Origin: Candidatus Woesearchaeota archaeon
Lineage (GTDB): Archaea; Nanobdellota; Nanobdellia; Pacearchaeales; GW2011-AR1
Direction of reading: 5' to 3'
Assembly: GCA_964576755.1 (NCBI GenBank)
Contig: CAZNUV010000004.1
Location: 740-64,739 of the forward strand
Length of the DNA: 64,000 nt
The notes under the pieces are model-generated. The model did no database searches. It saw only the letters and a program-made list of their open reading frames with translations, and was not told the origin of the DNA. Position 1 is the first letter of the stretch, and each line of letters opens with the position of its first letter. The translations under genes were made by a program, and so were the position numbers. Shown in pieces: positions 1 to 64,000 of this stretch.

Positions 1-224
1 CTAAGGTTTTAGGATTAATGTTTAGAAAAAACTCCTCAGGTTTACTATTTGTTTTTAAAAAAAAGAGAAAAATTGATATTCATTCTTTTTTTTGTAAACC
101 TTTTCAAGCAATTTTTCTCGACGATAAAAATCGTGTTACTAAAAAAATAACTGTTAATCATTGGAAATTGAACATTTCTGGGTGGGGGAAATATTTATTA
201 GAAGTTCCTCTTAAAAAATATTAA
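1..224 (+). CDS. DUF192-family protein, C-terminal part (5' end outside window)
   Basis: The frame is open from the window edge (..KVLGLMFRK..). The GLMFR block and the ..AIFLDD.. and ..YLLEVP.. blocks resemble conserved DUF192 segments. Confidence 0.55.
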   Translation, partial: KVLGLMFRKNSSGLLFVFKKKRKIDIHSFFCKPFQAIFLDDKNRVTKKITVNHWKLNISGWGKYLLEVPLKKY

Positions 225-346
225 AATTACTCAAAGATATTCGAGGATTACTTATAAATGACAAACTCCCCGTCGATAGATTAACGAAACATTTAAATAC
301 AAAATTGTTCTATGAAAATTATACTTCTCACAAAGGAGGTGAAAAA

Positions 347-520
347 ATGGGAAAAGTTATTGCAAAGAGCGTGGTTGACAGAAAGCCAGGATATCTTTAC
401 TATGTTGACGGAAAAGGAAATGTATGTGAAGCTAAGATGGCTCGAGGCGGCAAGAAAAAGAAAGCTGCTAAGAAAAAACCAGCTAAAAAGAAAGCTGCTA
501 AAAAAAAGAAAAAAAGATAA
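347..520 (+). CDS. Small lysine-rich protein
   Basis: ATG at 347 is preceded by AAAGGAGGTG. Product MGKVIAKSVVDRKPGYLYYVDGKGNV.. has a poly-K/A tail. The overlapping ORF at 312-530 is the same low-complexity region read in another frame. Confidence 0.55.
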   Translation: MGKVIAKSVVDRKPGYLYYVDGKGNVCEAKMARGGKKKKAAKKKPAKKKAAKKKKKR

Positions 521-644
521 ACTTGATTAATATTTATTTTTTATTTTTTTATTGATTTTATCAGATTATTAAATTTTAAAAACTCATTATTACTTGTTGT
601 TTTATTACAACAATCTTTAAATAGAATTGTATGTTTTTTACATT

Positions 645-1019
645 ATGGGCAACTTTTCAGAATCTGTAGGGGGAGGTTCTAAGGCTCTTGAAGAACTTTT
701 TGATTTAATAGAAACAATGCATCCATTTTATGGTGTTGAGCCGAGTTATATGGAAAAGATAGACATTGGTGTATTAATGGAGAGGTATGAATGGATTTTA
801 AGAGATCATATTTATTCTCTTTCTCTTAAACCTCTTGTTAATGAAAAAGATAAATTTTTATTTTTATGCGGTCTTAGTGGGTTAAATCCTAATTATAATC
901 CTGGATACACTGATGAAAGAGAAGATGGTAGTATTTATTCAGGAAGAACAACAAAAATATCTGAAAAATTAGCCCTTTTTGAATTCGAGTTCTTACATAA
1001 TTTAGGGTATATTATTTAA
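645..1019 (+). CDS. Hypothetical protein
   Basis: Track ORF 627-1019 begins at TTG. The first in-frame ATG is at 645. No recognisable motifs. Confidence 0.45.
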   Translation: MGNFSESVGGGSKALEELFDLIETMHPFYGVEPSYMEKIDIGVLMERYEWILRDHIYSLSLKPLVNEKDKFLFLCGLSGLNPNYNPGYTDEREDGSIYSGRTTKISEKLALFEFEFLHNLGYII

Positions 1020-1040
1020 ATATAAAAATTATTTATTTCT

Positions 1041-2045
1041 ATGAAAAAGTATATCTTAGGAATAGAATCAACTGCACATACATTTGGGATTGCTATTCTT
1101 GATTTTAAAGGAAAGATTCTCTGTAATCTAAGAGAAATGTATACTACTGAAACCGGAGGTATAATTCCTATGGAATCTGCAAAACATCATTTAAAGATTG
1201 CTGATGATTTACTTTCTCGTGCTCTTGACAAGGCAGAAATAAAACAGGAACAAATTTCTGTGATTGCTATTTCAAATGCTCCAGGTCTTGCTCCTTGTTT
1301 ATTAGAAGGATTAAAATTTGCAAAAAAACTTTCAAAGAAACTTAGTGTGCCCCTTGTTGGTGTTAATCATTGTATTGCTCATCTTGAGATCGGAGAAATT
1401 ACTGGGGCACGTGACCCGGTTTTACTATATGCATCTGGTGCTAATACTCAGATAATTGCATATGAAGCAGGTAAGTATCGTGTTTTTGGTGAGACTCTTG
1501 ATTTAGGTGTTGGAAATTTTATTGATACCTTTGCACGACACGCAGGAATTGGTTTTCCGGGCGGACCCAAGATTCAGAAACTTGCAGAAGAGTGTAAAAA
1601 TAAATCTGAGCTAATTGAATTACCTTACTCAATTAAGGGAATGGATGTTTCTTTTGCAGGTTTGCAGACAAAATTAAAACAAATGCTTGATTCTAAAAAG
1701 TATTCAATTGAGCAATTATCTTACTCAATGCAAGAAACTGTCTTTGCAATGCTTGTAGAGGCTTCTGAACGGGCTCTGGCCCATACAGGTAAGAAAGAAC
1801 TCTTACTTGGCGGCGGTGTTGCTTGTAATTCTCGTCTTCAGGAAATGGCTCAGATTATGTGTAAAGAGCGTGGTGTTAAGTTTTTTTGTCCACCACGACC
1901 ACTATTGGTAGATAACGCTGCTATGATTGCTTATCTTGGTTTAAAGATGTTTAAAACAGGTTTAGGGGCTAGTCCTCAGGAGCTTGATAAGGTTGATATT
2001 GCTCCTCGTGAGAGGACTGATGATGTTCTTGTCAGTTGGAAGTAG
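1041..2045 (+). CDS. kae1: tRNA N6-adenosine threonylcarbamoyltransferase Kae1
   Basis: GIESTAHTFGIAI N-terminus, NHCIAHLE metal-binding His pair, GGGVACNSRL. 334 aa with no Bud32 fusion. Confidence 0.9.
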   Translation: MKKYILGIESTAHTFGIAILDFKGKILCNLREMYTTETGGIIPMESAKHHLKIADDLLSRALDKAEIKQEQISVIAISNAPGLAPCLLEGLKFAKKLSKKLSVPLVGVNHCIAHLEIGEITGARDPVLLYASGANTQIIAYEAGKYRVFGETLDLGVGNFIDTFARHAGIGFPGGPKIQKLAEECKNKSELIELPYSIKGMDVSFAGLQTKLKQMLDSKKYSIEQLSYSMQETVFAMLVEASERALAHTGKKELLLGGGVACNSRLQEMAQIMCKERGVKFFCPPRPLLVDNAAMIAYLGLKMFKTGLGASPQELDKVDIAPRERTDDVLVSWK

Positions 2046-2082
2046 GCAATAAATATATAAGTCTTTTTTTCTTTATTGAGAT

Positions 2083-2646
2083 ATGCCATTTAAAGATCTT
2101 AATCCTATTAAAAAATGGGCTTTTGTTGGGTTGATTTTAGGAATTTTTTTCATACTTTTTAATTCATCTTATCTTATTATTGCTCGTTATTCAGAGGCTT
2201 CATATTATTCTCAAGGAGAACTTGGATTTTTTGATTTTGATTTTTCTTCTGTAACAGCTGAATTAGTCTCCTTAGTTTTAGTTACATTTATTGTAATGTT
2301 TTGTCTATGTTTTTTAATAGGTTTTATTAGATACTTTTTACTTAGAAAGAATTTTTCTGAAAAAACTAATTGGGAAATTACCTTAGGAATTTTAGGGTTT
2401 ATTTTTGGATGTGCTTTTACATTTATTATGACTTCATTTACTGCAGGTTTTTCAGTAGGTACAACCTGGTACGAGGTACTTATTGAAAGTATTCTGGAAG
2501 GAGGAATTTATGGAATTCTCCAGATTATTGTAGTTTTAGTAGCCCCTACTCTTGTCCTTGGAATTCTTGGATTGATTATTGGATCAATAGTTGATTTTGT
2601 AAAAAAGGAAAAACAAGAAAAAATTGCAAATCAAGGTTCAACTTGA
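2083..2646 (+). CDS. Polytopic membrane protein
   Basis: 187 aa with several long hydrophobic segments. Confidence 0.55.
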   Translation: MPFKDLNPIKKWAFVGLILGIFFILFNSSYLIIARYSEASYYSQGELGFFDFDFSSVTAELVSLVLVTFIVMFCLCFLIGFIRYFLLRKNFSEKTNWEITLGILGFIFGCAFTFIMTSFTAGFSVGTTWYEVLIESILEGGIYGILQIIVVLVAPTLVLGILGLIIGSIVDFVKKEKQEKIANQGST

Positions 2647-2658
2647 AAATAATTTCTT

Positions 2659-2901
2659 TTATCTTTTAGAATATTTATTATAGGCACATAGAAATACAAT
2701 TGGAATTGCAATAATTCCCATACCTATTATTCCAGATAAAGGTCTGTGCATGTCTCCACTCCTTGCAGCGTAGAGCATAGGATCAAAAGTTTTTGAAGGA
2801 ACCTCAATTGTTGCAGTTCCAAGTGCGTTTGTCATCTGCTCTGTTCTAAATTCTTGGGACATATTTGTCCTTGAAATAATTTCTAATCCCATATAAAACA
2901 C
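2659..2901 (-). CDS. Small membrane protein
   Basis: 80 aa with a C-terminal hydrophobic helix (GIIGMGIIAIPIVFLCAY). Confidence 0.4.
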   Translation of the reverse strand: MFYMGLEIISRTNMSQEFRTEQMTNALGTATIEVPSKTFDPMLYAARSGDMHRPLSGIIGMGIIAIPIVFLCAYNKYSKR

Positions 2902-3065
2902 TTATTAGAATCATTTATAAGAATTTATATAATCAACTTAATAAGAAAACTTTATAAACCCAAATCTCAAACTAATAATACCAATGACCGTACGGGAGGG
3001 CAAAATTCTTCTTTAGGTTATTAGTAGGTAAAAAATAAAACTAAATTAAATAAAACAAAAATAAA

Positions 3066-3368
3066 ATGGCAGATGTTTATAGTGTGATTGAAAAAGCAAA
3101 AAAAACTGGCAAGGTAGAACGTGGTATAAACGAAGTTACAAAAGCTGTTGAAAGAGGGACTGCAAAATTAGTTGTAGTAGCTGCAGATGTTGAACCAAAA
3201 GAATTAACACAACACATACCAATTCTTTGTCAAGAAAAAGGAATCAAATTTATTGAAGCTGATTCAAAACAAAAATTAGGTATTTCAGCTGGGATCAATG
3301 TTTCATGCTCTGGAGTGGCAGTTATTGAAGCTGGTGATGCTGAAAAAGAAATTGCAGCTTTGAAATAA
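3066..3368 (+). CDS. rpl7ae: Ribosomal protein L7Ae
   Basis: ..GINEVTKAVERGTAKLVVVAADVEP..HIPILCQEKGIKF.. is the typical L7Ae/L30e fold signature. It is first in the archaeal L7Ae-S28e-L24e cluster. Confidence 0.88.
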   Translation: MADVYSVIEKAKKTGKVERGINEVTKAVERGTAKLVVVAADVEPKELTQHIPILCQEKGIKFIEADSKQKLGISAGINVSCSGVAVIEAGDAEKEIAALK

Positions 3369-3397
3369 ATTTTAATTATCTACCATAATTAAACAAA

Positions 3398-3691
3398 ATG
3401 GCAAAACAGCAAAAAGTACAAGAAAAGAAAACTTCTGGATCAAAAGGTTCTGAAAAATTAACAGAAGGCGGAGCTGTGCCTGCAGTTGTTGAATTAATCG
3501 TTGGAAGAACAGGAACTCGTGGGGAAATAACCCAGGTTAAATGCAGGGTTCTTCAAGGAAGAAACATGGGAAAACAATTAAGAAGAAACGTTTTAGGTCC
3601 TGTTAAAAAAAGAGATATTCTGATGTTAAGAGAAACAGAAATTGAAGCTAGAAGATTAAGAGGTAAGATTTCAAAAGGAGCGTTTAGTTAA
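3398..3691 (+). CDS. rps28e: Ribosomal protein S28e (with K/G-rich N-terminal extension)
   Basis: ..[60 protein letters not shown].. matches the S28e core. Confidence 0.88.
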
Positions 3692-3692
3692 A

Positions 3693-3869
3693 ATGCCAAG
3701 ATGTACATTTTGTAAACAAGATTATGAATTTCCAAAAGGAGTAACAGTTGTCCAAAAATCTGGAGATATAAAATTCTATTGCTCTAGTAAATGCAGAAAA
3801 AATGCAGAAATGGGCCGTGATAATAGAAAAGTTAAGTGGGTTAAGAAGGTCAAGAAAGAGAAAAAATAG
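3693..3869 (+). CDS. rpl24e: Ribosomal protein L24e (not in the ORF track, 58 aa)
   Basis: Hand translation gives MPRCTFCKQDYEFPKGVTVVQKSGDIKFYCSSKCRKNAEMGRDNRKVKWVKKVKKEKK, with a C-x2-C..C-x3-C zinc knuckle. The ATG lies 2 nt after the S28e stop. Confidence 0.85.
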   Translation: MPRCTFCKQDYEFPKGVTVVQKSGDIKFYCSSKCRKNAEMGRDNRKVKWVKKVKKEKK

Positions 3870-4073
3870 GTCATTTTTACAAATTCTTCAAAACAGCAAA
3901 AATACTGTTAAATTTATCTGAAAAAATATTTTATCGACGATAAAATGGCAGAAAGCTTTATAAATGCTGTTTCTTTTTTTATTATATCAAGATAAATTAG
4001 AGACAAACTTTCTCTCTAAAATTTGATCAAATTTCAATAAAACTAAAAGAGAATTAATTGAAAATACCCAAAA

Positions 4074-5990
4074 ATGGCTGAAAAACAAACCCCAAAAACA
4101 AGTGCAAATTTAGACTATTCTGCAAAAGACATTAAAGTACTTGAGGGATTAGAGGGTGTTAGAAAAAGGCCTGCAATGTATATCGGAAGTACTGGAAAAG
4201 AAGGTTTACATCATCTGGTATATGAAGTAATGGATAATTCTGTTGATGAATGTCTTGCAGGAGTTTGTAATATGATTAATATTACTCTAAATAAAGATGG
4301 TTCTGTAACAATTGAGGATAATGGTCGTGGTATGCCTGTTGATATCCATCCAGTCTATAAAAAACCTGCAATGGAGATCATTGTAACAAGACTTCATGCT
4401 GGAGGAAAATTTGACAATAAAGCTTATGCTGTTTCTGGTGGTCTTCATGGTGTTGGTATTTCTGTAGTAGCGGCTTTATCAAAACATATGAGAGTTGAAG
4501 TGAAAAAAGATGGCCAGATTTATATGCAAGAGTATAGTATTGGAAAACCATTAGCAAAAGTAAAAACAATTGGAAAATGTGAAAAATCAATAACCGGAAC
4601 AAAAGTTATTTTTACTCCAGATGATACAATCTTCTCAACAACTAATTTTGATTTTAATACTCTTTCAGTAAGATTTAGAGAAGTCTGTTTTTTAAATGCA
4701 GGACTGAGAATATTATTCAAAGATGAAAGAACAGGAAAAAAAGAAGACTTTCATTATGCAGGCGGTTTAGTTGAATTTGTGAAATGGTTAAATAAGGCTA
4801 GAAATACGATACATAAACCTATTTATTTTAAAAAACAACATCAAGATACTGTAATAGAAGCTTCAATTCAATATACCGAAGGTTATAATGAGAATATTCA
4901 TGGTTTTGTAAATACAATTAACACAATTGAAGGCGGAACCCATGTTTCTGGTTTTAAAACAGCTTTAACAAGAGTAATAAATGATTATGCAACAAAAAAT
5001 AATATTCTAAAAAAACAGGAAAAATTACAAGGAGATGATGTTAGAGAAGGTTTAACTGCAATAATCTCTCTTAGATTGAAGGAACCTCAATTTGAAGGCC
5101 AGACAAAAACAAAACTAGGAAATTCAGAATTAAAAGGAATTGTTGATTCTATTGCAACAACTGCTCTTGCAGAATTTTTTGAGGAAAATCCCGCTATTGC
5201 AAAAAAAATTGCACAAAAATCTAGTTCTGCATTAAAAGCAAGAGAGGCTGCTAGAAAAGCAAAAGAATTAGTAAGGAGAAAAACAGCTTTTGGTGGAAGT
5301 GGGCTTCCAGGAAAACTTTCAGATTGTTCAAGTAAAAAGAAAGAAAAAACAGAATTATATATTGTTGAAGGACAATCTGCAGGAGGAACAGCTAAAGGTG
5401 CTAGAGATAAAGAATTTCAGGCAATTTTACCATTAAAGGGTAAAATTCTAAATGTAGAAAAATCTAATCCTGCTAAGGCCTTATCAAGTGAAGAAATTGC
5501 AAATCTAATCACTGCTATGGGCACTGGTGTCGGGGAAAGTTTTGATATTTCAAAATTAAGATATAACAAAATAATTATTATGACTGATGCAGACGTGGAT
5601 GGACAGCATATTAAGACTTTATTATTGACTTTGTTCTATAGATATACCCCCCAGCTTGTTGAAGCAGGAAATATTTTTGTTGCAGTTGCTCCATTGTATA
5701 AAATTAAGAAAGGTGGCAAAGACCATTATGTTTATTCTGATGAAGAATTAAAAAAGAAATTAGAAAAAGTAGGTAAGGGAGATGTTCAAAGGTTTAAAGG
5801 TCTTGGAGAAATGAATGATAGTCAGTTGTGGGATACAACAATGAATCCAAAAACAAGAATCTTAAAACAGATTACAATTGAAGATGCTGTTGAGGCTGAT
5901 GAAACTTTCTCAATTTTAATGGGAGATGCTGTTGAACCAAGAAGAAAGTTTATTGAAGAAAATTCTAAGGAGGCTGATTTAGATTTATAA
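4074..5990 (+). CDS. gyrB: DNA gyrase subunit B
   Basis: GLHHLVYEVMDNSVDE (GHKL ATPase), GGLHGVG, Toprim EGQSAGG and IMTDADVDGQHI. 638 aa. Confidence 0.95.
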   Translation: MAEKQTPKTSANLDYSAKDIKVLEGLEGVRKRPAMYIGSTGKEGLHHLVYEVMDNSVDECLAGVCNMINITLNKDGSVTIEDNGRGMPVDIHPVYKKPAMEIIVTRLHAGGKFDNKAYAVSGGLHGVGISVVAALSKHMRVEVKKDGQIYMQEYSIGKPLAKVKTIGKCEKSITGTKVIFTPDDTIFSTTNFDFNTLSVRFREVCFLNAGLRILFKDERTGKKEDFHYAGGLVEFVKWLNKARNTIHKPIYFKKQHQDTVIEASIQYTEGYNENIHGFVNTINTIEGGTHVSGFKTALTRVINDYATKNNILKKQEKLQGDDVREGLTAIISLRLKEPQFEGQTKTKLGNSELKGIVDSIATTALAEFFEENPAIAKKIAQKSSSALKAREAARKAKELVRRKTAFGGSGLPGKLSDCSSKKKEKTELYIVEGQSAGGTAKGARDKEFQAILPLKGKILNVEKSNPAKALSSEEIANLITAMGTGVGESFDISKLRYNKIIIMTDADVDGQHIKTLLLTLFYRYTPQLVEAGNIFVAVAPLYKIKKGGKDHYVYSDEELKKKLEKVGKGDVQRFKGLGEMNDSQLWDTTMNPKTRILKQITIEDAVEADETFSILMGDAVEPRRKFIEENSKEADLDL

Positions 5991-5991
5991 A

Positions 5992-6252
5992 ATGGCAAAG
6001 AAGAAAGCAGATAAAAAACCCCTAAAAAAATCCAAGGAAATAAAAGTTTTTTTTTGCCCTAGATGCAAGTCCACTAATGTAGGATTTATATTGGGCTGGA
6101 AAAATATCTTTGGAGTATTACCAAGAATGAAGTGTAAGAAATGCGGATTAGAAGAAAGAGCATTCCCAATAATGGTTGTAGATGTTGATAAATTAGATAA
6201 ACTTGATAAAAAAGTTCAAAATAAAAAAATATTAAGGAGAAAGAAAAAATGA
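5992..6252 (+). CDS. Small basic zinc-ribbon protein
   Basis: CPRCKS..(24)..CKKCG, with K-rich termini. The ATG is 1 nt after the gyrB stop. Confidence 0.55.
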   Translation: MAKKKADKKPLKKSKEIKVFFCPRCKSTNVGFILGWKNIFGVLPRMKCKKCGLEERAFPIMVVDVDKLDKLDKKVQNKKILRRKKK

Positions 6253-6533
6253 GATTTTTTTGTTCTAAAAAACAAATTCCTTCAGATTTTAAAATAAAAA
6301 GTTTAGATGATCTTGAAAAAGCCCGTATAATTCTTAGGAAACAATTTAGAAAAGGAAAAATAACCTGTATGGACTATAATAACTATTCAAGAGAGTCTCA
6401 TTCTAGCTGGAATTATTATCCTGAATCTAACCTATCTAGCGAGAGAAAAAAATTTGAAGAATGTTTTGAGACAATTATCCAAGATATTAAAAGAAATGGT
6501 TCTAAAATAAACATAAGGTTATCTTACAGATAA
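6249..6533 (+). CDS. Hypothetical protein
   Basis: 94 aa. It overlaps the upstream stop by 4 nt (ATGA), and its stop is 1 nt before the gyrA ATG. Confidence 0.45.
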
Positions 6534-6534
6534 A

Positions 6535-9042
6535 ATGACTCCAGAAGAACAAGAAAAACAAAAACAAGATCTCAACATGAAGAGAGAAGAAATGAGAAAA
6601 GAAATAGAAGCAAAACAATTAATTGATGCTGAAATATCTGGGGAAATGAGAAAAGCATACATAGACTATGCTATGTCTGTAATTGTTGCTCGTGCTCTCC
6701 CATCTGTTGAAGATGGATTAAAACCAGTTCATCGTCGTATTTTATGGGCAATGCATTTAATGGGTTTAGAAGCTGGAAAACAAACTAAAAAATCTGCAAG
6801 AATTGTAGGGGACGTTTTAGGTAAATTCCATCCGCATGGAGACACTGCTGTTTATGATGCTATGGTTAGAATGGCTCAGGATTTTTCTTTACGTTATCCT
6901 TTAGTAAAGGGCCAAGGTAATTTTGGTTCTATGGATGGTGACCCTCCTGCTGCAATGAGATATACAGAAGCAAAAATGGAAAAGATTTCTGAAGAAATCT
7001 TACAAGATATAGAGAAAAAAACAGTTAAAATGCTTCCTAATTTTGATAATAGTTTAGAAGAACCAGAAATAATGCCTGGAAAAATTCCAAATTTATTATT
7101 AAACGGAGGTTCTGGAATTGCTGTTGGAATGGCCACAAATCTTCCGCCACATAATTTAAATGATACTTGCGATGCTATTTTAGAATATGTAGATAATCCT
7201 GAAATTTCTATAGAAAAATTAATTGAAAAAATCCAGGCCCCTGATTTTCCAACAGGCGGTTCTGTGACTGGAGATATTGAACAGATTTATAAGACAGGCC
7301 GTGGTAGACTTGTTCTACGTGGGAAAACAGAGATAGAAGAAAGAAATAAAACAAGCATAATTATCACAGAAATACCTTACCAAGTTAATAAGGCTTCTCT
7401 AGTGGTTGAAATTGCAAATCTTGTTAGAGATAAAAAACTACCAGATGTTTCTGATTTAAGAGATGAGAGTGCAAAAGGAAAGGTTAGAATTGTAATTGAA
7501 TTAAGAAAGGGAGCGGATTCTAAATTTACATTAAATAGGTTGTATAAATATACAAAACTTCAGACAAGATTTGATGCAATTATGCTAGCCTTAGCGAATG
7601 GACACCCTGAATTAATGAACTTAAAAAAGATAATAAAATATTATGTTGATTATAGAAGAAAAATCATAAGGAAAAGAACTGAATTTGATTTAAACAAAGC
7701 TGAAAAAAGACTACATATTGTTCTTGGTCTTTTAATAGCACAGAAAAATATTGATGAAGTTATTAAATTAATTAAAAAATCTAAGTCAACTACAGAAGCA
7801 TCTCAAAATTTACAATCAAAATTTTCATTAAGTTTAGAACAGACAAAAGCAATTTTAGAGATAAGATTACAACAATTAACTTCTCTTGAATTTGATAAAT
7901 TAAAAAAAGAAGAAGCAGATTTGAAAAAAACAATAGACGAATTAAAGAAAATCCTTGGTGATGAAAAAGAAATATTAAAACTGATTAAGAAGGATTTAAA
8001 TGAATTAAAAAAGAATTATGGTGACAATAGAAGAACAAAGATCCTTAATAGTGTTAAAGAATTTAAAGAACAAGATTTAGTAGATAAAAAAGAAGTAGTT
8101 ATAACTATTACAGATAAGGGTTATGCTAAAAGAATTGATTTAAAACAATATAAAGAACAAAATCGGGGTGGTAGGGGGGTTATTGGAACAGAATTAGCAA
8201 CAGGAGATTTTGTTAAAGAGCTATTAACTTGTTCTACTCATGATTATCTTTTGTTTTTTACAGATAAAGGAAAGGTTCATTGGTTAAAGTCTTATGAGAT
8301 TCCTGAAATTGCAAAATATGGTAAGGGAAAAGCATTAGTTAATTTGCTCTCTTTAAAAAATGAAGTTGTTTCATCTGTCATTGCTGTAAAGAAATTTGAA
8401 GATTATTTATTAATGGCTACTAAAAGAGGTCAAATAAAAAAGATAAAACTCTCTGAATTTGATTCTCCTAGGAAAGGTGGTATAAAAGCAATGAATCTGG
8501 AAGGCAGAGATGATGTTTTAATTTCAGTTAAACCTGTAAAAGATAAACAAGAAGTTTTATTTGTTTCGAAACTTGGACAAGCCTGTAGGTTTAATTCAAA
8601 TCAAGTTAGAGCAATGGGTCGTTCAAGTTATGGCGTTGCAGGTATTAAGCTTGGTAAGAATGATGAGGTTGTTTCTTTAGAAGTTCTTCCAGAGGGAAAA
8701 GATCAAGAGGGTTTTTCAATTTTAACTATTACTAAAAATGGTTATGGAAAGAGAACTAAGATTTCTGATTATAGATTAACATCTCGGGCTAGTAAGGGTG
8801 TTATCAATATTAAAGTTTCAGATAAAACAGGAGAAGTTATCACAAGTCAATCTGTAAAAGAAGGTGATACAATTATTGTTACAACAGCAAAAGGAATAGT
8901 CATTCGAACAACTACAAAAAACATTAGAGTGATGGGTCGAGCTACTCAAGGTGTAAGAATAATCAAGCTCCAACAAGGAGACAGTGTTACAGATTTAGTT
9001 AGTGTTCCTGTTCTTGAAAATGCTTTGAATGGTTCTGAATAG
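6535..9042 (+). CDS. gyrA: DNA gyrase subunit A
   Basis: [27 protein letters not shown] (active-site Tyr) and C-terminal beta-pinwheel repeats. 835 aa. Confidence 0.95.
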
Positions 9043-9079
9043 TGGTGAGTAAAAATTAATTATTTTAAAAAGAATCCAG

Positions 9080-9607
9080 TTATAAAATATCTTTTTCAGT
9101 TATCTTTTTTTCTTCTTTTTCTGGGAAAAATGTCAGATATAGACTATGTAGTGCTGATTTTTTTGGCGTTTTGTCTTGAACTTGTTTCTTTTTATGTTTT
9201 TTTACTTCTTCTTTTTCAAATACTTTACTCCAAGAGATATTTATCATAACATCAATTATATAACCAATTAACAAATAGACGATAGAATCAATTATTAATC
9301 CTCCCCATCGGATTATTGAAATATTATCTGGGACTTCTTCTGCATCCATATTCAATTGAAAAAAAGGAACAGGCCATCCAATGTTTATTTCAAAATTTAA
9401 ATTTCCAGAAAACAGAGAATCCATGGGTATATGGGTGAAACCTAAAATTAAAACTAAAATGAAAAGAACTTCAAAAACAAACATTGTTTTCTGGGTAGGG
9501 ATAAGTTCTTTTGGAAATTTTACTTTTACTAATTTTTTTCCTAATCCTTTTTCATTAGGATTATTACTGTTGATTTGAGAATTATTATCACCTACAAATT
9601 TTTCCAT
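9080..9607 (-). CDS. Membrane protein
   Basis: 175 aa with two hydrophobic helices and a K/E-rich tail. Confidence 0.45.
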   Translation of the reverse strand: MEKFVGDNNSQINSNNPNEKGLGKKLVKVKFPKELIPTQKTMFVFEVLFILVLILGFTHIPMDSLFSGNLNFEINIGWPVPFFQLNMDAEEVPDNISIIRWGGLIIDSIVYLLIGYIIDVMINISWSKVFEKEEVKKHKKKQVQDKTPKKSALHSLYLTFFPEKEEKKITEKDIL

Positions 9608-9672
9608 AATTATCTATATTTTCAATAGTTATAAATTTTATCAATTTGAAATATAAAAAATAAATCGGCAGT

Positions 9673-10920
9673 TTAAAGAATCTCTCCAAATCCAATTAAT
9701 CTCCAGTGTCCACGAATATTTCTTGCAATCCCCAAGGTTTCTCCTTTTAATGGAACTATGGGAATTTTAAGGGCTAATTCTGCTTCATCTTTCGTTGGGT
9801 TTATCTTATGGACTTGACCGACAGTTGTTGAGGTATTTACACTTAACATTAATAATTCAGTAGTTTTAATCGGTTCTATTTTTTCATGTTTACCTGTTCC
9901 AAAAATCTCTTTGAATAATGTGAATTTTATTTGAATGTTGTCTGTTATGTCTTCTAAATTTCCTTCTGTTGAAAGGATACAACCTGAAAGAGCATCTGCT
10001 TTTGTTAAACTAGGATCTAATCCTGTTTCAATTGCAAGACTTCCGCCAGGGGTTGCTTGAGTTATAGAATATTCCCCCTTTTTCATAGATATTATTTTTG
10101 ATTTAACAGTTTTGTAGTGATACTGTTTCTGTTTTTGATAACTATACCCTGGTTTAATCTCAATTGTATCTCCAACGTTTAGTGTTCCTTGCTTTAAAGC
10201 TCCACCAAGAACACCTCCATGAAGTTTTTCAAGTTCTGTTCCTGGTCTATTTATATCAAAACTTCTTGCCACAAAAAATAGGGGTTTCTTTTTTTCATCT
10301 TTTTTTTCTACAACTATTTTACAAAGTTGTTCTAAAATATTTTCTATATTAATCCCTTGCTGTGCAGATATTGGAATTATTGGTGCATTTTCTGCGATTG
10401 TTCCTTTTACAAATTCTTGAATTTGTTTATAATTTTTTATTGCATCTTCTTTTGAAACTAAATCTATTTTATTTTGTGCAATAATTATATTCTTGATATT
10501 TTTAACCTTTAAAGCAACTAGATGTTCTTTGGTTTGGGGTTTTATTCCTTCATTCGCAGCAATAACAAGAATTGCCGCGTCCATAATTGCTGCGCCAGAA
10601 AGCATTGTTGCCATAAGCATCTCATGTCCTGGAGCATCTACAAAAGTGATATATTTTATTGGTGTACCCTTACTATTTTTGTCTACTGTTAGTTTATCTT
10701 TTTCTTGTTTGACTATGGCATCTGCATAACCAAGTTTTATTGTAATTCCTCTTTTCAATTCTTCAGAATGTGTATCTGCCCATTTTCCAGATAATTTGTA
10801 CAACAAAGTTGTCTTTCCATGATCAATATGTCCCACTATGCCGACATTTATTGTTGGTAGTTTTGAAAAATCTATTGCTTTTTGTTCTGATATTTCTTTT
10901 GCTTCATTAGTTTTTTCCAT
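9673..10920 (-). CDS. eif2g: Translation initiation factor aIF2 gamma subunit
   Basis: GIVGHIDHGKTTL, DAPGHE and QNKIDL GTPase motifs. 415 aa, with EF-Tu-like domains II/III. Confidence 0.9.
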   Translation of the reverse strand: MEKTNEAKEISEQKAIDFSKLPTINVGIVGHIDHGKTTLLYKLSGKWADTHSEELKRGITIKLGYADAIVKQEKDKLTVDKNSKGTPIKYITFVDAPGHEMLMATMLSGAAIMDAAILVIAANEGIKPQTKEHLVALKVKNIKNIIIAQNKIDLVSKEDAIKNYKQIQEFVKGTIAENAPIIPISAQQGINIENILEQLCKIVVEKKDEKKKPLFFVARSFDINRPGTELEKLHGGVLGGALKQGTLNVGDTIEIKPGYSYQKQKQYHYKTVKSKIISMKKGEYSITQATPGGSLAIETGLDPSLTKADALSGCILSTEGNLEDITDNIQIKFTLFKEIFGTGKHEKIEPIKTTELLMLSVNTSTTVGQVHKINPTKDEAELALKIPIVPLKGETLGIARNIRGHWRLIGFGEIL

Positions 10921-10989
10921 ATAATTCCATAGAATTAGTGTTTTAAAAGGTTATGTTAGATTTTTGTGATGTTGCTCCTAATTAAGATT

Positions 10990-11274
10990 TTAATTTTGTT
11001 GTTCAGTAAGTAATTTTTCTAATTTATATTTTGGGTGTGCCTTAAATAATCTATAAGAAATAAAGTGGTGTTTTCCGGTTATTATATCTCCAATCATTTC
11101 TATTGAAAATGGGATTGTTATTGGTGCTAAATAAGGAAAATAGTATGTTGCAGGGATAGAGATGGTTAGGCCCATGATTCCATATAGTCTACATCCAATC
11201 CTATATCCTCTGGTCTGCCCATCGATTTTTCTTATTTGATACTGTAGGTCTTTAATATCTTCTTCTCTTGTCAT
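10990..11274 (-). CDS. Hypothetical small membrane protein
   Basis: 94 aa with a central hydrophobic stretch. Confidence 0.4.
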   Translation of the reverse strand: MTREEDIKDLQYQIRKIDGQTRGYRIGCRLYGIMGLTISIPATYYFPYLAPITIPFSIEMIGDIITGKHHFISYRLFKAHPKYKLEKLLTEQQN

Positions 11275-11327
11275 AAAAATAATACTTAAGAAAGGGTATA
11301 TAAATTTGATGCTATTTTTATTCAGAT

Positions 11328-11969
11328 TTAATCATCGTCTTCATCTTCTGTTCCAGTTTCGCCTGTTGAAAAAAGATTCATAAACAAATCTGCAATTCTC
11401 ATTAAGAATTCAATAGCTATTATAAAGATTATATAATAGGGGATGTGGGTAATTAATGAGGGAATTTCATTTATTCCTTGTACAAATGAAGACATCTTAA
11501 AGAAATTTGGCTGAGTTAATGATAAACCTATTAATGTGAAAGGTAACATTTTTGCCAAATCTTGAGATAGCTGTTCATTAATATACGATGTGATTCTTAC
11601 TGATGCAACTAAACCTGCAGCAATTAATAATATTGTTGAAATTGGTTGGCTTTCCGCGAGTATTAATAGAAATAATGCTAAGAATGTAAACCAAAAGAAA
11701 GTGGCTATTGGAAGAATAACAATGTATTCTACAATATAAAATACTGATGCAAGAAACTTTTCAAGAAATGGACTACTAGAATAATTATATTGATTTAGAT
11801 TTAAATCTATTATATTTTTTTTAGCTAGAAATTTATAAAAATAGAAAATAAAAATAGAATAAATAACAATAAGTGCTGTAAAGAATATTAAGACGACTAG
11901 GATACTATTTCCTGAACCAATATAATTCTGAAAATTATCAAAACCTTGTAAAAACGAATCACCCCACAT
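11328..11969 (-). CDS. Polytopic membrane protein with acidic C-terminus
   Basis: 213 aa with multiple TM segments, ending ..GTEDEDDD. Confidence 0.5.
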   Translation of the reverse strand: MWGDSFLQGFDNFQNYIGSGNSILVVLIFFTALIVIYSIFIFYFYKFLAKKNIIDLNLNQYNYSSSPFLEKFLASVFYIVEYIVILPIATFFWFTFLALFLLILAESQPISTILLIAAGLVASVRITSYINEQLSQDLAKMLPFTLIGLSLTQPNFFKMSSFVQGINEIPSLITHIPYYIIFIIAIEFLMRIADLFMNLFSTGETGTEDEDDD

Positions 11970-12010
11970 AAATATAACTAGAATTTATTATTTATAAACT
12001 AATTGTTTTT

Positions 12011-12406
12011 TTACTCGCCCTTTTTTTCTTCAACCGGTTTTGGAGTTAAAAGTTCTTCAAACTTTTTATTACCTGGTTTTAAAACTTTAATATTAATCTG
12101 AACAGTATCTAAAGAAACCTCATTTCCCCTAACAGTTTTTCTCAATCTTATGCCTTTTCTTTTATTGTGCATAGCCATCCCTTTTTTAAGTAGGACTTTT
12201 TTTAATCTAGGTCCTTTAATGTCTGGGAGTCCTGGAAATCCGGCTTTATCAGAAGTTCCAGTTATTTCCAATTCATATCCATTTAAATCTTGAGAGATTT
12301 CATCCCCCTGAATTTTTTCCCCAATTATCTTTCCAATTAGGTTTTCACTTTCTTGTTCTAATTTTAAGGTTTTTCCTTTATCAGATATATTAATTTTAAA
12401 AGGCAT
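12011..12406 (-). CDS. rps6e: Ribosomal protein S6e
   Basis: MPFKINISDKGKT..GYELEITGTSDKAGFPG..KGPRLKKVLL..GIRLRKTVRGN.. matches S6e. Confidence 0.88.
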   Translation of the reverse strand: MPFKINISDKGKTLKLEQESENLIGKIIGEKIQGDEISQDLNGYELEITGTSDKAGFPGLPDIKGPRLKKVLLKKGMAMHNKRKGIRLRKTVRGNEVSLDTVQINIKVLKPGNKKFEELLTPKPVEEKKGE

Positions 12407-12490
12407 ATTAATTTGTTGTTCAGAGGGTTTTTAAAGGTTTTGAGTAATATATGCTAAGATTTATAAAACCAGTTTTTCTCTTGCAAAGTT

Positions 12491-12679
12491 ATGGAAGAAA
12501 TTTCAAAAATATCAAAGAACTATCAGAAAATGCTAGATACAGTTTATAAAACGGATATATATGGAGATCCTATTGCTAGCGAGGATCTTAGTATTATTCA
12601 TGCAGATGGAACTCGTTCTTGTTTAAATTGGGAATTGTCTGGAAAAGGTTTCCATATTGTTGATTTAGAAAATATTTAA
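12491..12679 (+). CDS. Hypothetical protein
   Basis: 62-aa ORF in an otherwise empty interval. No motifs. Confidence 0.3.
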   Translation: MEEISKISKNYQKMLDTVYKTDIYGDPIASEDLSIIHADGTRSCLNWELSGKGFHIVDLENI

Positions 12680-12717
12680 AATAAGTGTATAAGATCATAT
12701 AACCAAATTGAGATCAT

Positions 12718-13158
12718 TTATCTTCTTCTTAGAGTTTTATTAACTATAAATAACAATCCTATAACAATTATTGGCAAGGAGATTATTAAGAAAGTCATAA
12801 GACTTTTATAGGTTTCAAAGAAAAGTGTAAAACCAATTCCAAGAAGGACATATAGGCCTCCGCCAACATATTCCCATTTCCACGCTATAAATAAGATTAA
12901 TAATAAAATTCCTGTTGGGATTAAATGAATTAATAATGAAACAATTGTTTGCCAAAATGTGAAAGTTTCATAAAAAATATCTAATGCAAAAAGAGTTATA
13001 AACAGTGCATATAAAATGGCTAGAACTCTTGGAGTCCAATACATTATTCCTTTCATAGGACTAGAATTATATTCAATTTTTTTACTAGAACTTTTTACAT
13101 TCTTAATTCTTAGTTTAGAAACTTTCTTTTTCACCTTTTTTTTCTTTGCCTTGGGCAT
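12718..13158 (-). CDS. Membrane protein with K-rich N-terminus
   Basis: 146 aa with four hydrophobic segments. Confidence 0.5.
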   Translation of the reverse strand: MPKAKKKKVKKKVSKLRIKNVKSSSKKIEYNSSPMKGIMYWTPRVLAILYALFITLFALDIFYETFTFWQTIVSLLIHLIPTGILLLILFIAWKWEYVGGGLYVLLGIGFTLFFETYKSLMTFLIISLPIIVIGLLFIVNKTLRRR

Positions 13159-13203
13159 ATTTATAATAGGTATAAGATGTTTTTAAAGGTTTTGAGAAGA
13201 GTG

Positions 13204-14946
13204 TTAGACTCCCCAAGTTATATTTTGGGCACGTTTAATCTGAGAAATCTCTTGAAGGGTTTTTACTTCATCTCTAGTTAGAAGATATTTATGTTCTTTG
13301 AACTTTCTAAATTGAGATTCACTTAAATCTGAATAAAGATTTTCCCCTATTTTTAATTGCCTTTCAAAGTTTACTCCTGGGATAGATATTGCTACTTCTT
13401 TTCCAGATTCAGCTTGTTTTACAGAGGATTTATCTTCTTGAATTCCTTTTATTCTTCCTATTTTTTCATTAGATGAATTAATAACTTGTGTTTCTGGTTT
13501 TAATTTTCCTGACTCAATTTTAACCCCAAATATTGCAGGGTTTGAGTTTCTAAAAACAAAATCTAAAACATTTAATTTGAAAATAGAATTTAATTCTCCT
13601 AGTTTCTGTCTTTCAATTTCTTGTAACTTTTCTTGTTTCCATCTTTCATAGTCTTCTATAATTTTATAGACTACAGGGTTTGAGATTATTTTTATATTTT
13701 TTAATTTATGTGCTTCTTCTTCTGATTCTTCATCTAAACTAACATTAAAACCTAATATTACTTTGTCTTCTTCAGGACTTGCATTTGCCTGATACAAATC
13801 TTTTTTATTAATATCCCCAATACCTACTTTTATTACTTTAATCTGTTTTTGTTTTAATAAAAATAAAAGAGCTTCTAGACTTCCTAAAGATTCAGCTTTA
13901 ATAATTATTCCTGATTTATCTGTTTTTATTTCTTCAGATATTTCTTTTTTGAATTCTTTTTCTATTTTTTCTATTTGTGTTTGGTCTTTAACAACTTGGA
14001 AAGGCATTCCAGGCAATATTTCTTCTTTAGATGTAATCTGTATTCTTATTCCTGCAGCTGCTTGAACTGTTTTAGCAGATTGGTATCCTTTAGAAAGAGG
14101 TTTAGCTTGTTCTAAGCTTCTGATTCTAGAAAGAATCGGTTTGTCTAAACTTGCAATCACAATTTCATCTTTAATGTCTAATCCTCCATCATACAAAATA
14201 CAGTCTAAATAATTAATTGATTTTTCTTTTTTTGTTTCAATTATAACTCCTTTCCCATCTTTATTTTTTAATTCTATTCTTTGTTTTAAGAATTTTTGAC
14301 TTAATGCTACAAGCATTGCAAGTAATTCAGAAATACCTTCTCCTGTTTTTGCACTACAAGGAATTATTGCTAGATTTTTTGTAAAGTCCTCTATTTTATA
14401 GTATAATTCTGGGTTAAAACCATGGGTGTTTAGGGCTCCAACAATAGTATAATATTTTTCATCAAAATTTTCTTTAACATTTATAGCTTGATGTTCTACT
14501 GATTCATAACTTAAAAGAGATTGAGAAGTCTTCCATCCAGAGATATTATCTATTTTATTTAATGCAACAATAAATGGAGTCTTATTTGCTTTTAAGATTT
14601 GTAATACTTCTGCTGTTTGAGGTTTTATACCATCATTTATGTCTATAACGAGTATAGCAATATCTGCTAAACTTCCACCCCTTTTACGAAGATTTGTAAA
14701 TGCTGCATGTCCAGGAGTGTCTATAAATAAAAATCCGGGGATTTCAATCGGAATTTTAAACTTTTCTAAGATGTTTCCAGCTCTCTGTTGAATTGTTTCT
14801 TTTGGCATTATTGTTGAAGAAATCTTTTGAGTAATTCCTCCGGCCTCACATTCTGCAACAGAGCTACATCTAATCTTATCTAAAATACTTGTTTTTCCAT
14901 GATCTACATGGCCGGCTACTGTTATAATCGGTTGTCTGATTTTCAT
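13204..14946 (-). CDS. infB: Translation initiation factor aIF5B (IF-2)
   Basis: RQPIITVAGHVDHGKTSILDKIR, DTPGHAAF, LNKID. 580 aa. Confidence 0.92.
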   Translation of the reverse strand: MKIRQPIITVAGHVDHGKTSILDKIRCSSVAECEAGGITQKISSTIMPKETIQQRAGNILEKFKIPIEIPGFLFIDTPGHAAFTNLRKRGGSLADIAILVIDINDGIKPQTAEVLQILKANKTPFIVALNKIDNISGWKTSQSLLSYESVEHQAINVKENFDEKYYTIVGALNTHGFNPELYYKIEDFTKNLAIIPCSAKTGEGISELLAMLVALSQKFLKQRIELKNKDGKGVIIETKKEKSINYLDCILYDGGLDIKDEIVIASLDKPILSRIRSLEQAKPLSKGYQSAKTVQAAAGIRIQITSKEEILPGMPFQVVKDQTQIEKIEKEFKKEISEEIKTDKSGIIIKAESLGSLEALLFLLKQKQIKVIKVGIGDINKKDLYQANASPEEDKVILGFNVSLDEESEEEAHKLKNIKIISNPVVYKIIEDYERWKQEKLQEIERQKLGELNSIFKLNVLDFVFRNSNPAIFGVKIESGKLKPETQVINSSNEKIGRIKGIQEDKSSVKQAESGKEVAISIPGVNFERQLKIGENLYSDLSESQFRKFKEHKYLLTRDEVKTLQEISQIKRAQNITWGV

Positions 14947-15077
14947 AAATAAACCAAGAAAATACCTAATTAAAAGCTTTTGGATGAATCTTCTTAGATT
15001 ATAAAATTCAAAATATTTAAATAATCAATTTGAGTTATAATTATGTAAATTATTTTTAAATTTAAAGGAGGTATAAA

Positions 15078-15281
15078 ATGGGAAAAGGAAGTGCTGTAGA
15101 CAAATTACTTAATCTAGTTACTTGGATAACCGGAGTTCTAGTAAGTCTTGCTGTTGGTTTTGGTATGGTTAGAGGAATTTTAACTGTTCCATATGTTCAA
15201 GCAGTAGTGCCTGTTGCTGGATGGATTGTTGTTATTTTAACAATAGTTAGTGTTGTCTTAGCAATTGTGAATAGAGTTTAA
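15078..15281 (+). CDS. Small two-helix membrane protein
   Basis: 67 aa. AAAGGAGGT precedes the ATG. Confidence 0.5.
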   Translation: MGKGSAVDKLLNLVTWITGVLVSLAVGFGMVRGILTVPYVQAVVPVAGWIVVILTIVSVVLAIVNRV

Positions 15282-15396
15282 TTCTTTAATTTATCTTGAA
15301 TTTTTTTCTTTTTCTTTTTCTAAATTACTTAGCAGTTTAATCTAGGGTTTAAAATTTGATTAGTAATCTTTAAAACACTAGAAAATATATATTTTT

Positions 15397-15675
15397 ATGA
15401 AAATTGATTTAGATGATATAGAAAAGAAGTATGATTTGCAGTTAGATAAACTTGTTCAATCAATAGAAAAATTAGATAAGAAAAATCCAAAGATTTTAAT
15501 TCAATTACCGGATGGTTTTAAACTCTATGCAACTGTCATTGTAGATTATTTACAAGACAAAATATCTAATGGAGCAATATTTTCAATATGGTTAGGTTCT
15601 TGTTTTGGTGCATGTGATATTCCTTCTACAGAGGCTGATTTAATTGTTCAATTTGGTCATGCTCCTTGGGCCTAA
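15397..15675 (+). pseudogene. dph2: Truncated diphthamide synthase Dph2 (N-terminal ~92 aa only)
   Basis: ..ILIQLPDGFK..GSCFGACDI..ADLIVQFGHAPW* matches the N-terminal third of Dph2-type enzymes (about 330 aa full length). The next gene starts 55 nt later. Confidence 0.55.
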
Positions 15676-15730
15676 GATTAGTAATTAATTTCACCTTAAG
15701 TTTTATAAATATCTTTTTCTAGTAAATAAG

Positions 15731-16840
15731 ATGACATTAGGAAAAATATCTACCGTTATGTTTTTGTTATTATCTGTTTTTTTAACTGTTAATCTAGTTG
15801 GTGCTGAAGACATAGTTAATAGCAGTGTTAATCAAACAAATATTTATTATTTTTATGGAGATGGATGTACTCATTGCGCTAAGGTTGCAGAATCAGGAAT
15901 TTTAGAAAAAGTTTCAAACTTAGATGATATTAACTTGGAAAAATTTGAAATCTATCATGATGAATTGGGTAGGGAAAAATTCAATGAATATTCTTCATTG
16001 GTTGGTCTTAGGACAACTGAGAGGGGAGTGCCTTTTTTAGTAATTGATTGCGGAGTTAATTTAACCTATTTAATTGGAGATGGTCCAATTATAAATGATT
16101 TAGAATTAAAAATTCAAATTTGTGGAGAAGGTAATGGTGATGGAAATGGGAATATATCTCCTATAGATCCTTATGCTGGAAAAATAACTCTTGGAAGTTT
16201 AATTATTGCTGCTTTAGTTGATTCTGTTAATCCTTGCGCATTTGGTGTGTTGATTTTCTTAATGATTTCATTATTAAAAATTGGATCTTCTAAACGTGCT
16301 TTGCGAGCAGGTTTAATCTATACATTTGTTGTATTTCTTGTTTACTTTTTTTCAGGTTTAGGATTATTCAAAGTAATTCAATCTTTCACATCTATCACCC
16401 ATTATATCTATATTTCTGCAGGTGTTTTAGTTTTAGCATTAGGTTTGTGGCAGCTTAAAGATGTTTTTCTTCCACAGATTGGACCATCCTTACAAATTTC
16501 CCCAAGTGTAAAACCTCTGATTGAACGAATAATAAAAAAAGGGACTATTCCTGCAATGATCTTGTTAGGGATAGTTGTAAGTCTTTTTGAATTACCGTGT
16601 ACCGGGGGAATTTATATTGCAATATTAACTATGATGTCTATTAATAAGACATTTGGATTAGGATATCTTTTAATCTATAATATTATATTTATATTGCCAT
16701 TGATTATTCTTACATTTTTGATTTATCGTGGTGCAAGTCCTCAGATTTTACAGAAATGGACCTCTAGTGAAAGAAAATGGATGAAACTCGCTGCAGGAAT
16801 TGTGCTTATTGCATTGGGAGCATATATTCTATTTTTTTAA
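15731..16840 (+). CDS. Thioredoxin-like domain fused to CcdA/DsbD-type thiol-disulfide transporter
   Basis: Signal or TM segment, then YFYGDGCTHCAKV (CxxC). The membrane domain has DSVNPCAFGV and ELPCTGGIY, the two conserved Cys of the DsbD/CcdA family. Confidence 0.8.
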   Translation: MTLGKISTVMFLLLSVFLTVNLVGAEDIVNSSVNQTNIYYFYGDGCTHCAKVAESGILEKVSNLDDINLEKFEIYHDELGREKFNEYSSLVGLRTTERGVPFLVIDCGVNLTYLIGDGPIINDLELKIQICGEGNGDGNGNISPIDPYAGKITLGSLIIAALVDSVNPCAFGVLIFLMISLLKIGSSKRALRAGLIYTFVVFLVYFFSGLGLFKVIQSFTSITHYIYISAGVLVLALGLWQLKDVFLPQIGPSLQISPSVKPLIERIIKKGTIPAMILLGIVVSLFELPCTGGIYIAILTMMSINKTFGLGYLLIYNIIFILPLIILTFLIYRGASPQILQKWTSSERKWMKLAAGIVLIALGAYILFF

Positions 16841-16890
16841 TTTTATTTAATTACAATTAATCTTAAATAGGCTTATTTTATTTATTAGAT

Positions 16891-17646
16891 ATGGGTATTG
16901 TATCTTGGTTAAAAGGAATTGGAAGTAATACATTGTATTATCCAGGATGTTTGTTAAAAGGAGTGCTTAAACAAGAATTTGAAAATTATAAAGAGATTTT
17001 TAATAGGCTTGGAATTGATTTTATTCTTTTGTCTGATGATGAATTTTGTTGTGGGCTGCCTGTTTTAAATGCAGGTTATAGAAAAGATGCAAGGGATTTA
17101 GCAAAGAAGAATTTTGAATTGTTTAAAAAAAAGAATATCACTAAGATTATTACTAGTTGTCCTTCTTGTTATCATATGTTTAAAGAAATTTATCCTAAGT
17201 TGGTTCACGGGTGGGATATTGAAGTAGAACATGCTACAATTACTATTTATAATAAACTTAAACATAAAAAATTCAAATTTGATGAATTAGAAATTGTTGG
17301 TTATCATGACCCTTGTCATTTAGGGCGTTATGCTCACACTTCAGAAGAAGCAATTTATGAAGAACCTAGAAAAGTTATTTCAATTTTGGGGGGATTGATT
17401 AAAGAATTTTATTTTAATAGAGATGAATCGATTTGTTGTGGCGGAGGCGGGGGTGTTAGAGCTAATTTTAAAAATCTTGCTAAGGACATTGCAAAAAAGA
17501 AAATAGAGTTCCTTCCAGTAGATGCTGTAAAGATTATCTCTCCGTGTGGTTTGTGTTCTGCTAATTTTAAATCTGTTTCAGATAAAAGTGAGGAGTTTTC
17601 ATCTTTTGTTTTGAGAAAATTAAATGAAATAGAAGGGAAAAAATAA
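16891..17646 (+). CDS. Cysteine-rich (CCG) domain protein, GlcF/LutA/HdrD-like
   Basis: Two CCG motifs (DEFCCGLPV, ESICCGGGGG) plus CPSC and DPCH. Confidence 0.7.
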   Translation: MGIVSWLKGIGSNTLYYPGCLLKGVLKQEFENYKEIFNRLGIDFILLSDDEFCCGLPVLNAGYRKDARDLAKKNFELFKKKNITKIITSCPSCYHMFKEIYPKLVHGWDIEVEHATITIYNKLKHKKFKFDELEIVGYHDPCHLGRYAHTSEEAIYEEPRKVISILGGLIKEFYFNRDESICCGGGGGVRANFKNLAKDIAKKKIEFLPVDAVKIISPCGLCSANFKSVSDKSEEFSSFVLRKLNEIEGKK

Positions 17647-17870
17647 TGGCACCAAATTATAATTTTAATAATAACAATAATAATCCCCAGGAAGAAGGTT
17701 ATTCTCAGAACAAGACTCCAAAAATAGAAAATTCTTCAAGGGAAGGAAAAATCCCAAAAGATGTTTTAGATAATCTTGTAGATGATCTCTTAGAGGAATG
17801 GGAAGAATGTGATGATTCAATAAAAGATAAAAACCCTTTTTTAAATAAGAGGAAAAAAATTAACAATTAA
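17646..17870 (+). CDS. Hypothetical acidic, Asn-rich protein
   Basis: 74 aa. The ATG directly abuts the upstream stop (TAATG). Confidence 0.35.
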   Translation: MAPNYNFNNNNNNPQEEGYSQNKTPKIENSSREGKIPKDVLDNLVDDLLEEWEECDDSIKDKNPFLNKRKKINN

Positions 17871-17874
17871 AAAG

Positions 17875-19023
17875 ATGGCTAAAAAAACAAAATCATTAAA
17901 TATTGCTTATGAATCTGATGCAAGTCAGATTAAAGGAGATTCTTGTAGTAATGGTAATTTTGAAGTATTAATCCCTAAGAGTGTTGCAGAGATAAGTCTT
18001 GCTGTGAAATCTCATAATAATGTTGTTCCAAGGGGCGCGGGAACAGGACTGTCTGGGGGGGCTGTTCCTTCTGGTCAAGATTGTATTGTAATTGATATGT
18101 CAAAAATGAATAAAATTTTAGATTTTGATATAAAACATAAAAAGATCGTTGTTCAATCAGGAATGATCTTAGATGAACTTAATGGATTTTTAATGCAGTA
18201 TGGATTAGAATTTCCAATAAATCCTTCAAGTCATTCAGTTTGTACTATTGGTGGAATGATTGCTACTGATGCGGTGGGAAATCGTGCTGTGAAATACGGA
18301 AGAACTTCAAAATGGGTTGAGTGGATTGAGATAGTTGATAATAATGGCCAGGTTCAAAAAAAATCAAAAGTAGAGTTAAGCGATTTTGCAGGATTAGAAG
18401 GGATTACTGGAATTATTATTACTGCTTGTTTAGATTTGGTAGAATTAAAAAAAAGAACTGCAGAATTATTCTCAACAGAAAAGATTTCAGATATAATTGA
18501 CAAAACAAGAGAATTAAAAAGAAATTCTTCTGTTAGTATGATAGAATTTTTTAATAAATCGGCTGCATATATTCTTGGTTTTGGAGAAAAATATTATCTG
18601 ATGATAGAATATGAATCTGAAGAAGGGAATATTACCGGGCAAGATTATAAGAATCTTATAAATTCAAGAGATACATTTGGACCTACACTTTCTAAACACG
18701 GCCACCTATATCTTGAAGACCCACAAATTTATTTAGATAAATTTGAAATAATCATTGATTGGTTTGAGAAAAATAAAATTCCTGTTTTTGGACATTTGGG
18801 TGTTGGAATTCTTCATCCTAGGTTTACACAAGAACAAGTTCAGGCTGGAAAAATCGATGAAATGATGAAATTTATCCTGAGAAATCGTGGAAAAGTTAGT
18901 GGAGAACACGGAATTGGTTTAGGAAAGAAAAAGTTCTTAGATGTTGGAACAAAGAAACTTTATATTTCAGTCAAGAAAAGAAACGACCCAGAAAATAAAT
19001 TTAATCCCGGTAAGATAATTTAA
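17875..19023 (+). CDS. FAD-linked oxidase (GlcD / D-lactate dehydrogenase-like)
   Basis: VVPRGAGTGLSGGAVP FAD-binding PCMH motif and C-terminal ..SGEHGIGLGKK... At 382 aa it is short for the family. Confidence 0.75.
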   Translation: MAKKTKSLNIAYESDASQIKGDSCSNGNFEVLIPKSVAEISLAVKSHNNVVPRGAGTGLSGGAVPSGQDCIVIDMSKMNKILDFDIKHKKIVVQSGMILDELNGFLMQYGLEFPINPSSHSVCTIGGMIATDAVGNRAVKYGRTSKWVEWIEIVDNNGQVQKKSKVELSDFAGLEGITGIIITACLDLVELKKRTAELFSTEKISDIIDKTRELKRNSSVSMIEFFNKSAAYILGFGEKYYLMIEYESEEGNITGQDYKNLINSRDTFGPTLSKHGHLYLEDPQIYLDKFEIIIDWFEKNKIPVFGHLGVGILHPRFTQEQVQAGKIDEMMKFILRNRGKVSGEHGIGLGKKKFLDVGTKKLYISVKKRNDPENKFNPGKII

Positions 19024-19033
19024 ACTATAACAA

Positions 19034-19438
19034 ATGGTAAAAACAAAAATATCTGAGCAAGATAAGATACAGGCACATAATATTACTGAAGAGATTAAAG
19101 AGATTTTAGAACCTTGTATAAATTGCGGAATGTGTAAATCTAAATGTCCTGTTTTTAAAATTCTTAGAGAAGAGTTTTTTTCACCACGTGGGAAAGTATC
19201 TATGCTTAGTAATGAAGTAATTGAAGATGTTGTATTTCAGTGTAATCTTTGTAAAGCTTGTGAAAAAACTTGCTCCCTAGATATAAAAATTTGTGAAGCA
19301 ATCAAAAAATCTCGTGAAGTTTTGGTTTTGAAGAATAAGGGTTTAAATGAGAATAACGAGATGATTAAGAATATTAGAAAAACAGGAAATCCTTTTGGTA
19401 AAAATCCAGAAAAGGCAGAGAAATTATATTGCTGTTGA
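19034..19438 (+). CDS. 4Fe-4S dicluster domain protein (GlcF N-terminal-like)
   Basis: CINCGMCKSKCP and CNLCKACEKTC cluster motifs. Confidence 0.7.
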   Translation: MVKTKISEQDKIQAHNITEEIKEILEPCINCGMCKSKCPVFKILREEFFSPRGKVSMLSNEVIEDVVFQCNLCKACEKTCSLDIKICEAIKKSREVLVLKNKGLNENNEMIKNIRKTGNPFGKNPEKAEKLYCC

Positions 19439-19477
19439 TATTTGTTAATGAAAATCTTATAATTATTGAAGAATAAT

Positions 19478-20425
19478 TTAGTTTTGATTTTGGTTGTTTT
19501 GATTTGAAGAAGGTTGAGTTCTATTTGGCTGAGGAGGGTTTTGTTGTATTTGTTTTTGACTTTGTTGTTCTGCCTTAGCTCTTTCAAGTTCTGCCTTAGC
19601 TTGCTCAAATCTTTTTTGAGCTACAGTAATTTTATCATCTTTATTTTTAATTTCTTCTAATTCTTTTCTAGCTTGTCTCATTGATTCTTGAGCTTGTTGT
19701 AATCTTGATTCTGCATCTTTTAATTCTTCTGCTTCTGACATTTGTTTTTTGCCTTCAGTTTGTTGTTGTTTTAATTCAGATAGTTTAATTGAACTCGGTT
19801 GTTCTTTTTGTGGTGTGGTCGGCTCTACTTTTGAACTCGGTTTGAATATCTTTTTTCTCATGAATAATAATGTTAATGCTATAGCAAGAACGATTATACC
19901 AATTCCTGCATAGATAATGTTTTTTATTCCAAATTTATCTTTTGCAACAGCAAGACCTGTTATTAAAATTCCATCTTCTTTATCTGTTTTTTCAGAATCA
20001 GTTGTTGTGTCTTCTACAATAGTTACTTCCTCTGTTGTTGTTTCTGTAACTTCGGGTTCAACTACTGGTTCGGGTTCACTTTCTTCTTTAGAATTTGTTA
20101 AATCAATGGTTACTGGTTCACCAGTTATATATGGCCCATATATCTCTCGGTAAATTTCTTCCCCATTAAACAGTAACCTTAAGTCTATTTCAAATTCTTC
20201 TTCTAATGTAGATATGCCTTGTACAAGAATTCCAGTTGGTTCAGGATATTTGTGAAAACTATCAATGAAGGTTGTAGTTCCGGGTTTAATCACTCTGGCA
20301 GAAATTTTATAATCTTTGGATGAAACTTTAATAGTAATCTCTGAAGAGGCTGCACTCACAATAGAAAATAATGAGACTATGAGTAATAATATAAACACCC
20401 CATTTATAGTTGCTCTTTTTATCAT
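19478..20425 (-). CDS. Membrane-anchored protein with coiled-coil, Q-rich cytoplasmic tail
   Basis: Signal peptide, T/E-rich linker, one TM (IIYAGIGIIVLAIALTLLF), then repeated A/E/Q/K coiled-coil sequence. Confidence 0.55.
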   Translation of the reverse strand: MIKRATINGVFILLLIVSLFSIVSAASSEITIKVSSKDYKISARVIKPGTTTFIDSFHKYPEPTGILVQGISTLEEEFEIDLRLLFNGEEIYREIYGPYITGEPVTIDLTNSKEESEPEPVVEPEVTETTTEEVTIVEDTTTDSEKTDKEDGILITGLAVAKDKFGIKNIIYAGIGIIVLAIALTLLFMRKKIFKPSSKVEPTTPQKEQPSSIKLSELKQQQTEGKKQMSEAEELKDAESRLQQAQESMRQARKELEEIKNKDDKITVAQKRFEQAKAELERAKAEQQSQKQIQQNPPQPNRTQPSSNQNNQNQN

Positions 20426-20501
20426 ATTCTTTTCTAGTTTTTAGTATTTATAAATATTTTTATGTTTTTTTATAATCAATTCATCTAATTAAAAAATTAA
20501 A

Positions 20502-20581
20502 CGCCCGCACCCCGGATCGAACGGGGATGCCCAAAGGGCCCGGTTTTCTAGACCGGTGCAATACCATTATGCGATGCGGGC
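20502..20581 (-). tRNA. Class II tRNA, apparent tRNA-Ser(AGA)
   Basis: The reverse complement folds by hand. Acceptor GCCCGCA/TGCGGGC with discriminator G. Anticodon stem CCGGT/ACCGG with loop CTAGAAA. 13-nt variable arm GCCCTTTGGGCAT. T arm CCCCG-TTCGATC-CGGGG. No encoded CCA. Confidence 0.75.
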
Positions 20582-20652
20582 TTATTCATTTTAGAAAAAG
20601 TTAATTTATAAATCTTGAGGAAACTTTAGAATCTATTGTTATGGTTATGAGA

Positions 20653-20961
20653 TTAATCTAACATTTCTATTTTTATAGAAACAGTTCTTGGGATATGCAT
20701 TCTCATAATACTATGAAGGACTTTTTCATTTGCAGATAAGTCAATTACTCTTTTGTGAATTCTCATTTCATATCTATCAAAAGTAGCTGTTCCGTCTCCA
20801 CAAGGGCTTTTACGAGTTGTAATTTTAAGTTTCTTTGTTGGTAATGGAATTGGTCCTGAAATTGGTGTTCCAGCTGAACTTGAAATTTGTTTGATTATCT
20901 CCATAACTTCATTGAGTTTACCAATATCAACACTCTGTAGTTTGATTCTTACTTTTGACAT
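20653..20961 (-). CDS. rps10: Ribosomal protein S10
   Basis: MSKVRIKLQS..GPIPLPTKKLKITTRKSPCGDGTATFDRYEMRIHKRVIDL.. matches uS10. Confidence 0.9.
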   Translation of the reverse strand: MSKVRIKLQSVDIGKLNEVMEIIKQISSSAGTPISGPIPLPTKKLKITTRKSPCGDGTATFDRYEMRIHKRVIDLSANEKVLHSIMRMHIPRTVSIKIEMLD

Positions 20962-21058
20962 ACTATGAACTCACATTTTTTGTTTTTAAATGTTGTGATG
21001 CCCGGCTCTGAGAGATTTTTTTAAAAACATTTATTAATATCTGTTTATTGTGTTTTGT

Positions 21059-22255
21059 ATGAAACAAAGAGTCTTGTTAGTGTTTTTGGTATTAATACTG
21101 GTTATTATTATTTTTATTAATATATATTCTGTGAGTGCAGTTATTTCAAGAGAACCAGGTGAGAAGGTTACTAAAATTAATGTTGGAAATTCAATAAATT
21201 GTAAGGATACAGATAATGGGATTATAATTAGTAATCGTGGATTAGTAACTGATAAAAATAGTGGAGAGAAGGCATTAGACTACTGTGGAGATAATGGAAA
21301 TTTAGTCGAATTTTATTGTAAGGTAATTAATACTGATGAAAGAGCTGAAGAACCAGTGGTACCAGATAGGAAGGATAATGAATTTGATGAAAGAAAAAAA
21401 TTAGAAGAAGATAATAAAATAATGTCTACTAGTATTGTGGGAAACATTATTAGGGGACTATTTAAATTAGCACCAGAAGAACAAGTTAGTGAAGAAGGAT
21501 ATAAAACAAAAGATAATGTTGATAGTAAATATATTGGTTATTCTGAGCAGTCATGTCCTGAGGGTCAAAGATGTTTAAATGGACAATGTCAGAAAAAAGA
21601 AAGTTGCTATGCAGTTTCTATAGGTTCTAATTTTAAAAATGATTATGTTATTATTAGTAATAAAGAGGAAGATAAAAAAGAGTTGGGGGGAATGTTTGGA
21701 AAAATTTCAACTACTGGAAGAGATGCTATTTTGGGGATTTTAGACCAGTTTGAAAAAGATGATGCAAAAGGTTGGTGTCCTCCTCCAGATTCTTCAGAGG
21801 ATTTAGACTGTGTAATTGAAGAAGATCCAAATAAATTTATCACAGATAATCCCATAATGAGACCAGTTTATACTGAACCCTCTGGGGATATGGCTCGTAC
21901 AGTTCAACCAAAAACTATAACAGTTAGTGGGGAAGATACATGGACTAAAGGTATTCCAGTACCTTGGCCAGGGTATACTAAATTAAAATCATATCATGCT
22001 GCAGGAGGATTAGCTTTTTCTAAATTATGGGTTCAAGTATCTGATGAAGGTGAGAAACTGTGTAAAGATACTCCAGGAACTACTTGGAATGTACAGATTA
22101 ATGATTATTCTATTAAATTTGAAGATGCATGGTTTGGTGCTAAATGGCTCGCTAAGGCAACAGCAACAGCAACAATAAGCTGTGTTCCAATTCCAGATAA
22201 ATGGTATATAGAAGGTTCTGGTTCTCAAACAAGAACCTGTATAGAAGCTAATTAA
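21059..22255 (+). CDS. Secreted Cys-containing hypothetical protein
   Basis: Track ORF starts at GTG 21050; the first ATG is 21059. N-terminal signal or anchor (VLLVFLVLILVIIIFINIYS). Confidence 0.5.
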   Translation: MKQRVLLVFLVLILVIIIFINIYSVSAVISREPGEKVTKINVGNSINCKDTDNGIIISNRGLVTDKNSGEKALDYCGDNGNLVEFYCKVINTDERAEEPVVPDRKDNEFDERKKLEEDNKIMSTSIVGNIIRGLFKLAPEEQVSEEGYKTKDNVDSKYIGYSEQSCPEGQRCLNGQCQKKESCYAVSIGSNFKNDYVIISNKEEDKKELGGMFGKISTTGRDAILGILDQFEKDDAKGWCPPPDSSEDLDCVIEEDPNKFITDNPIMRPVYTEPSGDMARTVQPKTITVSGEDTWTKGIPVPWPGYTKLKSYHAAGGLAFSKLWVQVSDEGEKLCKDTPGTTWNVQINDYSIKFEDAWFGAKWLAKATATATISCVPIPDKWYIEGSGSQTRTCIEAN

Positions 22256-22279
22256 AATTAGTTTAACTATTTATTAAAA

Positions 22280-22777
22280 TTATCTTTTTAGACTATCTAA
22301 ACTTCTTAATTTTTCTATCCTTTTTTCTGTATCTGAAAATTCTTTATTATCAATTTCTCTTGTTGTTTCATTATCTTCAGGAGTTGTTGCGTTTAGATAA
22401 TCTGTCTTTTTTATTGTATCCCCTTTTCTTTCCAAAACAACATCTCTTGTTTTGTATTCTGAGGGATTTGGAGAGTATTGTGTACCTAAAATTATATTTG
22501 TTTTGCCGTCTTGAATAGACCTAGAAGCATGATAAGCTATATTAGATTCAACTAAAAAAATAGTATATAAATCTATATTATCTCTTTTCTCTTCATATAT
22601 CTTTAATTCTGGTTTATTAGACTCTAATTTTCCTAGGATAGAATCATCCAATGAGGAATCTTTTGGAATTTGCCTGGTAGTATTGTCTGCAATACCAGTT
22701 AAAATTCCTAGAGCTGTTAGTCCTGCTACTAAATTTCTCATTCCTTTTGATTGAGGTATTAAGCTATTTAATTTCAT
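22280..22777 (-). CDS. Hypothetical exported protein
   Basis: 165 aa with an N-terminal hydrophobic segment. Confidence 0.4.
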   Translation of the reverse strand: MKLNSLIPQSKGMRNLVAGLTALGILTGIADNTTRQIPKDSSLDDSILGKLESNKPELKIYEEKRDNIDLYTIFLVESNIAYHASRSIQDGKTNIILGTQYSPNPSEYKTRDVVLERKGDTIKKTDYLNATTPEDNETTREIDNKEFSDTEKRIEKLRSLDSLKR

Positions 22778-22848
22778 ATAAATCTTAGAAAAAACTAGTA
22801 TTTAAATCTTTCTATTTGTCCTCACTTAGAAGTGACAATTAAAATAGA

Positions 22849-23370
22849 TCACCTTCTTTTTAATCTTTTTTCAAAATTTTTAGTTCCTGGTCCAAGTTCT
22901 TGAAAAGCTGTTTCTTGGATTTTCAAATATTTCTCTAATTCTTCTTGTGCTGCAGGTTTTCCAAGAATATAACTCTCATTGAGATAACATATTTTTTTCT
23001 TACAACCATTAGCATTATCATCAATACATACTTCTATATCTTTTGGAAAGGTATAACGTGTAGAGATATTTGTCTCCATATTTCCTGTTGAAATCATTAA
23101 TCTTTGGTAATTAGTGCCATCTGAAAATTTAAAAATAACTTGTTTTAGATTATCCTGGTCAGTTAATCTTATTCCCCCTTTTCCTGAATTAAACCCGACC
23201 GAATATCCATTTTTGTTATAACCACCAGTTACATTCCATTCTATATCTGGGTTATTTAATATAGAATAAGAATTGCTTAGGATATCTTCTACATTATTAT
23301 CAATGCTTTTATTAGAACAAGCAGTTAAAACCATTGTTGCAATTATTGGTGCAAGATGTTTAAATTGCAT
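22849..23370 (-). CDS. Putative lipoprotein
   Basis: Signal ending ..VLTAC|SNK (lipobox-like). Confidence 0.45.
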   Translation of the reverse strand: MQFKHLAPIIATMVLTACSNKSIDNNVEDILSNSYSILNNPDIEWNVTGGYNKNGYSVGFNSGKGGIRLTDQDNLKQVIFKFSDGTNYQRLMISTGNMETNISTRYTFPKDIEVCIDDNANGCKKKICYLNESYILGKPAAQEELEKYLKIQETAFQELGPGTKNFEKRLKRR

Positions 23371-23461
23371 ATTTTTTTATAGAAAAAGTTATATTTAAAA
23401 TTTTATATGCCTCCAAAGTATTATCGAAACCTTTAAATATATGTAAATACTGTTAATATTG

Positions 23462-23511
23462 CCTGACTTCGGTTAGGTAGAAAAGGAGTTGACTTCGGTT
23501 TTCTTCTTTTC
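23462..23511 (+). promoter_or_regulatory. Two tandem UUCG-tetraloop hairpins in the 5' leader of the nuclease gene
   Basis: CCTGAC-TTCG-GTTAGG (23462-23477) and GAAAAGGAGTTGAC-TTCG-GTTTTCTTCTTTTC (23480-23511). Both contain TGACTTCGGTT. A TATA-like TTTAAATATA sits at 23432-23441. Confidence 0.45.
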
Positions 23512-23536
23512 TTTATACTTTCTTTATTGACTATTT

Positions 23537-24322
23537 ATGGTTGTAACTATTAAAAATATAAATCTTAGAAATTTAAAGATTAGGAAAAAAACTCTTGTAA
23601 TTTTTTTATTGATTCTTCTTTCTGGGATTCTTTTTTATGATCTTGCTAAAGATGATTTTGAAACAGGATTATTTAGAAAATATGAGAAATATGAGATTTT
23701 TGTTGTAAGAGTGATAGATGGAGATACTGTTGAGACTAATTATTCTGATTTTAAAATAATTAGGCTAAAAGGAATTAATACTCCTGAAAAAGATCAGCCA
23801 TATTTTGAACAGGCTAAATTATATTTAGAATCTTTAGTTTTAAATAAGACTACTGAGATTGAACTAACTGGAATTGATATTTATGGCAGAGAATTAGGTT
23901 ATTTATATTTAGATAGATTTTTTGTAAATAAAGCCTTACTTGAACAAGGTCTTGCTCATTTGTATATTTATGAAGGAGAAGAAGATATTTATGATTCAGA
24001 ATTAAGAAAAGCAGAACAATATGCTCGTGAACAAGAACTCGGTATTTGGAAGCACTCAAATAATTTTGCATGTATTCAACTTGTAGAATTAAAATATAAC
24101 GAAGGAGGTCAGCGGTGCACAAATAATGAAAGACTTATTCTTCAAAATATTTGTAATAAAGATATTCAGGTAACAATAAAAGATGAAAGTGCATCACATA
24201 TTTATTCTGAAACTCTCACGTCTGGTTTAAACGAGTTTCAGTATTCTTGTATTTGGAATGATGCTGGCGATAGTTTATTTATCTGGGATTCAGACGGTTT
24301 GGTTTTATTTTATAGATACTAG
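23537..24322 (+). CDS. Staphylococcal-nuclease (thermonuclease) homologue with C-terminal extra domain
   Basis: N-terminal TM, then VVRVIDGDTVET..IRLKGINTPE..IYGRELGYLY..LLEQGLAHLY. Confidence 0.75.
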   Translation: MVVTIKNINLRNLKIRKKTLVIFLLILLSGILFYDLAKDDFETGLFRKYEKYEIFVVRVIDGDTVETNYSDFKIIRLKGINTPEKDQPYFEQAKLYLESLVLNKTTEIELTGIDIYGRELGYLYLDRFFVNKALLEQGLAHLYIYEGEEDIYDSELRKAEQYAREQELGIWKHSNNFACIQLVELKYNEGGQRCTNNERLILQNICNKDIQVTIKDESASHIYSETLTSGLNEFQYSCIWNDAGDSLFIWDSDGLVLFYRY

Positions 24323-24338
24323 TTTTTATTAATAAAGT

Positions 24339-24626
24339 TTAATGAAGAGTATTATTTACATCTATTAAAAGATTTAGAAATTTTTCTATTGAATTTTTTT
24401 CAGGAGATAATTTTTTTGAGTTTAAAGCACTACAAATGGATTTAATTTCTTTATTTATTCTAAGGTTTACATGACTAATTTCAAAAACTATTTCTTCCCT
24501 ACCTAATGGGGTGTTGTATTGATTTACTATTCTTGCACAATGGTATTGGTATAATTTATCTTTTGAATTTTTTTGAGTTGCTATACAAAATTTAAAACCT
24601 CCATAGTGCTCTTTAGGTATGCTCAT
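24339..24626 (-). CDS. Hypothetical protein
   Basis: 95-aa ORF with no motifs. Confidence 0.35.
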   Translation of the reverse strand: MSIPKEHYGGFKFCIATQKNSKDKLYQYHCARIVNQYNTPLGREEIVFEISHVNLRINKEIKSICSALNSKKLSPEKNSIEKFLNLLIDVNNTLH

Positions 24627-24732
24627 ATATTTCCTTTTCTTGAAATATTTTTAAATGTTTATATGTTCTAGAAGTATATTGAATCAATTTTTTTAATTGA
24701 TAAATTTAAATATTGAAAAAATATGTAATTAA

Positions 24733-25464
24733 ATGGCGAATGAAATTTGGCTTTCAATTATTCAGGCAATAACAGAATTTTTACCTGTTTCAAGTTCTGG
24801 ACATTTAGCCTTGTTTTCTAATGTTCTTGGAAAACCAGATTTATTTTTAATAACAATTTTGCATATTGCTTCTTTATTTGCTGTTTTGATTTTTACTAGG
24901 CACGAGATTTATAAGTTAATCACATTTGAAAAAAAGTATGGGAAAATGTGGTTGTTTTTAATTATTGGAACAATCCCTGCAGCACTTTTTGGATTTTTAT
25001 TTAAAGATGCAATAGAATCTTCATTAAACTCTTTGTTATTCATTGGTATTGCATTTATTTTTACAGGGATTATTTTATTAATGACTAAATTTGTTCATAA
25101 TCATCGTGAGTTGAATATTAAAAATTCAATATTTATTGGTTTGTTTCAGGTTCTAGCTTTATTCCCAGGTGTTTCTAGAAGTGGAATGACTATTTCTGCT
25201 GGACTTTTTTCAGGAATAGATAGGCAAGAAGCTGTTAAATTTTCATTTTTGCTTTTTATTCCTTTGGCATTAGGGGCCATGGTCTTAGAATTGGGAAGTT
25301 TTTATTTCTCTTGGGTTTTGCTTTTTGCATTTACTTTATGTTTTTTGCTTAGTTGGATATTTATTTACTTACTTTATTTTGTTGTTCAAAAGAATTATTT
25401 TTGGTTGTTTAGTGTTTATGCTTTTATTCTAGGAGTTATTAGTCTTATTTTATGGTCTGGTTAG
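24733..25464 (+). CDS. uppP: Undecaprenyl-diphosphatase UppP/BacA
   Basis: ITEFLPVSSSGHL and FPGVSRSGMTI motifs. Polytopic, 243 aa. Confidence 0.85.
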   Translation: MANEIWLSIIQAITEFLPVSSSGHLALFSNVLGKPDLFLITILHIASLFAVLIFTRHEIYKLITFEKKYGKMWLFLIIGTIPAALFGFLFKDAIESSLNSLLFIGIAFIFTGIILLMTKFVHNHRELNIKNSIFIGLFQVLALFPGVSRSGMTISAGLFSGIDRQEAVKFSFLLFIPLALGAMVLELGSFYFSWVLLFAFTLCFLLSWIFIYLLYFVVQKNYFWLFSVYAFILGVISLILWSG

Positions 25465-25498
25465 TTAGAGTTTTAATAGAATTTTTAAAATTAAAAGT

Positions 25499-25553
25499 GA
25501 ACCAGCTCCGCCGCGTAGGAGCTGGTTCTATTATTCCAGCCAAGTGGAATAAT
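25499..25553. other. Two adjacent hairpins between convergent genes; the first is GC-rich
   Basis: GAACCAGCTCC-GCCGCGTA-GGAGCTGGTTC (11-bp stem, 25499-25528), then ATTATTCCA-GCCAAG-TGGAATAAT (25530-25553). Confidence 0.5.
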
Positions 25554-25659
25554 TATGATGTTTGATAATTTTTGTATAGAATTCTTGTTTAAATAGTTTT
25601 ATTTTTTCTCTTTTTTTATAATTCCATTCTTATCAATTGTTCTTTAAGAATTTATAAGG

Positions 25660-26199
25660 TTATTTTAGTCTTTTATAACCTGTCCAGATTAGAACACCCA
25701 AGGCTATAGCCAACATTATAGTTCTATAAACATCAGACATTTCACCCCAATATCTAATTGTCCCATAAATTATGAGTAAAACTCCACCACCCAGAAATCC
25801 TGTTGAAACTGATTCTACTGCAAAGATTAATGCAAGGATTATTGTAAGAATTCCTATTCCTGATGCAATAAAAAATACATTTCTATTATAAAACTCACTT
25901 TTATCTTCATATTCTTGTCTACATGTGAATTGAGAATCACACCATCCTTCTGGAATTGTTTCATTATCTATTTCTTTTGGTTGAGGTTTTCCTTCTGCTC
26001 CAACAGTGCCATATTCTGTCCATTTTCCACCAACAGATTCACATGATTGCTGTGTTTCAATATTTTGTCTATCTAGTCCAATATCACAATAATCATCCCA
26101 TTTTGGACTAGGATAAAATGTTTGTATTGCATACGCTACAAACATTACAAAGATGATAGCAATTGCAATAGCAAGAATTCCCTGTTTAATCTTTTCCAT
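25660..26199 (-). CDS. Membrane protein with Cys-containing extracytoplasmic loop
   Basis: 179 aa with an N-terminal TM and two C-terminal TMs. Confidence 0.5.
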   Translation of the reverse strand: MEKIKQGILAIAIAIIFVMFVAYAIQTFYPSPKWDDYCDIGLDRQNIETQQSCESVGGKWTEYGTVGAEGKPQPKEIDNETIPEGWCDSQFTCRQEYEDKSEFYNRNVFFIASGIGILTIILALIFAVESVSTGFLGGGVLLIIYGTIRYWGEMSDVYRTIMLAIALGVLIWTGYKRLK

Positions 26200-26242
26200 G
26201 TTTTGAAAAGGCCTTTAGAATATATAAGGTTTTGGATAGGTT

Positions 26243-27469
26243 CTATTTGGTTTGAATCAAAAAAATTTCATCGCCTTTTTTACATAATGGGAGCTTTATC
26301 CCAACTTGTTGAGATTTTTTTGCTTGTTTTAGTGGTTTCTTATTTATTTCCATGCTTTTAACACTAGTCCTTATTAACCCAGTCTGATTTCCAATAATAT
26401 AAATTTCGTCTCCAATATGTAAACCAGAATTATGAATAGAAACAATTGCAACATTTATTTTTGGAAAATATTTTTCAACACGACCAATGTATTTTTTTGA
26501 CTCTAATTGTTCTCCATTTTCTGTTGTAGAAAATCCTTTTGGTCCTGGTTTGTAAAAATAAAATCCAGAGCTAAAACCACGATTATAGACTTTTTTTAAT
26601 TGTTCTAAAGATTCAGCGATTTCTGATTTTGAAAGTTTTTTATCTAGTGCTTTTCTATACACAGAGACAACTGTTGAGACATATTCTGGGCTTCTATTTC
26701 TGCCTTCAATTTTAAAACTAGTTATTCCTGCTTTTTTTAGTTGTTCAATATATGGCAATGTACAAAGGTCTTTTGCAGACATTACTCTGTTGTTTTCTAG
26801 TTTTAGTTTGTTTCCTTCTTCATCGGTTATATTATAGGCTCTCCTGCAGGGATGAGCACATTCACCACGATTTGCACTTAGATTTTGCATGAATTGAGAT
26901 GTGAAACAACGACCAGAGATAGATACACACATTGCACCATGGATAAATGTTTCAACAGGCATTACATGAGAGATTTGTTTAATTTGTTTTAGATTAAGCT
27001 CTCTAGCTAAAATAGCACGTTCTGCTCCAAGTTTTTTATAGAATTCTGCTGTTTTTGAGTTTGATATTGATGCTTGTGTTGAAATATGAAATGGAACTTT
27101 ATGTTTTCTACATAATTCTATAACAGAAAGGTCCCAACAAATAATTGCATCAACTAGTTTTTTTTGTGCTACCCCTGCAATTATTTTATCTATTTTTTTT
27201 ATTTCATTATCATAGATTATTGTGTTTAAAGTTAAATACATTTTAACTTTTTTTGATTTTTCAGGGGATTGAGTATCACATATTTTTCGTATTTTTGGCA
27301 AATCTGAAAAAGAAAAATTCTTAGCAAAAGCTCGCATTGAAAATTCTTGTAAACCAAAGTATACTGCATCAGCACCAGCACAAATAGCAGCAATTAAGGC
27401 AGGAAAGCTTCCTGCTGGAGCTAATAATTCATATTTAGATTTTTTATTTTTTAATAAGTTTTTTATCAT
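26243..27469 (-). CDS. Peptidase U32 family protein
   Basis: ELLAPAGS..AGADAVYFG, ETFIHGAMCVSISGRCFTS and ANRGECAHPCR match U32 signature blocks. Confidence 0.8.
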   Translation of the reverse strand: MIKNLLKNKKSKYELLAPAGSFPALIAAICAGADAVYFGLQEFSMRAFAKNFSFSDLPKIRKICDTQSPEKSKKVKMYLTLNTIIYDNEIKKIDKIIAGVAQKKLVDAIICWDLSVIELCRKHKVPFHISTQASISNSKTAEFYKKLGAERAILARELNLKQIKQISHVMPVETFIHGAMCVSISGRCFTSQFMQNLSANRGECAHPCRRAYNITDEEGNKLKLENNRVMSAKDLCTLPYIEQLKKAGITSFKIEGRNRSPEYVSTVVSVYRKALDKKLSKSEIAESLEQLKKVYNRGFSSGFYFYKPGPKGFSTTENGEQLESKKYIGRVEKYFPKINVAIVSIHNSGLHIGDEIYIIGNQTGLIRTSVKSMEINKKPLKQAKKSQQVGIKLPLCKKGDEIFLIQTK

Positions 27470-27503
27470 AATCTTAAGACTTAGAATAGAGTTTTAAATT
27501 TAT

Positions 27504-27773
27504 TCATTTAGGTTTAGAAACAATCTCTTGATATAATCTTTCTGTATCTGAATATAATATTCTTTCTATTTCTTCAGGAACAATTGTTTTATCAGATATC
27601 CGTTCTTGCTTTTTTTTGATATAATTTATGATTTTTTTTCTTTTTCTAAAATGTTCCAAGGGAAACATTGAAAATCTCCAATAACTACACCCATATTCTT
27701 TTAATTCTTCGAGCCTTTGTAAAACGTCTTTTGAAGTAGACCCTATATCAATCTTTTCAATTAAAACTCCCAT
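27504..27773 (-). CDS. Hypothetical protein
   Basis: 89-aa ORF. Confidence 0.35.
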   Translation of the reverse strand: MGVLIEKIDIGSTSKDVLQRLEELKEYGCSYWRFSMFPLEHFRKRKKIINYIKKKQERISDKTIVPEEIERILYSDTERLYQEIVSKPK

Positions 27774-27876
27774 TTTGACATATTTTTAGAGTTTTTGGCC
27801 TTATAAATTTAGTTATATAAACTTTATAGTGACAACAAGGGGAAAGGTTTATAAATCTCTGAATTATATAATAAAC

Positions 27877-28197
27877 ATGGCAAATACACTAGAGCAATTT
27901 GAAAGAAATGTTCAAGCAAGTTTTGGTTATGTAAAAAAAGATTTGCTTATGGTAAATGATTCTATTGCAGATTTGCATGAAAAGATTCAGCACCTAAGTT
28001 TAAACAATGTTGCATTGCTTGAAGAAGTTAGAAGATTAAGAGAACAAGTTCAAGGTAAAAAGTCTTCTAAGAAAAAAGCAAAACCGAAAAAAGCAAAAAA
28101 GCAAAAATCTGTGAAAAAGAAGAAAACAGCAAAGAAAAAGAAAGCGGGTAAGAAAACGCCTAAGAAAGTAGTTAAAGAAACAATTACTTATTCTTAA
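27877..28197 (+). CDS. Coiled-coil protein with lysine-rich tail
   Basis: ATG at 27877 lies about 25 nt downstream of TTTATAAAT (leaderless-type spacing). The track ORF start at 27829 is less likely. Confidence 0.45.
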   Translation: MANTLEQFERNVQASFGYVKKDLLMVNDSIADLHEKIQHLSLNNVALLEEVRRLREQVQGKKSSKKKAKPKKAKKQKSVKKKKTAKKKKAGKKTPKKVVKETITYS

Positions 28198-28279
28198 AGT
28201 GAATGAAAAACCTACAGATAAAAAAGGGATTTTCTAATTTTATGGATTTAACAGATATGGGGTGTGGGAGAATTATAAA

Positions 28280-28660
28280 ATGGCATTAATGTTTGAAAAA
28301 GCAAATTATCAAGGAATTTATTTTTTAAGAGAAATTATTAAAAAAGGAACTGGACATAGTGTTTCTTCTCCAAAAAATGATTTAAAGAATCTTGCAAGAT
28401 TGGCAGTTTTACATGGTTTTAATATAGGTTCTTTAAAGGATGTAAGAACTCCTGCGCATGAAAAAGATTCTCATGGAGAAAGGTTGATCCCAGTTATTGA
28501 AAAAGAACGTAAAAACTTTTATGATTTATATTGTGAAGAACGTAAAAGACAAAATGAACTTTTTTCACAAATGACCTACCATCTTAAGCATGCTGAAGAA
28601 GGTGAGCCTATTTCTCAATCATTTAAGAAAAAGGAAAAAGACATCGGTTCATCAGAATAG
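28280..28660 (+). CDS. Hypothetical protein
   Basis: Track ORF starts at GTG 28262; the first ATG is 28280. Confidence 0.4.
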   Translation: MALMFEKANYQGIYFLREIIKKGTGHSVSSPKNDLKNLARLAVLHGFNIGSLKDVRTPAHEKDSHGERLIPVIEKERKNFYDLYCEERKRQNELFSQMTYHLKHAEEGEPISQSFKKKEKDIGSSE

Positions 28661-28721
28661 GATTAATAATATCAAAAAAGATTAAGGTTAGATTTTTAAG
28701 GTTTGATTGTGTGTATGTTTT

Positions 28722-29126
28722 ATGAGAAAGAAACCAGAAAAAGAAGGTTTTGTAGATAGACTTGCTGGCAAGATGGCTGGAGCAGAAAAACCAAAAAAAA
28801 TTAGGGGATTAGGGGGGTGGATGATTTTTCCTATATTTAATTTGTTTCTTTATGGCCTTTCATGCATTTTTCTTTTATTAGAATTTCCAATAACAAGCGT
28901 TATTGGTTTAATATTATCAATATTTGGTTTAGTATTGGTTTTTCAAAAAAGTAAAAACTTTCCTAAATTTTTCATTAGTTATTTGTGGGTTGTGCTTGGT
29001 TTAACTTTCATAGAATCACTTGTTGATGGAGATTCAACGTATATTTTTGGAATGCTTATCTTTGCAGGTGTCTGGACAAGATATATGCTTAAATCAAAGA
29101 GAGTAAAAAATACTTTTGTAAAATAG
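28722..29126 (+). CDS. Membrane protein
   Basis: Track ORF starts at TTG 28707; the first in-frame ATG is 28722. Four hydrophobic helices. Confidence 0.45.
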   Translation: MRKKPEKEGFVDRLAGKMAGAEKPKKIRGLGGWMIFPIFNLFLYGLSCIFLLLEFPITSVIGLILSIFGLVLVFQKSKNFPKFFISYLWVVLGLTFIESLVDGDSTYIFGMLIFAGVWTRYMLKSKRVKNTFVK

Positions 29127-29263
29127 TTAGATTTTAGGCAGGTAGTAAACTTTAAATAATGAAAATAATACTCATTTCTGTAGGGCAAACGGGAACTCCG
29201 TGAAAACTGGGAACTCCAGAGCTCTACACTTTTTTAACTCATAAGAAAGTTAACAAATTCAAA

Positions 29264-29335
29264 GCCTCAATAGTATAGTGGTTAGTACATGGCCCTGTCG
29301 CGGCCAAGATCCGGGTTCAATCCCCGGTTGGGGCG
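29264..29335 (+). tRNA. tRNA-Asp(GTC)
   Basis: Acceptor GCCTCAA/TTGGGGC, D arm GTAT-AGTGGTTA-GTAC, anticodon stem TGGCC/GGCCA with loop CTGTCGC, T arm CCGGG-TTCAATC-CCCGG, discriminator G. Confidence 0.9.
29325..29335 (+). repeat. att core copy A (tRNA-Asp 3' end, attL)
   Basis: CGGTTGGGGCG, identical to the copies at 56125, 61074 and 62402. Confidence 0.75.
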
Positions 29336-29346
29336 TTCCTAAAACA

Positions 29347-29369
29347 GTCGGCATTTGATGGGTGCTGGG
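29347..29369 (+). repeat. Arm site, left end of the element
   Basis: GTCGGCATTTGATGGGTGCTGGG. Its reverse complement matches 56087-56109 at 20/23 positions. Confidence 0.7.
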
Positions 29370-29424
29370 CAAATATACAGCATTTATACAATGTCCTTTT
29401 TATTTGCATATTCTTCTAAAATAA

Positions 29425-30603
29425 ATGAAAGTAGATCCATATAACCATAAAGAAAGATATCTTTTATGGAAAGAATCTGTAAAAAATGGTATTCCAGAGA
29501 TATCTAAAGAAAATTCTGACATCCTTTTAGACTATATTTTTGACATGGAGCATGGTCTAAACATTTCAAACAAAAACATAAAGGGTTCTAGAAGTTATAC
29601 TCGATTAAATAGCTTAAAACAAAGAATGATATTTATGTGCAAAAAGTTTGAAGGCATTTATGGAACAAAAGATATCACAAAAATTAAAGAAAGGGAGTTG
29701 CACACCTTTTTCACTGATATGAAAAATGGTGTTGTTAAAAGAGTTGATGGGAGAATATATCAGAATCCTGCGGATTTTGTCAGAATACTTAAAGCATTTT
29801 GGCATTGGTATCAAAAAGTTAATCGTAAAAAAGGAATTGAAATTTATGATATAACTCAAGACCTTGATACAAGTGTACAAAAGCCGGAATGGGTCTACTT
29901 AACCGAAGAACAAATATGGAAATTGTGTGAATCTGTTAATTTTAAGTATCGAGCCCTTATCACGTTTCTTTTCGATACGGGAATAAGAGCTCCAAGTGAA
30001 CTAATCAATATTAAGGTTTCCGATCTACATAATAATTGTAGAGAGCTTACTGTTAGGGATGAGGTAAGTAAGACTTTCGGTAGGAGAATAAAACTAATGC
30101 TTTCTTCAAAAATCATAAAAGAATACATCAAAGTAAATGACTTACAAGAAGATGATTATTTATTTCCTATCAAATATAGCACTGTCAATGATTATTTAAA
30201 AAAATACTGCAAAAAATTATTTGGTGACACAAAAAGTCCTGCAGGTCAAAAATATTCAGAATTTACTATGTATGATTTTAGGCACTGCTCTTGCTGTTAT
30301 TGGTTACCGAGATATAAATCTGAATCAGCATTAAAATATAGATTCGGATGGAAAAGATCAGACAAAATTCATTATTATTCGGGTATGCTAGGTATGAAAG
30401 ACACAATAAATGAAGATGACATGTTAGTCGACTTAACAAAAACTGAAATAGAAAAGAAGTTGGTTAAAAGTGAAAATGAAAAAGAAATCTTGCAGGATAG
30501 AGTAGAGATGTTAGAAAAACAGATGAATGTGATTATGCCTGAAGTTGATGAGATGAAGAATATAATTAAAGAGTTTCAGTTGCTGAAGATTGTTAGGGTA
30601 TAA
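29425..30603 (+). CDS. Tyrosine recombinase / integrase
   Basis: ..FLFDTGIRAPSELINIKVSDL.. (box I Arg), ..MYDFRHCSCCYW.. (His/Arg box) and ..SDKIHYYSGM.. (candidate catalytic Tyr). It is intact and adjacent to attL. Confidence 0.8.
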   Translation: MKVDPYNHKERYLLWKESVKNGIPEISKENSDILLDYIFDMEHGLNISNKNIKGSRSYTRLNSLKQRMIFMCKKFEGIYGTKDITKIKERELHTFFTDMKNGVVKRVDGRIYQNPADFVRILKAFWHWYQKVNRKKGIEIYDITQDLDTSVQKPEWVYLTEEQIWKLCESVNFKYRALITFLFDTGIRAPSELINIKVSDLHNNCRELTVRDEVSKTFGRRIKLMLSSKIIKEYIKVNDLQEDDYLFPIKYSTVNDYLKKYCKKLFGDTKSPAGQKYSEFTMYDFRHCSCCYWLPRYKSESALKYRFGWKRSDKIHYYSGMLGMKDTINEDDMLVDLTKTEIEKKLVKSENEKEILQDRVEMLEKQMNVIMPEVDEMKNIIKEFQLLKIVRV

Positions 30604-30660
30604 AATTTATGAAATATTAAGGGAAGAAGTTAATGTGATTGGAATAAATCTAATAAACTC

Positions 30661-30830
30661 CATTATTATTCTGAATTTTTAAGTAGGGAGAATACGATTA
30701 GCGAAGAAGATATGTTAATGAATTTAACTAAAACTCAAATTGAGAAGCAATTAGTAAAATCGGAAAATGAGAAGGATATTTTGAAAGAAAGGGTTGAGGT
30801 GCTGGAGAAGTAGATGAAAGTTATTGCTTA
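30661..30830 (+). pseudogene. Remnant of a second integrase 3' end
   Basis: Translates to EEDMLMNLTKTQIEKQLVKSENEKDILKERVEVLEK*, versus NEDDMLVDLTKTEIEKKLVKSENEKEILQDRVEMLEKQ in the intact gene (nt 30370-30540). There is no upstream ORF. Confidence 0.75.
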
Positions 30831-30925
30831 AATGATTAAATGAGGATTATGTAAGAGAAATAGCTAGATATTTCATCAAATTCTAAAATAGGGAAATTTA
30901 AAAATACTGTATTATTAGTTATCTT

Positions 30926-31759
30926 ATGATTAAAATTCCAACTTTTCTTAAATGGATTGGAGGAAAGAGGAGACTTATTTCTCAAATAGATCCGCATCTG
31001 CCAGATAAAATTGAATCATATTATGATCCCTTTTTAGGAGCAGGTTCAATGTTTTTTTATATAAAACAGAAATATCCTCTAAAAAAATGTGTTATCTCAG
31101 ATATAAATAGGGATTTAATTGATGTTTATAAATCGGTAAGGGATAATCCTAAACAATTAATGAAATTTCTTAAATTCTATGTGAAAAACAATTCAGAAAG
31201 TTTTTATTATAAAATCAGAAAAAAGTTCAATGAACATGAGATTCATGGATTAAATAGAAGTGCTGCATTCATATATATGAATAAAACTTGTTTTAATGGG
31301 GTTTTTAGAGTAAATTCTAAGGGAGAGTTTAATGTTCCTTATGGAAAAAGAAAAAATCCTGAGATTTTTAATAAGGAGACTATTTTATTTGCGAGTAAAT
31401 TGCTTCAAGGAGTGGATATTCGATGTCAAGATTATGAAAAAATAATCTCTGAAATAAAAGATAAAGATTTTCTATATTTAGATCCTTGTTACGACCCATT
31501 AAAAAGAACGAGTTTTGCAAATTATACTGAGAAAAGATTTTGTGATAAAGATAGTGAAAGATTAAGGATATTTATCTCTAAGGTAAGGAATTTTGGAGCA
31601 AGAATTTTATTAAGCAATAATTTTGTTGACTCAATAAGGAAAAGATACCCTTTAGATCAGGGCTATGATTTAAAAATAGTTTATTGTCCAAGATCAATAA
31701 ATTCAAATGCTACGGGTAGAGGGAAAATTAAAGAATATTTAATTAAGGCAGGATATTAA
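30926..31759 (+). CDS. Dam-family (D12 class, alpha) N6-adenine DNA methyltransferase
   Basis: LKWIGGKRRL, DPFLGAGS (FxGxG), and LYLDPCYDP in place of DPPY. Confidence 0.8.
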   Translation: MIKIPTFLKWIGGKRRLISQIDPHLPDKIESYYDPFLGAGSMFFYIKQKYPLKKCVISDINRDLIDVYKSVRDNPKQLMKFLKFYVKNNSESFYYKIRKKFNEHEIHGLNRSAAFIYMNKTCFNGVFRVNSKGEFNVPYGKRKNPEIFNKETILFASKLLQGVDIRCQDYEKIISEIKDKDFLYLDPCYDPLKRTSFANYTEKRFCDKDSERLRIFISKVRNFGARILLSNNFVDSIRKRYPLDQGYDLKIVYCPRSINSNATGRGKIKEYLIKAGY

Positions 31760-31760
31760 G

Positions 31761-33374
31761 ATGGAAATTAAGACATATGAGGAATCTTTAAAAAAAATAA
31801 AAGCCAAGGGCTTGAATAATGAAGAAAAGAAAGTAAACAAGTTATTTCTAGATTTTAATTTTAATTTTATCGATTGTAATTCTAAATTTTATAGGGCTGG
31901 GGAAGAAATAGGTGAAATTGATGGGATTTTTACCTTGGGTGATGATTATTTATTTTTAATTGAAGTTGGAAAAGAGAAGGGTTCAGACAGATCTGAAAAA
32001 ATAACAAAATTTTTATCTAAATGGTCTTCTGAAGAAAATCTTAATGAAATCTTAAAAAATAAGAAAATTAAAAAAGAGATTAAAATTATTAGAATCTATG
32101 TAGATTTTTATGAAAATGGCACTAAAGTTGGATTGAATAAGGCATCCCTTCAACACCTCAATGAGGAAACAAATAAAATAATTTATGGGGAAGATATTGA
32201 ATATTATATAAAATCATATGCATTAATAGGATCTTTTGCAAAAAATGAATTATTATTTGATTTAGATTTAAAACCCCTCAAAAAAAATTATGAAGATAAG
32301 GATGCTATTAGAATCCCTTTAGGTAATAAGATGGCATTTTTATTTCATGCAACGGCAGAGGAATTATTGAATACCTCTTATATCTATCGAAAGAAGGAGT
32401 CCTCTCTAGATGGGTATCAACGAATTCTAAAACCCAATAGGGTTAACAAGATAAGAGAAGCTATACAAAAAGAAAAAATCTTAGCATTTCCTAATTCAAT
32501 TATTTTAAGTAGCCGTGAAAAATTATGTGCAGGTTTTGACAAAAGTCCTGGAATTTGTAAGATAAAAATGCCTAATAGTTATCTTTCATTCAAGGTGGTT
32601 GATGGTCAACATAGGTTAATGGGTTTTTCAAAATTAGATAAAAATTTAAGGGAAGATCATCATCTCCCTGTTGTTGCTTTTGAGGATTTAAATAAAACTG
32701 ATGAGCTTCAAACATTCATAACAATTAATACTGAACAAAAGAAAATAGATCCTAATCTTTTACTTATTCTTAAGGCAGATATTGATTTAGAAGAAAAAGA
32801 TAAATTTTTTATAGAAAAACAAGCTGTATTAATTATTAAAAAATTAAATAATGATAAAAACTTTTTTTTAAAAAATAGAATTTTTTTAGGATATAATGAG
32901 ATTAAAGGTGCGAAGATCACATTAACAACACTAGTGTCTGCAATTAAGAAAAATAATCTTATCTGTGGAAAGTATCATTTACTACAAACAAATATTTCAG
33001 AAATTGATAAACCTTATCGGGAAATTAAAAAAATTTTAATTTCTGCGAGAAAAAGTTTAAGAAGTTTTTGTAATTTGAAAAAAACGAAAAAAGCTGATAG
33101 TTTCTTTCTTTCAAATAATGGATTAAGAGTTTTATTCAGGTTAATACAATTTTTCCTAAGAAATAAAAATAAGAAATATGTAAGCTCAGAAGAGAATTAC
33201 GATAGTTTTTTTAAAGATGTCTCAGAAGTTTTATCTGGAGAAGATGTTGAAGAGTTAATGAAAGACTTTGGAGAGGGAGGATTTTCTAATGCGACTTCAA
33301 AAATAATAAAGAAACTTAAGGCATCTAAAAAAGAAAAATACAAAAAATTTAAGGAAGATTTAAGAAAGTTATAG
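31761..33374 (+). CDS. DGQHR-domain (DndB/ParB-like) protein with N-terminal nuclease-like region
   Basis: ..LDGYQRIL..NSIILS.. and ..FKVVDGQHRLMGF..FITINTEQKKI... The N-terminal ..GEIDGIF..LFLIEVGKEK.. resembles a PD-(D/E)xK core. The ATG is 1 nt after the Dam stop. Confidence 0.7.
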   Translation: MEIKTYEESLKKIKAKGLNNEEKKVNKLFLDFNFNFIDCNSKFYRAGEEIGEIDGIFTLGDDYLFLIEVGKEKGSDRSEKITKFLSKWSSEENLNEILKNKKIKKEIKIIRIYVDFYENGTKVGLNKASLQHLNEETNKIIYGEDIEYYIKSYALIGSFAKNELLFDLDLKPLKKNYEDKDAIRIPLGNKMAFLFHATAEELLNTSYIYRKKESSLDGYQRILKPNRVNKIREAIQKEKILAFPNSIILSSREKLCAGFDKSPGICKIKMPNSYLSFKVVDGQHRLMGFSKLDKNLREDHHLPVVAFEDLNKTDELQTFITINTEQKKIDPNLLLILKADIDLEEKDKFFIEKQAVLIIKKLNNDKNFFLKNRIFLGYNEIKGAKITLTTLVSAIKKNNLICGKYHLLQTNISEIDKPYREIKKILISARKSLRSFCNLKKTKKADSFFLSNNGLRVLFRLIQFFLRNKNKKYVSSEENYDSFFKDVSEVLSGEDVEELMKDFGEGGFSNATSKIIKKLKASKKEKYKKFKEDLRKL

Positions 33375-33380
33375 AATACC

Positions 33381-33995
33381 TCAAATCCACTTCCCATCCA
33401 ACTCAATCCCAATCCAACCTCTATCTAACTCCTCACAAGCCTTACAAGTCGAACCACTACCTGCAAAAGGATCCAAAACAAGATCCCCTTTCTTAGAACT
33501 ATGAAGGATCATTTTCTTTAGTAAATCAATTGGCTTTTCATGGGGATGATTAGTTTTATTATGATTAATATGGCTGCAAGTTTGAACATCAGAGAAGTTT
33601 GTTAATTTATATTTTGGCCTACCTTTCTCAAGAACCAATATCAATTCGTACTGATGCCTAAAAGCCCACCCAAGTCCAAAATTATGTTTTTTCCAAACTA
33701 CCAAATGCCTAATCTTAAACTTAGTATATCTTAAGATGAATTCTGTCAAAAATGGATAATGTTTCCAGTTAGTAAACAAATAAAGCGAACTATTCAATTT
33801 CAAAACCCGATACATTTCAACCAAAGCCGAACAATTAATTAAAGGATTCTCATTGTTTTTAATTACTTTGTTGTTCCAACCATAAGCCACATTATCTCCA
33901 TAGGGAGGATCTGTAACAATCAAATCGACACATCGGCACGGCATTTTCTGCATAACCTTAATACAATCCCCATGAATTATTTTATTCAATTCCAT
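33381..33995 (-). CDS. Beta-class N4/N6 DNA methyltransferase
   Basis: DLIVTDPPYG near the N-terminus and DPFAGSGST near the C-terminus. 204 aa. Confidence 0.8.
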   Translation of the reverse strand: MELNKIIHGDCIKVMQKMPCRCVDLIVTDPPYGDNVAYGWNNKVIKNNENPLINCSALVEMYRVLKLNSSLYLFTNWKHYPFLTEFILRYTKFKIRHLVVWKKHNFGLGWAFRHQYELILVLEKGRPKYKLTNFSDVQTCSHINHNKTNHPHEKPIDLLKKMILHSSKKGDLVLDPFAGSGSTCKACEELDRGWIGIELDGKWI

Positions 33996-34182
33996 TTTTC
34001 TTCAAAAGCTTATTTAATTTTTCCTCGATAATAATTAATTGGGGCTTTAAATAAATCCTAGATAAGCAATAATTGTTGAGACTAGTATTTTCTTCTCTCG
34101 CCAATCGTTTTAATTTCTCAATCTGAGGAGTTTCTAATACAAGATGTATTTGTGCATTCTTTTTCATGTCTTCTCCTGACAA
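33982..34182 (-). CDS. Ribbon-helix-helix (CopG/Arc-like) protein
   Basis: ..IHLVLETPQIEKLKRLAREENTSLNNYCLSRI.. has a beta-alpha-alpha pattern. It overlaps the MTase start by 14 nt. The true start may be the internal ATG (MKKNAQ..). Confidence 0.5.
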   Translation of the reverse strand: MSGEDMKKNAQIHLVLETPQIEKLKRLAREENTSLNNYCLSRIYLKPQLIIIEEKLNKLLKKNGIE

Positions 34183-34381
34183 TATCTCTTAAGAGTTCAT
34201 TTAATTCCTTCAGCTTAGAGATGATCTCCTCCCCAATATCTTCTGCAATTTTTTCTTTCATAAAAAAACTATTCAAAGAGTATTTATAAAAAATCAGAGA
34301 AAAAATAGCTATTTTTTAAACTATCTTTTAGCCCTTAATTTTTCTCCGAGTTAATTTATAATAAACTAATCAACAACAATC

Positions 34382-34543
34382 ATGAAAAAAAATTGTATTC
34401 TTTGTGGTATCCCTCTTGATGAGCTTGAAGATTTATGTGAAACTTGTCTTGCTGTGATGAAAGCAAAGTACCCTGATAAAAAAGAATTTGAAAAAACCTT
34501 ACAATGGCACAAAAACCATACCAAACTAAAACAAAAACGCTGA
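34382..34543 (+). CDS. Possible small zinc-binding protein (53 aa, not in track)
   Basis: Hand translation gives MKKNCILCGIPLDELEDLCETCLAVMKAKYPDKKEFEKTLQWHKNHTKLKQKR, with a CxxC..CxxC pattern. It overlaps the next ORF by 40 nt. Confidence 0.3.
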   Translation: MKKNCILCGIPLDELEDLCETCLAVMKAKYPDKKEFEKTLQWHKNHTKLKQKR

Positions 34544-34845
34544 AAGTCCTTCCACTTGTAATCTTGCTATTGCTTGTGTTGATGCAAATTGGAATGGTTG
34601 TGGCTGCAGATGACTCTGATTTTGAAGAGATTCTAAAGCCTCTAACAACTATTTACAATCTTGTAAAATATGCAGCAACCATCATTGCAGGATTAGTAAT
34701 GCTCTTTGCAGGAGTTACATATATTTCAAGTGGTTCAGATCCGGGCAAACGAGAGAAAGCCAAGAATATGGTGATGTATGTTATCATCGGCTTAATTGTA
34801 ATCTGGGCTGCACCTTTCGTTGTAGATCTGATCTTAGGAGATTAG
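34504..34845 (+). CDS. VirB2/TrbC-like pilin candidate
   Basis: 113 aa. Basic N-terminus, signal-like helix ending ..MVVAADD, then two hydrophobic helices joined by the loop SSGSDPGKREKAKN. This is VirB2/TrbC hairpin architecture, and the gene sits upstream of VirB6- and VirB4-like genes. Confidence 0.55.
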   Translation: MAQKPYQTKTKTLKVLPLVILLLLVLMQIGMVVAADDSDFEEILKPLTTIYNLVKYAATIIAGLVMLFAGVTYISSGSDPGKREKAKNMVMYVIIGLIVIWAAPFVVDLILGD

Positions 34846-34850
34846 GTAAA

Positions 34851-35231
34851 ATGCAAATGAAAACTTTATTTATTTTTTTAATGGCAGTTGCTTTGACATT
34901 GCCCTTAGCAACTGCCTTCAATTGCACTGCTCTTGATGGCGAGAATAAGAAAGTTTGTAACTATATTGAGGGTCAACCATGGTCTCAATCTGAAAAAGAT
35001 TCTGTAATTCAAGACATGATTGATAATGGTGGAACATTAGATGGAGATTTTAATTCAATCCTTAATAAACCAGTAGAAGATACATTTCAATTAAATAAAC
35101 TTGAAGAAGTAGATTTAAAGATTAGTGATGAAAATAAAACATTTTTAATAGATTTTTCTTCAATTTCAATCTTTGGATATGTTGTTTATGCTTTTCTTAG
35201 AAAATACTATCTTCTATTAAGATTTTTATGA
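34851..35231 (+). CDS. Exported protein with C-terminal anchor
   Basis: Signal peptide (..LPLATAF|N) and a C-terminal TM. Confidence 0.45.
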   Translation: MQMKTLFIFLMAVALTLPLATAFNCTALDGENKKVCNYIEGQPWSQSEKDSVIQDMIDNGGTLDGDFNSILNKPVEDTFQLNKLEEVDLKISDENKTFLIDFSSISIFGYVVYAFLRKYYLLLRFL

Positions 35232-36055
35232 CCTCTTGCGGGATTACTAATCTTGGTTCTTGTTTAGTTGAAAAATTATTTGAGTTTATTATTTATCTTT
35301 TAAACTTACCAATTAAACCAATTTTAATTCTTATTAATAATCTGATGATTGAGCCAGTAAATATCGATATATTTGCTAGTATCTGGGCTGTAATAATCTA
35401 CATGCTTTCATTATTTTATGGAATACTTCTTTTATTTATTGGATTTAGGTTTCTAGTTTCCGGATATTCTCCAGAACAAAGGGAAAAAGCCAAGAAAAGT
35501 CTTGCAAATATTCTAATTATGATGGTTCTAATTCAAATAAGTTTTTTTCTTTATTCATTAGTTTTAGAGATAATGGCTTCAATGACTGCAGTAGTCTATA
35601 ATTCAATCCCTTCAGATTTTTTCTTAATAACTTTGGATAGTTTTAGTAATATGGGTCTAGAATTGACTTTATTACTTCCTTATGTTGCAATATTAGTAAT
35701 AACGTTGATTTTTCTTACATTAAGATATATTTGTGTAGGTGTTGGAGTTGTTTTCTTTGCTATTGGGATTTTCTTTTACTTTATTGAGCCATTGGAAGCT
35801 TATGGAAAATTAATCTTAAATTATCTGGGGGTTTTGATAGCATTGCCTTTCTTTTATTCAATTATCCTTTTAGCTTCTTCAAAGTTTTTAGAAATCGGAA
35901 TTTTTTCAAATTTGAAAATCTTAGTAATGATTGGGGGCTTTGGCCTTGTTAATTTATTTACATTATTCCTAGCTTTATTTGTAATTTTTAAAGCAGCAAA
36001 TGCAATTGCAACACCTGTAAGTCAGGTAGTAAGCATTGTGGGTGCAGGAGCTTAA
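35228..36055 (+). CDS. VirB6/TrbL-like polytopic membrane protein
   Basis: 275 aa with about 6-7 TM segments. It overlaps the upstream stop (ATGA) and is followed after 1 nt by the VirB4-like gene. Confidence 0.5.
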   Translation: MTSCGITNLGSCLVEKLFEFIIYLLNLPIKPILILINNLMIEPVNIDIFASIWAVIIYMLSLFYGILLLFIGFRFLVSGYSPEQREKAKKSLANILIMMVLIQISFFLYSLVLEIMASMTAVVYNSIPSDFFLITLDSFSNMGLELTLLLPYVAILVITLIFLTLRYICVGVGVVFFAIGIFFYFIEPLEAYGKLILNYLGVLIALPFFYSIILLASSKFLEIGIFSNLKILVMIGGFGLVNLFTLFLALFVIFKAANAIATPVSQVVSIVGAGA

Positions 36056-36056
36056 A

Positions 36057-39000
36057 ATGTATGAGATTCCTCAACAATTAGAGTATAAGGAAAAAATAGT
36101 CTTTGGATTAACATTTCCACAATTAGCTTATGCTCTTGTATTTTTCCCTTTTGTTTTCTCATTTTTGTTTAAGATTAATGCAGATATTTATGTGAGAGTT
36201 TTTCTAGCTTCAATTCCGGCATTACTAGCTTCTGGATTTATGTTTTTTGATTTAAGTGGAAAGATAAAAAGAGGATATATTTGGTTTAAACTTCGAGAAA
36301 TAAGAACTGAGAAACAAAAAAAATTAGACCTAGAAAAAAGGCAAGGAGAACTAGAAAAAAGAAGGGAAGATAAATTAGAGAATAAACAAAAACCCAAGGG
36401 GGAGAAGCCTGAAAAGAAAATTGAAAAAGAAAAGCCCGAAAGGAATGATGTTAAGAATTTTTTTAAAATAGAAAAAATAGAAAAAAATATTATTCATTAT
36501 GACAACAAAAAAATTGCTGTTCTGAGAGTTGACTCATTAAACTTTGGAATAAAGCCCTTGAAGGAGCAGGAGACAATTATGTTATCTTTCCAGAAATTCT
36601 TAAATTCAATTGATTTTCCAATTCAAATTTTAATGACTACAGAAACATTAGACTTAGAGGATTATCTTGGATGTCTTGCTAATAAGATAATTGAAGAAAG
36701 GAATCGGGAGATTTTTGATTCATATAAATCCCATATGAAAAATTTAATTGAGAAGAATAGTGCGATGAATAGGAATTTTTATATTGTTATTCCAGAAGTT
36801 AGTGATCTTGAAATTCAAATGAGATTATGTGAAGAAAGACTTCATAGCTTAAATCTTAAGACTTATCGACTAAAGAAATCAGAATTAGAGAAGATGTTTT
36901 CTAAAATTTTTGGATCAAAAAAGATGTTACCCGAATCTATAAAAAATTCTCCAGATTTTGTTGAGGTCGATGGCAAATTCCACAAAATAATTTATGCTCA
37001 TGGATACCCAAGGTCAGTTGAAAAAGGCTTTTTGGACAGATTAGTTAGTTGCTCAGGGAACTTTGATTTTTCCCTACATATAACTCCCCGTCCAATAGAA
37101 GAAACTTTAATTTTATTAAATAGAGAGTTACAAAAGCAAAGGGCGGATATTTATTCAGCAAAGATAAAGAATCAGTTTAATCCTAGTCTTGAAATAAAAT
37201 ATAAGGACACTAAAGCAGTTCTTACAAACTTACAGAAGGGAAACGAGAAACTTTTCAATATTAGCTTTTATATTAATTGTAGGGCAGATAACTTAAAGGA
37301 ACTTAAGCTTCTAGCTAGGAAAATTGAGTCCGAACTTAATTCCTTGCTTATTATTCCAAGACAGCCAAACTTTAGGATGATTCAAGGATTCAAATCCTGC
37401 TTGCCATTAGCTAAGGATTTTTTAAGGGCGACTAGAAATATTACAACTTCGGCACTGTCGGCATTTTTCCCATTTACATCTTCCTTCTTTAAGTTTGATG
37501 AAACTGGTGTGTGGTTTGGACTAAATAAAAATAATATCCCTATAATTCGAGATATTTTCAAATTATCTAACTCTAATGGGATGTGTTTGGCTAGTTCCGG
37601 GGCGGGGAAAAGTTATATGGCAAAACTTTTCATAACAAGACATTTGCTTAATGGGACAAAAGTTATTGTGATTGATCCTCAAGGCGAATATAAAAACTTA
37701 GTTGAAAAATTTAAGGGTCAAAGAATTAATCTTTCTAGAACTTCCAATACTATGATTAATCCCTTGGATTTAATGGGGCACGATTACGCTGAGAAAAGAC
37801 TTTCTCTGATGGATTTAATGCCTGTTATGTTAGGGCAATTAACCGAGCCTCAGAAGTCATTTATTGATCAGGCTTTGACCGAAGCTTATGAGAGAAAAGA
37901 GATTTATATGAATGATAAGAAGAGTTGGGCTAACGAACCGCCGATTTTAGGCGACGTGTTAAATGTTCTACAGACAATGGAGGAAACGGCTATTAATCTC
38001 GAGAAAACTACCTTACGAAGCCTAATAAACCGACTACGGCTATATGTCGATGGGGTTTTCTCTTTTTTGAATAGGCATACTAATATAGATTTTAAGAATA
38101 ATTTTGTTTGCTTTGATATTGGTAATATGCCAAGACAGGTTAAGCCGACAATTATGTTTTTGGTACTTGATTATGTTTACATGAAGATGAAAAAGGATAT
38201 CAATAGAAAACTTCTAGTTATTGATGAGGCTTGGTCTTTGCTGTCTAGAGCAGAAGAGGCATCCTATATTTTTGAGATTGTGAAGACTTGTCGTAAATTC
38301 AATATGGGACTTTTCTTAATTAATCAAGAAGTTGAAGGTATGCTTAACTCTGAGGCGGGGCGTTCAGCCCTTGCCAATTCTTCTTATACAATCTTACTTA
38401 GACAAAAACCTGCAGTAATTGATGGCATTCAGAAAGTTTTTCATTTGAGTAATGTGGAGAGAATTGCATTGCTAACTGCGGGAGTGGGTGAAGGTATACT
38501 CTTAATGGAAGATGAACATTCTGAATTGAAAATAGTTGCCTCAAAAGAAGAACATAAACAGATCACAACTAATGCGGATGAGCTTCTTGAGGCAGAACCT
38601 GAAGAAGAAGTCAAGGGCAAAAAGGTCAATGTCAAAGTTGATGAAAATGAAAGAGTTCATTTATCTAAGGACTTATCTGAAGGCGACAAAACTTATTTGA
38701 GTAGAAAAAGATTTGGAGAAGTTAAGTATAAAGGAATCGATGGAAAGTTTCACAAATATTTTGTTAAGAAATACAAGAATGAATCACCACAGCATATGAT
38801 TTGGGTTTATGAAATTTCCAATTATTTAAAGAAGTTCACAAATAAGATTGAAACTCCTAGGACTGCTAAGGCAGATATTATTTTTGAGGTTAAGGGTAAA
38901 AAATATGGGATTGAAGTGGAGACTGGGAAATTAATTAAGAAGGATAAATCTAAAATTGAAAATAAAGTTAAGTATCTTAATTCAGATTTTGATAAAAATT

Positions 39001-39110
39001 GGTTTTTCTTTGTGACTAATCTTCATCTAAAGAAAAAATATCAAAAGTTTGGTAGTGCATTTGACCATAGGGGAATAAAAAGAAAAGTTACTAATTTATT
39101 CAAAAAGTAG
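36057..39110 (+). CDS. VirB3/PrgI-like membrane domain fused to a VirB4/TrbE-family ATPase, with an extra C-terminal domain
   Basis: N-terminus ..EYKEKIVFGLTFPQLAY.. plus two TM segments (PrgI/VirB3-like). Walker A ASSGAGKSY, Walker B LLVIDEAW. About 185-aa tail with ..ADIIFEV..YGIEVETGK... Track start TTG 36036; ATG 36057 preferred. Confidence 0.8.
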   Translation: MYEIPQQLEYKEKIVFGLTFPQLAYALVFFPFVFSFLFKINADIYVRVFLASIPALLASGFMFFDLSGKIKRGYIWFKLREIRTEKQKKLDLEKRQGELEKRREDKLENKQKPKGEKPEKKIEKEKPERNDVKNFFKIEKIEKNIIHYDNKKIAVLRVDSLNFGIKPLKEQETIMLSFQKFLNSIDFPIQILMTTETLDLEDYLGCLANKIIEERNREIFDSYKSHMKNLIEKNSAMNRNFYIVIPEVSDLEIQMRLCEERLHSLNLKTYRLKKSELEKMFSKIFGSKKMLPESIKNSPDFVEVDGKFHKIIYAHGYPRSVEKGFLDRLVSCSGNFDFSLHITPRPIEETLILLNRELQKQRADIYSAKIKNQFNPSLEIKYKDTKAVLTNLQKGNEKLFNISFYINCRADNLKELKLLARKIESELNSLLIIPRQPNFRMIQGFKSCLPLAKDFLRATRNITTSALSAFFPFTSSFFKFDETGVWFGLNKNNIPIIRDIFKLSNSNGMCLASSGAGKSYMAKLFITRHLLNGTKVIVIDPQGEYKNLVEKFKGQRINLSRTSNTMINPLDLMGHDYAEKRLSLMDLMPVMLGQLTEPQKSFIDQALTEAYERKEIYMNDKKSWANEPPILGDVLNVLQTMEETAINLEKTTLRSLINRLRLYVDGVFSFLNRHTNIDFKNNFVCFDIGNMPRQVKPTIMFLVLDYVYMKMKKDINRKLLVIDEAWSLLSRAEEASYIFEIVKTCRKFNMGLFLINQEVEGMLNSEAGRSALANSSYTILLRQKPAVIDGIQKVFHLSNVERIALLTAGVGEGILLMEDEHSELKIVASKEEHKQITTNADELLEAEPEEEVKGKKVNVKVDENERVHLSKDLSEGDKTYLSRKRFGEVKYKGIDGKFHKYFVKKYKNESPQHMIWVYEISNYLKKFTNKIETPRTAKADIIFEVKGKKYGIEVETGKLIKKDKSKIENKVKYLNSDFDKNWFFFVTNLHLKKKYQKFGSAFDHRGIKRKVTNLFKK

Positions 39111-39339
39111 CTATTTTTGATACTGGCTTTTTGGGATGTAAAATTAAGGTGTTCGACGGTAGAATTTGGGTAAATTTCGGTTTTGATACCCCCCGAATAT
39201 AAGTAGGTTGATACTATATTCTATTGGGAGGATTATTATTTAAGGCGGTTAAAGGTTTATGTGAGGGTGCTAACTAAGGTACTATAAACGGCCCAAAGAT
39301 TTAAAAAGAAAGGAGTTTTTGAAGTTTTAAGGAGGTTAA

Positions 39340-40338
39340 ATGACTAAAGAAAAATTTACGGTTGTAGAATTATTTGCAGGAGCAGGGGGTCTTGCTATCG
39401 GGCTGGAAAAAGCGGGATTAAAAAATGTGTTCTTAAATGAAATAGATAAGGATTGCGTTAATACTTTGAAAAAAAATAGGCCTAAATGGAATATAGTTCA
39501 TGAAGATGTGAGAAAATTAGATTTTAAAGGAATAAAAGCAGATGTTGTAACAGGAGGATTTCCATGTCAAGCGTTTAGTTATGCTGGAAAAAGATTAGGA
39601 TTTGAAGATACTAGGGGGACATTATTCTTTGAATTTGCTAGAGCTATAAAAGAAATACAACCTAAAATATTTATTGGAGAAAATGTAGCTGGATTAGTTT
39701 CTCATGACAAAGGTCAAACATTGAAAACTATGATTAGAATTTTGGAAGAAGACTTAGATCATTATGATATTCAGTATAAAGTATTAAACGCAACAGATTA
39801 TTCTGTTCCTCAAAAGAGAAAGAGGATATTAATTGTTGGTACAAAAAAAGGATTTAAATTTGAATATCCAAAAAAACATGAGAAAGTAGTTGTTCTGAGA
39901 GAAGCTTTGAAAGATGTTCCTAAATCTGTAGGTACACAATATTCAGAAAAAAGAAAAAAGGTTTTAGATTTAGTACCTCCCGGAGGTTGTTGGATAAATC
40001 TTCCAGAAGACATTAAAAAAGAGTTTATGGGGGTTAGTTTCCATAGTGGAGGTGGAAAAAGGGGGATGGCTAGAAGAATCTCTTGGGATGAGCCTTGTTT
40101 AACTTTAACAACTTCCCCTTCACAAAAACAAACTGAACGGTGTCATCCTAAAGAAACTAGGCCTTTTACAGTAAGAGAATATGCCAGAATTCAGACATTT
40201 CCTGATGATTGGGAATTTACTGGGAGCATTTCTTCTCAATATAAACAGATTGGTAATGCGGTGCCTGTAAAATTAGCAGAAGAAGTAGGTAAAGAAATAA
40301 TCAAGACTTTAAAATCATTTAATGAAATGCATAATTAA
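39340..40338 (+). CDS. DNA (cytosine-5) methyltransferase
   Basis: ELFAGAGGL (motif I), GGFPCQAFS (motif IV), ENV (motif VI), QIGNAVP (motif X). TAAGGAGGT precedes the ATG. Confidence 0.92.
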   Translation: MTKEKFTVVELFAGAGGLAIGLEKAGLKNVFLNEIDKDCVNTLKKNRPKWNIVHEDVRKLDFKGIKADVVTGGFPCQAFSYAGKRLGFEDTRGTLFFEFARAIKEIQPKIFIGENVAGLVSHDKGQTLKTMIRILEEDLDHYDIQYKVLNATDYSVPQKRKRILIVGTKKGFKFEYPKKHEKVVVLREALKDVPKSVGTQYSEKRKKVLDLVPPGGCWINLPEDIKKEFMGVSFHSGGGKRGMARRISWDEPCLTLTTSPSQKQTERCHPKETRPFTVREYARIQTFPDDWEFTGSISSQYKQIGNAVPVKLAEEVGKEIIKTLKSFNEMHN

Positions 40339-41020
40339 AGAATTCTAAAAGTTTTGTCATTTCTATTTCATTTATAGAAAATTCAGATTTTCTTAGATCC
40401 TTTATTGCTAAAGCAAGAGCTTTCCAAGTTTTTTCTAGAGCTTTAGGATCTCCAGTAACTAATTCATATACTTTACTTCCCCAAACCTTTCTTATTCTTT
40501 CATCACTTTTTCCGCCCTTTTTCCAAATAATATCTCCAGAATCTCCGTTTTTACTAACTAAAAATGCCCAATAAGCCTTAACTTTGGGATTATTTCTTAC
40601 AGCCATTTCTAATTTATCTCGACATTTATCAGTAGAATCTGAATTCATAGTATTAAATTTATTTTTTAATTCAATAAAAATGCTTTTATCTGATTTCATG
40701 AGATCTACTTTTGAATCATCTCCAACACCTAAATCTACCCACCCATTTACTTTGCCCAACAACTTTTGATGGAATTCCCCTATTCGATTATTGATAGTTT
40801 TGTCATTTTGTCTTATTCTTTCTGAGGAGATCCATTCATCAGTTTGTAATTCTCCGTTTATTATATCAAAAATTAATTTAAAAGGATCAATAGTATTTTT
40901 CTGCAATTTTTTCATATCTATTTCTTCTGAATCTGTAGGATATGCTTCACAAACCCATTTAACACACTTTAAAAAATCTTCATCAGACACAAAGTCCACA
41001 TATTTATTTTTGTTAGCCAT
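40319..41020 (-). CDS. Type II restriction endonuclease candidate (Eco47II/Sau96I-like by recollection)
   Basis: Convergent with the m5C MTase, with a 20-nt overlap. ..KVDLMKSDKSIFIELKNKFNTMNS.. looks like a D..E-x-K core. The family name is from memory of similar sequences and was not searched. Confidence 0.55.
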   Translation of the reverse strand: MANKNKYVDFVSDEDFLKCVKWVCEAYPTDSEEIDMKKLQKNTIDPFKLIFDIINGELQTDEWISSERIRQNDKTINNRIGEFHQKLLGKVNGWVDLGVGDDSKVDLMKSDKSIFIELKNKFNTMNSDSTDKCRDKLEMAVRNNPKVKAYWAFLVSKNGDSGDIIWKKGGKSDERIRKVWGSKVYELVTGDPKALEKTWKALALAIKDLRKSEFSINEIEMTKLLEFFNYAFH

Positions 41021-41284
41021 GGGTATAATAAACTTCTATGCTTTTTAGACTTTACTGAGAGCAAATTCCCAAAAACCTAATTGTCCCTTAGCTTTAATAG
41101 GTTTAATTCGCTTAATATTACTTAAAAGAAACCTATAAGTTCCAAATTCTTCTGTTGCTAGGTGTAGATTTTTATCTTTCCTTTCTTCTTATAATTCCAA
41201 TAGTTTTGGTTTCATTAAGAATCTTATTGCCTTTATCTAAAAAGAAAAAAAAGATCCGGGTATTAAATAGGATTTAATTAATAA

Positions 41285-41677
41285 TTATTTTAATTTTTTC
41301 CTCAAATCATCTAAATCTTCATAAACAATAATCTTATCTGCACAAGCCTCTAAAAAGTTGGCTTCTGTGCCTTTTTGATGGATAATTATAATTTTCTTCT
41401 TTAATGCTTTTGCATATCCTACCTCAAAATAAACTCCATTTGCTTTTTCAGAAGCCTCAACAAGAAGAGCATCACATTTTTCTATTGTCTTGTACGCTTT
41501 TTTTACAACCTCTTTGATTGGCATTTTAATCTTACCCCAATCTTGTGTATCTCTAAAAAATATAAATGTTTTATAGCCTAAAGTTTCTTCCACAACATTA
41601 CTTAATTCTTCAAGCTTTTGTTTTAACAAAACAGGATCAGAATCCTTAAATTTATAAGCTATGTATATTTTTTTCAT
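41285..41677 (-). CDS. Nucleoside 2-deoxyribosyltransferase-like (NDT/Rcl fold) protein
   Basis: 130 aa. MKKIYIAYKF.. Rossmann-like start and ..GVYFEVGYAKALKKKIIII.., which matches the catalytic Glu / G-x-A / GK-P-h block of the family. Confidence 0.6.
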   Translation of the reverse strand: MKKIYIAYKFKDSDPVLLKQKLEELSNVVEETLGYKTFIFFRDTQDWGKIKMPIKEVVKKAYKTIEKCDALLVEASEKANGVYFEVGYAKALKKKIIIIHQKGTEANFLEACADKIIVYEDLDDLRKKLK

Positions 41678-41678
41678 T

Positions 41679-43043
41679 TTAAGCTACTTTTATTTTTCTC
41701 CTACTTCCACTAGGATAATATAGATTATAAGCTTTTCTTAGCATTTCATTTAATTGTTTTGGACTAGCCTCACAAAAAGACAAATCATTACTTATATGAT
41801 ATTTATCAAAATTCTGATTGGGAATATCTAAGGGGACTTGATCTTGCAAATGATTATATGCTTGAAGCTGTTTATCTCCATATTTTTTTCTTAAGGAATT
41901 ATACATCTTAGTTCCTGGATAAGCCTTAACTAAAACAAAACAAGCAGTATCAGTATTAAGCTCTCTTGCTAAGTTTAGTGTTTGATTCATTTCACTTAAT
42001 GTTTCAGTTGGAAATCCAAACATATAATATGCCTTTGTTCTTATCCCAACTTCCTGACAATATTGAACAGCTTTTCTTGCCTGTTCAGGAGTTGTTCCTT
42101 TTTTAATTGAATCTAAAATTCTTTGGCTTCCTGATTCAATTCCAAAAACCAATTGATAACAACCTGCTTGATTAATTTTCTGTAAAAATTCTTTTCCAAA
42201 TCTTGCAGTAATATCTGTTCTAGCTAATGCTCTCCACTTAATCCCTAAATCTCTTTTCTGCAATTCTTCAGCTAAGTGCAAGACCCTATCTTGATTATAA
42301 ATAAAATCATTATCTAAGAAATGGACAGAATTAATGCCATATTCCTGTTTTAACATTTCCATTTCATTTACAATATTTTCTATACTTCTAGTCCTAATTT
42401 TTCTGCCAGAGGTTAGTGGAGCAGAACAAAAACTACAGATATAAGGACATCCCCTTGAACCCATAATAACAGATTTTAAATTTCCATTTTCTTGATAAGG
42501 ATCTTTTACAAAAAAATATCTATTAATAAAAGGTAAAGAATCTAAATCTTCAATTTTCTCTCTTTCAGGATTATGTATAATTTTATTTCCAGAAAAGTAT
42601 GAAATTCCTTTAACCCCTAGAGGGTTAAAATTATTATTAAGAAGTTCTGTTAAAGTTAATTCCCCTTCGCCTCGGACCAAGATATCAGTCTCAGGAATTA
42701 ATTTTAAAGATTGCTCAGGATTAATTGTTGCATGAGTTCCGCCAGTAATAATTTTAGTTTTGGGACTTTTCTGCTTAATCTCTTGAACAATTTGTTTGCT
42801 TAAATTAATGGTGGGAGTTATAAGATTTATTCCAACCAAATCAGGGTTTTCAGATAATGCACTATCGACAGATTGTTCTAAGGATAATCCTTTTGCTTCA
42901 GAATCAATAAGTCTAACATTATGTCCTAAATTTTGGGCAGTTGTAGCTAAGTAACCTAACCCAATTGGGGGTGTGGTGTAGTATTCTTTCTTTGCTTTCT
43001 TTCCGTAATCTTGTAATGGTGAATTAATAAAAATTATGTCCAT
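41679..43043 (-). CDS. B12-binding-domain radical SAM enzyme (class B)
   Basis: N-terminal B12-binding-like Rossmann region (..PPIGLGYLAT..LVGINL..IITGGTHAT..) followed by GSRGCPYICSFCS (CxxxCxxC). Confidence 0.8.
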   Translation of the reverse strand: MDIIFINSPLQDYGKKAKKEYYTTPPIGLGYLATTAQNLGHNVRLIDSEAKGLSLEQSVDSALSENPDLVGINLITPTINLSKQIVQEIKQKSPKTKIITGGTHATINPEQSLKLIPETDILVRGEGELTLTELLNNNFNPLGVKGISYFSGNKIIHNPEREKIEDLDSLPFINRYFFVKDPYQENGNLKSVIMGSRGCPYICSFCSAPLTSGRKIRTRSIENIVNEMEMLKQEYGINSVHFLDNDFIYNQDRVLHLAEELQKRDLGIKWRALARTDITARFGKEFLQKINQAGCYQLVFGIESGSQRILDSIKKGTTPEQARKAVQYCQEVGIRTKAYYMFGFPTETLSEMNQTLNLARELNTDTACFVLVKAYPGTKMYNSLRKKYGDKQLQAYNHLQDQVPLDIPNQNFDKYHISNDLSFCEASPKQLNEMLRKAYNLYYPSGSRRKIKVA

Positions 43044-43059
43044 AATAACTCCAGTTACC

Positions 43060-44163
43060 TCAATTCATCTCCTTTAAATTAATAACAATACTATCAACAG
43101 TCCGCTTAGGTTTTCTATTGCCGATTATTAATCCTTGATTTTTTAGATAATTAAAATAAGTAGAAATTGTACTAAGATTAATCCCTGTTTTTTTAGAAAT
43201 ATCTAAACTGCTATTTGTTCCATTACATAATTTTAGAATTTCTAATTTAATATTGTTAAGGGGCTTAATCTGTCTTTCAAATTCTTTTTTATTTGATATA
43301 AATAAACTTCTTGTTCTTTCTTTTGAATTTTGCTTTTGAATTATCTTCTGGATCTTAGAAAAATAATCATAAAGTCCTTCACTTACCTGCCCAATAAATT
43401 TCTTTTTTGTTTTACTTAGTTTTAATGATCTTAAAACAGGACTAAAAACTTCGATTAAATCGCTAATCTCCTTATCTGAGATTTTCTTACCCGCATAATG
43501 GGACTTAACTATGTCCCTGATTTTCTCTTTAGACATTTCAATAGATGGAATCTCTTCCTTATCTGAGATTATAACTGGAACTTTTCTAACAAAGATTGGT
43601 TTAGGTGATTCATATTTAAGATAAGTTGTAGAAAGATAAGAAATTATTTCTTTCTGAAATATTCTAAATCTTTCAGAAGTTAGATAATAATTCGGAGCTG
43701 TTGGACATAATTCTGGAAATAACTCTGGCAAATTCATTGCAATAAGATAATCAGAGATAATGTAATTTATCTTAGACAGGCTAATCTGATTAAAAGGGAT
43801 ATATTCGATTTCAAAACCTTTTTTCAAATTTTCAATTTTAAATCTAGATAAAATTCTCTGTAATGTTGAAGAAAATTCTGAATTTTTTAATAGCCGGTCC
43901 ATTGCATCAGACAAATATAGGATCTTATAGTTCATATTAAGCGAGGTCATTAATTTTTCAAGAACCGCCACATTTTCCTGTAATTTCTGAATCTTGTTTT
44001 TTGTATAATCTAAACCTTTCCCAAAAACTGGATGTTCAAAAACAAAATTATCCCAAACACAAAGATAAATCTTTTTTGGGTTTTGTTTTTTCAAATAATA
44101 AATATGATTTATGTTAGTATATGAATTTGTAACAGGGCTAATATTTGTATAAATTATCTTCAT
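43060..44163 (-). CDS. Unknown N-terminal domain fused to a C-terminal winged-helix HTH
   Basis: C-terminus ..ILKLCNGTNSSLDISKKTGINLSTISTYFNYLKNQGLI.. is ArsR/MarR-like. The N-terminal 280 aa are unassigned and include ..PSIEMSKEK... Confidence 0.5.
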   Translation of the reverse strand: MKIIYTNISPVTNSYTNINHIYYLKKQNPKKIYLCVWDNFVFEHPVFGKGLDYTKNKIQKLQENVAVLEKLMTSLNMNYKILYLSDAMDRLLKNSEFSSTLQRILSRFKIENLKKGFEIEYIPFNQISLSKINYIISDYLIAMNLPELFPELCPTAPNYYLTSERFRIFQKEIISYLSTTYLKYESPKPIFVRKVPVIISDKEEIPSIEMSKEKIRDIVKSHYAGKKISDKEISDLIEVFSPVLRSLKLSKTKKKFIGQVSEGLYDYFSKIQKIIQKQNSKERTRSLFISNKKEFERQIKPLNNIKLEILKLCNGTNSSLDISKKTGINLSTISTYFNYLKNQGLIIGNRKPKRTVDSIVINLKEMN

Positions 44164-44804
44164 AAAACTCCTATGACTTCTTTAAGAGATTTAACTAAAA
44201 TTCCTTTTATTCCAACATTTTCTGCCCCAATAACTTCATAGTCATCATGAGAAACAAAGATACTCTTTTCTGCAGTGATGTTTGCTCTTCTTAATGCTTC
44301 CCGATAAATTTTGGGATGTGGTTTTCTATGTCCAACTTGATAAGAGATAATAATGGGATCAAACATGCTAAGCATTTTCTCTTGGTTTAGTTCTGTAATT
44401 AAAGAATCATGGGGGAGGTTGGAAATTATTCCTAGATTGTATTCTTCAGATAATTTGTTTAAAATTCTCTTAGAATGAGGAAACGGAGTACTATTGTGAT
44501 CATTAAATTTATAGATATCTTCTAAGTGTTGAATATCTGCTTTAATCCCTAAATTTGAAACCATTAAGCCCATTATTTGATTCATTGTCCACTCAGAATT
44601 ATCCTGATTTCTAACCTCTAAATAGGTTTCAATTGCCTTATTGTGTGCGGTTTCTAGGGCTTGTGTGCTTACTTTTCCATTGTTTAATAAGTTAATATAA
44701 GTTAATGCTAATTTGTGGGCTCTTTGAAGGGTTTCCCTATTAAAATCGTAATTGAATATCAGTCCGCCATAATCTAGGAATAAATTCCTTTTTTCTTTAG
44801 TCAT
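44160..44804 (-). CDS. HAD-superfamily (subfamily IA-like) hydrolase
   Basis: Motif I LFLDYGGLIF (D-x-G rather than D-x-D), motif II IISNL, motif III GHRKPHPKIY, motif IV VSHDDYEVIGAENVG. Confidence 0.7.
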   Translation of the reverse strand: MTKEKRNLFLDYGGLIFNYDFNRETLQRAHKLALTYINLLNNGKVSTQALETAHNKAIETYLEVRNQDNSEWTMNQIMGLMVSNLGIKADIQHLEDIYKFNDHNSTPFPHSKRILNKLSEEYNLGIISNLPHDSLITELNQEKMLSMFDPIIISYQVGHRKPHPKIYREALRRANITAEKSIFVSHDDYEVIGAENVGIKGILVKSLKEVIGVL

Positions 44805-44972
44805 TTTCTGAAATTATCAAGAACTCTTTCTCCCTTTTGGGGCTAGAAATTTAAGAAAATCAGAGTTCTTAAACTTTATTGTTTTTTGATAAATACGTGA
44901 ACCTAACTCTTATATAATTGTGAAGTTATATATTCTTAGCTCTAAGGGAAAAAGTGGTTTTAGTAAAGTACC

Positions 44973-45251
44973 ATGAAACAAACACCTATAAAAAATAGTC
45001 CTCTTCTTCCAAGAAGAATAATCAATGTAAAAGGAAAAGTCCATTATAGTGAGAGTAATCAGGCTTGGAACACTATTAAACTAAAAACAGAATTTCTTAA
45101 TGAATTTCAACAATTAAAAGAAAAAAGATCCAAGTTTTCTTATGAAATGTTATTTGGAAGAACTGAAGAAGAAATGGTTGAAGCTATAAAGAAAATTATA
45201 AAAGATAAAAATTTGATGCCGATTTTGATGTTTTTGTATAAGGATGGGTAA
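44973..45251 (+). CDS. Hypothetical protein
   Basis: 92-aa ORF just upstream of the next gene. Confidence 0.4.
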   Translation: MKQTPIKNSPLLPRRIINVKGKVHYSESNQAWNTIKLKTEFLNEFQQLKEKRSKFSYEMLFGRTEEEMVEAIKKIIKDKNLMPILMFLYKDG

Positions 45252-45281
45252 AATTTTAAACCTTAAATCTTATTGAGAGGT

Positions 45282-46001
45282 ATGGAACAAGACAAAAAGT
45301 ATAAAAAAATAACATCCGATATAAACTTTTTAATGAAAAAGTGTTATTATCTTAAGGAAAAATTCTTGGGTTGTTATATGTCAACCAAAGAAATTTTGGA
45401 AAAACAAGCTAGGGAGGATGCTATTAATCAAATTTTAAAAACTTCTTCACTTAGATTTGATGGAACTCATGAGACTGTTTTTGAATCAGGGTTTACTTCT
45501 GAAATGAATAATTCTTGTTTTTTTGAATTTGATTCATTTATGTTAGAATGTAAAAGAAGTATAGACTATATTATCAAAGCAATTAGGTTTTGGTTGGGTT
45601 TTAAAGATATTATGAAAAAAGGAAAAGGAACAGAATCTTTTTTTAAAAGTTTAAATCCAGATTTTAAAGAAAATCGTAGAGAAGATTGTATTAAAATTAT
45701 AAAAATTTATCCAGATTTTGCAAATTTTTTGTGGTATGAATGGGGACGATGGATAAAAAAATTACATAAATATCGGACAATAAGTGTTCATAATTACATC
45801 CCTAATCATGTTCATGGGAAAATCAAAGTTTTTTGGAATTCTGTAGCCCAAAAAGATTCTCCTAGTGAAGTTACTTTGGATGGAATTTTTTTGGATGGGG
45901 AAAATATTGAAGATTATGTGAAAAAAACCCTCTCAGATTTAGCCTCATTTGATGCATATGTCTATGGATTTTCTGGAAAAATAGATTCTCTCCAAACTTA
46001 G
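45282..46001 (+). CDS. Hypothetical protein with R-x4-H (HEPN-like) motif
   Basis: Track start TTG 45273; ATG 45282. Mostly helical by composition, with ..KLHKYRTISVHNY... Confidence 0.4.
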   Translation: MEQDKKYKKITSDINFLMKKCYYLKEKFLGCYMSTKEILEKQAREDAINQILKTSSLRFDGTHETVFESGFTSEMNNSCFFEFDSFMLECKRSIDYIIKAIRFWLGFKDIMKKGKGTESFFKSLNPDFKENRREDCIKIIKIYPDFANFLWYEWGRWIKKLHKYRTISVHNYIPNHVHGKIKVFWNSVAQKDSPSEVTLDGIFLDGENIEDYVKKTLSDLASFDAYVYGFSGKIDSLQT

Positions 46002-46007
46002 AAATTA

Positions 46008-46673
46008 TCACTTAGCAATTTCCACACATTCACAAGTCTTAGCCTTGCTATTGGAAGTACTACAACTTACAGTAGAGCCATCAACAACGTAATGACCATC
46101 TTGACATAACCAATCCACACCGATAGGATCGCAAACATCGTCACAATCAAAAGCACTTCCACCATTATAACACCAGTAATGTTCATCAGTATAATCTGAA
46201 TAAAGTTTAATACATCCGGTTAGTGTTAATACATCTGCAGTTAAAGAATCTCCTAAAGCAATATCTCCTTTAACTGTTAATACATCATCTATTACAGCGT
46301 CATCATCTACCTGTAGGTCGTCAGTATCAACTGTTCCAGTTATATCTGCTACAGCATTATCCTGTAATTTGAGCCATACAGAAGGACTTTGACTACCATC
46401 TAAGACCTGTAAGGCAAAAGTTGAATCATCATCTCCTTGTCCTTGTAGATATATTGTGGTCTCTGAATCTAAACTGTCCCTACCGACAGCCATTCTTCCT
46501 AGGATAATTGTATTTCCACTAGTTTCTAAATCGTTTAGATCAAGATCCCCCTCTTTCATAATTACGTTTCCTGCAAAAACAACAATTGAAAAGGTTATAA
46601 TAAAAATGATAGATAAGGTTAATAAATTAGTCTTTAGAAATTTTATAACTTTTATCCCTTTTTTCCCTTCCAT
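46008..46673 (-). CDS. Anchored/exported protein with acidic beta-rich middle and Cys-rich C-terminus
   Basis: N-terminal TM, D/T/V-rich repeats, C-terminal 8 Cys. Last gene of the surface-protein operon. Confidence 0.5.
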   Translation of the reverse strand: MEGKKGIKVIKFLKTNLLTLSIIFIITFSIVVFAGNVIMKEGDLDLNDLETSGNTIILGRMAVGRDSLDSETTIYLQGQGDDDSTFALQVLDGSQSPSVWLKLQDNAVADITGTVDTDDLQVDDDAVIDDVLTVKGDIALGDSLTADVLTLTGCIKLYSDYTDEHYWCYNGGSAFDCDDVCDPIGVDWLCQDGHYVVDGSTVSCSTSNSKAKTCECVEIAK

Positions 46674-46718
46674 TTTCTTATATTTTATATTTATCCAAAC
46701 TTATAAATTTTGTGTTTT

Positions 46719-49700
46719 TCATATGAAATACATATTTTCATATAAATATCCTGTAAAGCATATTTCTCCATCAAATCCAATATAAATCATATTTGTTCCC
46801 GTACTATTTTTAATAATAAAAGCATCTTGTGAAGGCTCACAAGTTGGATTATGTGCAGAACAATTTCCATTCTCTAAGCACATGTTTCCTTCTTCATCAA
46901 TATATGCAGTAGTATTGTCTGTTGAATTTGCAAAAATAAGTGAATTACTTGGAGCAGAACATGTTGGAGTGGAATTGCATGTGCCCCTTAATACAATGTT
47001 TCCTGAGTCCCCAAACCAAGAGACATTATCTCCTGAAGAATTTTTATGATAAAATCGGTAAATATCATCTGGATAAGGATTTACACTTATTAGGATGGAA
47101 GGAAAAGAGATGTTTATTCCACCATCTGTATCATTTACCTGAACTTCAATATAAGAATAACCATATTCATCAGGGGAAGGATTATTACATGTAAGATTAC
47201 CAGAATTTAGATAACAATCAATTAAAGAAGGGTTGCTTTGATTATTGATCTGATAAATTAAATTATTATCTGAGTCTTCAATATCTGAAGAACAAAGGCC
47301 TAAATCTATCTGAACTCCAGAACCACTAGTATCTTCCCAGATATGGGCATCTAAGCAAGAAAATATTATTGGAAGATTATTTAATACAACTACAGTATCT
47401 ATGTCTGTTGTCCATCCACTAGATAGTCTACTGTCTGAAACATTACATCTAAAATCAAAATTACCTAGGTCGTCATCAGAATAATTGGTTGTATAATTAC
47501 ACTTCCAATAACCATTAATTGTATCATAAGTTATATTTTCACATTCAATATAACCATTATTCGTTGTATTTTGATACTCTATAAGGGCATCCAATGAACT
47601 ATTAATTGTTTCATCATCCTCAACAGTACATCTTATTTCAATATCTTCTCCCCTATAAAGAGATGAAGGGTATTGTGTCAAGTTAATTACTGTTGGTACA
47701 GTATTTGGGGTACTAATGTTTAGAGTCCAGTTTGAATTAGCCCAATCTGCTTGAGATTTATCATCATAAGCTAAACAATTCCAAATAAAAGAGATATCAT
47801 CTTGGAGATTATTTATTGTAAAGTTTGCAGAGTTAGAGGTTCCAGAGATCTCTTTTGTTTGATTAGCTTGCCAAGTCCCATTTATATTTGTGTAAAGGGT
47901 TATGTTGGATAGAGCCTCTTCATCAGTCACATTACAAATAAGAGTAATATTTTTGGTAATACTTATATTATTATCTAGTGGGCTGATCAATGTTACATTT
48001 GGAGGATTATTTGTAAGATTATAATAGATCTCTACAGCTGAAAGTTTTAATTTGCCCTTAGAATCTGAATGTAATGTTAAAGAAATATTACAATAACCTT
48101 CTCCATCTGGTGTGCAGTTAACTAAAGCATCATTTAATTCTTGTGCAAAATTATCTGTAGTTTCTTCTACTCTAAAATATCTAGTATAATTCCAAACATT
48201 AACATTATTGAGGTGCATAGAGACATTTGAAGTATAATTTCTATTATCAATTTCTATTGTTTTATTTTTAGTTGATTCATAATTCCCCCCAATATCTTGA
48301 CTATAATATCTTATGTAACTCGTTCCAAAAGTTGAAATATTAACCATTGAAGAATAATTTGTTATTGGCGAACATATATTAAGAGTATCAATACAATATT
48401 TTGGATAACCTGATTTGCATCCAGATCCGTTACCATCTTCACAAGATAAGGTAACTCCCACATTATTGTAAGTTAAATTGTTAAAAGAATAGTTTTCTTC
48501 TCCAGGAGGAGATGTTGCTGTTGCAGTAGTTGTAGGGGTTATAGAATCAATCTTGTCAATGTATTGTTGCGTTGATTCATAATAAGTATCTGTTCCAGAG
48601 TAAACTCCTCTCCATCTAAAATAGGTAGTACCTTCTGCGGAAATATTAATATACTCATTAAGTCCATAATTTTCAGAAGGGGTACAACTGGAACCAGTAC
48701 AATATTGAACATATGAACAATCATTTTGACAAGAAATATAGTGTCGAATATTTTCATCAGTCCACGTATTGGAGGTATATGATCCTCCCCCAGGAGGAGA
48801 TGTTGCTACATGGGTTGTTGTGGGTGTTGGAACAGTATAGTAAATTGAGAGATAATGGATATATGATCCTTCTGAAGTATCATAAAAGTCTGTATTACAT
48901 TCATCTCCCCAGTCTTCTTCTCCAAGAATTCCCAAGATAAATTCATCATATGTGGAATCATTTAATGCTACTTGAATTTCATCTTCTGCACCAGTTATAT
49001 GAATATTGTACCATTGATCGTCATCACCCTCACTATCCCAAATAAAAGAATTATACATTTCCCCATTATCTAACCACAACCATAAATCTTCCTCTTCCTC
49101 TTCATCCTCTGGAGAAAGATCTATATTATCCTCATAGGCATCATCTTCAGTAGAACCGTAGATATCAATATATTGATAACTGCCACAATCATCCATTACA
49201 ATATTTGTAGGATACATATAGAGATAGGTGGTTCCAATTGTAGCATCGTGAGGTATTAGAGAATCTTCGATATCAAAGGTTGCCATTCCCCTTGCCTTAT
49301 AATCAGTAGAGGGTCCAACATCGCTTCCAATTTCTACAAGTTCATCTTCATCCCAAGCATATGTCCCACTAAGTCTTCTAAGGGCAGTTCCATAACCTGC
49401 ACTATTTTCATCTCCTTCTATGGAGATGGAGGGATCAATATAACTTAAGTCGTCTCCAGATATTTCAATAGAATCTTCACTGATATTAACATTAAGTTCT
49501 TGATGTTTTACTGCTCTTTTGAAATCTATTCTCTGCTCATCACATATTAATGAATCTTTTCCAGGAATACATTTCACATTTTCTGTTATGATCTCGTAAC
49601 CTATTTTTTCAAATTGATTAGCCCCTCTTAATGTGTGTTCAAAATAATAACCCCCTCTTTTCTTAATGATGTTTGTTTTAAAATTATGATAAAGCTTACT

Positions 49701-50111
49701 AAGGAGACTTTTATCTTCAAACATTTCTTTAATCCCCTCTGGATCTATGGTGTAAAATCTGAAAGTTACAGATTTGTCATTCCATTCCAAAATCATTTCG
49801 TTTTCGTCAGCATTAAATTGGGTTGTTTCTTCATAAGGCTTATAGATTCCATCTAAATTTTTCATATTAACTTCTTTTGAATATAATAAACTAATAAATT
49901 CATTTTCATTAGAGGAATATAGGTCTGTAGAAGCAGTTCTTTCAATAACTTTTAAGCTATCAAAATCAATAACTACTTGATCTTTCAAAAACTTTTCTCG
50001 ATCAGTCGTTTCAATTTCTTCTAATGTGTTTGAACTAACTATTAAAATTTGAATTATTATCAATACTAAAACTCCAAAAAGAAGAACATAATTTTTATGA
50101 AAATTAACCAT
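46719..50111 (-). CDS. Very large exported, sequon-rich surface protein (1130 aa)
   Basis: N-terminal anchor or signal, and an acidic run EDEEEEED. Two tandem ~95-aa modules (..TSPPGGGSYTSNTW.. and ..TSPPGEENYSFNNL..). An Ig-like module is shared with the upstream gene. C-terminal ~30-aa repeats (..KNSSG..V.W...GN..L.G.C). Many N-x-S/T sites. Confidence 0.7.
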   Translation of the reverse strand: MVNFHKNYVLLFGVLVLIIIQILIVSSNTLEEIETTDREKFLKDQVVIDFDSLKVIERTASTDLYSSNENEFISLLYSKEVNMKNLDGIYKPYEETTQFNADENEMILEWNDKSVTFRFYTIDPEGIKEMFEDKSLLSKLYHNFKTNIIKKRGGYYFEHTLRGANQFEKIGYEIITENVKCIPGKDSLICDEQRIDFKRAVKHQELNVNISEDSIEISGDDLSYIDPSISIEGDENSAGYGTALRRLSGTYAWDEDELVEIGSDVGPSTDYKARGMATFDIEDSLIPHDATIGTTYLYMYPTNIVMDDCGSYQYIDIYGSTEDDAYEDNIDLSPEDEEEEEDLWLWLDNGEMYNSFIWDSEGDDDQWYNIHITGAEDEIQVALNDSTYDEFILGILGEEDWGDECNTDFYDTSEGSYIHYLSIYYTVPTPTTTHVATSPPGGGSYTSNTWTDENIRHYISCQNDCSYVQYCTGSSCTPSENYGLNEYINISAEGTTYFRWRGVYSGTDTYYESTQQYIDKIDSITPTTTATATSPPGEENYSFNNLTYNNVGVTLSCEDGNGSGCKSGYPKYCIDTLNICSPITNYSSMVNISTFGTSYIRYYSQDIGGNYESTKNKTIEIDNRNYTSNVSMHLNNVNVWNYTRYFRVEETTDNFAQELNDALVNCTPDGEGYCNISLTLHSDSKGKLKLSAVEIYYNLTNNPPNVTLISPLDNNISITKNITLICNVTDEEALSNITLYTNINGTWQANQTKEISGTSNSANFTINNLQDDISFIWNCLAYDDKSQADWANSNWTLNISTPNTVPTVINLTQYPSSLYRGEDIEIRCTVEDDETINSSLDALIEYQNTTNNGYIECENITYDTINGYWKCNYTTNYSDDDLGNFDFRCNVSDSRLSSGWTTDIDTVVVLNNLPIIFSCLDAHIWEDTSGSGVQIDLGLCSSDIEDSDNNLIYQINNQSNPSLIDCYLNSGNLTCNNPSPDEYGYSYIEVQVNDTDGGINISFPSILISVNPYPDDIYRFYHKNSSGDNVSWFGDSGNIVLRGTCNSTPTCSAPSNSLIFANSTDNTTAYIDEEGNMCLENGNCSAHNPTCEPSQDAFIIKNSTGTNMIYIGFDGEICFTGYLYENMYFI

Positions 50112-50112
50112 C

Positions 50113-52632
50113 TTATAAGGGTAAACCAGTCAAATTTAATTTAGCACTTGTAACGTTAGCATTTTTTTTAATCTTTATATAAACAGTTTGATTTCCTGTT
50201 TGATTATACTCAAGTGTTTCTTCTGCATTTCCATCTGAAAAAGTATTAATTAAACCAGGAACAGTAACAGAAAAAGAAAATGGTCCATTCCAGGCCCAAC
50301 TCCAATGGGAATCATTGTCATAAACAAGATAGTTCCAAATATAATTCCCTATACTAATATTATTTATTGTTTTTGTTGTTGAATTGTTTGGTCCAGTTAT
50401 TGTTTTAGTTCCATTTGCTAAAAATGTTCCGTTTATATTACTATAAAATGTAATATTGGCTAAATTAACATTGTCTTCTGCAGTACAATTAAAAGTTATA
50501 TTTCCCGTATCGCTTACATAATTATTTGTAGGAAAAAGAAGGGTTGCATTTGGATAATCTCCACAAACATTACTTTCATCAATTATATTGTTACAGTTAT
50601 TATCTAAACCATCACAAGTTTCATTTACTGGCTCGATATAATTTCCGGTACAATTTCCCCATTGTCCTATAGTGCAGGTTTGTGTTCCTTTGATACATTC
50701 TCCAACATCGGTCCCACATTCTTGAGTTAGATTATTATCTACCTCCCCATTACAATCATCATCAATGTTATTGCAGGTCTCGTTAACCGCATTTCCAGAT
50801 GTAGAACATGCCCCCCAGCTTCCTGCAGTACAAGTTCTTATTCCTCCGGCACAAATGCCTGTTCCACAACCCTCGCTGAAATTATCTATAATCCCATCAC
50901 AGTTATCATCTTGATTATTACAAGTTTCTAAACTTGGTGAACAACAATCACCGTCAGCCATACAAACAGAACCCCCGGCAGTATCACAACAATACATATT
51001 CTCTGGATCTCTGTCCCCATATTCTTCTGCACAACATAATTCTCCAGTATCACAATGCCAACAATCGCCGTCAGAAGTATGGCAGTCATAAGGATATTCT
51101 CCCCCACACACATCACAATCTCCAGTATTTGTATCACAATAAGCTCCATCCTCATGGCAACACCATTCTGGATCCCCACTATCTGGGCAACAGATAGAAT
51201 AATCATCATCTCCTAAGGTACAATGCCAACATTGATCATTACATGCCCAAGGGTAACCTGGATCTTCACAATAAACATCTCCAGCACATTCACCATACTC
51301 ACAAATGCCAGAAGTACATTCTTGTTTTTCTATAGGGCCGGTATCATACCCACAGTATGAGGATTCTGTTCCAGGATTATAACAAGTATATTCCTTCCAG
51401 TACTGCCATACGTCTCCTCCAGAACAATAAGGGCTACCCTCCCATCCACTATCACCACAATCTCCATCTCCAGAGCAAGTTATAGCACCATAACAGTTGT
51501 TGGTTGATTCATCACATCCATATTGGCAAGTTTCTTCATAAGTATTTTGAACCCATCCAGTATTTTCTTGGTCATTAGTACAATCTCCCTCCATTGGCCA
51601 CTCACTAGAACATTTGTAAGCAGTGTACCATTTGTGCTTAAATCTATAATCTCCATTACAGTAATAAGACCAATCACTTTCCCAGTTTATATCAATACAA
51701 TCATACTGACAGGGATAATAAGCACAATAAATTGGGTAACTGGGGGTAGGCGTTGTACAAGCAATTGAGATACCAGCACCCGCACCTGCAAGACAAGTTA
51801 AACAGAAACCACAAGAGGTTGGTTCTAAAAGAGTGGTGCAGGGTCTACAGAGAGTTCCACATAGAATGGGGAGAAGGGGATCTGATGCTAAAGCATATTC
51901 TATTCCATAGACTACACATCGAATCCAGGTACAACTTCCATGACCCCATACAGAAACAATTTCATTTTTGTTTAAATTTATTGATCCTCCACTTTCATTA
52001 TCCAAATCAGATATTACAAGGATTACTTCTCCTTCTTTTTCTTCTAATTTCATTAAAAACGGTTTTATTATGTTCTCTGTTGAACTAGTAGGATCTGGAC
52101 TTACTAAAGAAATTAATTCACCATCCTTCGAAGAAAATAAAGATATAATTCCTTTTGACCCATCTTCATATTCTACTTTGATAACTTGTTCTACAGAATC
52201 ATATCCTCTTTCAGTTACATGTTCATAACCTTTTTTATAATCTCTATTTTCTCTTAAAATTTGAGAGATTTCATTCTCTCCTAATTCTTTCTGATGCAAC
52301 ATTTTTGGATAATTCATTTTTTCCAAATTGTTTGAATCCTTTATTTTCTCTTTTTTAATTTTATTGTTTATCTCTAAGGTAAATGTATTTTCTAGGCTTG
52401 GAGATACTATTGGAGGAATTTTTTCAAAAAAGAATTTATTTTTTCCTGAGAAGAAGTCTGAGTTTAATGCTCCTGAACAAGCCATTTCTTGCGATTTTTT
52501 TGCTAAAGAAGATGAAATAACATTCTCTGAATTATCTGGATTCTCTAAAACAGAAGAACTAATTGGAATAGTCAAAAATAAAAAGATTGTTAGAAAAAAG
52601 GTTATATTTTTTAAGTAAGGTCTTCTCTTCAT
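50113..52632 (-). CDS. Exported, extremely Cys-rich surface protein (839 aa)
   Basis: Signal peptide, a central region with dense Cys, three C-x3-D-x-x-C-(D/N)-x-x-(I/V)-D-(N/E) repeats, and a C-terminal Ig-like module homologous to one in the 1130-aa protein. Its stop is 1 nt from the next start. Confidence 0.7.
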   Translation of the reverse strand: MKRRPYLKNITFFLTIFLFLTIPISSSVLENPDNSENVISSSLAKKSQEMACSGALNSDFFSGKNKFFFEKIPPIVSPSLENTFTLEINNKIKKEKIKDSNNLEKMNYPKMLHQKELGENEISQILRENRDYKKGYEHVTERGYDSVEQVIKVEYEDGSKGIISLFSSKDGELISLVSPDPTSSTENIIKPFLMKLEEKEGEVILVISDLDNESGGSINLNKNEIVSVWGHGSCTWIRCVVYGIEYALASDPLLPILCGTLCRPCTTLLEPTSCGFCLTCLAGAGAGISIACTTPTPSYPIYCAYYPCQYDCIDINWESDWSYYCNGDYRFKHKWYTAYKCSSEWPMEGDCTNDQENTGWVQNTYEETCQYGCDESTNNCYGAITCSGDGDCGDSGWEGSPYCSGGDVWQYWKEYTCYNPGTESSYCGYDTGPIEKQECTSGICEYGECAGDVYCEDPGYPWACNDQCWHCTLGDDDYSICCPDSGDPEWCCHEDGAYCDTNTGDCDVCGGEYPYDCHTSDGDCWHCDTGELCCAEEYGDRDPENMYCCDTAGGSVCMADGDCCSPSLETCNNQDDNCDGIIDNFSEGCGTGICAGGIRTCTAGSWGACSTSGNAVNETCNNIDDDCNGEVDNNLTQECGTDVGECIKGTQTCTIGQWGNCTGNYIEPVNETCDGLDNNCNNIIDESNVCGDYPNATLLFPTNNYVSDTGNITFNCTAEDNVNLANITFYSNINGTFLANGTKTITGPNNSTTKTINNISIGNYIWNYLVYDNDSHWSWAWNGPFSFSVTVPGLINTFSDGNAEETLEYNQTGNQTVYIKIKKNANVTSAKLNLTGLPL

Positions 52633-52746
52633 TTTTACCTCTTTTTTAATATGAAGAGCTACATTAAAAAACTTTCTATTATTAAGAGTGTTAACAATTA
52701 ATGAATTATTCTATAAGTTTTTAAACTTTCTTTTATATAGATAATT

Positions 52747-53265
52747 ATGGTTAAGATCAGACAATTTTTACCAGGATTTCTTTTGTTGATTTTTGGAATC
52801 TTAATTTTCTTAATAGGATATTCTAGGGTGGGAACGGTTTTAATTTTATTAAGTTTTCTCATATTATTTTCAAAAATTTATGAATTAAACAAAGGAATTA
52901 AAATTTATTCTAAAAGATGGGTTGACCTATATTTTATAATAATTTTTGTGGGATTCATTCTTAGCATTCTTATTCAGCATAAATTATTTAATAGGCAAAT
53001 TTCTTTTTTAGAGATAATTCTAGGATCAATTCTTTTATTAGCGCTCTACTTGGTATCTCGATTTGCTTCCTTAAATTTAGAAAAAAAGAAACTAAAAATA
53101 ACCGCCTCTTTTTTAGGGGGATATTGTCTTATTGTTATTGGTTTAGTGTTTACTATCTTATTTTTTGTTTTTAAAAATCCTTATCTAATTTTTAATTTTA
53201 TTAGTATCTCTTTTATTATAGTGGGGGCCATTCTTATTTTTCTTAACTACCTTAGAAAGAAATAA
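52747..53265 (+). CDS. Polytopic membrane protein
   Basis: 172 aa with 5-6 TM segments. Confidence 0.5.
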   Translation: MVKIRQFLPGFLLLIFGILIFLIGYSRVGTVLILLSFLILFSKIYELNKGIKIYSKRWVDLYFIIIFVGFILSILIQHKLFNRQISFLEIILGSILLLALYLVSRFASLNLEKKKLKITASFLGGYCLIVIGLVFTILFFVFKNPYLIFNFISISFIIVGAILIFLNYLRKK

Positions 53266-53361
53266 CGTAGTTAACATAATCGGGAATACAAAACACTTAA
53301 AAAGCTCTAAATAGTACTAATTTTAAGCCCTAATGAGGAAAAGAGTTCTGATAAATTTAAG

Positions 53362-55785
53362 ATGAAAATGAAAAATAGTACGGGCCTAATGTTCCTAGGA
53401 ATCTTACTAGTTCTTTCTATCTCATTTGTTAGTGCGGGTATTTTCTTAAATAAAGACGGAACAATTGGAACTACAATCTCTGTAATCCCTGATGAAGATA
53501 ATTACTCTTTCAGAGACTACGGACTTGATGAAGATGGTAATGGATTATATGATTATCTGGTTATTGAATTTAATCTAACTGTTCCAGAGGCTGGAGAGTA
53601 TGAAACTTATGCAAGACTTGAAGATAATCTAGGTCATAGAGTCTACACTAGCGGGCATGAGGAAATTGATCTGGTTACTGGTGAAAATGTTATTTCTATT
53701 AAAATTAGTGGTATGGAAATTTATTCGGGTGGCATAAACGGAGAGTATAAACTAATAAGATTAGAAGTTGAAGGAGATGATAATAATTTTGAATTTGAAC
53801 TTTATGAAGATATTTATACAACTTCAGATTATGATTATACTGAATTTGAAAGACCTTCCTTACAGCTTACAGATTATTTTAATGAATACGTCCTAGATAA
53901 AAATAATGATGGACTGTATGATTATTTGATCATTGAAACAAAGATTAACATTACTCGAGCTTCAGAATATGAAATTGAGTGTGAGCTAGAGAATTCTGAA
54001 GGTAGATCTATCTCAGATTTTGAATATGAAGGATATTTTGAAGAAGGAATTCATACCATCAATTTCACATTTCCAGGAGAGGAAATTAATCAAAAGGGAT
54101 CTAACGGGCCTTTTATTTTGAAAGAAATACATGTAGAAAAAGAACCAGAAGATATAAGGTTTAAATATTTGAATGTGTACACTACATTAGATTATAATTA
54201 TTCTGAGTTTTCAAGTGAAGAAATAACAGAACCCATAATCTTCGAGGAAATAACAATAACTCCTGATGAAGTATATCCTGGTGAAACTGTTGAAATTGAA
54301 GTTATTGTAGAAAATAAATGGGCGGGAGATCAAGAAAAAGTCCTAATAACTGTTTTTAATGAAGCGCTAGGATTAAATCTCTCTGAAACAATTGAGCCCT
54401 TGGATGAAGGAGAGAATGAGAGAGTTTTATTTAACTTTACTATTCCTAGCGATGCTAATTCAAAAACATATCGTTTAAATTTTGAAGCATTCTGGGATTA
54501 TGATTCTGATAAAGATATTTATAATAAAGAACTAGAAGTTGAGGAAGTAGACTATCTTAAGATATTATCTGATTTAGCCGTTACAATTACTACGCCAGAG
54601 AATAATTCAACAGTAACTAAAGACTATGTTTGGTTAAGAGTTGATTCTAATGGAACTGCAATTTGTGAGTACGCTTTTGGAATGGGAATGACATTTTCTG
54701 CACCCAATTGTTCTGAAGGCGAAGCTTGTGGTCCTGGTGGTGGGGGTGGAGGGGTTTCAGTACTAAAAGAAATGGACATAACTGGAGGGTCTGAACACAT
54801 GCACCTTATTGAAGGATTAAGAAACACGATTAATAATGAAACCTATCATGAGTGGTATTCTATATATGTTTCTTGCAAAAATGAAGATGGTGAAAAAGAT
54901 TCCGCAAAAACAACCTTTTATGTTGATATAAACAATGAAATTCCTCCTGAAGTAGATATTTCTGCACGATTAGATTCTGTTGCCCGTGCTGGAGAGGATA
55001 TGGTTATTGGAGTAACAGTTAAAAATATAGGGACAAAAACAGAAGAATTTGAATTAGGGGTTGGAGGAGATTGGGAAAATTTTGCATCAGAATTTAATTA
55101 TAATGAAGATACAATTCAGTTAGATCCCTGGGAGTTTAAAGAGGTATTCTTAACTTTTAAGGTAAATGAAGATGGTGCTGGACTTCAAGAATTTTCTATT
55201 TTAATTAGCTTTAATGGAACTTTAATAGAAGAACAAAATATTCAAGTAACCATTGATCCGCCATTAGACACAACAGGCCCAGTAATAACCCTCTTAGGCC
55301 CCTCAGATGGATACACAAAGAAGACAAGAAGTTCTTCTTATGAAATTGATTTTAGATATAGTGTGTGGGATGAATCAGGGGTAGATACGTGTATTTTGTT
55401 TATTGATGGAAAGATTGAGGGATTAGAAATAGGCATTCAAAAGAGCACTGAATATGTTTTTTCAGAAGATCTTGACAGGGATGATTATGAATGGCATATA
55501 GAGTGTGTAGATTCTTATGAAAATAAGGGTGTTTCAGAAACAAGAGACTTAGAAATAAAAAAGAAATCTTCTTCAAGTAGTTCAAGTTCTAGTTCAAAAA
55601 CTAAAGATTATCCAGTAATAGTTCCTGTTGTTACAACAACTGAGCCAGATCCAGAAGTTGTTATTAATCTTAATCCCTTGCTTTCTCCTCCTTTAGAAGG
55701 AGCTATTAGTTTGAATTCTTCTGCACAAAAATCCGAAGGATTTTTTAGTGGGCTCGGCAGGTTTTGGAGAAGGTTGTTTGGTTAG
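53362..55785 (+). CDS. Exported multi-domain surface protein (807 aa) with CARDB-like modules
   Basis: Signal peptide. Internal duplication (..DGNGLYDYLVIEFNLTVPEAGEYE.. and ..NNDGLYDYLIIETKINITRASEYE..). CARDB-like ..VYPGETVEIEVIVENKW... G6 and S10 runs. Confidence 0.65.
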   Translation: MKMKNSTGLMFLGILLVLSISFVSAGIFLNKDGTIGTTISVIPDEDNYSFRDYGLDEDGNGLYDYLVIEFNLTVPEAGEYETYARLEDNLGHRVYTSGHEEIDLVTGENVISIKISGMEIYSGGINGEYKLIRLEVEGDDNNFEFELYEDIYTTSDYDYTEFERPSLQLTDYFNEYVLDKNNDGLYDYLIIETKINITRASEYEIECELENSEGRSISDFEYEGYFEEGIHTINFTFPGEEINQKGSNGPFILKEIHVEKEPEDIRFKYLNVYTTLDYNYSEFSSEEITEPIIFEEITITPDEVYPGETVEIEVIVENKWAGDQEKVLITVFNEALGLNLSETIEPLDEGENERVLFNFTIPSDANSKTYRLNFEAFWDYDSDKDIYNKELEVEEVDYLKILSDLAVTITTPENNSTVTKDYVWLRVDSNGTAICEYAFGMGMTFSAPNCSEGEACGPGGGGGGVSVLKEMDITGGSEHMHLIEGLRNTINNETYHEWYSIYVSCKNEDGEKDSAKTTFYVDINNEIPPEVDISARLDSVARAGEDMVIGVTVKNIGTKTEEFELGVGGDWENFASEFNYNEDTIQLDPWEFKEVFLTFKVNEDGAGLQEFSILISFNGTLIEEQNIQVTIDPPLDTTGPVITLLGPSDGYTKKTRSSSYEIDFRYSVWDESGVDTCILFIDGKIEGLEIGIQKSTEYVFSEDLDRDDYEWHIECVDSYENKGVSETRDLEIKKKSSSSSSSSSSKTKDYPVIVPVVTTTEPDPEVVINLNPLLSPPLEGAISLNSSAQKSEGFFSGLGRFWRRLFG

Positions 55786-55926
55786 ATTATTATATCTACT
55801 AACTAAATTTAGTTAAGGCCATTCATTACAGTCCATCTCTTCCCAATCAATATTGTTTTATGTTTCATTTTAGTTTATATAATTAACACTATAAGAGAAT
55901 ATAAAAAATTAACCTTTCCAATCTAT

Positions 55927-55984
55927 CCACTCAATCTCGACAATCCTTAAAAAGTCAAACCATCGCACACACATCGATGGGAAA
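55927..55984 (+). repeat. 58-bp repeat, copy 1 (TATA-like box plus start of a 30-codon mini-ORF)
   Basis: CCACTCAATCTCGACAATCCTTAAAAAGTCAAACCATCGCACACACATCGATGGGAAA. About 45/58 identical to 59343-59400. Confidence 0.65.
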
Positions 55985-56086
55985 TCCTGAATGGGTAACT
56001 AAACTTTTAGAATTAAAAAAGCAGGCTGAAATAGATAAGAAAGCGGAGAAATCTAATAATGATAACTAAACTAAAAGAAAAAGGAT

Positions 56087-56109
56087 CCCAGCACCCATGA
56101 AAACCCGAC
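56087..56109 (+). repeat. Arm site, right end of the element (inverted copy of 29347-29369)
   Basis: CCCAGCACCCATGAAAACCCGAC versus the reverse complement CCCAGCACCCATCAAATGCCGAC. Confidence 0.7.
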
Positions 56110-56124
56110 ACAGTCCAGTAGGTT

Positions 56125-56161
56125 CGGTTGGGGCGTACGGACAAAGTGTCCCATTTCATGG
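56125..56161 (+). repeat. att core copy B plus downstream arm
   Basis: CGGTTGGGGCG followed by TACGGACAAAGTGTCCCATTTCATGG. Flanked by CCATGAAA (56095-56102) and TTTCATGG (56154-56161). Confidence 0.75.
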
Positions 56162-56204
56162 TTTTTTTCTAAAAGTTTTTAAACTAATAATTGATTTAAT
56201 AAAT

Positions 56205-56645
56205 ATGATAAAGCCTATGAAAATCGTTAAGCCCCATTTATTAGAAATTATTAAGTTAGAAAGAACAGAACAGGGATTATTTCTTCCAAACTCTCCTAAA
56301 AAAGAAACTCTCACAATAGAATCAGCAGTAATTAATTCAGTAGAAATAAATGATATAAAAGATTATTTAGATGCAAATTATGCTAGAAGAAACTTTCCAT
56401 TTGGAATGATTTTAAATCTAAGAGGAAAGAAAATTCCATTTATTACAGAATTTAGAATACCTCATCCAGAAGATATGGTTTACTTTTTAAAATTAGCAGA
56501 ATCGAGATGGCAATTAATAAATGATGGGGATTGGAGAGGATTAAAAAAACAAAAAATAAATTTGCATTATATACCTTCTAATCAGGTTCCAACATATGTT
56601 CCTTCTAAAAATGTTTATGGAATTACTTTCTTAGATAAGCTATAG
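56205..56645 (+). CDS. Hypothetical protein
   Basis: Track ORF 56097-56645 begins inside the att repeat. The ATG at 56205 downstream of TTTTTAAAC is the more plausible start. Confidence 0.4.
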   Translation: MIKPMKIVKPHLLEIIKLERTEQGLFLPNSPKKETLTIESAVINSVEINDIKDYLDANYARRNFPFGMILNLRGKKIPFITEFRIPHPEDMVYFLKLAESRWQLINDGDWRGLKKQKINLHYIPSNQVPTYVPSKNVYGITFLDKL

Positions 56646-56695
56646 GAAACTAGTCCCTTACTTATCCCACACTTCTCCAGTTAGCGGTTAGATGT

Positions 56696-57454
56696 CTATT
56701 GCTTCTTAGCAGATTTCCACATTTCTTCAAAAAAACTTCCATAAGAATCTCTGACTTCCCTACTATCTATTACCACAATTTTAATAGGATTTGTCTTCCA
56801 AATAACAATTACAACTTTATTTCCATAAATCCATGTTGATGTCTCACTTAGATATTTCCAAGATAGATATTTTACATCTCCGACAACTATCTTCTTAGTA
56901 GGATCATTTTTACTTGGATCTGTTGAATTTAAAATTACCCTGCATTTCACCTTCATATTCTTCTTTAACTCTTGTGTCTGAACATAGTACTCCTTGCCGA
57001 AATGCCTTATCATCTCACCTCCCTGACCCATAAAAAGATACTCTTTTTTAGTTAAATAAGAATAATCATAAAGATCTTTAAAGAACGACTTAAACCCTGC
57101 ATCACCTATTAAAATTTTAATATTTGGCTTTTCCAAGTATTCTCTCATGCCTTTAATTTCCTTAATCTCTTTTAAACTCTTGTCTAGTTTATCTAGCCTC
57201 TGTTTTTCTTGTTTTATTTTTTCATTAAAAACATTCAAATCAGTTAAGCAGTAATAACCTTTTCCTTCTTTCTGTATAAAACTTAAAAATCCCTTAGCAC
57301 ATAATTTTTGAAGAGAATTGTAGACCGTTCCCCTATGAAGGGTTGTTCTTTCTATTATTTGACCAATTTTAGACTCCTTAAGTAGAAGAATCTCCTTGTA
57401 AATTTTTGCTTCTGTAGGGGTCATCCCAAAGTTAGTAAGAAGATCATTGTCCAT
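56696..57454 (-). CDS. TrmB-family transcriptional regulator
   Basis: ..FGMTPTEAKIYKEILLLKESKIGQIIERTTLHRGTVYNSLQKLCAKGFLS.. is a winged HTH of TrmB type. The internal ATG at 57454 lies about 25-30 nt from ATATATTTTTATAC and is preferred over 57505. Confidence 0.7.
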   Translation of the reverse strand: MDNDLLTNFGMTPTEAKIYKEILLLKESKIGQIIERTTLHRGTVYNSLQKLCAKGFLSFIQKEGKGYYCLTDLNVFNEKIKQEKQRLDKLDKSLKEIKEIKGMREYLEKPNIKILIGDAGFKSFFKDLYDYSYLTKKEYLFMGQGGEMIRHFGKEYYVQTQELKKNMKVKCRVILNSTDPSKNDPTKKIVVGDVKYLSWKYLSETSTWIYGNKVVIVIWKTNPIKIVVIDSREVRDSYGSFFEEMWKSAKKQ

Positions 57455-57607
57455 GATAACCCATATTTCTAGAGTATAAAAATATATCTTTTTTGTCGCC
57501 GTCATTTACGGTAGCCTTTGTTTAAATAAAAAATAATTTAATAGAATGGTATGGTAAAAATAAATACTAAGGAAAACAATTAAAATTAAATTTGGAAAAT
57601 AGAAAAA

Positions 57608-58297
57608 ATGAATCTAAAAAAACAAAATAAAGTTAAAATTGAGCTTTCTACTATAGATACTCCATTTACAAAAGATACCCAATATGATATAATCGGTTTG
57701 TTCTTAGCAATAGTTGTAGGTATAACTAGCTTTTACATTTCAAGACCAGAAGGAATTCTAGAATGGTCTCTTAAATTGTTAGAATTCTTAGGTATACTAT
57801 TTGCAGGATGGGCCATTGGATTAATGTTAAACAAGTTTGATCAAAATAGGATCAGTCAAAAAGAAAAACAGATTCTAGAAGAAAGAGCAAAATCTCATCA
57901 TTTAAGTTTAAATAAATATTTATCTAAAACATTAGAAGATATTACAAAACCAATAAGAAAGTGGGCAGATAAGAATAAAATAGAGTATAATTACTTAACA
58001 TATAGTAATTATAAACATACCTTAGATTTCCATAACTTTCCAATAGATTATATTGATTTTCAGGTTATTGATTACCATCTAGAGTTTATAATTAGGATGC
58101 ATAATTCAGAATATATTAAAAGAATATTAAAATATCTTCTTAATTCAGAGCTTAAATTAGTTCTAACTTTAGATAATTATCATTTCGGAAATCATCCTAA
58201 GGAAAAAATAGAACAAAGAGCAATTGAAAGAATAAAAAAAACACTTATAGAATCTATCCTAAACCCAAGTTATTCAATTAAAGCCCATTTATTTTAG
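57608..58297 (+). CDS. Membrane-anchored hypothetical protein
   Basis: 229 aa with two TM segments near the N-terminus. Confidence 0.4.
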   Translation: MNLKKQNKVKIELSTIDTPFTKDTQYDIIGLFLAIVVGITSFYISRPEGILEWSLKLLEFLGILFAGWAIGLMLNKFDQNRISQKEKQILEERAKSHHLSLNKYLSKTLEDITKPIRKWADKNKIEYNYLTYSNYKHTLDFHNFPIDYIDFQVIDYHLEFIIRMHNSEYIKRILKYLLNSELKLVLTLDNYHFGNHPKEKIEQRAIERIKKTLIESILNPSYSIKAHLF

Positions 58298-58373
58298 TTG
58301 CTTTTTTTAGGGGTGGACAGGTTTTTTTTCTGTAAGAGAAATATTTATAAACTAGTATATACCTAGTATATAC

Positions 58374-59150
58374 ATGGATAATCAAGAACAGATAACTAGG
58401 ATGGTCAAGTCATTTGGAAATGGAGCACATGTTTTTGTTCCGAAAGATTGGGCTGGAGAACAAATCCAAATAATAAAACCTGCAAAAAAGAGTTTAAGAG
58501 AAAGAATACTTTTAGAGTTAGACCCTTATTTAGACTCAATTGAGGGGGTTTATTTGTATGGATCTAATGCTCGAAGTGAACAAGTATTAGATTCTGACAT
58601 AGACTTATTTGTTATAACTAATAAAAAGATAAAAATTAACTCTAAGGGTTTTGAGATATTATGTTTAAAACAAGAGGATATAGAAAAAGCAGTAAAGATT
58701 GAGCCCTTGCTTATGTATTCTATTTTCTCAGAGTGCCAAACTATAATTAATTCTAAACTAATTGAAAGTATTAAGGCAAACTATGAACCTAACCTCAAAG
58801 ATTTTAAGATTTTTCTAGAAGACTCTAAAAGAATGATTAAAGTAAGTGAAGAATTTTTACAATCAGAAAACTCGGATTATGTTTCTGGAGATGCAGTAAT
58901 TTATTCAATTGTTCTTAGGCTTAGGGGGTTATTTATAATACACTCTTTATTAAAGGGGAAAAAATACTCAACTGATTTGTTCAAAAAGTGGGTTAAAAGT
59001 AATCTATCTCCAACTGATTTTGACTTAATTTATGGGGCCTATAGAAGCTCGAAGAATGAAAAAAAGTTTAAACAAAAAATAAAAGTGAAAGACCTAAGAT
59101 TATTACTAAACTTTTTAAACAAGGAGATTATAAAATTAATAGATGGTTAA
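58374..59150 (+). CDS. Nucleotidyltransferase (MNT-type) with N-terminal AbrB/DUF2080-like module
   Basis: ..KSFGNGAHVFVPKDWAGEQIQII.., then ..VYLYGSNARSEQVLDSDIDLFVI.. (the GS..DxD NTase motif). Confidence 0.7.
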   Translation: MDNQEQITRMVKSFGNGAHVFVPKDWAGEQIQIIKPAKKSLRERILLELDPYLDSIEGVYLYGSNARSEQVLDSDIDLFVITNKKIKINSKGFEILCLKQEDIEKAVKIEPLLMYSIFSECQTIINSKLIESIKANYEPNLKDFKIFLEDSKRMIKVSEEFLQSENSDYVSGDAVIYSIVLRLRGLFIIHSLLKGKKYSTDLFKKWVKSNLSPTDFDLIYGAYRSSKNEKKFKQKIKVKDLRLLLNFLNKEIIKLIDG

Positions 59151-59328
59151 AAGAGAAAAAAGACTTGAAAAGGGAATAGCATCTTTAGAAGAACAGAAAA
59201 AGATTCATGAGACAAAGAGAAAAAATGCTGAAGACCTTGGAGAAGAAGATTTAGTAAGATATTATGACAAGGAAATAAAGAAGTTTGAAAGTGAAAAGTT
59301 AAAGAAACAAGATAAACTACTCAAATAA
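59143..59328 (+). CDS. Small K/E-rich coiled-coil protein
   Basis: 61 aa. Overlaps the upstream gene by 8 nt. Confidence 0.35.
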   Translation: MVKREKRLEKGIASLEEQKKIHETKRKNAEDLGEEDLVRYYDKEIKKFESEKLKKQDKLLK

Positions 59329-59342
59329 TTTTATTTTCTTCC

Positions 59343-59400
59343 CCACCCAATCTCGACAATCCTTATAAATCCCTTTCATCGCACACAACACTGATGGAAA
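59343..59400 (+). repeat. 58-bp repeat, copy 2
   Basis: CCACCCAATCTCGACAATCCTTATAAATCCCTTTCATCGCACACAACACTGATGGAAA. Here the mini-ORF is only 8 codons. Confidence 0.65.
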
Positions 59401-59423
59401 AGGCAATTAAATTAATATGAAAA

Positions 59424-59801
59424 CTAAATAACTTTGATTAACTTTTTTATAATCTCTTTAATATAATTCTCCCTGTTTTTTAAGAATTCTAATGTTATTT
59501 GTTCTCCGTAATAAACAATGTCATTTCTTTTTACTCTCAGTTCATCAATCAGTGATACTTCTTTAGAGGTTAGAGATTTTATATTTTTTGCTGAAAATTC
59601 GATTAAGGATTTATGACTGAGTGTTTTGAAACCACTGGAATACATAAATGAAGTTAAAAGTTCTTTAATTATTTCATAATATTCTTCAAGAATTCTATAG
59701 GGCTCTTTTAATGAAGACATTGTAGAAAATCGATTTTCTGCCATCATCTTTAGGGCTTTTGCCCTTCTCTCATCCTTTGTTATTTTAAATATTTCTTCCA
59801 T
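59424..59801 (-). CDS. HEPN-domain protein (toxin-like partner of the NTase)
   Basis: 125 aa, helical, with ..ELRVKRNDIVYYG... Its ATG overlaps the stop of the upstream NTase gene by 1 nt. Confidence 0.6.
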   Translation of the reverse strand: MEEIFKITKDERRAKALKMMAENRFSTMSSLKEPYRILEEYYEIIKELLTSFMYSSGFKTLSHKSLIEFSAKNIKSLTSKEVSLIDELRVKRNDIVYYGEQITLEFLKNRENYIKEIIKKLIKVI

Positions 59802-60307
59802 TATCTTTCTCCAGATAAAATTGTACCCTGATTTACACTTTCAATTAAACTTTTATCTACTTGATCTTTAAAGATTAGATGAATCTTTCTATTTAAATAT
59901 TTTTCAAAATTCTTTGTATTAAACTTAAAAGTTTTTGAACCTATGAATAAATCTATATCAGAGGTTTCTATATCTTCTCCCTTATCATAGCTTCCAAAGA
60001 GAATTATTGATTTAGGATATTTTTCATTTAATTTTTCTATTATTTTAGAGGATTTAATTAGTATTAAATTTGCAATTTTCTTTTCAAAAATAAATTCAGG
60101 ATTCTCTCTAATGGCCTTATATCCTCTAAAGGGGTCTGATTCTACCTTTTGTATTAATCCTTCATTAATTAGGGTTTTAAGATGTTTTCTTACAGATGTT
60201 GGTGCTAGACTAATTTTCCTAGAAATCTCTTTAATAAAATGAACTTTTGTAGGTTCTATAAAAAATATTTCTGCTACTTTCCAAAGGCTACTTTTTTGTA
60301 TAATCAT
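59801..60307 (-). CDS. wHTH-nucleotidyltransferase (MNT-type antitoxin-like)
   Basis: ..ISLAPTSVRKHLKTLINEGLI.., then ..IILFGSYDKGEDIETSDIDLFIG... Confidence 0.75.
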   Translation of the reverse strand: MIIQKSSLWKVAEIFFIEPTKVHFIKEISRKISLAPTSVRKHLKTLINEGLIQKVESDPFRGYKAIRENPEFIFEKKIANLILIKSSKIIEKLNEKYPKSIILFGSYDKGEDIETSDIDLFIGSKTFKFNTKNFEKYLNRKIHLIFKDQVDKSLIESVNQGTILSGER

Positions 60308-60467
60308 ATATATTTTTGTATCCTTGGGTATATAAATGTTTCTAGTATGCCCTATGTTTCATTCTGTTACCCCTTAGTTGTCGACAAGATTTTTAAATAA
60401 AAGCCACCTAATAGAACAAAGCAAACACAAACGACATCCCTTTAGGATGCATGACTGGGGTCGTGGA

Positions 60468-60517
60468 CGGTTGGGGGCGTCCAGGACTTTTGTGGCTTTC
60501 ATGGGTGGACAGGTTTT
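60468..60517 (+). repeat. att core copy C (one extra G) plus downstream arm
   Basis: CGGTTGGGGGCG followed by TCCAGGACTTTTGTGGCTTTCATGGGTGGACAGGTTTT. The core sits in the loop of TGGACG/CGTCCA (60464-60483). Confidence 0.7.
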
Positions 60518-61084
60518 CAGATTAATTTCTAAAGATTTTTATAGTAACTTCATTTTATTTTGTTATGGGCGTAATCATTAAAACTGCAACATTGAATGAT
60601 TTAAAAAAAGTTCAAGAATTAAATCTTAAGCTCTTTGAAAAAGAGAAACAAGAATACGACCCTTTTTTAGACTTAAAAGGAGTTTTCAGTAAGAAGGGAA
60701 CAAAGTACTATAAGGATAAAATCTCTAAAGATAGCGATTGTGTTTTTGTCGCAGTTATTAATAATACCATTGTCGGTTATTTATGCGGGGGGTTAGCTAA
60801 AACAGGATCTTTCGGACGGCTGTCTAGCATTACTGTTGCGGAAATACAAACCTTTTTTGTTTTAGAAGAATTTAGGTCTTTGGGAATTGGTAAAAAGCTA
60901 TATGATGAGTTCATTAAATGGTGCAAGAAAAAAAATGTTGACAAAGCAAGAATAGATGTCCATTCCCAGAATAAATCCGCAATAAAATTTTATAAAAATA
61001 AAAACTTTAAGGATTATTATTCTACGTTAGAAATAGATTTATAGAAAATTTACAATAAACGCTCAAGGAACGTCGGTTGGGGCG
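60480..61084. mobile_element. att-bounded unit 3 (0.6 kb, single GNAT gene)
   Basis: Lies between att copies C and D. Confidence 0.5.
60565..61044 (+). CDS. GNAT-family N-acetyltransferase
   Basis: ..VGYLCGG.., and ..FFVLEEFRSLGIGKKLYDEFIKWCKKKN.. (the Q/R-x-x-G-x-G/A acetyl-CoA motif). 159 aa. Confidence 0.8.
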   Translation: MGVIIKTATLNDLKKVQELNLKLFEKEKQEYDPFLDLKGVFSKKGTKYYKDKISKDSDCVFVAVINNTIVGYLCGGLAKTGSFGRLSSITVAEIQTFFVLEEFRSLGIGKKLYDEFIKWCKKKNVDKARIDVHSQNKSAIKFYKNKNFKDYYSTLEIDL

Positions 61085-61116
61085 TACGGGACCTTTGTGA
61101 CTTTCATGGGTGGACG
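61074..61116 (+). repeat. att core copy D plus downstream arm
   Basis: CGGTTGGGGCG followed by TACGGGACCTTTGTGACTTTCATGGGTGGACG. It is enclosed by the 13-bp inverted repeat 61042-61054 / 61138-61150. Confidence 0.75.
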
Positions 61117-61185
61117 TTAGAAGTGTTAGGTATTTTGTGTAAATTTTCTAAAAAAGAATGATAGATATTTTGGAAACAAAGCGGT

Positions 61186-61692
61186 TTATTTTTCTAAAAT
61201 AGTCTCTGCTTTATTAATAAAAGAAATGGTTTTTTTTCTAAATGTTGTTATTTTTTCTTCATTAAATAAACTGTTTGTAGAATAATTTGCTTGATGCCTT
61301 TCTTGTTTTAGGTCTGTATAAAACTCTGCATCAGATTTATTTATTGATAATTCTTCAAGTGTTTCTAATTCTTCATAAGAAAAGTTAGAATAGTTTTTGA
61401 TTAGAAATAAAAGCGTAGCCAAATGATTTTTTGAGATGTACCCCTTTTTAGCTAGAAGAGCTAGGCAAGAATGATAAAGAGCATAATAAAGGCCCACAAT
61501 TGCCCAATCATTATAATTTTTATTTTTAATTAGTAGATCTACTAAATTTAGATTGTGTTTTGATTTTTCAAGATGAGCCTGAACCAATCCAGAAGAATGT
61601 TTAGACTTAATTAAGTTTCCTTTGTTCTCATGGAATTTTATCTCTTGATCTAAGAGAATTTTATTATCAAAATAATCTTTAATTTTTTTCAT
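61186..61692 (-). CDS. HEPN-domain protein
   Basis: 168 aa, helical, with ..DLKQERHQANYS... Overlaps the upstream NTase gene by 14 nt. Confidence 0.6.
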   Translation of the reverse strand: MKKIKDYFDNKILLDQEIKFHENKGNLIKSKHSSGLVQAHLEKSKHNLNLVDLLIKNKNYNDWAIVGLYYALYHSCLALLAKKGYISKNHLATLLFLIKNYSNFSYEELETLEELSINKSDAEFYTDLKQERHQANYSTNSLFNEEKITTFRKKTISFINKAETILEK

Positions 61693-62287
61693 TGTTTGTA
61701 TAGTACCTCAAGGTTCCAAATATTGGAAAACCGGTTTCTTTTGCTTGTAAAATTAAATGGTCTTTGGTTGTTTTAAAATTATCTAGGGTTACAAAGAGAA
61801 TGTTTAGTGGGTGGTTAGATTCAGAGTTTATTTTTTTTCTTAAATTTTCTATCTTTTTTTTGATTTCTTGTTCATATTGTCTTTGTAGTTCTTGATTTTC
61901 AAATTTATGCAAGACCACTAATAAATCAATGTCAGAGTCCTCTTTTTCCTGTTTTCTTGAAGAAGAACCAAAAAGAAGAACAAATTCTACCTCTGAAGGG
62001 AGATTTTTTAAGAAGTTTCTTAGGGGTGTTTTAACTTCCACATTTAAATTGTTTAATCTTTCTTTATCTAATAAACTAAAGATTAGAGGTTTGTTTATTG
62101 CTGAAATTCTGTAGTAAACATTTGAAGTTCTTTTATCTTCTTCTATTTGTTTAAATTTTAATAGTTTGTTTATGACATTTTGTATAGAACTATTGGACAA
62201 TTTAGTTAGATTTTTTATTTCTGTGAAGTATAACCATTCTTTTCCACTTTCATAGAATGCCTTGAATATCTTTTCTTTTGCTTCCAT
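61679..62287 (-). CDS. wHTH-nucleotidyltransferase (MNT-type)
   Basis: ..LSNSSIQNVINKLLKFKQI.., then ..FVLLFGSSSRKQEKEDSDIDLLVV... Confidence 0.75.
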   Translation of the reverse strand: MEAKEKIFKAFYESGKEWLYFTEIKNLTKLSNSSIQNVINKLLKFKQIEEDKRTSNVYYRISAINKPLIFSLLDKERLNNLNVEVKTPLRNFLKNLPSEVEFVLLFGSSSRKQEKEDSDIDLLVVLHKFENQELQRQYEQEIKKKIENLRKKINSESNHPLNILFVTLDNFKTTKDHLILQAKETGFPIFGTLRYYTNNEKN

Positions 62288-62319
62288 AATAAATCAATAT
62301 AACTCTTCTTTTTAAATCT

Positions 62320-62355
62320 TGCCATTTATTGGCAGAATATTGCCATTTATTGGCA
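62320..62355. promoter_or_regulatory. Two copies of the palindromic 15-mer TGCCATTTATTGGCA upstream of the NTase/HEPN operon
   Basis: Copies at 62320-62334 and 62341-62355, 21 bp centre to centre, just upstream of the TATA-like TTTAAAAA (minus strand) of the gene starting at 62287. Confidence 0.55.
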
Positions 62356-62401
62356 TTTTTAGTTTTATTGACACATTAATGATACACTCCCCTAGTCACA
62401 G

Positions 62402-62434
62402 CGGTTGGGGCGTACGGGACCTTTGTGATAGTCC
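62402..62434 (+). repeat. att core copy E plus flank
   Basis: CGGTTGGGGCG followed by TACGGGACCTTTGTGATAGTCC. Flanked by CTAGTCACA..TGTGATAG. Confidence 0.75.
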
Positions 62435-63145
62435 TCATTCTTCATATCCAATGATTGTTTGGAGAGTGGTTTTTATTAGGTCTAAATAGGCCTCTGCTTG
62501 TAATCTTAAGGTTTCTAAAGCATCTTCTCCGAGTTCTCCAAAACAAGGAGTCCAAGAAAGTTTATCTTCTGATTTTAAAGAACTGATAATTCTAAATTCA
62601 GCTGGGGCGTGTGCCTTTTCAATACGTGCAAGTCTTATAAGACTATATTTCCCAAAATCATGAATATCTCTATAAAATTCACATAAAGTTTTATTATCTC
62701 TAGTTTTTGGAGCATTTCTTGTATTTTCTTGTATTTTCTTAAGATCAATAGCGCCTCCATCTTTTTTATTTCCGTAAAAACACTGTAGCATCCTATTGGT
62801 ACTTTCTGCAAGACAATTTGCTTCAAGACAAGTTTCAGTAAATAATTTTGTTAAAAGGTGATAGTCTTTTTCAGATCTTGCAGTATGTCTTTTTGAAGTT
62901 ACTTCATTAGCAGTCTTCTCAAATTCTCTGTATTTTCTAACAATATTGTCAGTTACTTCAACAGATTTTTCTAAATGTTTTTCATATGATGGAATAATCT
63001 GTAGATGGCTCATCTTGTTTGGAAGAGAGTTATAACTAGGATTACTTCTATGATTATGAACTCTATTTGAGTATTCTCTTCTTTTGATTTCATCTGCAAG
63101 TACTTCAACTTCTTCCAGAGTCTTTTCTAAATTTATATTTGCCAT
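62435..63145 (-). CDS. Hypothetical protein
   Basis: 236-aa ORF whose stop codon abuts att copy E. Confidence 0.45.
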   Translation of the reverse strand: MANINLEKTLEEVEVLADEIKRREYSNRVHNHRSNPSYNSLPNKMSHLQIIPSYEKHLEKSVEVTDNIVRKYREFEKTANEVTSKRHTARSEKDYHLLTKLFTETCLEANCLAESTNRMLQCFYGNKKDGGAIDLKKIQENTRNAPKTRDNKTLCEFYRDIHDFGKYSLIRLARIEKAHAPAEFRIISSLKSEDKLSWTPCFGELGEDALETLRLQAEAYLDLIKTTLQTIIGYEE

Positions 63146-63322
63146 CTTATTATTTGGAATTAAAGAAACCTTTTAAATCTTTCTATTTGTTACTACTAGA
63201 AAGTGTTCATATTACTCTATTTTAAGTTCTTTATCTAATGTAGATATTCTTGAAGAAATAACAAGATTGTTCTACAGATAAACTAGAAAATTTTTATTTG
63301 ATGACACACTATTAAGACATTA

Positions 63323-63877
63323 TTATCCAACATGACTAATCACAAAAAATAAGAAAAAGAAAACAACCACATGTCTAAGCATCCTAACAATTAATGTTTC
63401 TGCAATATGTAATTTGGAATTCATTTTGAAAACCCCTGCAATTGTTGGAAGATAGGGTATCGGAGAAATAGCCATAATTATCATCATATTCCTTCCATAT
63501 TTTTTAAAGAACAATTTATATTTTTTTACATTTTCTTTAGGAAAATATTTTAAAATCTTTTCTCCAGAAAAATAACCTAAATAAAAATAAAATACATTTC
63601 CTACTAATGCCGATAAAATAAATAAAAATAAAATAAGCCAAGGATTAAAGACGCCCATTGCCAATATCGCTAAAACAGAAACACTCGGCCCTAAAAAAAG
63701 AGGCATACCTTCTAGGAGAATTACAAAAATGACCATAATAGTCAATCCCCCAAACATAACTAACTTTGTGACTTCTTTACTTAGAATTTTATAATTAATC
63801 AAACTCCAGATTAGTAATAAAAGAATAATAATATTCAGACTAAACATTAAAAACTTCACCACTCTCTTTTTAATCAT
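63323..63877 (-). CDS. DedA/VTT-domain membrane protein
   Basis: ..FYFYLGYFSGEKILKYF.. and ..AISPIPYLPTIAGVFKM.. resemble the DedA re-entrant motifs. Polytopic. Confidence 0.55.
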   Translation of the reverse strand: MIKKRVVKFLMFSLNIIILLLLIWSLINYKILSKEVTKLVMFGGLTIMVIFVILLEGMPLFLGPSVSVLAILAMGVFNPWLILFLFILSALVGNVFYFYLGYFSGEKILKYFPKENVKKYKLFFKKYGRNMMIIMAISPIPYLPTIAGVFKMNSKLHIAETLIVRMLRHVVVFFFLFFVISHVG

Positions 63878-64000
63878 TAATTAGAGAACTAATCTAATTA
63901 TTTAAATTTATTTAAATAAAATTTTCTCTTGTCATAAATATGATTACTAATATCAATAAAATACATTAAAATAATAAATAAAAAATTAAATTGTTTAATT

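Follow-up and report, generated by a model that had tools for sequence, protein, structure and literature searches.

The ICEs of Thaumarchaeota insert by means of a tyrosine recombinase, often into tRNA genes, and most of them, like the conjugative plasmids of Sulfolobus, carry a pair of ATPases, VirB4 and VirD4/TraG (Krupovic et al. 2019, PMC6563490). Tandem re-use of an att site is known for these ICEs and for the integrating plasmids of Sulfolobus (PMC6563490), and relaxases are absent from all known archaeal conjugative plasmids (PMC9905601, PMC6563490). The type IV secretion systems (T4SSs) of Patescibacteria are derived from the MPF-FATA type, contain pilins and are essential for epibiotic growth, and most of their loci are without a relaxase (PMC12102498). 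The archaeal section of a T4SS review from December 2025 covers only the Sulfolobus plasmids and Thermococcus pT33-3, and the searchable literature yielded no account of integrative elements with a T4SS from Pacearchaeota, Nanoarchaeota or DPANN.

We analyzed a 64-kb stretch of DNA (the window) from a Pacearchaeota (DPANN) archaeon, a tiny and symbiotic host, in which a 26.8-kb element occupies the 3' end of a tRNA-Asp(GTC) gene (Table 1). DPANN archaea are abundant, uncultured, genome-reduced symbionts. A first-pass annotation had proposed a site-specific insertion at this position, and both the anatomy of the locus and comparative data on homologous loci agree with it; the positions given there for the tRNA, the integrase, the repeats and the arms were all accurate. 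What had been described as one insertion is real as an element but forms unit 1 of a tandem array, with three more att copies to its right. The element type had been left between integrative plasmid, ICE and provirus, and the T4SS module now narrows it to ICE-like rather than viral. We take the 26.8-kb unit, with a probability of about 0.6, to be an ICE-like integrative element belonging to a new family in DPANN; this family is apparently large and undescribed. Of the features that characterize an ICE, it has an integration module bounded by direct att repeats and a VirB4-family ATPase; with no coupling protein and no relaxase or oriT recognised in it, it departs from the textbook definition in two respects. 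Its GC content does not distinguish it from the flanks.

Table 1. Features of the tRNA-Asp locus, in window coordinates
Feature	Position	Strand	Basis or remark
tRNA-Asp(GTC), integration target	29264..29335	+	ARAGORN; Rfam RF00005, 63.8 bits
attL core CGGTTGGGGCG, last 11 nt of tRNA-Asp	29325..29335	+	Exact sequence match
Left inverted arm GTCGGCATTTGATGGGTGCTGGG, with family motif GATGGGTG	29347..29369	+	Putative integrase-binding site
ATATACAGCATTTATACAATG, putative int promoter (inference)	29373..29393	+	Conserved upstream of integrase in related elements
Tyrosine-recombinase integrase, 392 aa, intact	29425..30603	+	Pfam PF00589 Phage_integrase
Pseudogene: 3' end (~59 codons) of another family integrase, distinct from the resident one	30634..30810	+	
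Variable cargo slot 1: D12 (Dam-type) DNA MTase and DGQHR/DndB-DpdB-like protein	30926..33374	+	Pfam; NCBIfam DGQHR; PADLOC MTase_II and DpdB
Orphan N6/N4 DNA MTase, part of element core	33381..33995	-	Pfam N6_N4_Mtase
VirB2/TrbC-type pilin	34504..34845	+	Leader and two hydrophobic helices
126-aa secreted or anchored protein, conserved in T4SS operon	34851..35231	+	Synteny
275-aa polytopic membrane protein, ~6 TM	35228..36055	+	VirB6/CedA-like channel candidate
VirB3-like TM segment, VirB4 ATPase and C-terminal PD-(D/E)xK-like domain, one protein	36036..39110	+	
Variable cargo slot 2: type II R-M pair, C5 MTase (+) and Eco47II-family REase (-)	39340..41020		Pfam; PADLOC MTase_II and REase_II
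Four-gene cargo operon	41285..44804	-	Pfam
92-aa protein	44973..45251	+	Recurs beside integrases or tRNA-Asp in other elements
Secreted/surface protein block	46008..55785		221 aa, 1130 aa, 839 aa, 172-aa 6-TM protein, 807 aa
Right inverted arm, 20/23 complementary to left arm	56087..56109	-	
attR core of 26.8-kb element, also left att of next segment	56125..56135	+	
Segment B, 4.3-kb integrase-less remnant	56136..60467		TrmB-like regulator, nucleotidyltransferase/HEPN-type pairs
Degenerate att copy CGGTTGGGGGCG, then GGAC..TTTG..TTCATGGGTG arm motif	60468..60512	+	
Segment C, 0.6-kb remnant, GNAT acetyltransferase	60480..61073		Pfam Acetyltransf_1 on L012 copy
att copy: exact 11-mer and 16 nt common to last copy	61074..61100	+	
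Segment D, 1.3-kb remnant: nucleotidyltransferase gene and adjacent 168-aa ORF	61085..62401		
Last att copy, right edge of whole island, host-like genes beyond	62402..62428	+	

The first-pass annotation had paired the last 11 nt of the tRNA with a second copy at the right end of the element. That direct copy is real, but the 11-mer has four exact copies in the window, not two, against an expectation of 0.02. The inverted complementarity of the two arms, their spacing of 11 nt after the left core and 15 nt before the right core, and the possibility of reconstructing from the two ends an attP whose core lies between inverted arms all hold at the sequence level. Shuffled sequences gave 0 expected matches to the arms, none of 500 shuffles reached the arm alignment score, and chance is not expected to produce the arrangement of tRNA-Asp, integrase, core and arms. 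The two arms lie at roughly equal distances on either side of the core and are likely to be integrase-binding sites, and the distance between the family motif and the core is constant in related left ends. The putative int promoter is identical or near-identical at six related loci. The attL junction was recovered in L002 to L005 and the attR junction in L012 to L017, all independent assemblies from other samples, so the junctions are not assembly artefacts.

These features suggest how the element would have entered its site. A circular form would have been integrated by the recombinase at the 3' end of tRNA-Asp(GTC), through an 11-12-bp core identical to the tRNA end; this would have regenerated the tRNA and left a copy of the core, in direct orientation, at either end of the element (29325-29335 and 56125-56135). 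The tRNA gene is intact because the element's core copy rebuilds its 3' end. In the reverse direction, Int-mediated recombination of attL with attR would release a circle whose attP would consist of the right arm (CACCCATG...), 15 nt, the core, 11 nt and the left arm (...GATGGGTG), with the int promoter and the int gene immediately after it. Contigs from about eight samples, all showing the integrated form, included neither a circular (attP) junction nor an empty-site (attB) contig of this species, and a degenerate attP/attB junction scan returned nothing; current mobility is therefore something that we infer.

The tyrosine-recombinase gene annotated just past the tRNA is indeed intact, an ATG-started ORF 89 nt after the tRNA end. 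Its product matches Phage_integrase over residues 160-318 (4.9e-11; 43.2 bits against a cut-off of 27.1). Residues R188, K216, R286-H287, W309 and Y317/318 do not vary among 30 homologs; the RxxR positions of XerA (4A8E) are aligned with R188 and R286, and the position of the first His of HxxR is occupied by Tyr283. Homologs number 2339, and the named ones come from Pacearchaeota and Nanoarchaeota. An identification as archaeal XerA itself was rejected given the low scores (NF040815, 47.2 bits against a cut-off of 220; E=0.12 to XerA in the PDB), the ~100 aa of additional length and the position beside a tRNA. In elements of the SSV type, attP lies inside int and the gene is split on integration, while in those of the pNOB8 type int stays intact. 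Here the whole int gene, unbroken, sits within the element at 89 nt from attL, a pNOB8-like behaviour. The integrase remnant downstream of it corresponds to residues 309-365 in other members of the family (E ~1e-26) and is 70-74% identical to a ~384-aa subgroup compared with 65% to the resident integrase; it is the scar of a replacement of the integration module.

To the right of the element, three extra direct copies of the core lie at ~60468 (with one inserted G), 61074 (exact) and 62402 (exact), and all five copies, including that at the tRNA end, have the same direct orientation. The sequences at 61074-61100 and 62402-62428 are identical over 27 nt. Since the three further copies bound short segments without an integrase, the insertion is not a single unit and the 26.8-kb element is the first unit of an array; judged from these repeats, the whole island runs to about 62412-62428. 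Beyond the last copy, the L012 contig carries DedA/VTT, GTPase, methyltransferase and NUDIX genes. We interpret the two genes of segment D as a toxin-antitoxin pair. A protein of segment B (57608-58297), outside the element, gave a weak NikA-like match (E=0.006). Segments B-D have no terminal inverted arms, which makes their trans-mobilisation doubtful. The site has been used repeatedly, with decayed integrase-less segments added by CIME-like accretion. Streptococcus ICE-CIME accretion arrays of the ICESt1/ICESt3 type are likewise found at tRNA/att sites, with a complete integrase-bearing element followed by short att-flanked segments free of recombination and transfer genes.

At least six other Pacearchaeota contigs or genomes have the core of integrase, MTase and T4SS genes next to tRNA-Asp, and others have it at sites away from tRNA genes. 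Four GTDB species of Pacearchaeota (L006, L007, L009 and L010) share the gene order, with a U32 peptidase, a small ORF, tRNA-Asp, an integrase (65-88% identical) and variable genes, followed by the MTase, the pilin, the 126-aa and 275-aa proteins and VirB4. The core is the same in L070 and L078, and L097 has the left end from U32 to the integrase on a contig that stops just past it. Of 73 contigs with the same 25-mer at the tRNA-Asp 3' end, about 25 carry a family integrase 48-180 nt downstream, as do four GTDB Pacearchaeota genomes with homologous integrases. Exact direct copies of the 11-mer past tRNA-Asp were found at nine further loci, with three copies in L030, and they bound elements of 9.2 kb (L053) and 7.1 kb (L030); the inverted arms beside the cores of these two are significant, matching at 17/20 and 23/25 positions, respectively. 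Comparison with relatives lacking the insertion, which had been suggested as a check, revealed empty sites in L064 and L055, with a UvrA or thermosome gene directly after tRNA-Asp, and many tRNA-Asp loci of relatives are without the T4SS module.

Integrases 88-90% identical to that of the window occur in hosts that are only 75% identical in S10 and 56-62% in U32. The VirB4 of the window shares 82% identity with its counterpart in L020, a non-tRNA element with an integrase of only 66% identity, compared with 63-66% identity to the VirB4 proteins of tRNA-Asp elements. Some genomes contain two copies. Near-identical integrases in distant hosts and the shuffling of modules indicate that the family is, or recently was, mobile. 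In L006, L007 and L010 the T4SS genes track host markers, a pattern that long vertical residence also fits. One could see the locus as a fossil island, once integrated but now immobile and vertically inherited, with the repeats and arms as decaying scars and the T4SS genes kept for another use or being lost. All assemblies of this species show integrated junctions only, three of 23 arm positions are mismatched, the adjoining segments B-D are clearly decayed and armless, and an integrase pseudogene fragment is present. We nevertheless judge such immobility unlikely, as the core ORFs are all full length compared with their homologs, the catalytic residues of the integrase are intact, both att cores of the element are exact, and the distribution of integrases and modules described above speaks for movement.

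The cargo had been listed as three MTases, an R-M pair, VirB-like genes and giant surface proteins, and profile matches confirm the list: the MTases are of D12, N6_N4 and C5 type, the Eco47II-type REase adjoins the C5 MTase, and three giant proteins measure 807-1130 aa. Slot 1 is occupied by other genes in related elements, while the orphan N6/N4 MTase is syntenic and 76-89% identical in all of them. The four-gene operon encodes a nucleoside-deoxyribosyltransferase/TIR-like protein, a B12-radical SAM protein (PADLOC PDC-M51A), a wHTH protein and a HAD hydrolase. The 92-aa protein has no Pfam or NCBIfam family match, and has homologs at five related loci (79% identical in L030); as a speculation, it is a candidate regulator or directionality factor. 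Proteins of the surface block have N-terminal signal or anchor segments and weak matches to Big_7, CARDB and GEVED.

For about a dozen ORFs no function could be assigned, and the proteins of archaeal viruses are often unrecognisable, so that one might suppose a provirus or a non-conjugative integrative plasmid in which the VirB-like genes are incidental. We regard this as very improbable. Pfam, NCBIfam and PHROG scans bore out the earlier impression that the element has no recognisable replication, relaxase or capsid gene: they turned up neither a Rep or primase gene nor a capsid, portal, terminase or packaging ATPase, PHROG gave no matches for 10 unassigned or giant ORFs, and protein and DNA-pattern scans gave no IMG/VR relatives. 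Apart from int and the MTase, only the T4SS operon is conserved as a module throughout the family.

The pilin scores above cut-off with Pfam T4SS_pilin (53.5 bits) and TrbC (39.3 bits) and matches the NCBIfam Mbov_0395 pilin-like family. The 126-aa protein has a signal and a C-terminal TM segment. The 275-aa protein has no sequence match in the PDB; its ~6 TM segments, operon position and weakly pilin-like N-terminus (NCBIfam, 1e-4) suggest a VirB6-like channel, and a pilin-like N-terminus has been reported for CedA/VirB6 (PMC9905601). The VirB3-VirB4 protein, whose true start is probably the ATG at 36057, matches Pfam P-loop_TraG (97 bits), DUF87 and PrgI, VirB4 of PDB 4AG5 over residues 488-844 (2.2e-30), and NCBIfam conju_CD1110 (312.8 bits) and VirB4_plasma (294 bits), the last two below the curated family cut-offs. 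Its nearest plasmid counterparts are VirB4s of the CD1110 family, from conjugative plasmids of Firmicutes (24-33% identity). Of 2269 plasmid records with a match, none reaches 80% coverage of the query, and among the plasmid matches listed the alignment ends near residue 846, before the C-terminal domain. For this domain, the AF2 model (pLDDT 90.1) gave weak Foldseek matches in the PDB (best E 1.4e-3, TM scores ≤0.4), the most significant of which are mainly PD-(D/E)xK enzymes (Cdn1, Can2, NucS/EndoMS, YaeQ, REases and Hjc). Residues E71, H75, D102 and E115-x-E117 are invariant in 33 sequences and K100/P101 nearly so. The weak structural matches and the conserved E...KPD...ExE motif make the domain a candidate PD-(D/E)xK-like nuclease. 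Scans with Pfam, NCBIfam and PADLOC detected no VirD4/TraG/TcpA coupling protein or other second P-loop translocase among the larger ORFs of the element, Pfam and NCBIfam revealed no relaxase/MOB family or oriT in it, and no VirB1 or VirB8 homologs were found.

If the system serves self-transfer, cell contact would be made by the pilus and the adhesins, DNA would be exported through a minimal MPF-FATA-like T4SS that dispenses with a recognisable coupling protein or relaxase, the VirB4-fused nuclease domain would possibly process the DNA, and the exported element would re-integrate at tRNA-Asp. A different function is possible, though we do not favor it: the pilin, the VirB6-like and VirB3/4 proteins and the giant adhesins might serve the episymbiotic lifestyle of DPANN as a machine for host interaction or DNA uptake, importing DNA or nucleotides or trading material with the host in the manner of Ced/Ted and the Patescibacteria T4SS, with the integrase-bounded island only the vehicle that spreads, or once delivered, the kit. 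The gene set is exactly the minimal Ced/Ted trio of VirB2, VirB6 and VirB4 with neither coupling protein nor relaxase (PMC9905601), VirB4 homologs are very common in Pacearchaeota and Nanoarchaeota (679 matches, sometimes two per genome), and the T4SS is essential for epibiotic growth in Patescibacteria, the bacterial counterpart of DPANN. Giant secreted proteins lie in the same island, and nanohaloarchaea have giant surface proteins with VirB4 domains that are proposed to act on the host. On the other hand, the module sits inside an att-bounded element whose integrase is conserved and apparently active, it is shuffled among elements and sites and absent at many tRNA-Asp loci of relatives, and its ATPase resembles that of Ced only marginally (CedD profile, 35 bits against a cut-off of 600), with best matches to conjugative VirB4 families. 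Host interaction and transfer are, moreover, not mutually exclusive.

ICE-like islands at tRNA genes are well known, and the activity of this one is a prediction. The locus provides a cleanly delimited example of an apparently large family, whose integrase homologs number in the thousands and VirB4 homologs in the hundreds, and which has a defined att site, a modular build and slots for defence-gene cargo. This integrase beside tRNA-Asp can serve as a marker for mobile DNA in DPANN MAGs, from which such islands are frequently lost by binning. The nuclease-fused VirB4 is a concrete candidate for relaxase-independent DNA transfer in archaea, and the system offers an archaeal parallel to the Patescibacteria T4SS. 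Tentatively, the Pacearchaeota elements may be the still-mobile counterpart of Ced/Ted and the Patescibacteria T4SS, a self-spreading kit of pilus, VirB6-like pore, VirB3-VirB4 motor and giant adhesins that would move DNA among ultra-small symbionts, or between symbiont and host, with neither coupling protein nor relaxase. The VirB4-fused PD-(D/E)xK domain would then do the cutting that a relaxase does in bacteria, and the capacity of DPANN for host contact and DNA exchange would itself be horizontally transferable.

In comparison with known systems, the ICE-like element resembles the Thaumarchaeota ICEs and the pNOB8-group plasmids in its insertion by a tyrosine recombinase, its VirB4, VirB6, VirB3 and pilin-type genes and the lack of a recognisable relaxase; it differs from them in its DPANN host and in a VirB4 that is fused to both a VirB3-like segment and, at the C-terminus, a nuclease-like domain. 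Unlike the Sulfolobus plasmids, most Thaumarchaeota ICEs and pT33-3, it has VirB4 only and no VirD4 homolog, and its pilin is found by standard VirB2/TrbC profiles while the Sulfolobus plasmids are without a recognisable pilin (PMC9905601). With Ced/Ted (Beltran et al. 2023, PMC9905601) it shares a VirB2-like pilin, a VirB4-like ATPase, a VirB6-like protein with a pilin-like N-terminus and the lack of coupling protein and relaxase. The Ced/Ted genes of Crenarchaeota are, however, chromosomal ("domesticated"), whereas those described here belong to an att-bounded, integrase-bearing and shuffled element, and the sequence similarity is negligible. The best VirB4 matches, to the CD1110 family at scores below curated cut-offs, and the monoderm envelope recall the MPF-FATA systems of Firmicutes and Mollicutes, and the best pilin match, Mbov_0395-like, recalls the Mycoplasma ICE (Mbov_0395/0397); VirD4, VirB1 and VirB8 homologs and a bacterial host set the MPF-FATA systems apart. 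As with the Patescibacteria T4SS, the system belongs to an ultra-small, episymbiotic host, and like most Patescibacteria loci it has no recognised relaxase. Although of another integrase family and from another domain of life, the locus resembles the ICESt1/ICESt3-type arrays in its layout, a complete element followed by short att-flanked segments in tandem.

We found the ends of element A to carry a real tRNA, integrase, core and arm anatomy, with chance ruled out as its cause. As the first-pass annotation had proposed, tRNA-Asp(GTC) is followed by an intact tyrosine-recombinase gene; it belongs to the Phage_integrase family and lies 89 nt beyond the tRNA. When the 60 nt on the inner side of each core were aligned locally, the inverted arms that the annotation placed beside the cores were recovered at 20/23 identity, a score matched by 0 of 500 shuffles. 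In the shuffled window, 0.02 copies of the 11-mer were expected with one mismatch and none of the 23-mer arm with up to three. The arms (GATGGGTG / CACCCATG) are putative binding sites flanking the core, and in the reconstructed attP they are roughly symmetric about its 5' part. The attL junction was also present in L002-L005 and the attR junction in L012-L017, contigs of independent assemblies from other samples. GC content and skew gave no usable boundary signal, with ~30% GC throughout the window and element A not distinct. The ORFs were taken from a mechanical ORF list, and the one of 182 aa that spans attR (56097-56645) is probably spurious. Separately, ARAGORN called a tRNA-Ser(AGA) at 20502-20581 (-), while the Rfam scan at the gathering threshold listed tRNA-Asp only.

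Features of element A, its ends and the segments to its right (window coordinates)
Feature	Position	Strand	Basis or remark
tRNA-Asp(GTC)	29264-29335	+	ARAGORN; Rfam 63.8 bits
attL core CGGTTGGGGCG	29325-29335	+	Terminal 11 nt of tRNA-Asp
Element A, with integrase	29336-56135
Spacer TTCCTAAAACA	Between attL core and left arm		Sequence reading
Left arm GTCGGCATTTGATGGGTGCTGGG	29347-29369		Sequence reading
Integrase ORF	29425-30603		Phage_integrase family; 392 aa, ATG start
Dam-type MTase and DGQHR (DndB/DpdB-like) protein	Right of integrase fragment
N6/N4 MTase		Opposite	Conserved
VirB2/TrbC-type pilin			Both Pfam models above cut-off; leader and two hydrophobic helices
126-aa protein	After pilin		Secreted or anchored
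275-aa protein			~6 TM segments; N-terminus weakly pilin-like
1024-aa protein			VirB3/PrgI-like TM segment, VirB4 ATPase, conserved ~130-aa C-terminal domain
C5 MTase and Eco47II-type REase	Right of VirB4
Four-gene operon	41285-44804	-	Nucleoside-deoxyribosyltransferase/TIR-like, B12-radical SAM, wHTH, HAD hydrolase
92-aa protein	44973-45251		No known family
Two unassigned ORFs	Right of 92-aa ORF
Secreted proteins of 1130, 839 and 807 aa; 6-TM protein	Right-hand block		Secreted proteins: weak Ig-like/CARDB matches
Right arm CCCAGCACCCATGAAAACCCGAC	56087-56109		15 nt before attR core
attR core CGGTTGGGGCG	56125-56135	+	Sequence reading
Segment B	56136-60467		TrmB-like regulator, nucleotidyltransferase/HEPN pairs
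Segment C	60480-61073		GNAT acetyltransferase
Segment D	61085-62401		Nucleotidyltransferase gene and adjacent ORF, read as toxin-antitoxin pair

The cargo described from the sequence alone (three MTases, an R-M pair, VirB-like genes and giant surface proteins) was found with Pfam, NCBIfam and PADLOC. Right after the integrase stop, the ~59 final codons of a different family integrase remain in frame as a pseudogene fragment (30634-30810), ending …HYYSEFLSRENTISEEDMLMNLTKTQIEKQLVKSENEKDILKERVEVLEK and stop. The VirB4 ATPase matched PDB 4AG5 (2e-30, residues 488-844) and, among NCBIfam models, conju_CD1110 (312.8 bits) and the Mycoplasma-ICE VirB4 family (294 bits); the pilin and the 275-aa protein had no useful match to PDB sequences. 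A pilin-like N-terminus such as that of the 275-aa protein is a property reported for CedA/VirB6 (PMC9905601). The B12-radical SAM enzyme of the four-gene operon is the PADLOC candidate PDC-M51A (1.9e-23), and a more distant gene of this type (28% identity) is the chief cargo of an integrase-less 7-kb element on the metagenomic contig L030; the operon may serve in defence or in the modification of nucleotides or DNA. Homologs of the 92-aa protein lie within a few hundred nucleotides of integrases or tRNA-Asp in L030 (79%), L039, L065, L071 and L079, and the protein could be a small regulator or an excision factor.

Profile scans of the ORFs recognized no coupling protein, relaxase, Rep/primase or virion gene in element A, and together with the PHROG scans they agree with the earlier statement that no replication, relaxase or capsid gene was recognized. 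We set aside a provirus, as ten unassigned or giant ORFs had no PHROG matches and the integrase had no relatives in IMG/VR, scanned with both the single sequence and a 30-sequence alignment. Two IMG/VR matches to a 21-nt promoter-like motif were dismissed as chance, with no integrase or core nearby.

The C-terminal domain of VirB4 is kept in homologs, and an alignment of 33 sequences gave the invariant-residue pattern E...H...KPD...ExE(TG). Its AlphaFold2 model is confident (pLDDT 90.1), and the top Foldseek matches in the PDB were mainly PD-(D/E)xK nucleases, though weak (best E 1.4e-3, TM scores ≤0.4); they included Cdn1, Can2, NucS/EndoMS, YaeQ, Hjc and several restriction enzymes and nickases. 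We regard the domain as probably nuclease-like. VirB4 matched 2269 PLSDB plasmid records, none covering 80% of the query, and the matches listed stop by ~residue 846, short of this domain.

The direct repeat of the core stood at 56125-56135 as claimed; the number of copies did not. The window holds four exact copies, the additional ones at 61074 and 62402, and a fifth with one extra G at ~60468. As all five lie in one orientation downstream of tRNA-Asp, we read the locus as a tandem array in the order tRNA-Asp, A, B, C, D, followed by host DNA. The copies at 61074 and 62402 have 27 identical nucleotides in common, and those at 60468 and 61074 are followed by a related ~30-nt stretch, T(A/C)C.GGAC.TTTGTG.CTTTCATGGGTGGAC. 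The independent 43-kb contig L012 runs on beyond the end of the window, and its part past 62428 looks chromosomal, with genes for DedA/VTT, zinc-finger, GTPase, methyltransferase and NUDIX proteins. Local alignment found no inverted arms at segments B and D, and for this reason we rejected intact satellites and read both segments as decayed remnants.

Two further observations concern these segments. Between 57608 and 62287, three nucleotidyltransferase genes each have a small-ORF neighbor (58374-59328, 59424-60307 and 61186-62287); the pairs look like toxin-antitoxin pairs gathering in remnant segments, the putative HEPN partner being without profile support. A 45-nt motif, …TCGACAATCCTTA(A/T)AAA…CATCGCACACA, occurs at 55927-55971 and 59343-59387 (the two copies 82% identical), and also at 60378-60400 of the window. 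In two non-tRNA loci, L018 (9957-10000) and L020 (9955-10000), a similar sequence immediately precedes the second-type integrase gene, and the motif may be a promoter or 5'-leader consensus of the elements or of the host.

In a metagenome scan, the final 25 nt of tRNA-Asp matched 73 contigs, in ~25 of which a family integrase (22-88% identity) lies 48-180 nt downstream. In other contigs (L022, L036, L087) the integrase is unrelated and accompanied by primase- or PolB-like genes, and some contigs have remnants only; unrelated mobile elements use the same tRNA-Asp in other genomes. By eye, L022 and L036 have, +62 nt past tRNA-Asp, a 390-410-aa integrase and then primase- and P-loop-ATPase-like ORFs, and L087 has, at +60 nt, a 369-aa integrase plus an ORF resembling a family-B DNA polymerase. 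The proposed comparison with related genomes free of the insertion yielded empty sites, with UvrA (L064) or a thermosome gene (L055) directly downstream of tRNA-Asp. Exact direct copies of the 11-mer follow downstream in L030 (three), L037, L047, L051, L053, L062, L066, L076 and L085. Two of these contigs hold complete units: an integrase-less one of 7.1 kb in L030, with inverted arms of 23/25 beside the cores, and one of 9.2 kb in L053 with its own divergent integrase and arms of 17/20, neither score being reached in 500 shuffles. The proposed attP layout, a core flanked by inverted arms, thus recurs in independent elements. In L047 (88-248), L051 (2365-2599), L062 (2817-3051) and L037/L085, short units of 74-112 nt follow one another head to tail, each ending in the tRNA's 3' 11-18 nt; these are att mini-arrays with almost nothing between copies.

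At most occupied or remnant sites, the core is followed by a loosely conserved ~30-nt stretch ending (C/G)ATGGG(T/C)G. It is missing from truly empty tRNA-Asp sites and hence derives from the element, and it is the best candidate for an integrase-binding site. The motif TTCATGGGTG has five matches in the window against three expected and is not significant alone; it is informative only because its position after the core is fixed across loci.

Where homologs of the integrase and VirB4 are named, their sources are Candidatus Pacearchaeota, Nanoarchaeota or unclassified 'archaeon' MAGs, and the GTDB loci sharing the gene order are Pacearchaeota. At NCBI, homologs of both proteins (P0026 and P0144) bear the name 'Methanococcoides sp. 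SA1' on a 569-kb contig; since all remaining named matches are Pacearchaeota/Nanoarchaeota, the assembly seems to be mislabelled or mixed. In four GTDB species (L006, L007, L009, L010), the left side consists of a U32 peptidase, a small ORF, tRNA-Asp(GTC) and the integrase (65-88% identical to the window), followed by variable genes, the N6/N4 MTase (76-87%), the pilin, the 126-aa and 275-aa proteins and VirB4; the loci were compared over 10 kb around the match, and the elements themselves are longer. The same core also occurs at non-tRNA loci of the same genomes with a sister-subgroup integrase, as in L018, inverted and 59 kb away on the contig of L010, and in L020 and L021. What fills the variable slots differs: type I R-M genes, a C5 MTase alongside a histidine-kinase-type ATPase, or Dnd genes, which on a 27-kb JGI contig come after the same core. 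The family is thus a carrier of defence cargo.

The circular junction and the empty site of this species, which the first-pass annotation had suggested seeking, did not appear in assembled contigs: among public-assembly contigs found by exact-protein look-ups of the U32 peptidase, integrase and TrmB-like regulator, none had an attP or attB junction, and each carries attL or attR, several ending in or near the tRNA or an att site. In the JGI metagenome collection, a degenerate pattern for attL, attR, attP and attB matched no contig, the known attL included. Contigs of several independent assemblies break at similar places: L001 ends at ~29277 of the window and L002 and L004 start at ~29294, all inside the tRNA, while the ends of L015 and L017 fall near ~56205, some 70 nt to the right of attR. 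Such breaks could be assembly-graph branching from population variants or repeated att sequences.

Three lines of evidence together indicate that the family is modular and mobile, now or recently. First, the host markers U32 and S10 cluster L006, L007, L010 and L097 (S10 90-93%) and place the window host at a distance (S10 72-76%, U32 56-62%), and despite this distance the integrases of L006 and L097 match that of the window at 88-90% identity. Second, the window and the non-tRNA element L020 share 82% identity in VirB4 and only 66% in the integrase, and the VirB4s of tRNA-Asp elements are 63-66% identical to that of the window. Third, the integrase fragment is 70-74% identical to a ~384-aa subgroup versus 65% to the resident integrase. 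In the circular form the two arms, the core between them and int make one contiguous cassette, and a swap of that cassette would leave just the integrase scar seen. Among L006, L007 and L010, the T4SS genes follow host relatedness, making long vertical residence between transfers likely.

From the observed anatomy and homologies, we infer excision, arm binding, transfer and nuclease activity. Within the 11-12-bp core, Int would recombine attP and the 3' end of the tRNA, and the orphan MTase would plausibly protect the element DNA. Pilin, VirB6-like protein and VirB3-VirB4 would together form a minimal T4SS of monoderm (MPF-FATA-like) type, cell contact may involve the giant secreted proteins, and the nuclease-like domain fused to VirB4 may make the transfer substrate without a relaxase.

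Full-text literature outside subscription journals gave no description of T4SS-type integrative elements in DPANN, Pacearchaeota, Woesearchaeota or Nanoarchaeota. Element A would work like an ICE, although two features that define bacterial ICEs, the T4CP and the relaxase, were not recognized. Nor does it have the VirB4+VirD4 signature described for pT33-3, Sulfolobus plasmids and most thaumarchaeal ICEs (PMC6563490). Nanohaloarchaeal giant proteins contain VirB4 domains proposed to act on the host cell, and the module of element A may likewise have a host-interaction role. The component trio of Ced/Ted (PMC9905601) equals the set of element A, which, unlike Ced, is located on a mobile element and is without sequence kinship to it. 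The closest sequence relatives of its VirB4 and pilin are the conjugative families of Firmicutes/Mollicutes, the clade from which the T4SS of Patescibacteria also derives (PMC12102498).

What the first reader, a model, noticed from the sequence alone, without database searches (positions are those of the whole stretch)
34382..39110. Minimal VirB2 / VirB6 / VirB3-VirB4 module on an archaeal integrated element, with no relaxase or coupling ATPase
Five tightly packed co-directional genes:
- a small CxxC..CxxC peptide
- a 113-aa protein with VirB2/TrbC pilin architecture (signal plus a two-helix hairpin)
- an exported anchored protein
- a polytopic VirB6/TrbL-like protein
- a 1017-aa protein that starts with a PrgI/VirB3-like two-TM module (..EYKEKIVFGLTFPQL..) and continues into a VirB4/TrbE ATPase (Walker A GAGKSY, Walker B VIDEAW)

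I recognised no VirD4/TraG-type coupling protein, relaxase, VirB8-11 or secretin-like gene anywhere in the element. The same three-part core (pilin, VirB6-like, VirB4-like) defines the crenarchaeal Ced/Ted DNA-import machines, which are homologous to conjugation systems. A comparable set on a mobile element of a DPANN-like, presumably host-attached archaeon could be a reduced conjugation apparatus. It could also be a DNA-uptake or cell-cell bridge device.
Basis: partly seen in the sequence, partly recalled or inferred. Interest (0 to 1): 0.75.

Follow-up and report, generated by a model that had tools for sequence, protein, structure and literature searches.

The report
Minimal pilus-type DNA-transfer module, DPANN element
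A small mobile element in a tiny DPANN archaeon carries a stripped-down type IV secretion (conjugation-type) machine whose motor ATPase is fused to a predicted nuclease; the family is widespread in these archaea and I found no description of it in the papers I could search.

Summary
At 34382-39110 five tightly packed co-directional genes encode:
- a Zn-ribbon peptide
- a VirB2/TrbC-type pilin, above Pfam's gathering scores
- an exported, C-terminally anchored protein
- a polytopic VirB6-like protein whose N-terminus is homologous to the pilin
- a 1017-aa VirB4 ATPase with an N-terminal PrgI/VirB3-like two-TM module

No coupling ATPase (T4CP), relaxase or VirB8-11 was found in the element or conserved in 83 related loci.

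New here:
- The last ~160 residues of VirB4 form a confidently modelled PD-(D/E)xK nuclease-like domain with invariant acidic residues. It is present in 118 of 120 homologues. Elsewhere it is a separate membrane-anchored protein, in the one context recovered directly after VirB4.
- The module is the backbone of a large family of elements in Woese-/Pace-/Nanoarchaeota, often integrated at tRNA-Asp and carrying defence cargo.
- The ATPase resembles monoderm-bacterial (MPF-FATA-type) VirB4, not Ced.
- The element runs beyond the stated span, from about 29.3 kb to at least 45.3 kb, perhaps 56.1 kb.

Most likely it is a minimal conjugation-type apparatus. The direction of DNA flow is unproven. Rating: new variant of a known kind.

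The parts
29264..29335 (+). tRNA-Asp(GTC), the integration target. Its 3' end CGGTTGGGGCGT (29325-29336) is the att-like core.
   Evidence: ARAGORN and Rfam. A tRNA-Asp lies directly upstream of the integrase in 8 related loci. The core recurs 4 times in the window against 0.01 expected.
29425..30603 (+). Tyrosine recombinase (integrase) of the element
   Evidence: Pfam Phage_integrase, E 5e-11; weak XerA-like NCBIfam hit; conserved cluster 6 in 25 loci.
30926..33374 (+). Variable cargo slot: Dam-type N6-adenine methyltransferase (30926-31759) and a DGQHR/DndB/DpdB-like protein (31761-33374)
   Evidence: Pfam MethyltransfD12 1e-53 and DndB 4e-11; TIGR03187 DGQHR 7e-34; PADLOC DpdB 2e-15. Not conserved in related loci.
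33381..33995 (-). Backbone N4/N6 DNA methyltransferase, divergent from the T4SS operon
   Evidence: Pfam N6_N4_Mtase 1e-34; cluster 2 in 37 of 83 loci, about 6 genes upstream of VirB4.
33982..34182 (-). Small RHH (CopG-like) protein, probable regulator of the divergent promoter region
   Evidence: Weak Pfam RHH_7 hit, E 3e-3; cluster 4 in 32 loci.
34382..34543 (+). 53-aa CxxC...CxxC zinc-ribbon peptide, first gene of the operon
   Evidence: ORF; weak DZR_2 hit; cluster 3 in 33 loci, always same strand. A TATA-like TTTATAAT lies about 20-27 nt upstream (inference).
34504..34845 (+). VirB2/TrbC-type pilin: signal peptide followed by a two-helix hairpin
   Evidence: PF18895 2.5e-14 and PF04956 7.5e-10, both above gathering score. 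NCBIfam Mycoplasma ICE pilin-like 4e-7. Present in 67 of 83 loci by tblastn.
34851..35231 (+). Exported protein with a C-terminal TM anchor. It is the short form of a variable surface protein; the long form is about 449 aa in other loci.
   Evidence: No family hits. Shares the signal peptide, C..C and EKD N-terminal motif with the cluster-5 449-aa proteins (E 3e-4). One form or the other occupies this position in 33 of 41 upstream-complete loci.
35228..36055 (+). VirB6/CedA-like polytopic membrane protein with a pilin-like N-terminal hairpin
   Evidence: BLASTP against the pilin, E 2e-9 over 65 aa. PF18895 hits in 22 of 33 homologues. Faint TrbL_3 hit in a homologue. AF2 model pLDDT 83, all-helical. 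Top Foldseek hits are TrwI/VirB6 8rtd_L, 8rt9_F and 7o3v_G, E 0.07-0.23. Present in 76 of 83 loci.
36057..36281 (+). N-terminal two-TM PrgI/VirB3-like module of the ATPase (residues 1-75)
   Evidence: PrgI PF12666, E 6e-4 to 3e-3, below cut-off. PF12666 is precomputed for some of the 120 homologues. N-terminal residues are invariant.
36414..38576 (+). VirB4/TraC-type ATPase proper (residues ~120-840), with Walker A 515-520 and Walker B 721-726
   Evidence: PDB 4AG5, E 2e-30. NCBIfam CD1110 VirB4 5e-93, Mbov_0397 1e-87, TraC 1e-44. Pfam P-loop_TraG, DUF87, AAA_10. The nearest plasmid relatives are Firmicutes, Actinobacteria and Mollicutes VirB4.
38622..39110 (+). C-terminal domain of the ATPase (residues 856-1017): a small beta-alpha-beta-beta subdomain followed by a PD-(D/E)xK nuclease-like core. 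E909, H913, D940 and E953 are invariant in 24 and in 28 homologues; E955 is in at least 90%.
   Evidence: Present in 118 of 120 homologues. Invariant columns. AF2 pLDDT 91, pTM 0.86. Foldseek neighbours are mostly PD-(D/E)xK enzymes, best E 7e-3, prob 0.92. Split form in L085.
39340..41020 (.). Cargo: type II restriction-modification pair, Dcm-type C5 methyltransferase (39340-40338, +) and Eco47II-family endonuclease (40319-41020, -)
   Evidence: Pfam DNA_methylase 1e-89 and RE_Eco47II 1.5e-53.
41285..44804 (-). Cargo cassette: nucleoside 2-deoxyribosyltransferase-like, B12-binding radical SAM, 367-aa wHTH protein and HAD hydrolase
   Evidence: Pfam. The radical SAM protein hits PADLOC candidate PDC-M51A, 2e-23. 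The same cassette lies next to VirB4 in L021, L040, L043 and L084.
44973..45251 (+). Conserved 92-aa protein that marks the right end of the element family (cluster 8)
   Evidence: Cluster 8 in 23 loci, downstream of VirB4 on the same strand. In L010 the right-hand direct repeat lies 150 bp past it.
56125..56136 (+). First downstream exact copy of the tRNA-Asp 3' end, followed by an arm like the one between the tRNA and the integrase. Possible outer attR of the element or of a composite.

Best explanation
The five genes are the mating-channel and pilus module of a small integrative element of a Woese-/Pacearchaeota-type DPANN archaeon. The element sits at tRNA-Asp.

Shown by the searches:
- A Sec-type pilin of the VirB2/TrbC family.
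- A polytopic VirB6-like platform with a pilin-like N-terminal hairpin.
- A surface-exposed anchored protein of variable length.
- A membrane-tethered VirB4 hexamer-type ATPase of the monoderm (MPF-FATA-like) kind.
- A PD-(D/E)xK-like domain that is either fused to the C-terminus of VirB4 or encoded as a separate membrane-anchored protein, in the one context recovered directly after VirB4.
- A tyrosine integrase, a backbone DNA methyltransferase, an RHH regulator and swappable defence cargo.

Inferred mechanism:
1. The integrase excises the element as a circle.
2. The RHH and Zn-ribbon proteins control the operon.
3. VirB4 pulls pilin out of the single membrane and assembles a VirB2-type pilus or channel on the VirB6-like platform.
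4. The variable surface protein mediates contact with a target cell.
5. The nuclease-like domain, held at the cytoplasmic mouth of the channel, nicks or cuts the DNA substrate.
6. VirB4 itself drives the DNA through the channel.

On this reading, one protein stands in for relaxase, coupling protein and assembly ATPase. I favour export of the element itself, that is, conjugation. The direction of transfer is not established.
For: Component identities.

Mobile-element context:
- The integrase lies next to tRNA-Asp in the window and in 8 other loci.
- L010 has a clean 15-nt direct repeat bounding an element of about 14.7 kb.
- The tRNA 3' end occurs 4 times in the window against 0.01 expected.
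- The backbone is conserved around variable cargo of R-M systems, Fic, reverse transcriptase and OLD-type ATPases.
- Several genomes carry two or three copies; one genome's copies are 82% and 57% identical to the window's VirB4.
- About a third of the roughly 15-kb backbone is the T4SS module, which suggests it serves the element's own spread (inference).

Nuclease link:
- The domain is in 118 of 120 homologues, with invariant E, H, D and E residues.
- The model is confident and its structural neighbours are mostly PD-(D/E)xK nucleases, nickases and resolvases.
- Fusion and fission with VirB4: 62 standalone 2TM-nuclease representatives, and in L085 the split gene overlaps the end of virB4 by 4 nt.

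No T4CP or relaxase appears in the element or as a conserved family in 83 loci.

Precedent: archaeal conjugative plasmids and ICEs lack relaxases (PMC9905601; PMC6563490).
Against: - The archaeal conjugative elements described in the papers I read (Sulfolobus plasmids, thaumarchaeal ICEs) carry a VirD4/TraG partner, and bacterial conjugative T4SSs generally do. This family has none within 10 kb.
- T4SSs that lack a T4CP are typically importers or non-DNA secretors, for example Ced and Ptl.
- A T4CP or relaxase could be encoded elsewhere in the genome. Only 64 kb is visible here.
- The PD-(D/E)xK assignment rests on weak Foldseek scores (best E 7e-3, TM 0.3-0.45). The canonical Lys position is E/x, and no sequence profile hit was found.
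- Only 16 of 41 upstream-complete loci show an integrase within 10 kb, so some copies may be fixed or domesticated.
- No oriT, replication module, excised circle or empty site was demonstrated.
- In the window no att repeat lies directly after the 92-aa end gene.
Confidence: 0.5

Rival explanations
1. DNA-uptake machine (Ced/Ted- or ComB-like). The pilus and channel pull DNA from a neighbouring or host cell into the DPANN cell. The membrane-proximal nuclease degrades or trims one strand on entry, for recombination or for nucleotide scavenging. The module would then be beneficial cargo rather than the element's own transfer device.
For: - The gene set of pilin, VirB6-like and VirB4-like proteins without T4CP or relaxase is the composition of Ced/Ted importers (PMC9905601; PMC11868833).
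- About half of Ced-type ATPases carry TM helices, as this VirB4 does.
- DPANN, like Patescibacteria, show depleted nucleotide-biosynthesis gene content (bioRxiv 10.64898/2026.06.21.733656).
- A nuclease tethered at the cytoplasmic face fits processing of incoming DNA (inference).
Against: - The module is the conserved backbone of an integrase-bearing, multi-copy, cargo-swapping element. An importer does not spread the element that encodes it.
- By sequence the ATPase is MPF-FATA-type VirB4, not CedB/CedD.
- The Ced genes studied are chromosomal and induced by DNA damage. Here the context is an RHH/methyltransferase backbone.
Confidence: 0.25
2. Host-interaction organelle. A VirB2-type pilus and channel is used by the episymbiont to attach to its host or to move proteins or metabolites across, as proposed for the relaxase-less T4SS of Patescibacteria. 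DNA would not be the substrate.
For: - The Patescibacteria T4SS has a similar composition (VirB4, PrgI, VirB6, VirB2-like pilins, mostly no relaxase). Several of its component genes (PrgI, VirB6, the pilin array) were essential for epibiotic growth in the one strain tested (PMC12102498).
- Tubular structures that may be T4SS pili were seen at a parasite-host interface.
- The surface protein in the operon varies in length (126 versus about 449 aa), as an adhesin might.
Against: - The Patescibacteria system is chromosomal and often near the origin of replication. This one sits on integrative elements, often in several divergent copies, with defence cargo.
- A conserved nuclease-like domain fused to the motor points to DNA as the substrate.
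- No effector-like conserved genes were found.
Confidence: 0.13
3. Decayed remnant of a once complete conjugative element that lost its coupling protein and relaxase. The module would be non-functional or only a pilus-forming relic.
For: - Only 16 of 41 upstream-complete loci show an integrase within 10 kb.
- No att repeat lies directly after the end gene in the window.
- Degenerate att-like junctions and integrase-less cassettes lie downstream.
Against: - The same reduced gene set recurs in 409 matches in species-representative genomes and in more than 700 protein clusters.
- Open reading frames are intact, Walker motifs are invariant and mean column identity is 60%.
- No relative in the 83 loci retains a T4CP.
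- The absence is therefore ancestral to the family, not decay.
Confidence: 0.05

Closest known systems
Monoderm-bacterial MPF-FATA conjugation systems (for example Clostridioides Tn-type CD1110-family VirB4 with PrgI, and Mycoplasma/Spiroplasma ICE with Mbov_0395 pilin-like and Mbov_0397 VirB4)
   Same: - The best sequence matches for the ATPase: NCBIfam 5e-93 and 1e-87; plasmid tblastn 23-33% identity.
- The pilin and the VirB6-like N-terminus weakly hit the Mycoplasma ICE pilin-like model.
- A PrgI-type VirB3 module is present.
- The envelope has a single membrane.
   Different: - Scores fall below the curated equivalog cut-offs.
- The host is archaeal.
- There is no T4CP, relaxase, VirB1 or VirB8-like gene.
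- VirB3 is fused to VirB4.
- VirB4 carries a C-terminal nuclease-like domain that none of the 2266 plasmid matches covers.
Patescibacteria (CPR) T4SS (PMC12102498)
   Same: - Ultrasmall episymbiont lineage.
- MPF-FATA-derived VirB4 with PrgI/VirB3, VirB6 and VirB2-like pilins of PF18895/PF04956.
- A relaxase is absent from most clusters.
   Different: - The CPR system is chromosomal, often near dnaA, and no VirB3-VirB4 fusions were found there.
- T4CP homologues exist in most CPR genomes.
- Here the module is on integrase-bearing elements at a tRNA gene, VirB3 is fused, and a nuclease domain is attached.
Crenarchaeal Ced and Ted DNA-import systems
   Same: - Core of a VirB2-like pilin, a VirB6-like channel whose N-terminus resembles the pilin, and a VirB4-like, often TM-anchored ATPase.
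- No relaxase and no T4CP.
   Different: - No detectable sequence membership: CedD scores only 35 bits against a 600-bit cut-off.
- The Ced genes studied are chromosomal and UV/DNA-damage-inducible. Ced also needs Ups pili and the extra paralogues CedD and CedE.
- The DPANN module is a compact operon on a mobile element.
Archaeal conjugative plasmids and ICEs (Sulfolobus pNOB8-type plasmids; thaumarchaeal ICEs, PMC6563490)
   Same: Archaeal integrative or conjugative elements with VirB4, VirB6 and VirB3 homologues, an integrase and no relaxase.
   Different: - Those elements carry a VirB4 and VirD4/TraG pair, TFIIB/ParB and type IV pilus genes.
- They are larger. A degraded 20.2-kb thaumarchaeal element is described as half ICE size.
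- The DPANN elements have a backbone of about 12-16 kb, no VirD4, a VirB2-type pilin and a VirB4-nuclease fusion.
PD-(D/E)xK nucleases acting on DNA structures (NucS/EndoMS, Hjc, Bax1, Nt.BspD6I nickase, Can2/Cdn1 nuclease domains, YaeQ)
   Same: Predicted alpha-beta-beta-beta-alpha-beta core with a helix Glu, a 'PD' strand and an acidic 'E-x-E' strand. These proteins are the structural neighbours of the model.
   Different: - No sequence-profile match was found.
- The lysine of the (D/E)xK triad is not at the canonical position.
- The domain is tethered to a T4SS ATPase or to a two-TM anchor.

Membership tests
VirB4/TraC/TrbE T4SS ATPase family | FtsK-HerA-type P-loop C-terminal domain specifically similar to VirB4, with intact Walker A and B motifs | tested here: met
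   PDB 4AG5 VirB4 CTD, E 2e-30, over residues 481-837. Pfam P-loop_TraG 9e-28 and AAA_10. G515, G517, K518, S519 and D723, E724 are invariant.
VirB4/TraC/TrbE T4SS ATPase family | VirB4-type N-terminal domain upstream of the P-loop | tested here: met
   NCBIfam alignments span residues 120-836 (Mbov_0397) and 287-818 (CD1110). PF26593 TraC-like is precomputed for all homologues. A weak TraC_F_IV hit is also present.
VirB4/TraC/TrbE T4SS ATPase family | Reaches the curated cut-off of a named bacterial equivalog (CD1110, Mbov_0397, TraC, VirB4_CagE) | tested here: not met
   312.8 against 325 bits; 294.5 against 590; 152.5 against 567; 97 against 643. It is a distinct clade, not an equivalog of any of these.
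VirB2/TrbC conjugative pilin | Profile match above Pfam gathering score, and a signal peptide followed by a two-TM hairpin with a basic loop | tested here: met
   PF18895 53.5 bits (cut-off 26.6) and PF04956 39.3 bits (cut-off 27.9). The sequence reads MAQKP...VVA/ADD signal, then two hydrophobic helices around SGSDPGKREKAKN.
VirB2/TrbC conjugative pilin | Assembles into a lipid-containing extracellular pilus | not testable with these tools
   Needs microscopy or cryo-EM.
VirB6/TrbL/CedA channel protein | Polytopic helical membrane protein encoded next to VirB4, with an N-terminal region homologous to the cognate pilin | tested here: met
   All-helical AF2 model with 8 helices of 13-49 residues and a 4-residue turn, pLDDT 83. 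The gene ends 1 nt before virB4. BLASTP against the pilin, E 2e-9. The relation is described for VirB6/VirB2 and CedA/CedA1 in PMC9905601.
VirB6/TrbL/CedA channel protein | Sequence or structure match to known VirB6/TrbL | tested here: inconclusive
   No Pfam TrbL hit for the window protein. A 'faint' TrbL_3 hit is on record for a homologue. The profile search against PDB gave no hits. The top 3 of the first 4 Foldseek hits are TrwI/VirB6, but at E 0.07-0.23 and TM 0.2-0.37.
VirB3/PrgI | Short two-TM protein or module preceding or fused to VirB4, matching the PrgI/VirB3 profile | tested here: inconclusive
   PrgI PF12666 at 18-21 bits against a 27-bit cut-off. Some of the 120 homologues carry a precomputed PF12666 hit. 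Position and topology fit.
Integrative and conjugative element (ICE) | Integrase plus att sites at a chromosomal target | tested here: met
   Tyrosine recombinase beside tRNA-Asp. Direct repeats of the tRNA 3' end. L010 has a clean 15-nt direct repeat pair.
Integrative and conjugative element (ICE) | Type IV coupling protein (VirD4/TraG/TcpA) | tested here: not met
   None in the window element. None among conserved clusters or Walker-A ORFs of 83 loci. The rest of the genome could not be searched.
Integrative and conjugative element (ICE) | Relaxase and oriT | tested here: not met
   No relaxase or Rep family hit. The only hint is a weak NikA-like RHH at 57608-58297, outside the element. A relaxase is also absent from the archaeal conjugative plasmids and ICEs described in PMC9905601 and PMC6563490.
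Integrative and conjugative element (ICE) | Demonstrated excision and cell-to-cell transfer | not testable with these tools
   Needs junction reads or experiments.
Ced/Ted DNA-import systems | Sequence membership of CedA/A1/B/D or TedA/B/C, with a chromosomal and (for Ced) DNA-damage-inducible context | tested here: not met
   The only Ced model hit is CedD, 35 bits against a 600-bit cut-off, over the P-loop. The locus is on a mobile element.
PD-(D/E)xK nuclease superfamily (C-terminal domain of VirB4) | Alpha-beta-beta-beta-alpha-beta core fold | tested here: met
   AF2 pLDDT 91. Secondary-structure order is H56-69, E86-90, E93-100, H109-123, E127-131. Foldseek neighbours are mostly PD-(D/E)xK proteins. 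Scores are modest.
PD-(D/E)xK nuclease superfamily (C-terminal domain of VirB4) | Catalytic E...(P)D...(D/E)xK residues | tested here: inconclusive
   E909, D940 (in 'PD') and E953 are invariant in 24 and in 28 homologues; E955 is invariant in the 24 and in at least 90% of the 28. The canonical Lys position is occupied by E955, and K958 varies. Activity is untested.

The most novel reading that the evidence does not exclude
A relaxase-free and coupling-protein-free conjugation machine. In this DPANN element family a single membrane-anchored polypeptide (VirB3-VirB4-PD-(D/E)xK) would assemble the pilus, cut the excised element DNA and pump it through a VirB6-like pore. That would be a smaller self-transfer apparatus than any described in the papers I read. 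It would also give a concrete candidate for the long-missing DNA-processing enzyme of archaeal conjugation. A still more unusual version is that the same machine imports host DNA and the tethered nuclease converts it into nucleotides for a cell that cannot make them.
Probability: 0.35. Interest if true: 0.88.

Novelty: new variant of a known kind. Interest (0 to 1): 0.72.

Why it matters
- DPANN archaea are abundant, host-dependent and almost uncultured, and my literature searches found no conjugation-type or T4SS-bearing element described for them.
- This family has 409 matches in species-representative genomes, often several per genome, and carries restriction-modification and other defence genes. 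It may be a major route of gene flow in these lineages.
- Pipelines of the kind described in PMC13323075 require a relaxase and a coupling protein, so they would not call these elements.
- The VirB4-nuclease fusion and its split form offer a testable answer to a long-standing question: how archaeal conjugation-type systems process DNA without a relaxase.
- The system defines a minimal VirB2/VirB6/VirB3-4 core working in a single-membrane envelope. That is relevant to the evolution of T4SS, Ced/Ted and the Patescibacteria system.

Tried and rejected
- **11-nt repeat as attR.** AAGATCCGGGT occurs at 29306 and 41251. I rejected it as the right boundary for four reasons. It matches a different part of the tRNA. 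It does not align with the other att-like junctions. It is not significant once all tRNA 11-mers are considered. The cassette and the 92-aa end gene beyond it are syntenic with VirB4 in other loci.
- **Sequence searches for the C-terminal domain.** Pfam at E up to 10, PDB phmmer, a PDB profile search, PHROGs and PADLOC gave nothing meaningful. Only structure prediction gave a lead.
- **The 275-aa protein.** The profile search against PDB sequences gave no hits. Pfam gave no TrbL hit for the window protein.
- **Promoter, terminator and inverted-repeat scans** around the operon were no better than shuffles or were AT-rich noise, and no oriT candidate emerged.
- **IMG/VR viral contigs** hold no VirB4 relative. 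With no PHROG hits, a provirus reading is rejected.
- **Coupling protein among Walker-A ORFs.** Of the 20 Walker-A ORFs of 300 aa or more in 83 loci, the 8 scanned were defence-type ATPases (AAA_14/DUF4143, AAA_21, AAA_13, OLD), two without any hit, and one HerA-like protein in a single locus.
- **Exact direct repeats flanking integrase and end gene.** Only L010 gave a convincing pair.
DUF87 is hit, but the VirB4-specific models and structure score far higher.

Full report
**1. Observation**

- 34382-34543, 53 aa, CxxC...CxxC
- 34504-34845, 113 aa
- 34851-35231, 126 aa
- 35228-36055, 275 aa
- 36057-39110, 1017 aa

All lie on the + strand, with overlaps or gaps of 40, 5, 4 and 1 nt. This is an operon-like block. 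A TATA-like TTTATAAT lies about 20-27 nt before the first ATG (inference).

The window is archaeal: aIF2-gamma, aIF5B and Kae1, plus gyrase. It has about 30% G+C. Close homologues of the genes come from MAGs labelled Pacearchaeota, Woesearchaeota or Nanoarchaeota. 'DPANN-like' is therefore right.

**2. Component identities**

*Pilin.* It passes Pfam's gathering scores for T4SS_pilin (PF18895, E 2.5e-14) and TrbC/VirB2 (PF04956, E 7.5e-10). The sequence shows a signal peptide followed by a two-helix hairpin around a basic loop.

*ATPase.* It is a VirB4, not a generic HerA/FtsK protein:
- PDB 4AG5 (VirB4 of Thermoanaerobacter), E 2e-30, over residues 481-837.
- NCBIfam VirB4 CD1110 family, E 5e-93; Mycoplasma ICE VirB4, E 1e-87; TraC, 1e-44; VirB4_CagE, 9e-28. 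CedD scores only 6e-9 over the P-loop.
- The nearest plasmid-borne relatives are Firmicutes, Actinobacteria and Mollicutes VirB4s at 23-33% identity.
- None of the curated equivalog cut-offs is reached, so this is a separate clade of the monoderm (MPF-FATA-like) kind.

*N-terminal module.* The two-TM module gives only sub-threshold PrgI hits. Some homologues carry a precomputed PrgI hit.

*The 275-aa protein.* It has no family hit of its own. Four lines point to a VirB6-like identity:
- Residues 49-113 are homologous to the pilin (BLASTP E 2e-9). This is the relation Beltran et al. describe between CedA and CedA1 and between VirB6 and VirB2 (PMC9905601).
- 22 of 33 homologues hit PF18895, and one has a faint TrbL_3 hit.
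- An AF2 model (pLDDT 83) is an all-helical bundle.
- Its best PDB neighbours are TrwI/VirB6 chains from three R388 T4SS entries, with weak scores of E 0.07-0.23.

I regard 'VirB6-like' as moderately supported.

*The 126-aa protein.* It has a signal peptide and a C-terminal anchor. It shares its N-terminal motif with a roughly 449-aa protein that occupies the same position in other loci (E 3e-4). It is a surface protein of variable length.

**3.

Residues ~856-1017 of VirB4 match no sequence family. They are nevertheless present in 118 of 120 homologues. E909, H913, D940 (in a literal 'PD') and E953 are invariant in both alignments. E955, in 'EVETGK', is invariant in 24 homologues and kept in at least 90% of 28.

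AF2 with a 28-sequence alignment gives pLDDT 91 and pTM 0.86. The model has a small beta-alpha-beta-beta subdomain followed by an alpha-beta-beta-beta-alpha-beta core.

Foldseek against PDB returns mostly PD-(D/E)xK proteins: YaeQ, Cdn1/Can2, NucS/EndoMS, Bax1, HindIII, Hjc, the nickase Nt.BspD6I, Mus81 and the R2 endonuclease. The best E is 7e-3 with prob 0.92. Scores are modest and the canonical lysine is displaced. The fold assignment is likely; catalytic activity is inferred.

A profile of this domain finds 703 representatives among 1.84 billion. Many are standalone proteins of about 290-370 aa with two N-terminal TM helices, a charged coiled-coil linker and the same domain. Of the roughly 85 mid-length representatives, 62 are of this kind. 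In L085 such a gene overlaps by 4 nt the end of a virB4 that is 81% identical to the window's over its C-terminal ATPase part and ends without the domain. This fusion and fission ties the nuclease-like module functionally to VirB4 and places it at the cytoplasmic face of the membrane.

**4. The element and its family**

The search for related loci returned 409 confirmed matches in species-representative genomes. The best 80 are nearly all from DPANN MAGs, apart from a few contigs under other bin labels. Several genomes carry two or three copies; one genome's two copies are 82% and 57% identical to the window's VirB4.

I clustered ORFs from 83 loci. The recurrent order is:
1. integrase
2. variable cargo
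3. N4/N6 methyltransferase (opposite strand)
4. RHH (opposite strand)
5. Zn-ribbon
6. pilin
7. surface protein (126 aa or about 449 aa)
8. VirB6-like protein
9. VirB4
10. variable cargo
11. often a tandem Lrp/AsnC regulator (opposite strand)
12. a conserved 92-aa protein

Cargo is mostly defence-type:
- type I R-M
- Dcm
- Fic
- DUF2779
- reverse transcriptase
- MT-A70
- OLD and AbiEii-like ATPases
- a recurring deoxyribosyltransferase, radical-SAM, wHTH and HAD cassette

The window follows this plan. Its copy of the 92-aa gene is at 44973-45251. The element therefore extends well beyond the finding's span and beyond the 11-nt repeat at 41251, which I reject as the boundary.

A tRNA-Asp lies directly upstream of the integrase in the window and in 8 other loci; tRNA-Glu and tRNA-Cys each do so in one locus. 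In L010 a 15-nt repeat of the tRNA 3' end bounds an element of about 14.7 kb that ends 150 bp after the 92-aa gene.

In the window the tRNA 3' end CGGTTGGGGCGT recurs at 56125, 61074 and 62402, against 0.01 expected. Each copy has an arm resembling the one between the tRNA and the integrase. The outer limit of the element, or of a composite, may be 56.1 kb. Small integrase-less cassettes follow it.

**5. What is absent**

No VirD4/TraG/TcpA, relaxase, VirB8-11 or secretin family is hit by any ORF of 90 aa or more between 29.4 and 63.9 kb. The PHROGs scan of ten selected proteins gave no hit.

Across 83 loci no further conserved family exists. Of the scattered Walker-A ORFs, the eight scanned were defence-type ATPases or gave no hit, plus one HerA-like gene in a single locus.

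The module is not viral: IMG/VR holds no relatives.

A T4CP or relaxase elsewhere in the genome cannot be excluded from 64 kb.

**6. Mechanism**

*Shown:* the component families, the operon, the mobile-element context and the fusion/fission of the nuclease-like domain.

*Inferred:*
- The integrase excises the element.
- VirB4 extracts the pilin and builds a pilus or channel on the VirB6-like platform in a single-membrane envelope.
- The variable surface protein contacts the partner cell.
- The tethered nuclease-like domain nicks or cuts the DNA.
- VirB4 translocates the DNA.

I favour self-transfer (conjugation), at about 0.5. The module is the conserved backbone of a cargo-swapping, multi-copy integrative element, together with a methyltransferase of the kind mobile elements use to protect incoming DNA (my own knowledge).

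The main rival is Ced/ComB-like DNA import, at about 0.25. It fits the absence of a T4CP and the position of the nuclease, but not the selfish-element context.

A host-interaction organelle like the Patescibacteria T4SS (PMC12102498) is at about 0.13. A decayed remnant is at about 0.05 and is contradicted by family-wide conservation.

**7. Comparison and novelty**

The closest known systems are:
- monoderm MPF-FATA conjugation systems, by sequence
- the Patescibacteria T4SS, by composition and lifestyle
- Ced/Ted, by the three-part core without relaxase or T4CP
- thaumarchaeal ICEs and Sulfolobus plasmids, as archaeal ICEs without a relaxase but with VirD4

This family differs from all of them in four ways. 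It combines a VirB2-type pilin, a VirB3-VirB4 fusion and a nuclease-like domain. The Patescibacteria survey found no VirB3-VirB4 fusions. It lacks a T4CP. It resides on small elements that often integrate at tRNA-Asp in DPANN archaea.

Seven full-text searches found no description of a DPANN T4SS or ICE. The only DPANN item is the VirB4-like domain of the giant nanohaloarchaeal 'SPEARE' proteins, which is a different architecture. The library is incomplete, so prior description elsewhere cannot be excluded.

I rate the finding a new variant of a known kind, with interest 0.72.

Noticed in passing
window 56125-56136, 60474-60510, 61074-61115, 62402-62443: Array of att-like junctions downstream of the element. 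Each is the tRNA-Asp 3' end (CGGTTGGGGCGT, degenerate at 60474) followed by an arm of about 35 nt like the one between the tRNA and the integrase. The junctions delimit small integrase-less segments: 56.1-60.5 kb (TrmB-like, MNT-type nucleotidyltransferases, weak NikA-like RHH), 60.5-61.07 kb (GNAT) and 61.07-62.4 kb (HEPN + MNT pair). This looks like tandem accretion of cis-mobilizable cassettes, or an integron-like array using a tRNA-derived site.
   Followed up: partly
window 41285-44804 (- strand); also L021, L040, L043, L084: A four-gene cassette recurs as cargo next to VirB4 in several unrelated DPANN genomes: nucleoside 2-deoxyribosyltransferase-like, B12-binding radical SAM, wHTH protein of about 370 aa, and HAD hydrolase. 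The radical SAM protein hits the PADLOC candidate defence family PDC-M51A (2e-23). It may be a DNA-modification or defence system.
   Followed up: partly
L085 698-1804 and representatives P0244, P0245, P0248, P0251, P0256, P0261, P0278, P0291: Standalone proteins of about 290-370 aa with two TM helices, a charged coiled-coil linker and the same PD-(D/E)xK-like domain. In L085 the gene directly follows a virB4 that lacks the domain. This is a split form of the window's fusion. Their wider genomic contexts could not be surveyed because the contigs are short.
   Followed up: partly
window 46719-50111 (-), 50113-52632 (-), 53362-55785 (+): Three very large proteins (1130, 839 and 807 aa) with Ig-like (Big_7), CARDB or MopE-like hits, consistent with surface proteins; the 807-aa one has a hydrophobic N-terminus. 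They lie between the 92-aa end gene and the first downstream att-like repeat. It is unclear whether they are cargo of the element, a second decayed element, or chromosomal adhesins of an episymbiont.
   Followed up: no
window 30926-33374: The cargo slot between the integrase and the backbone methyltransferase holds a Dam-type methyltransferase and a 537-aa DGQHR (DndB/DpdB-like, ParB-fold) protein. Neither is conserved in related elements. A ParB-like nuclease has been proposed to process DNA for Ced transfer (PMC11868833), so this one could matter here. It is not part of the family backbone.
   Followed up: no
window 29306-29316 and 41251-41261: Exact 11-nt repeat AAGATCCGGGT, from the tRNA T-arm, lies in the intergenic region after the Eco47II gene. 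It is probably chance, or a relic of an older junction. It does not align with the other att-like sites.
   Followed up: yes
L007/L020 (JAGVXH010000003), L019/L021 (JAIORZ010000011), L001/L029 (CAZNJU010000001), L051/L081 (JAHWHZ010000001): Single DPANN contigs of 0.25-0.76 Mb carry two copies of the module. Copies in one genome differ widely in identity to the window's VirB4 (for example 82% and 57%). This suggests repeated independent acquisitions rather than recent duplication.
   Followed up: partly
window 4074-9042: Bacterial-type DNA gyrase genes gyrB and gyrA are present in this DPANN genome fragment. This is an ordinary housekeeping observation.
   Followed up: no
L016, L020, L021, L078 and window 27877-28197: A conserved gene of about 82 aa (cluster 19) precedes the tRNA-Asp/integrase junction in several genomes. 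A Na+/H+ exchanger and seryl-tRNA synthetase pair precedes it in others (L002, L010, L018). The same chromosomal site is therefore occupied in different species.
   Followed up: no
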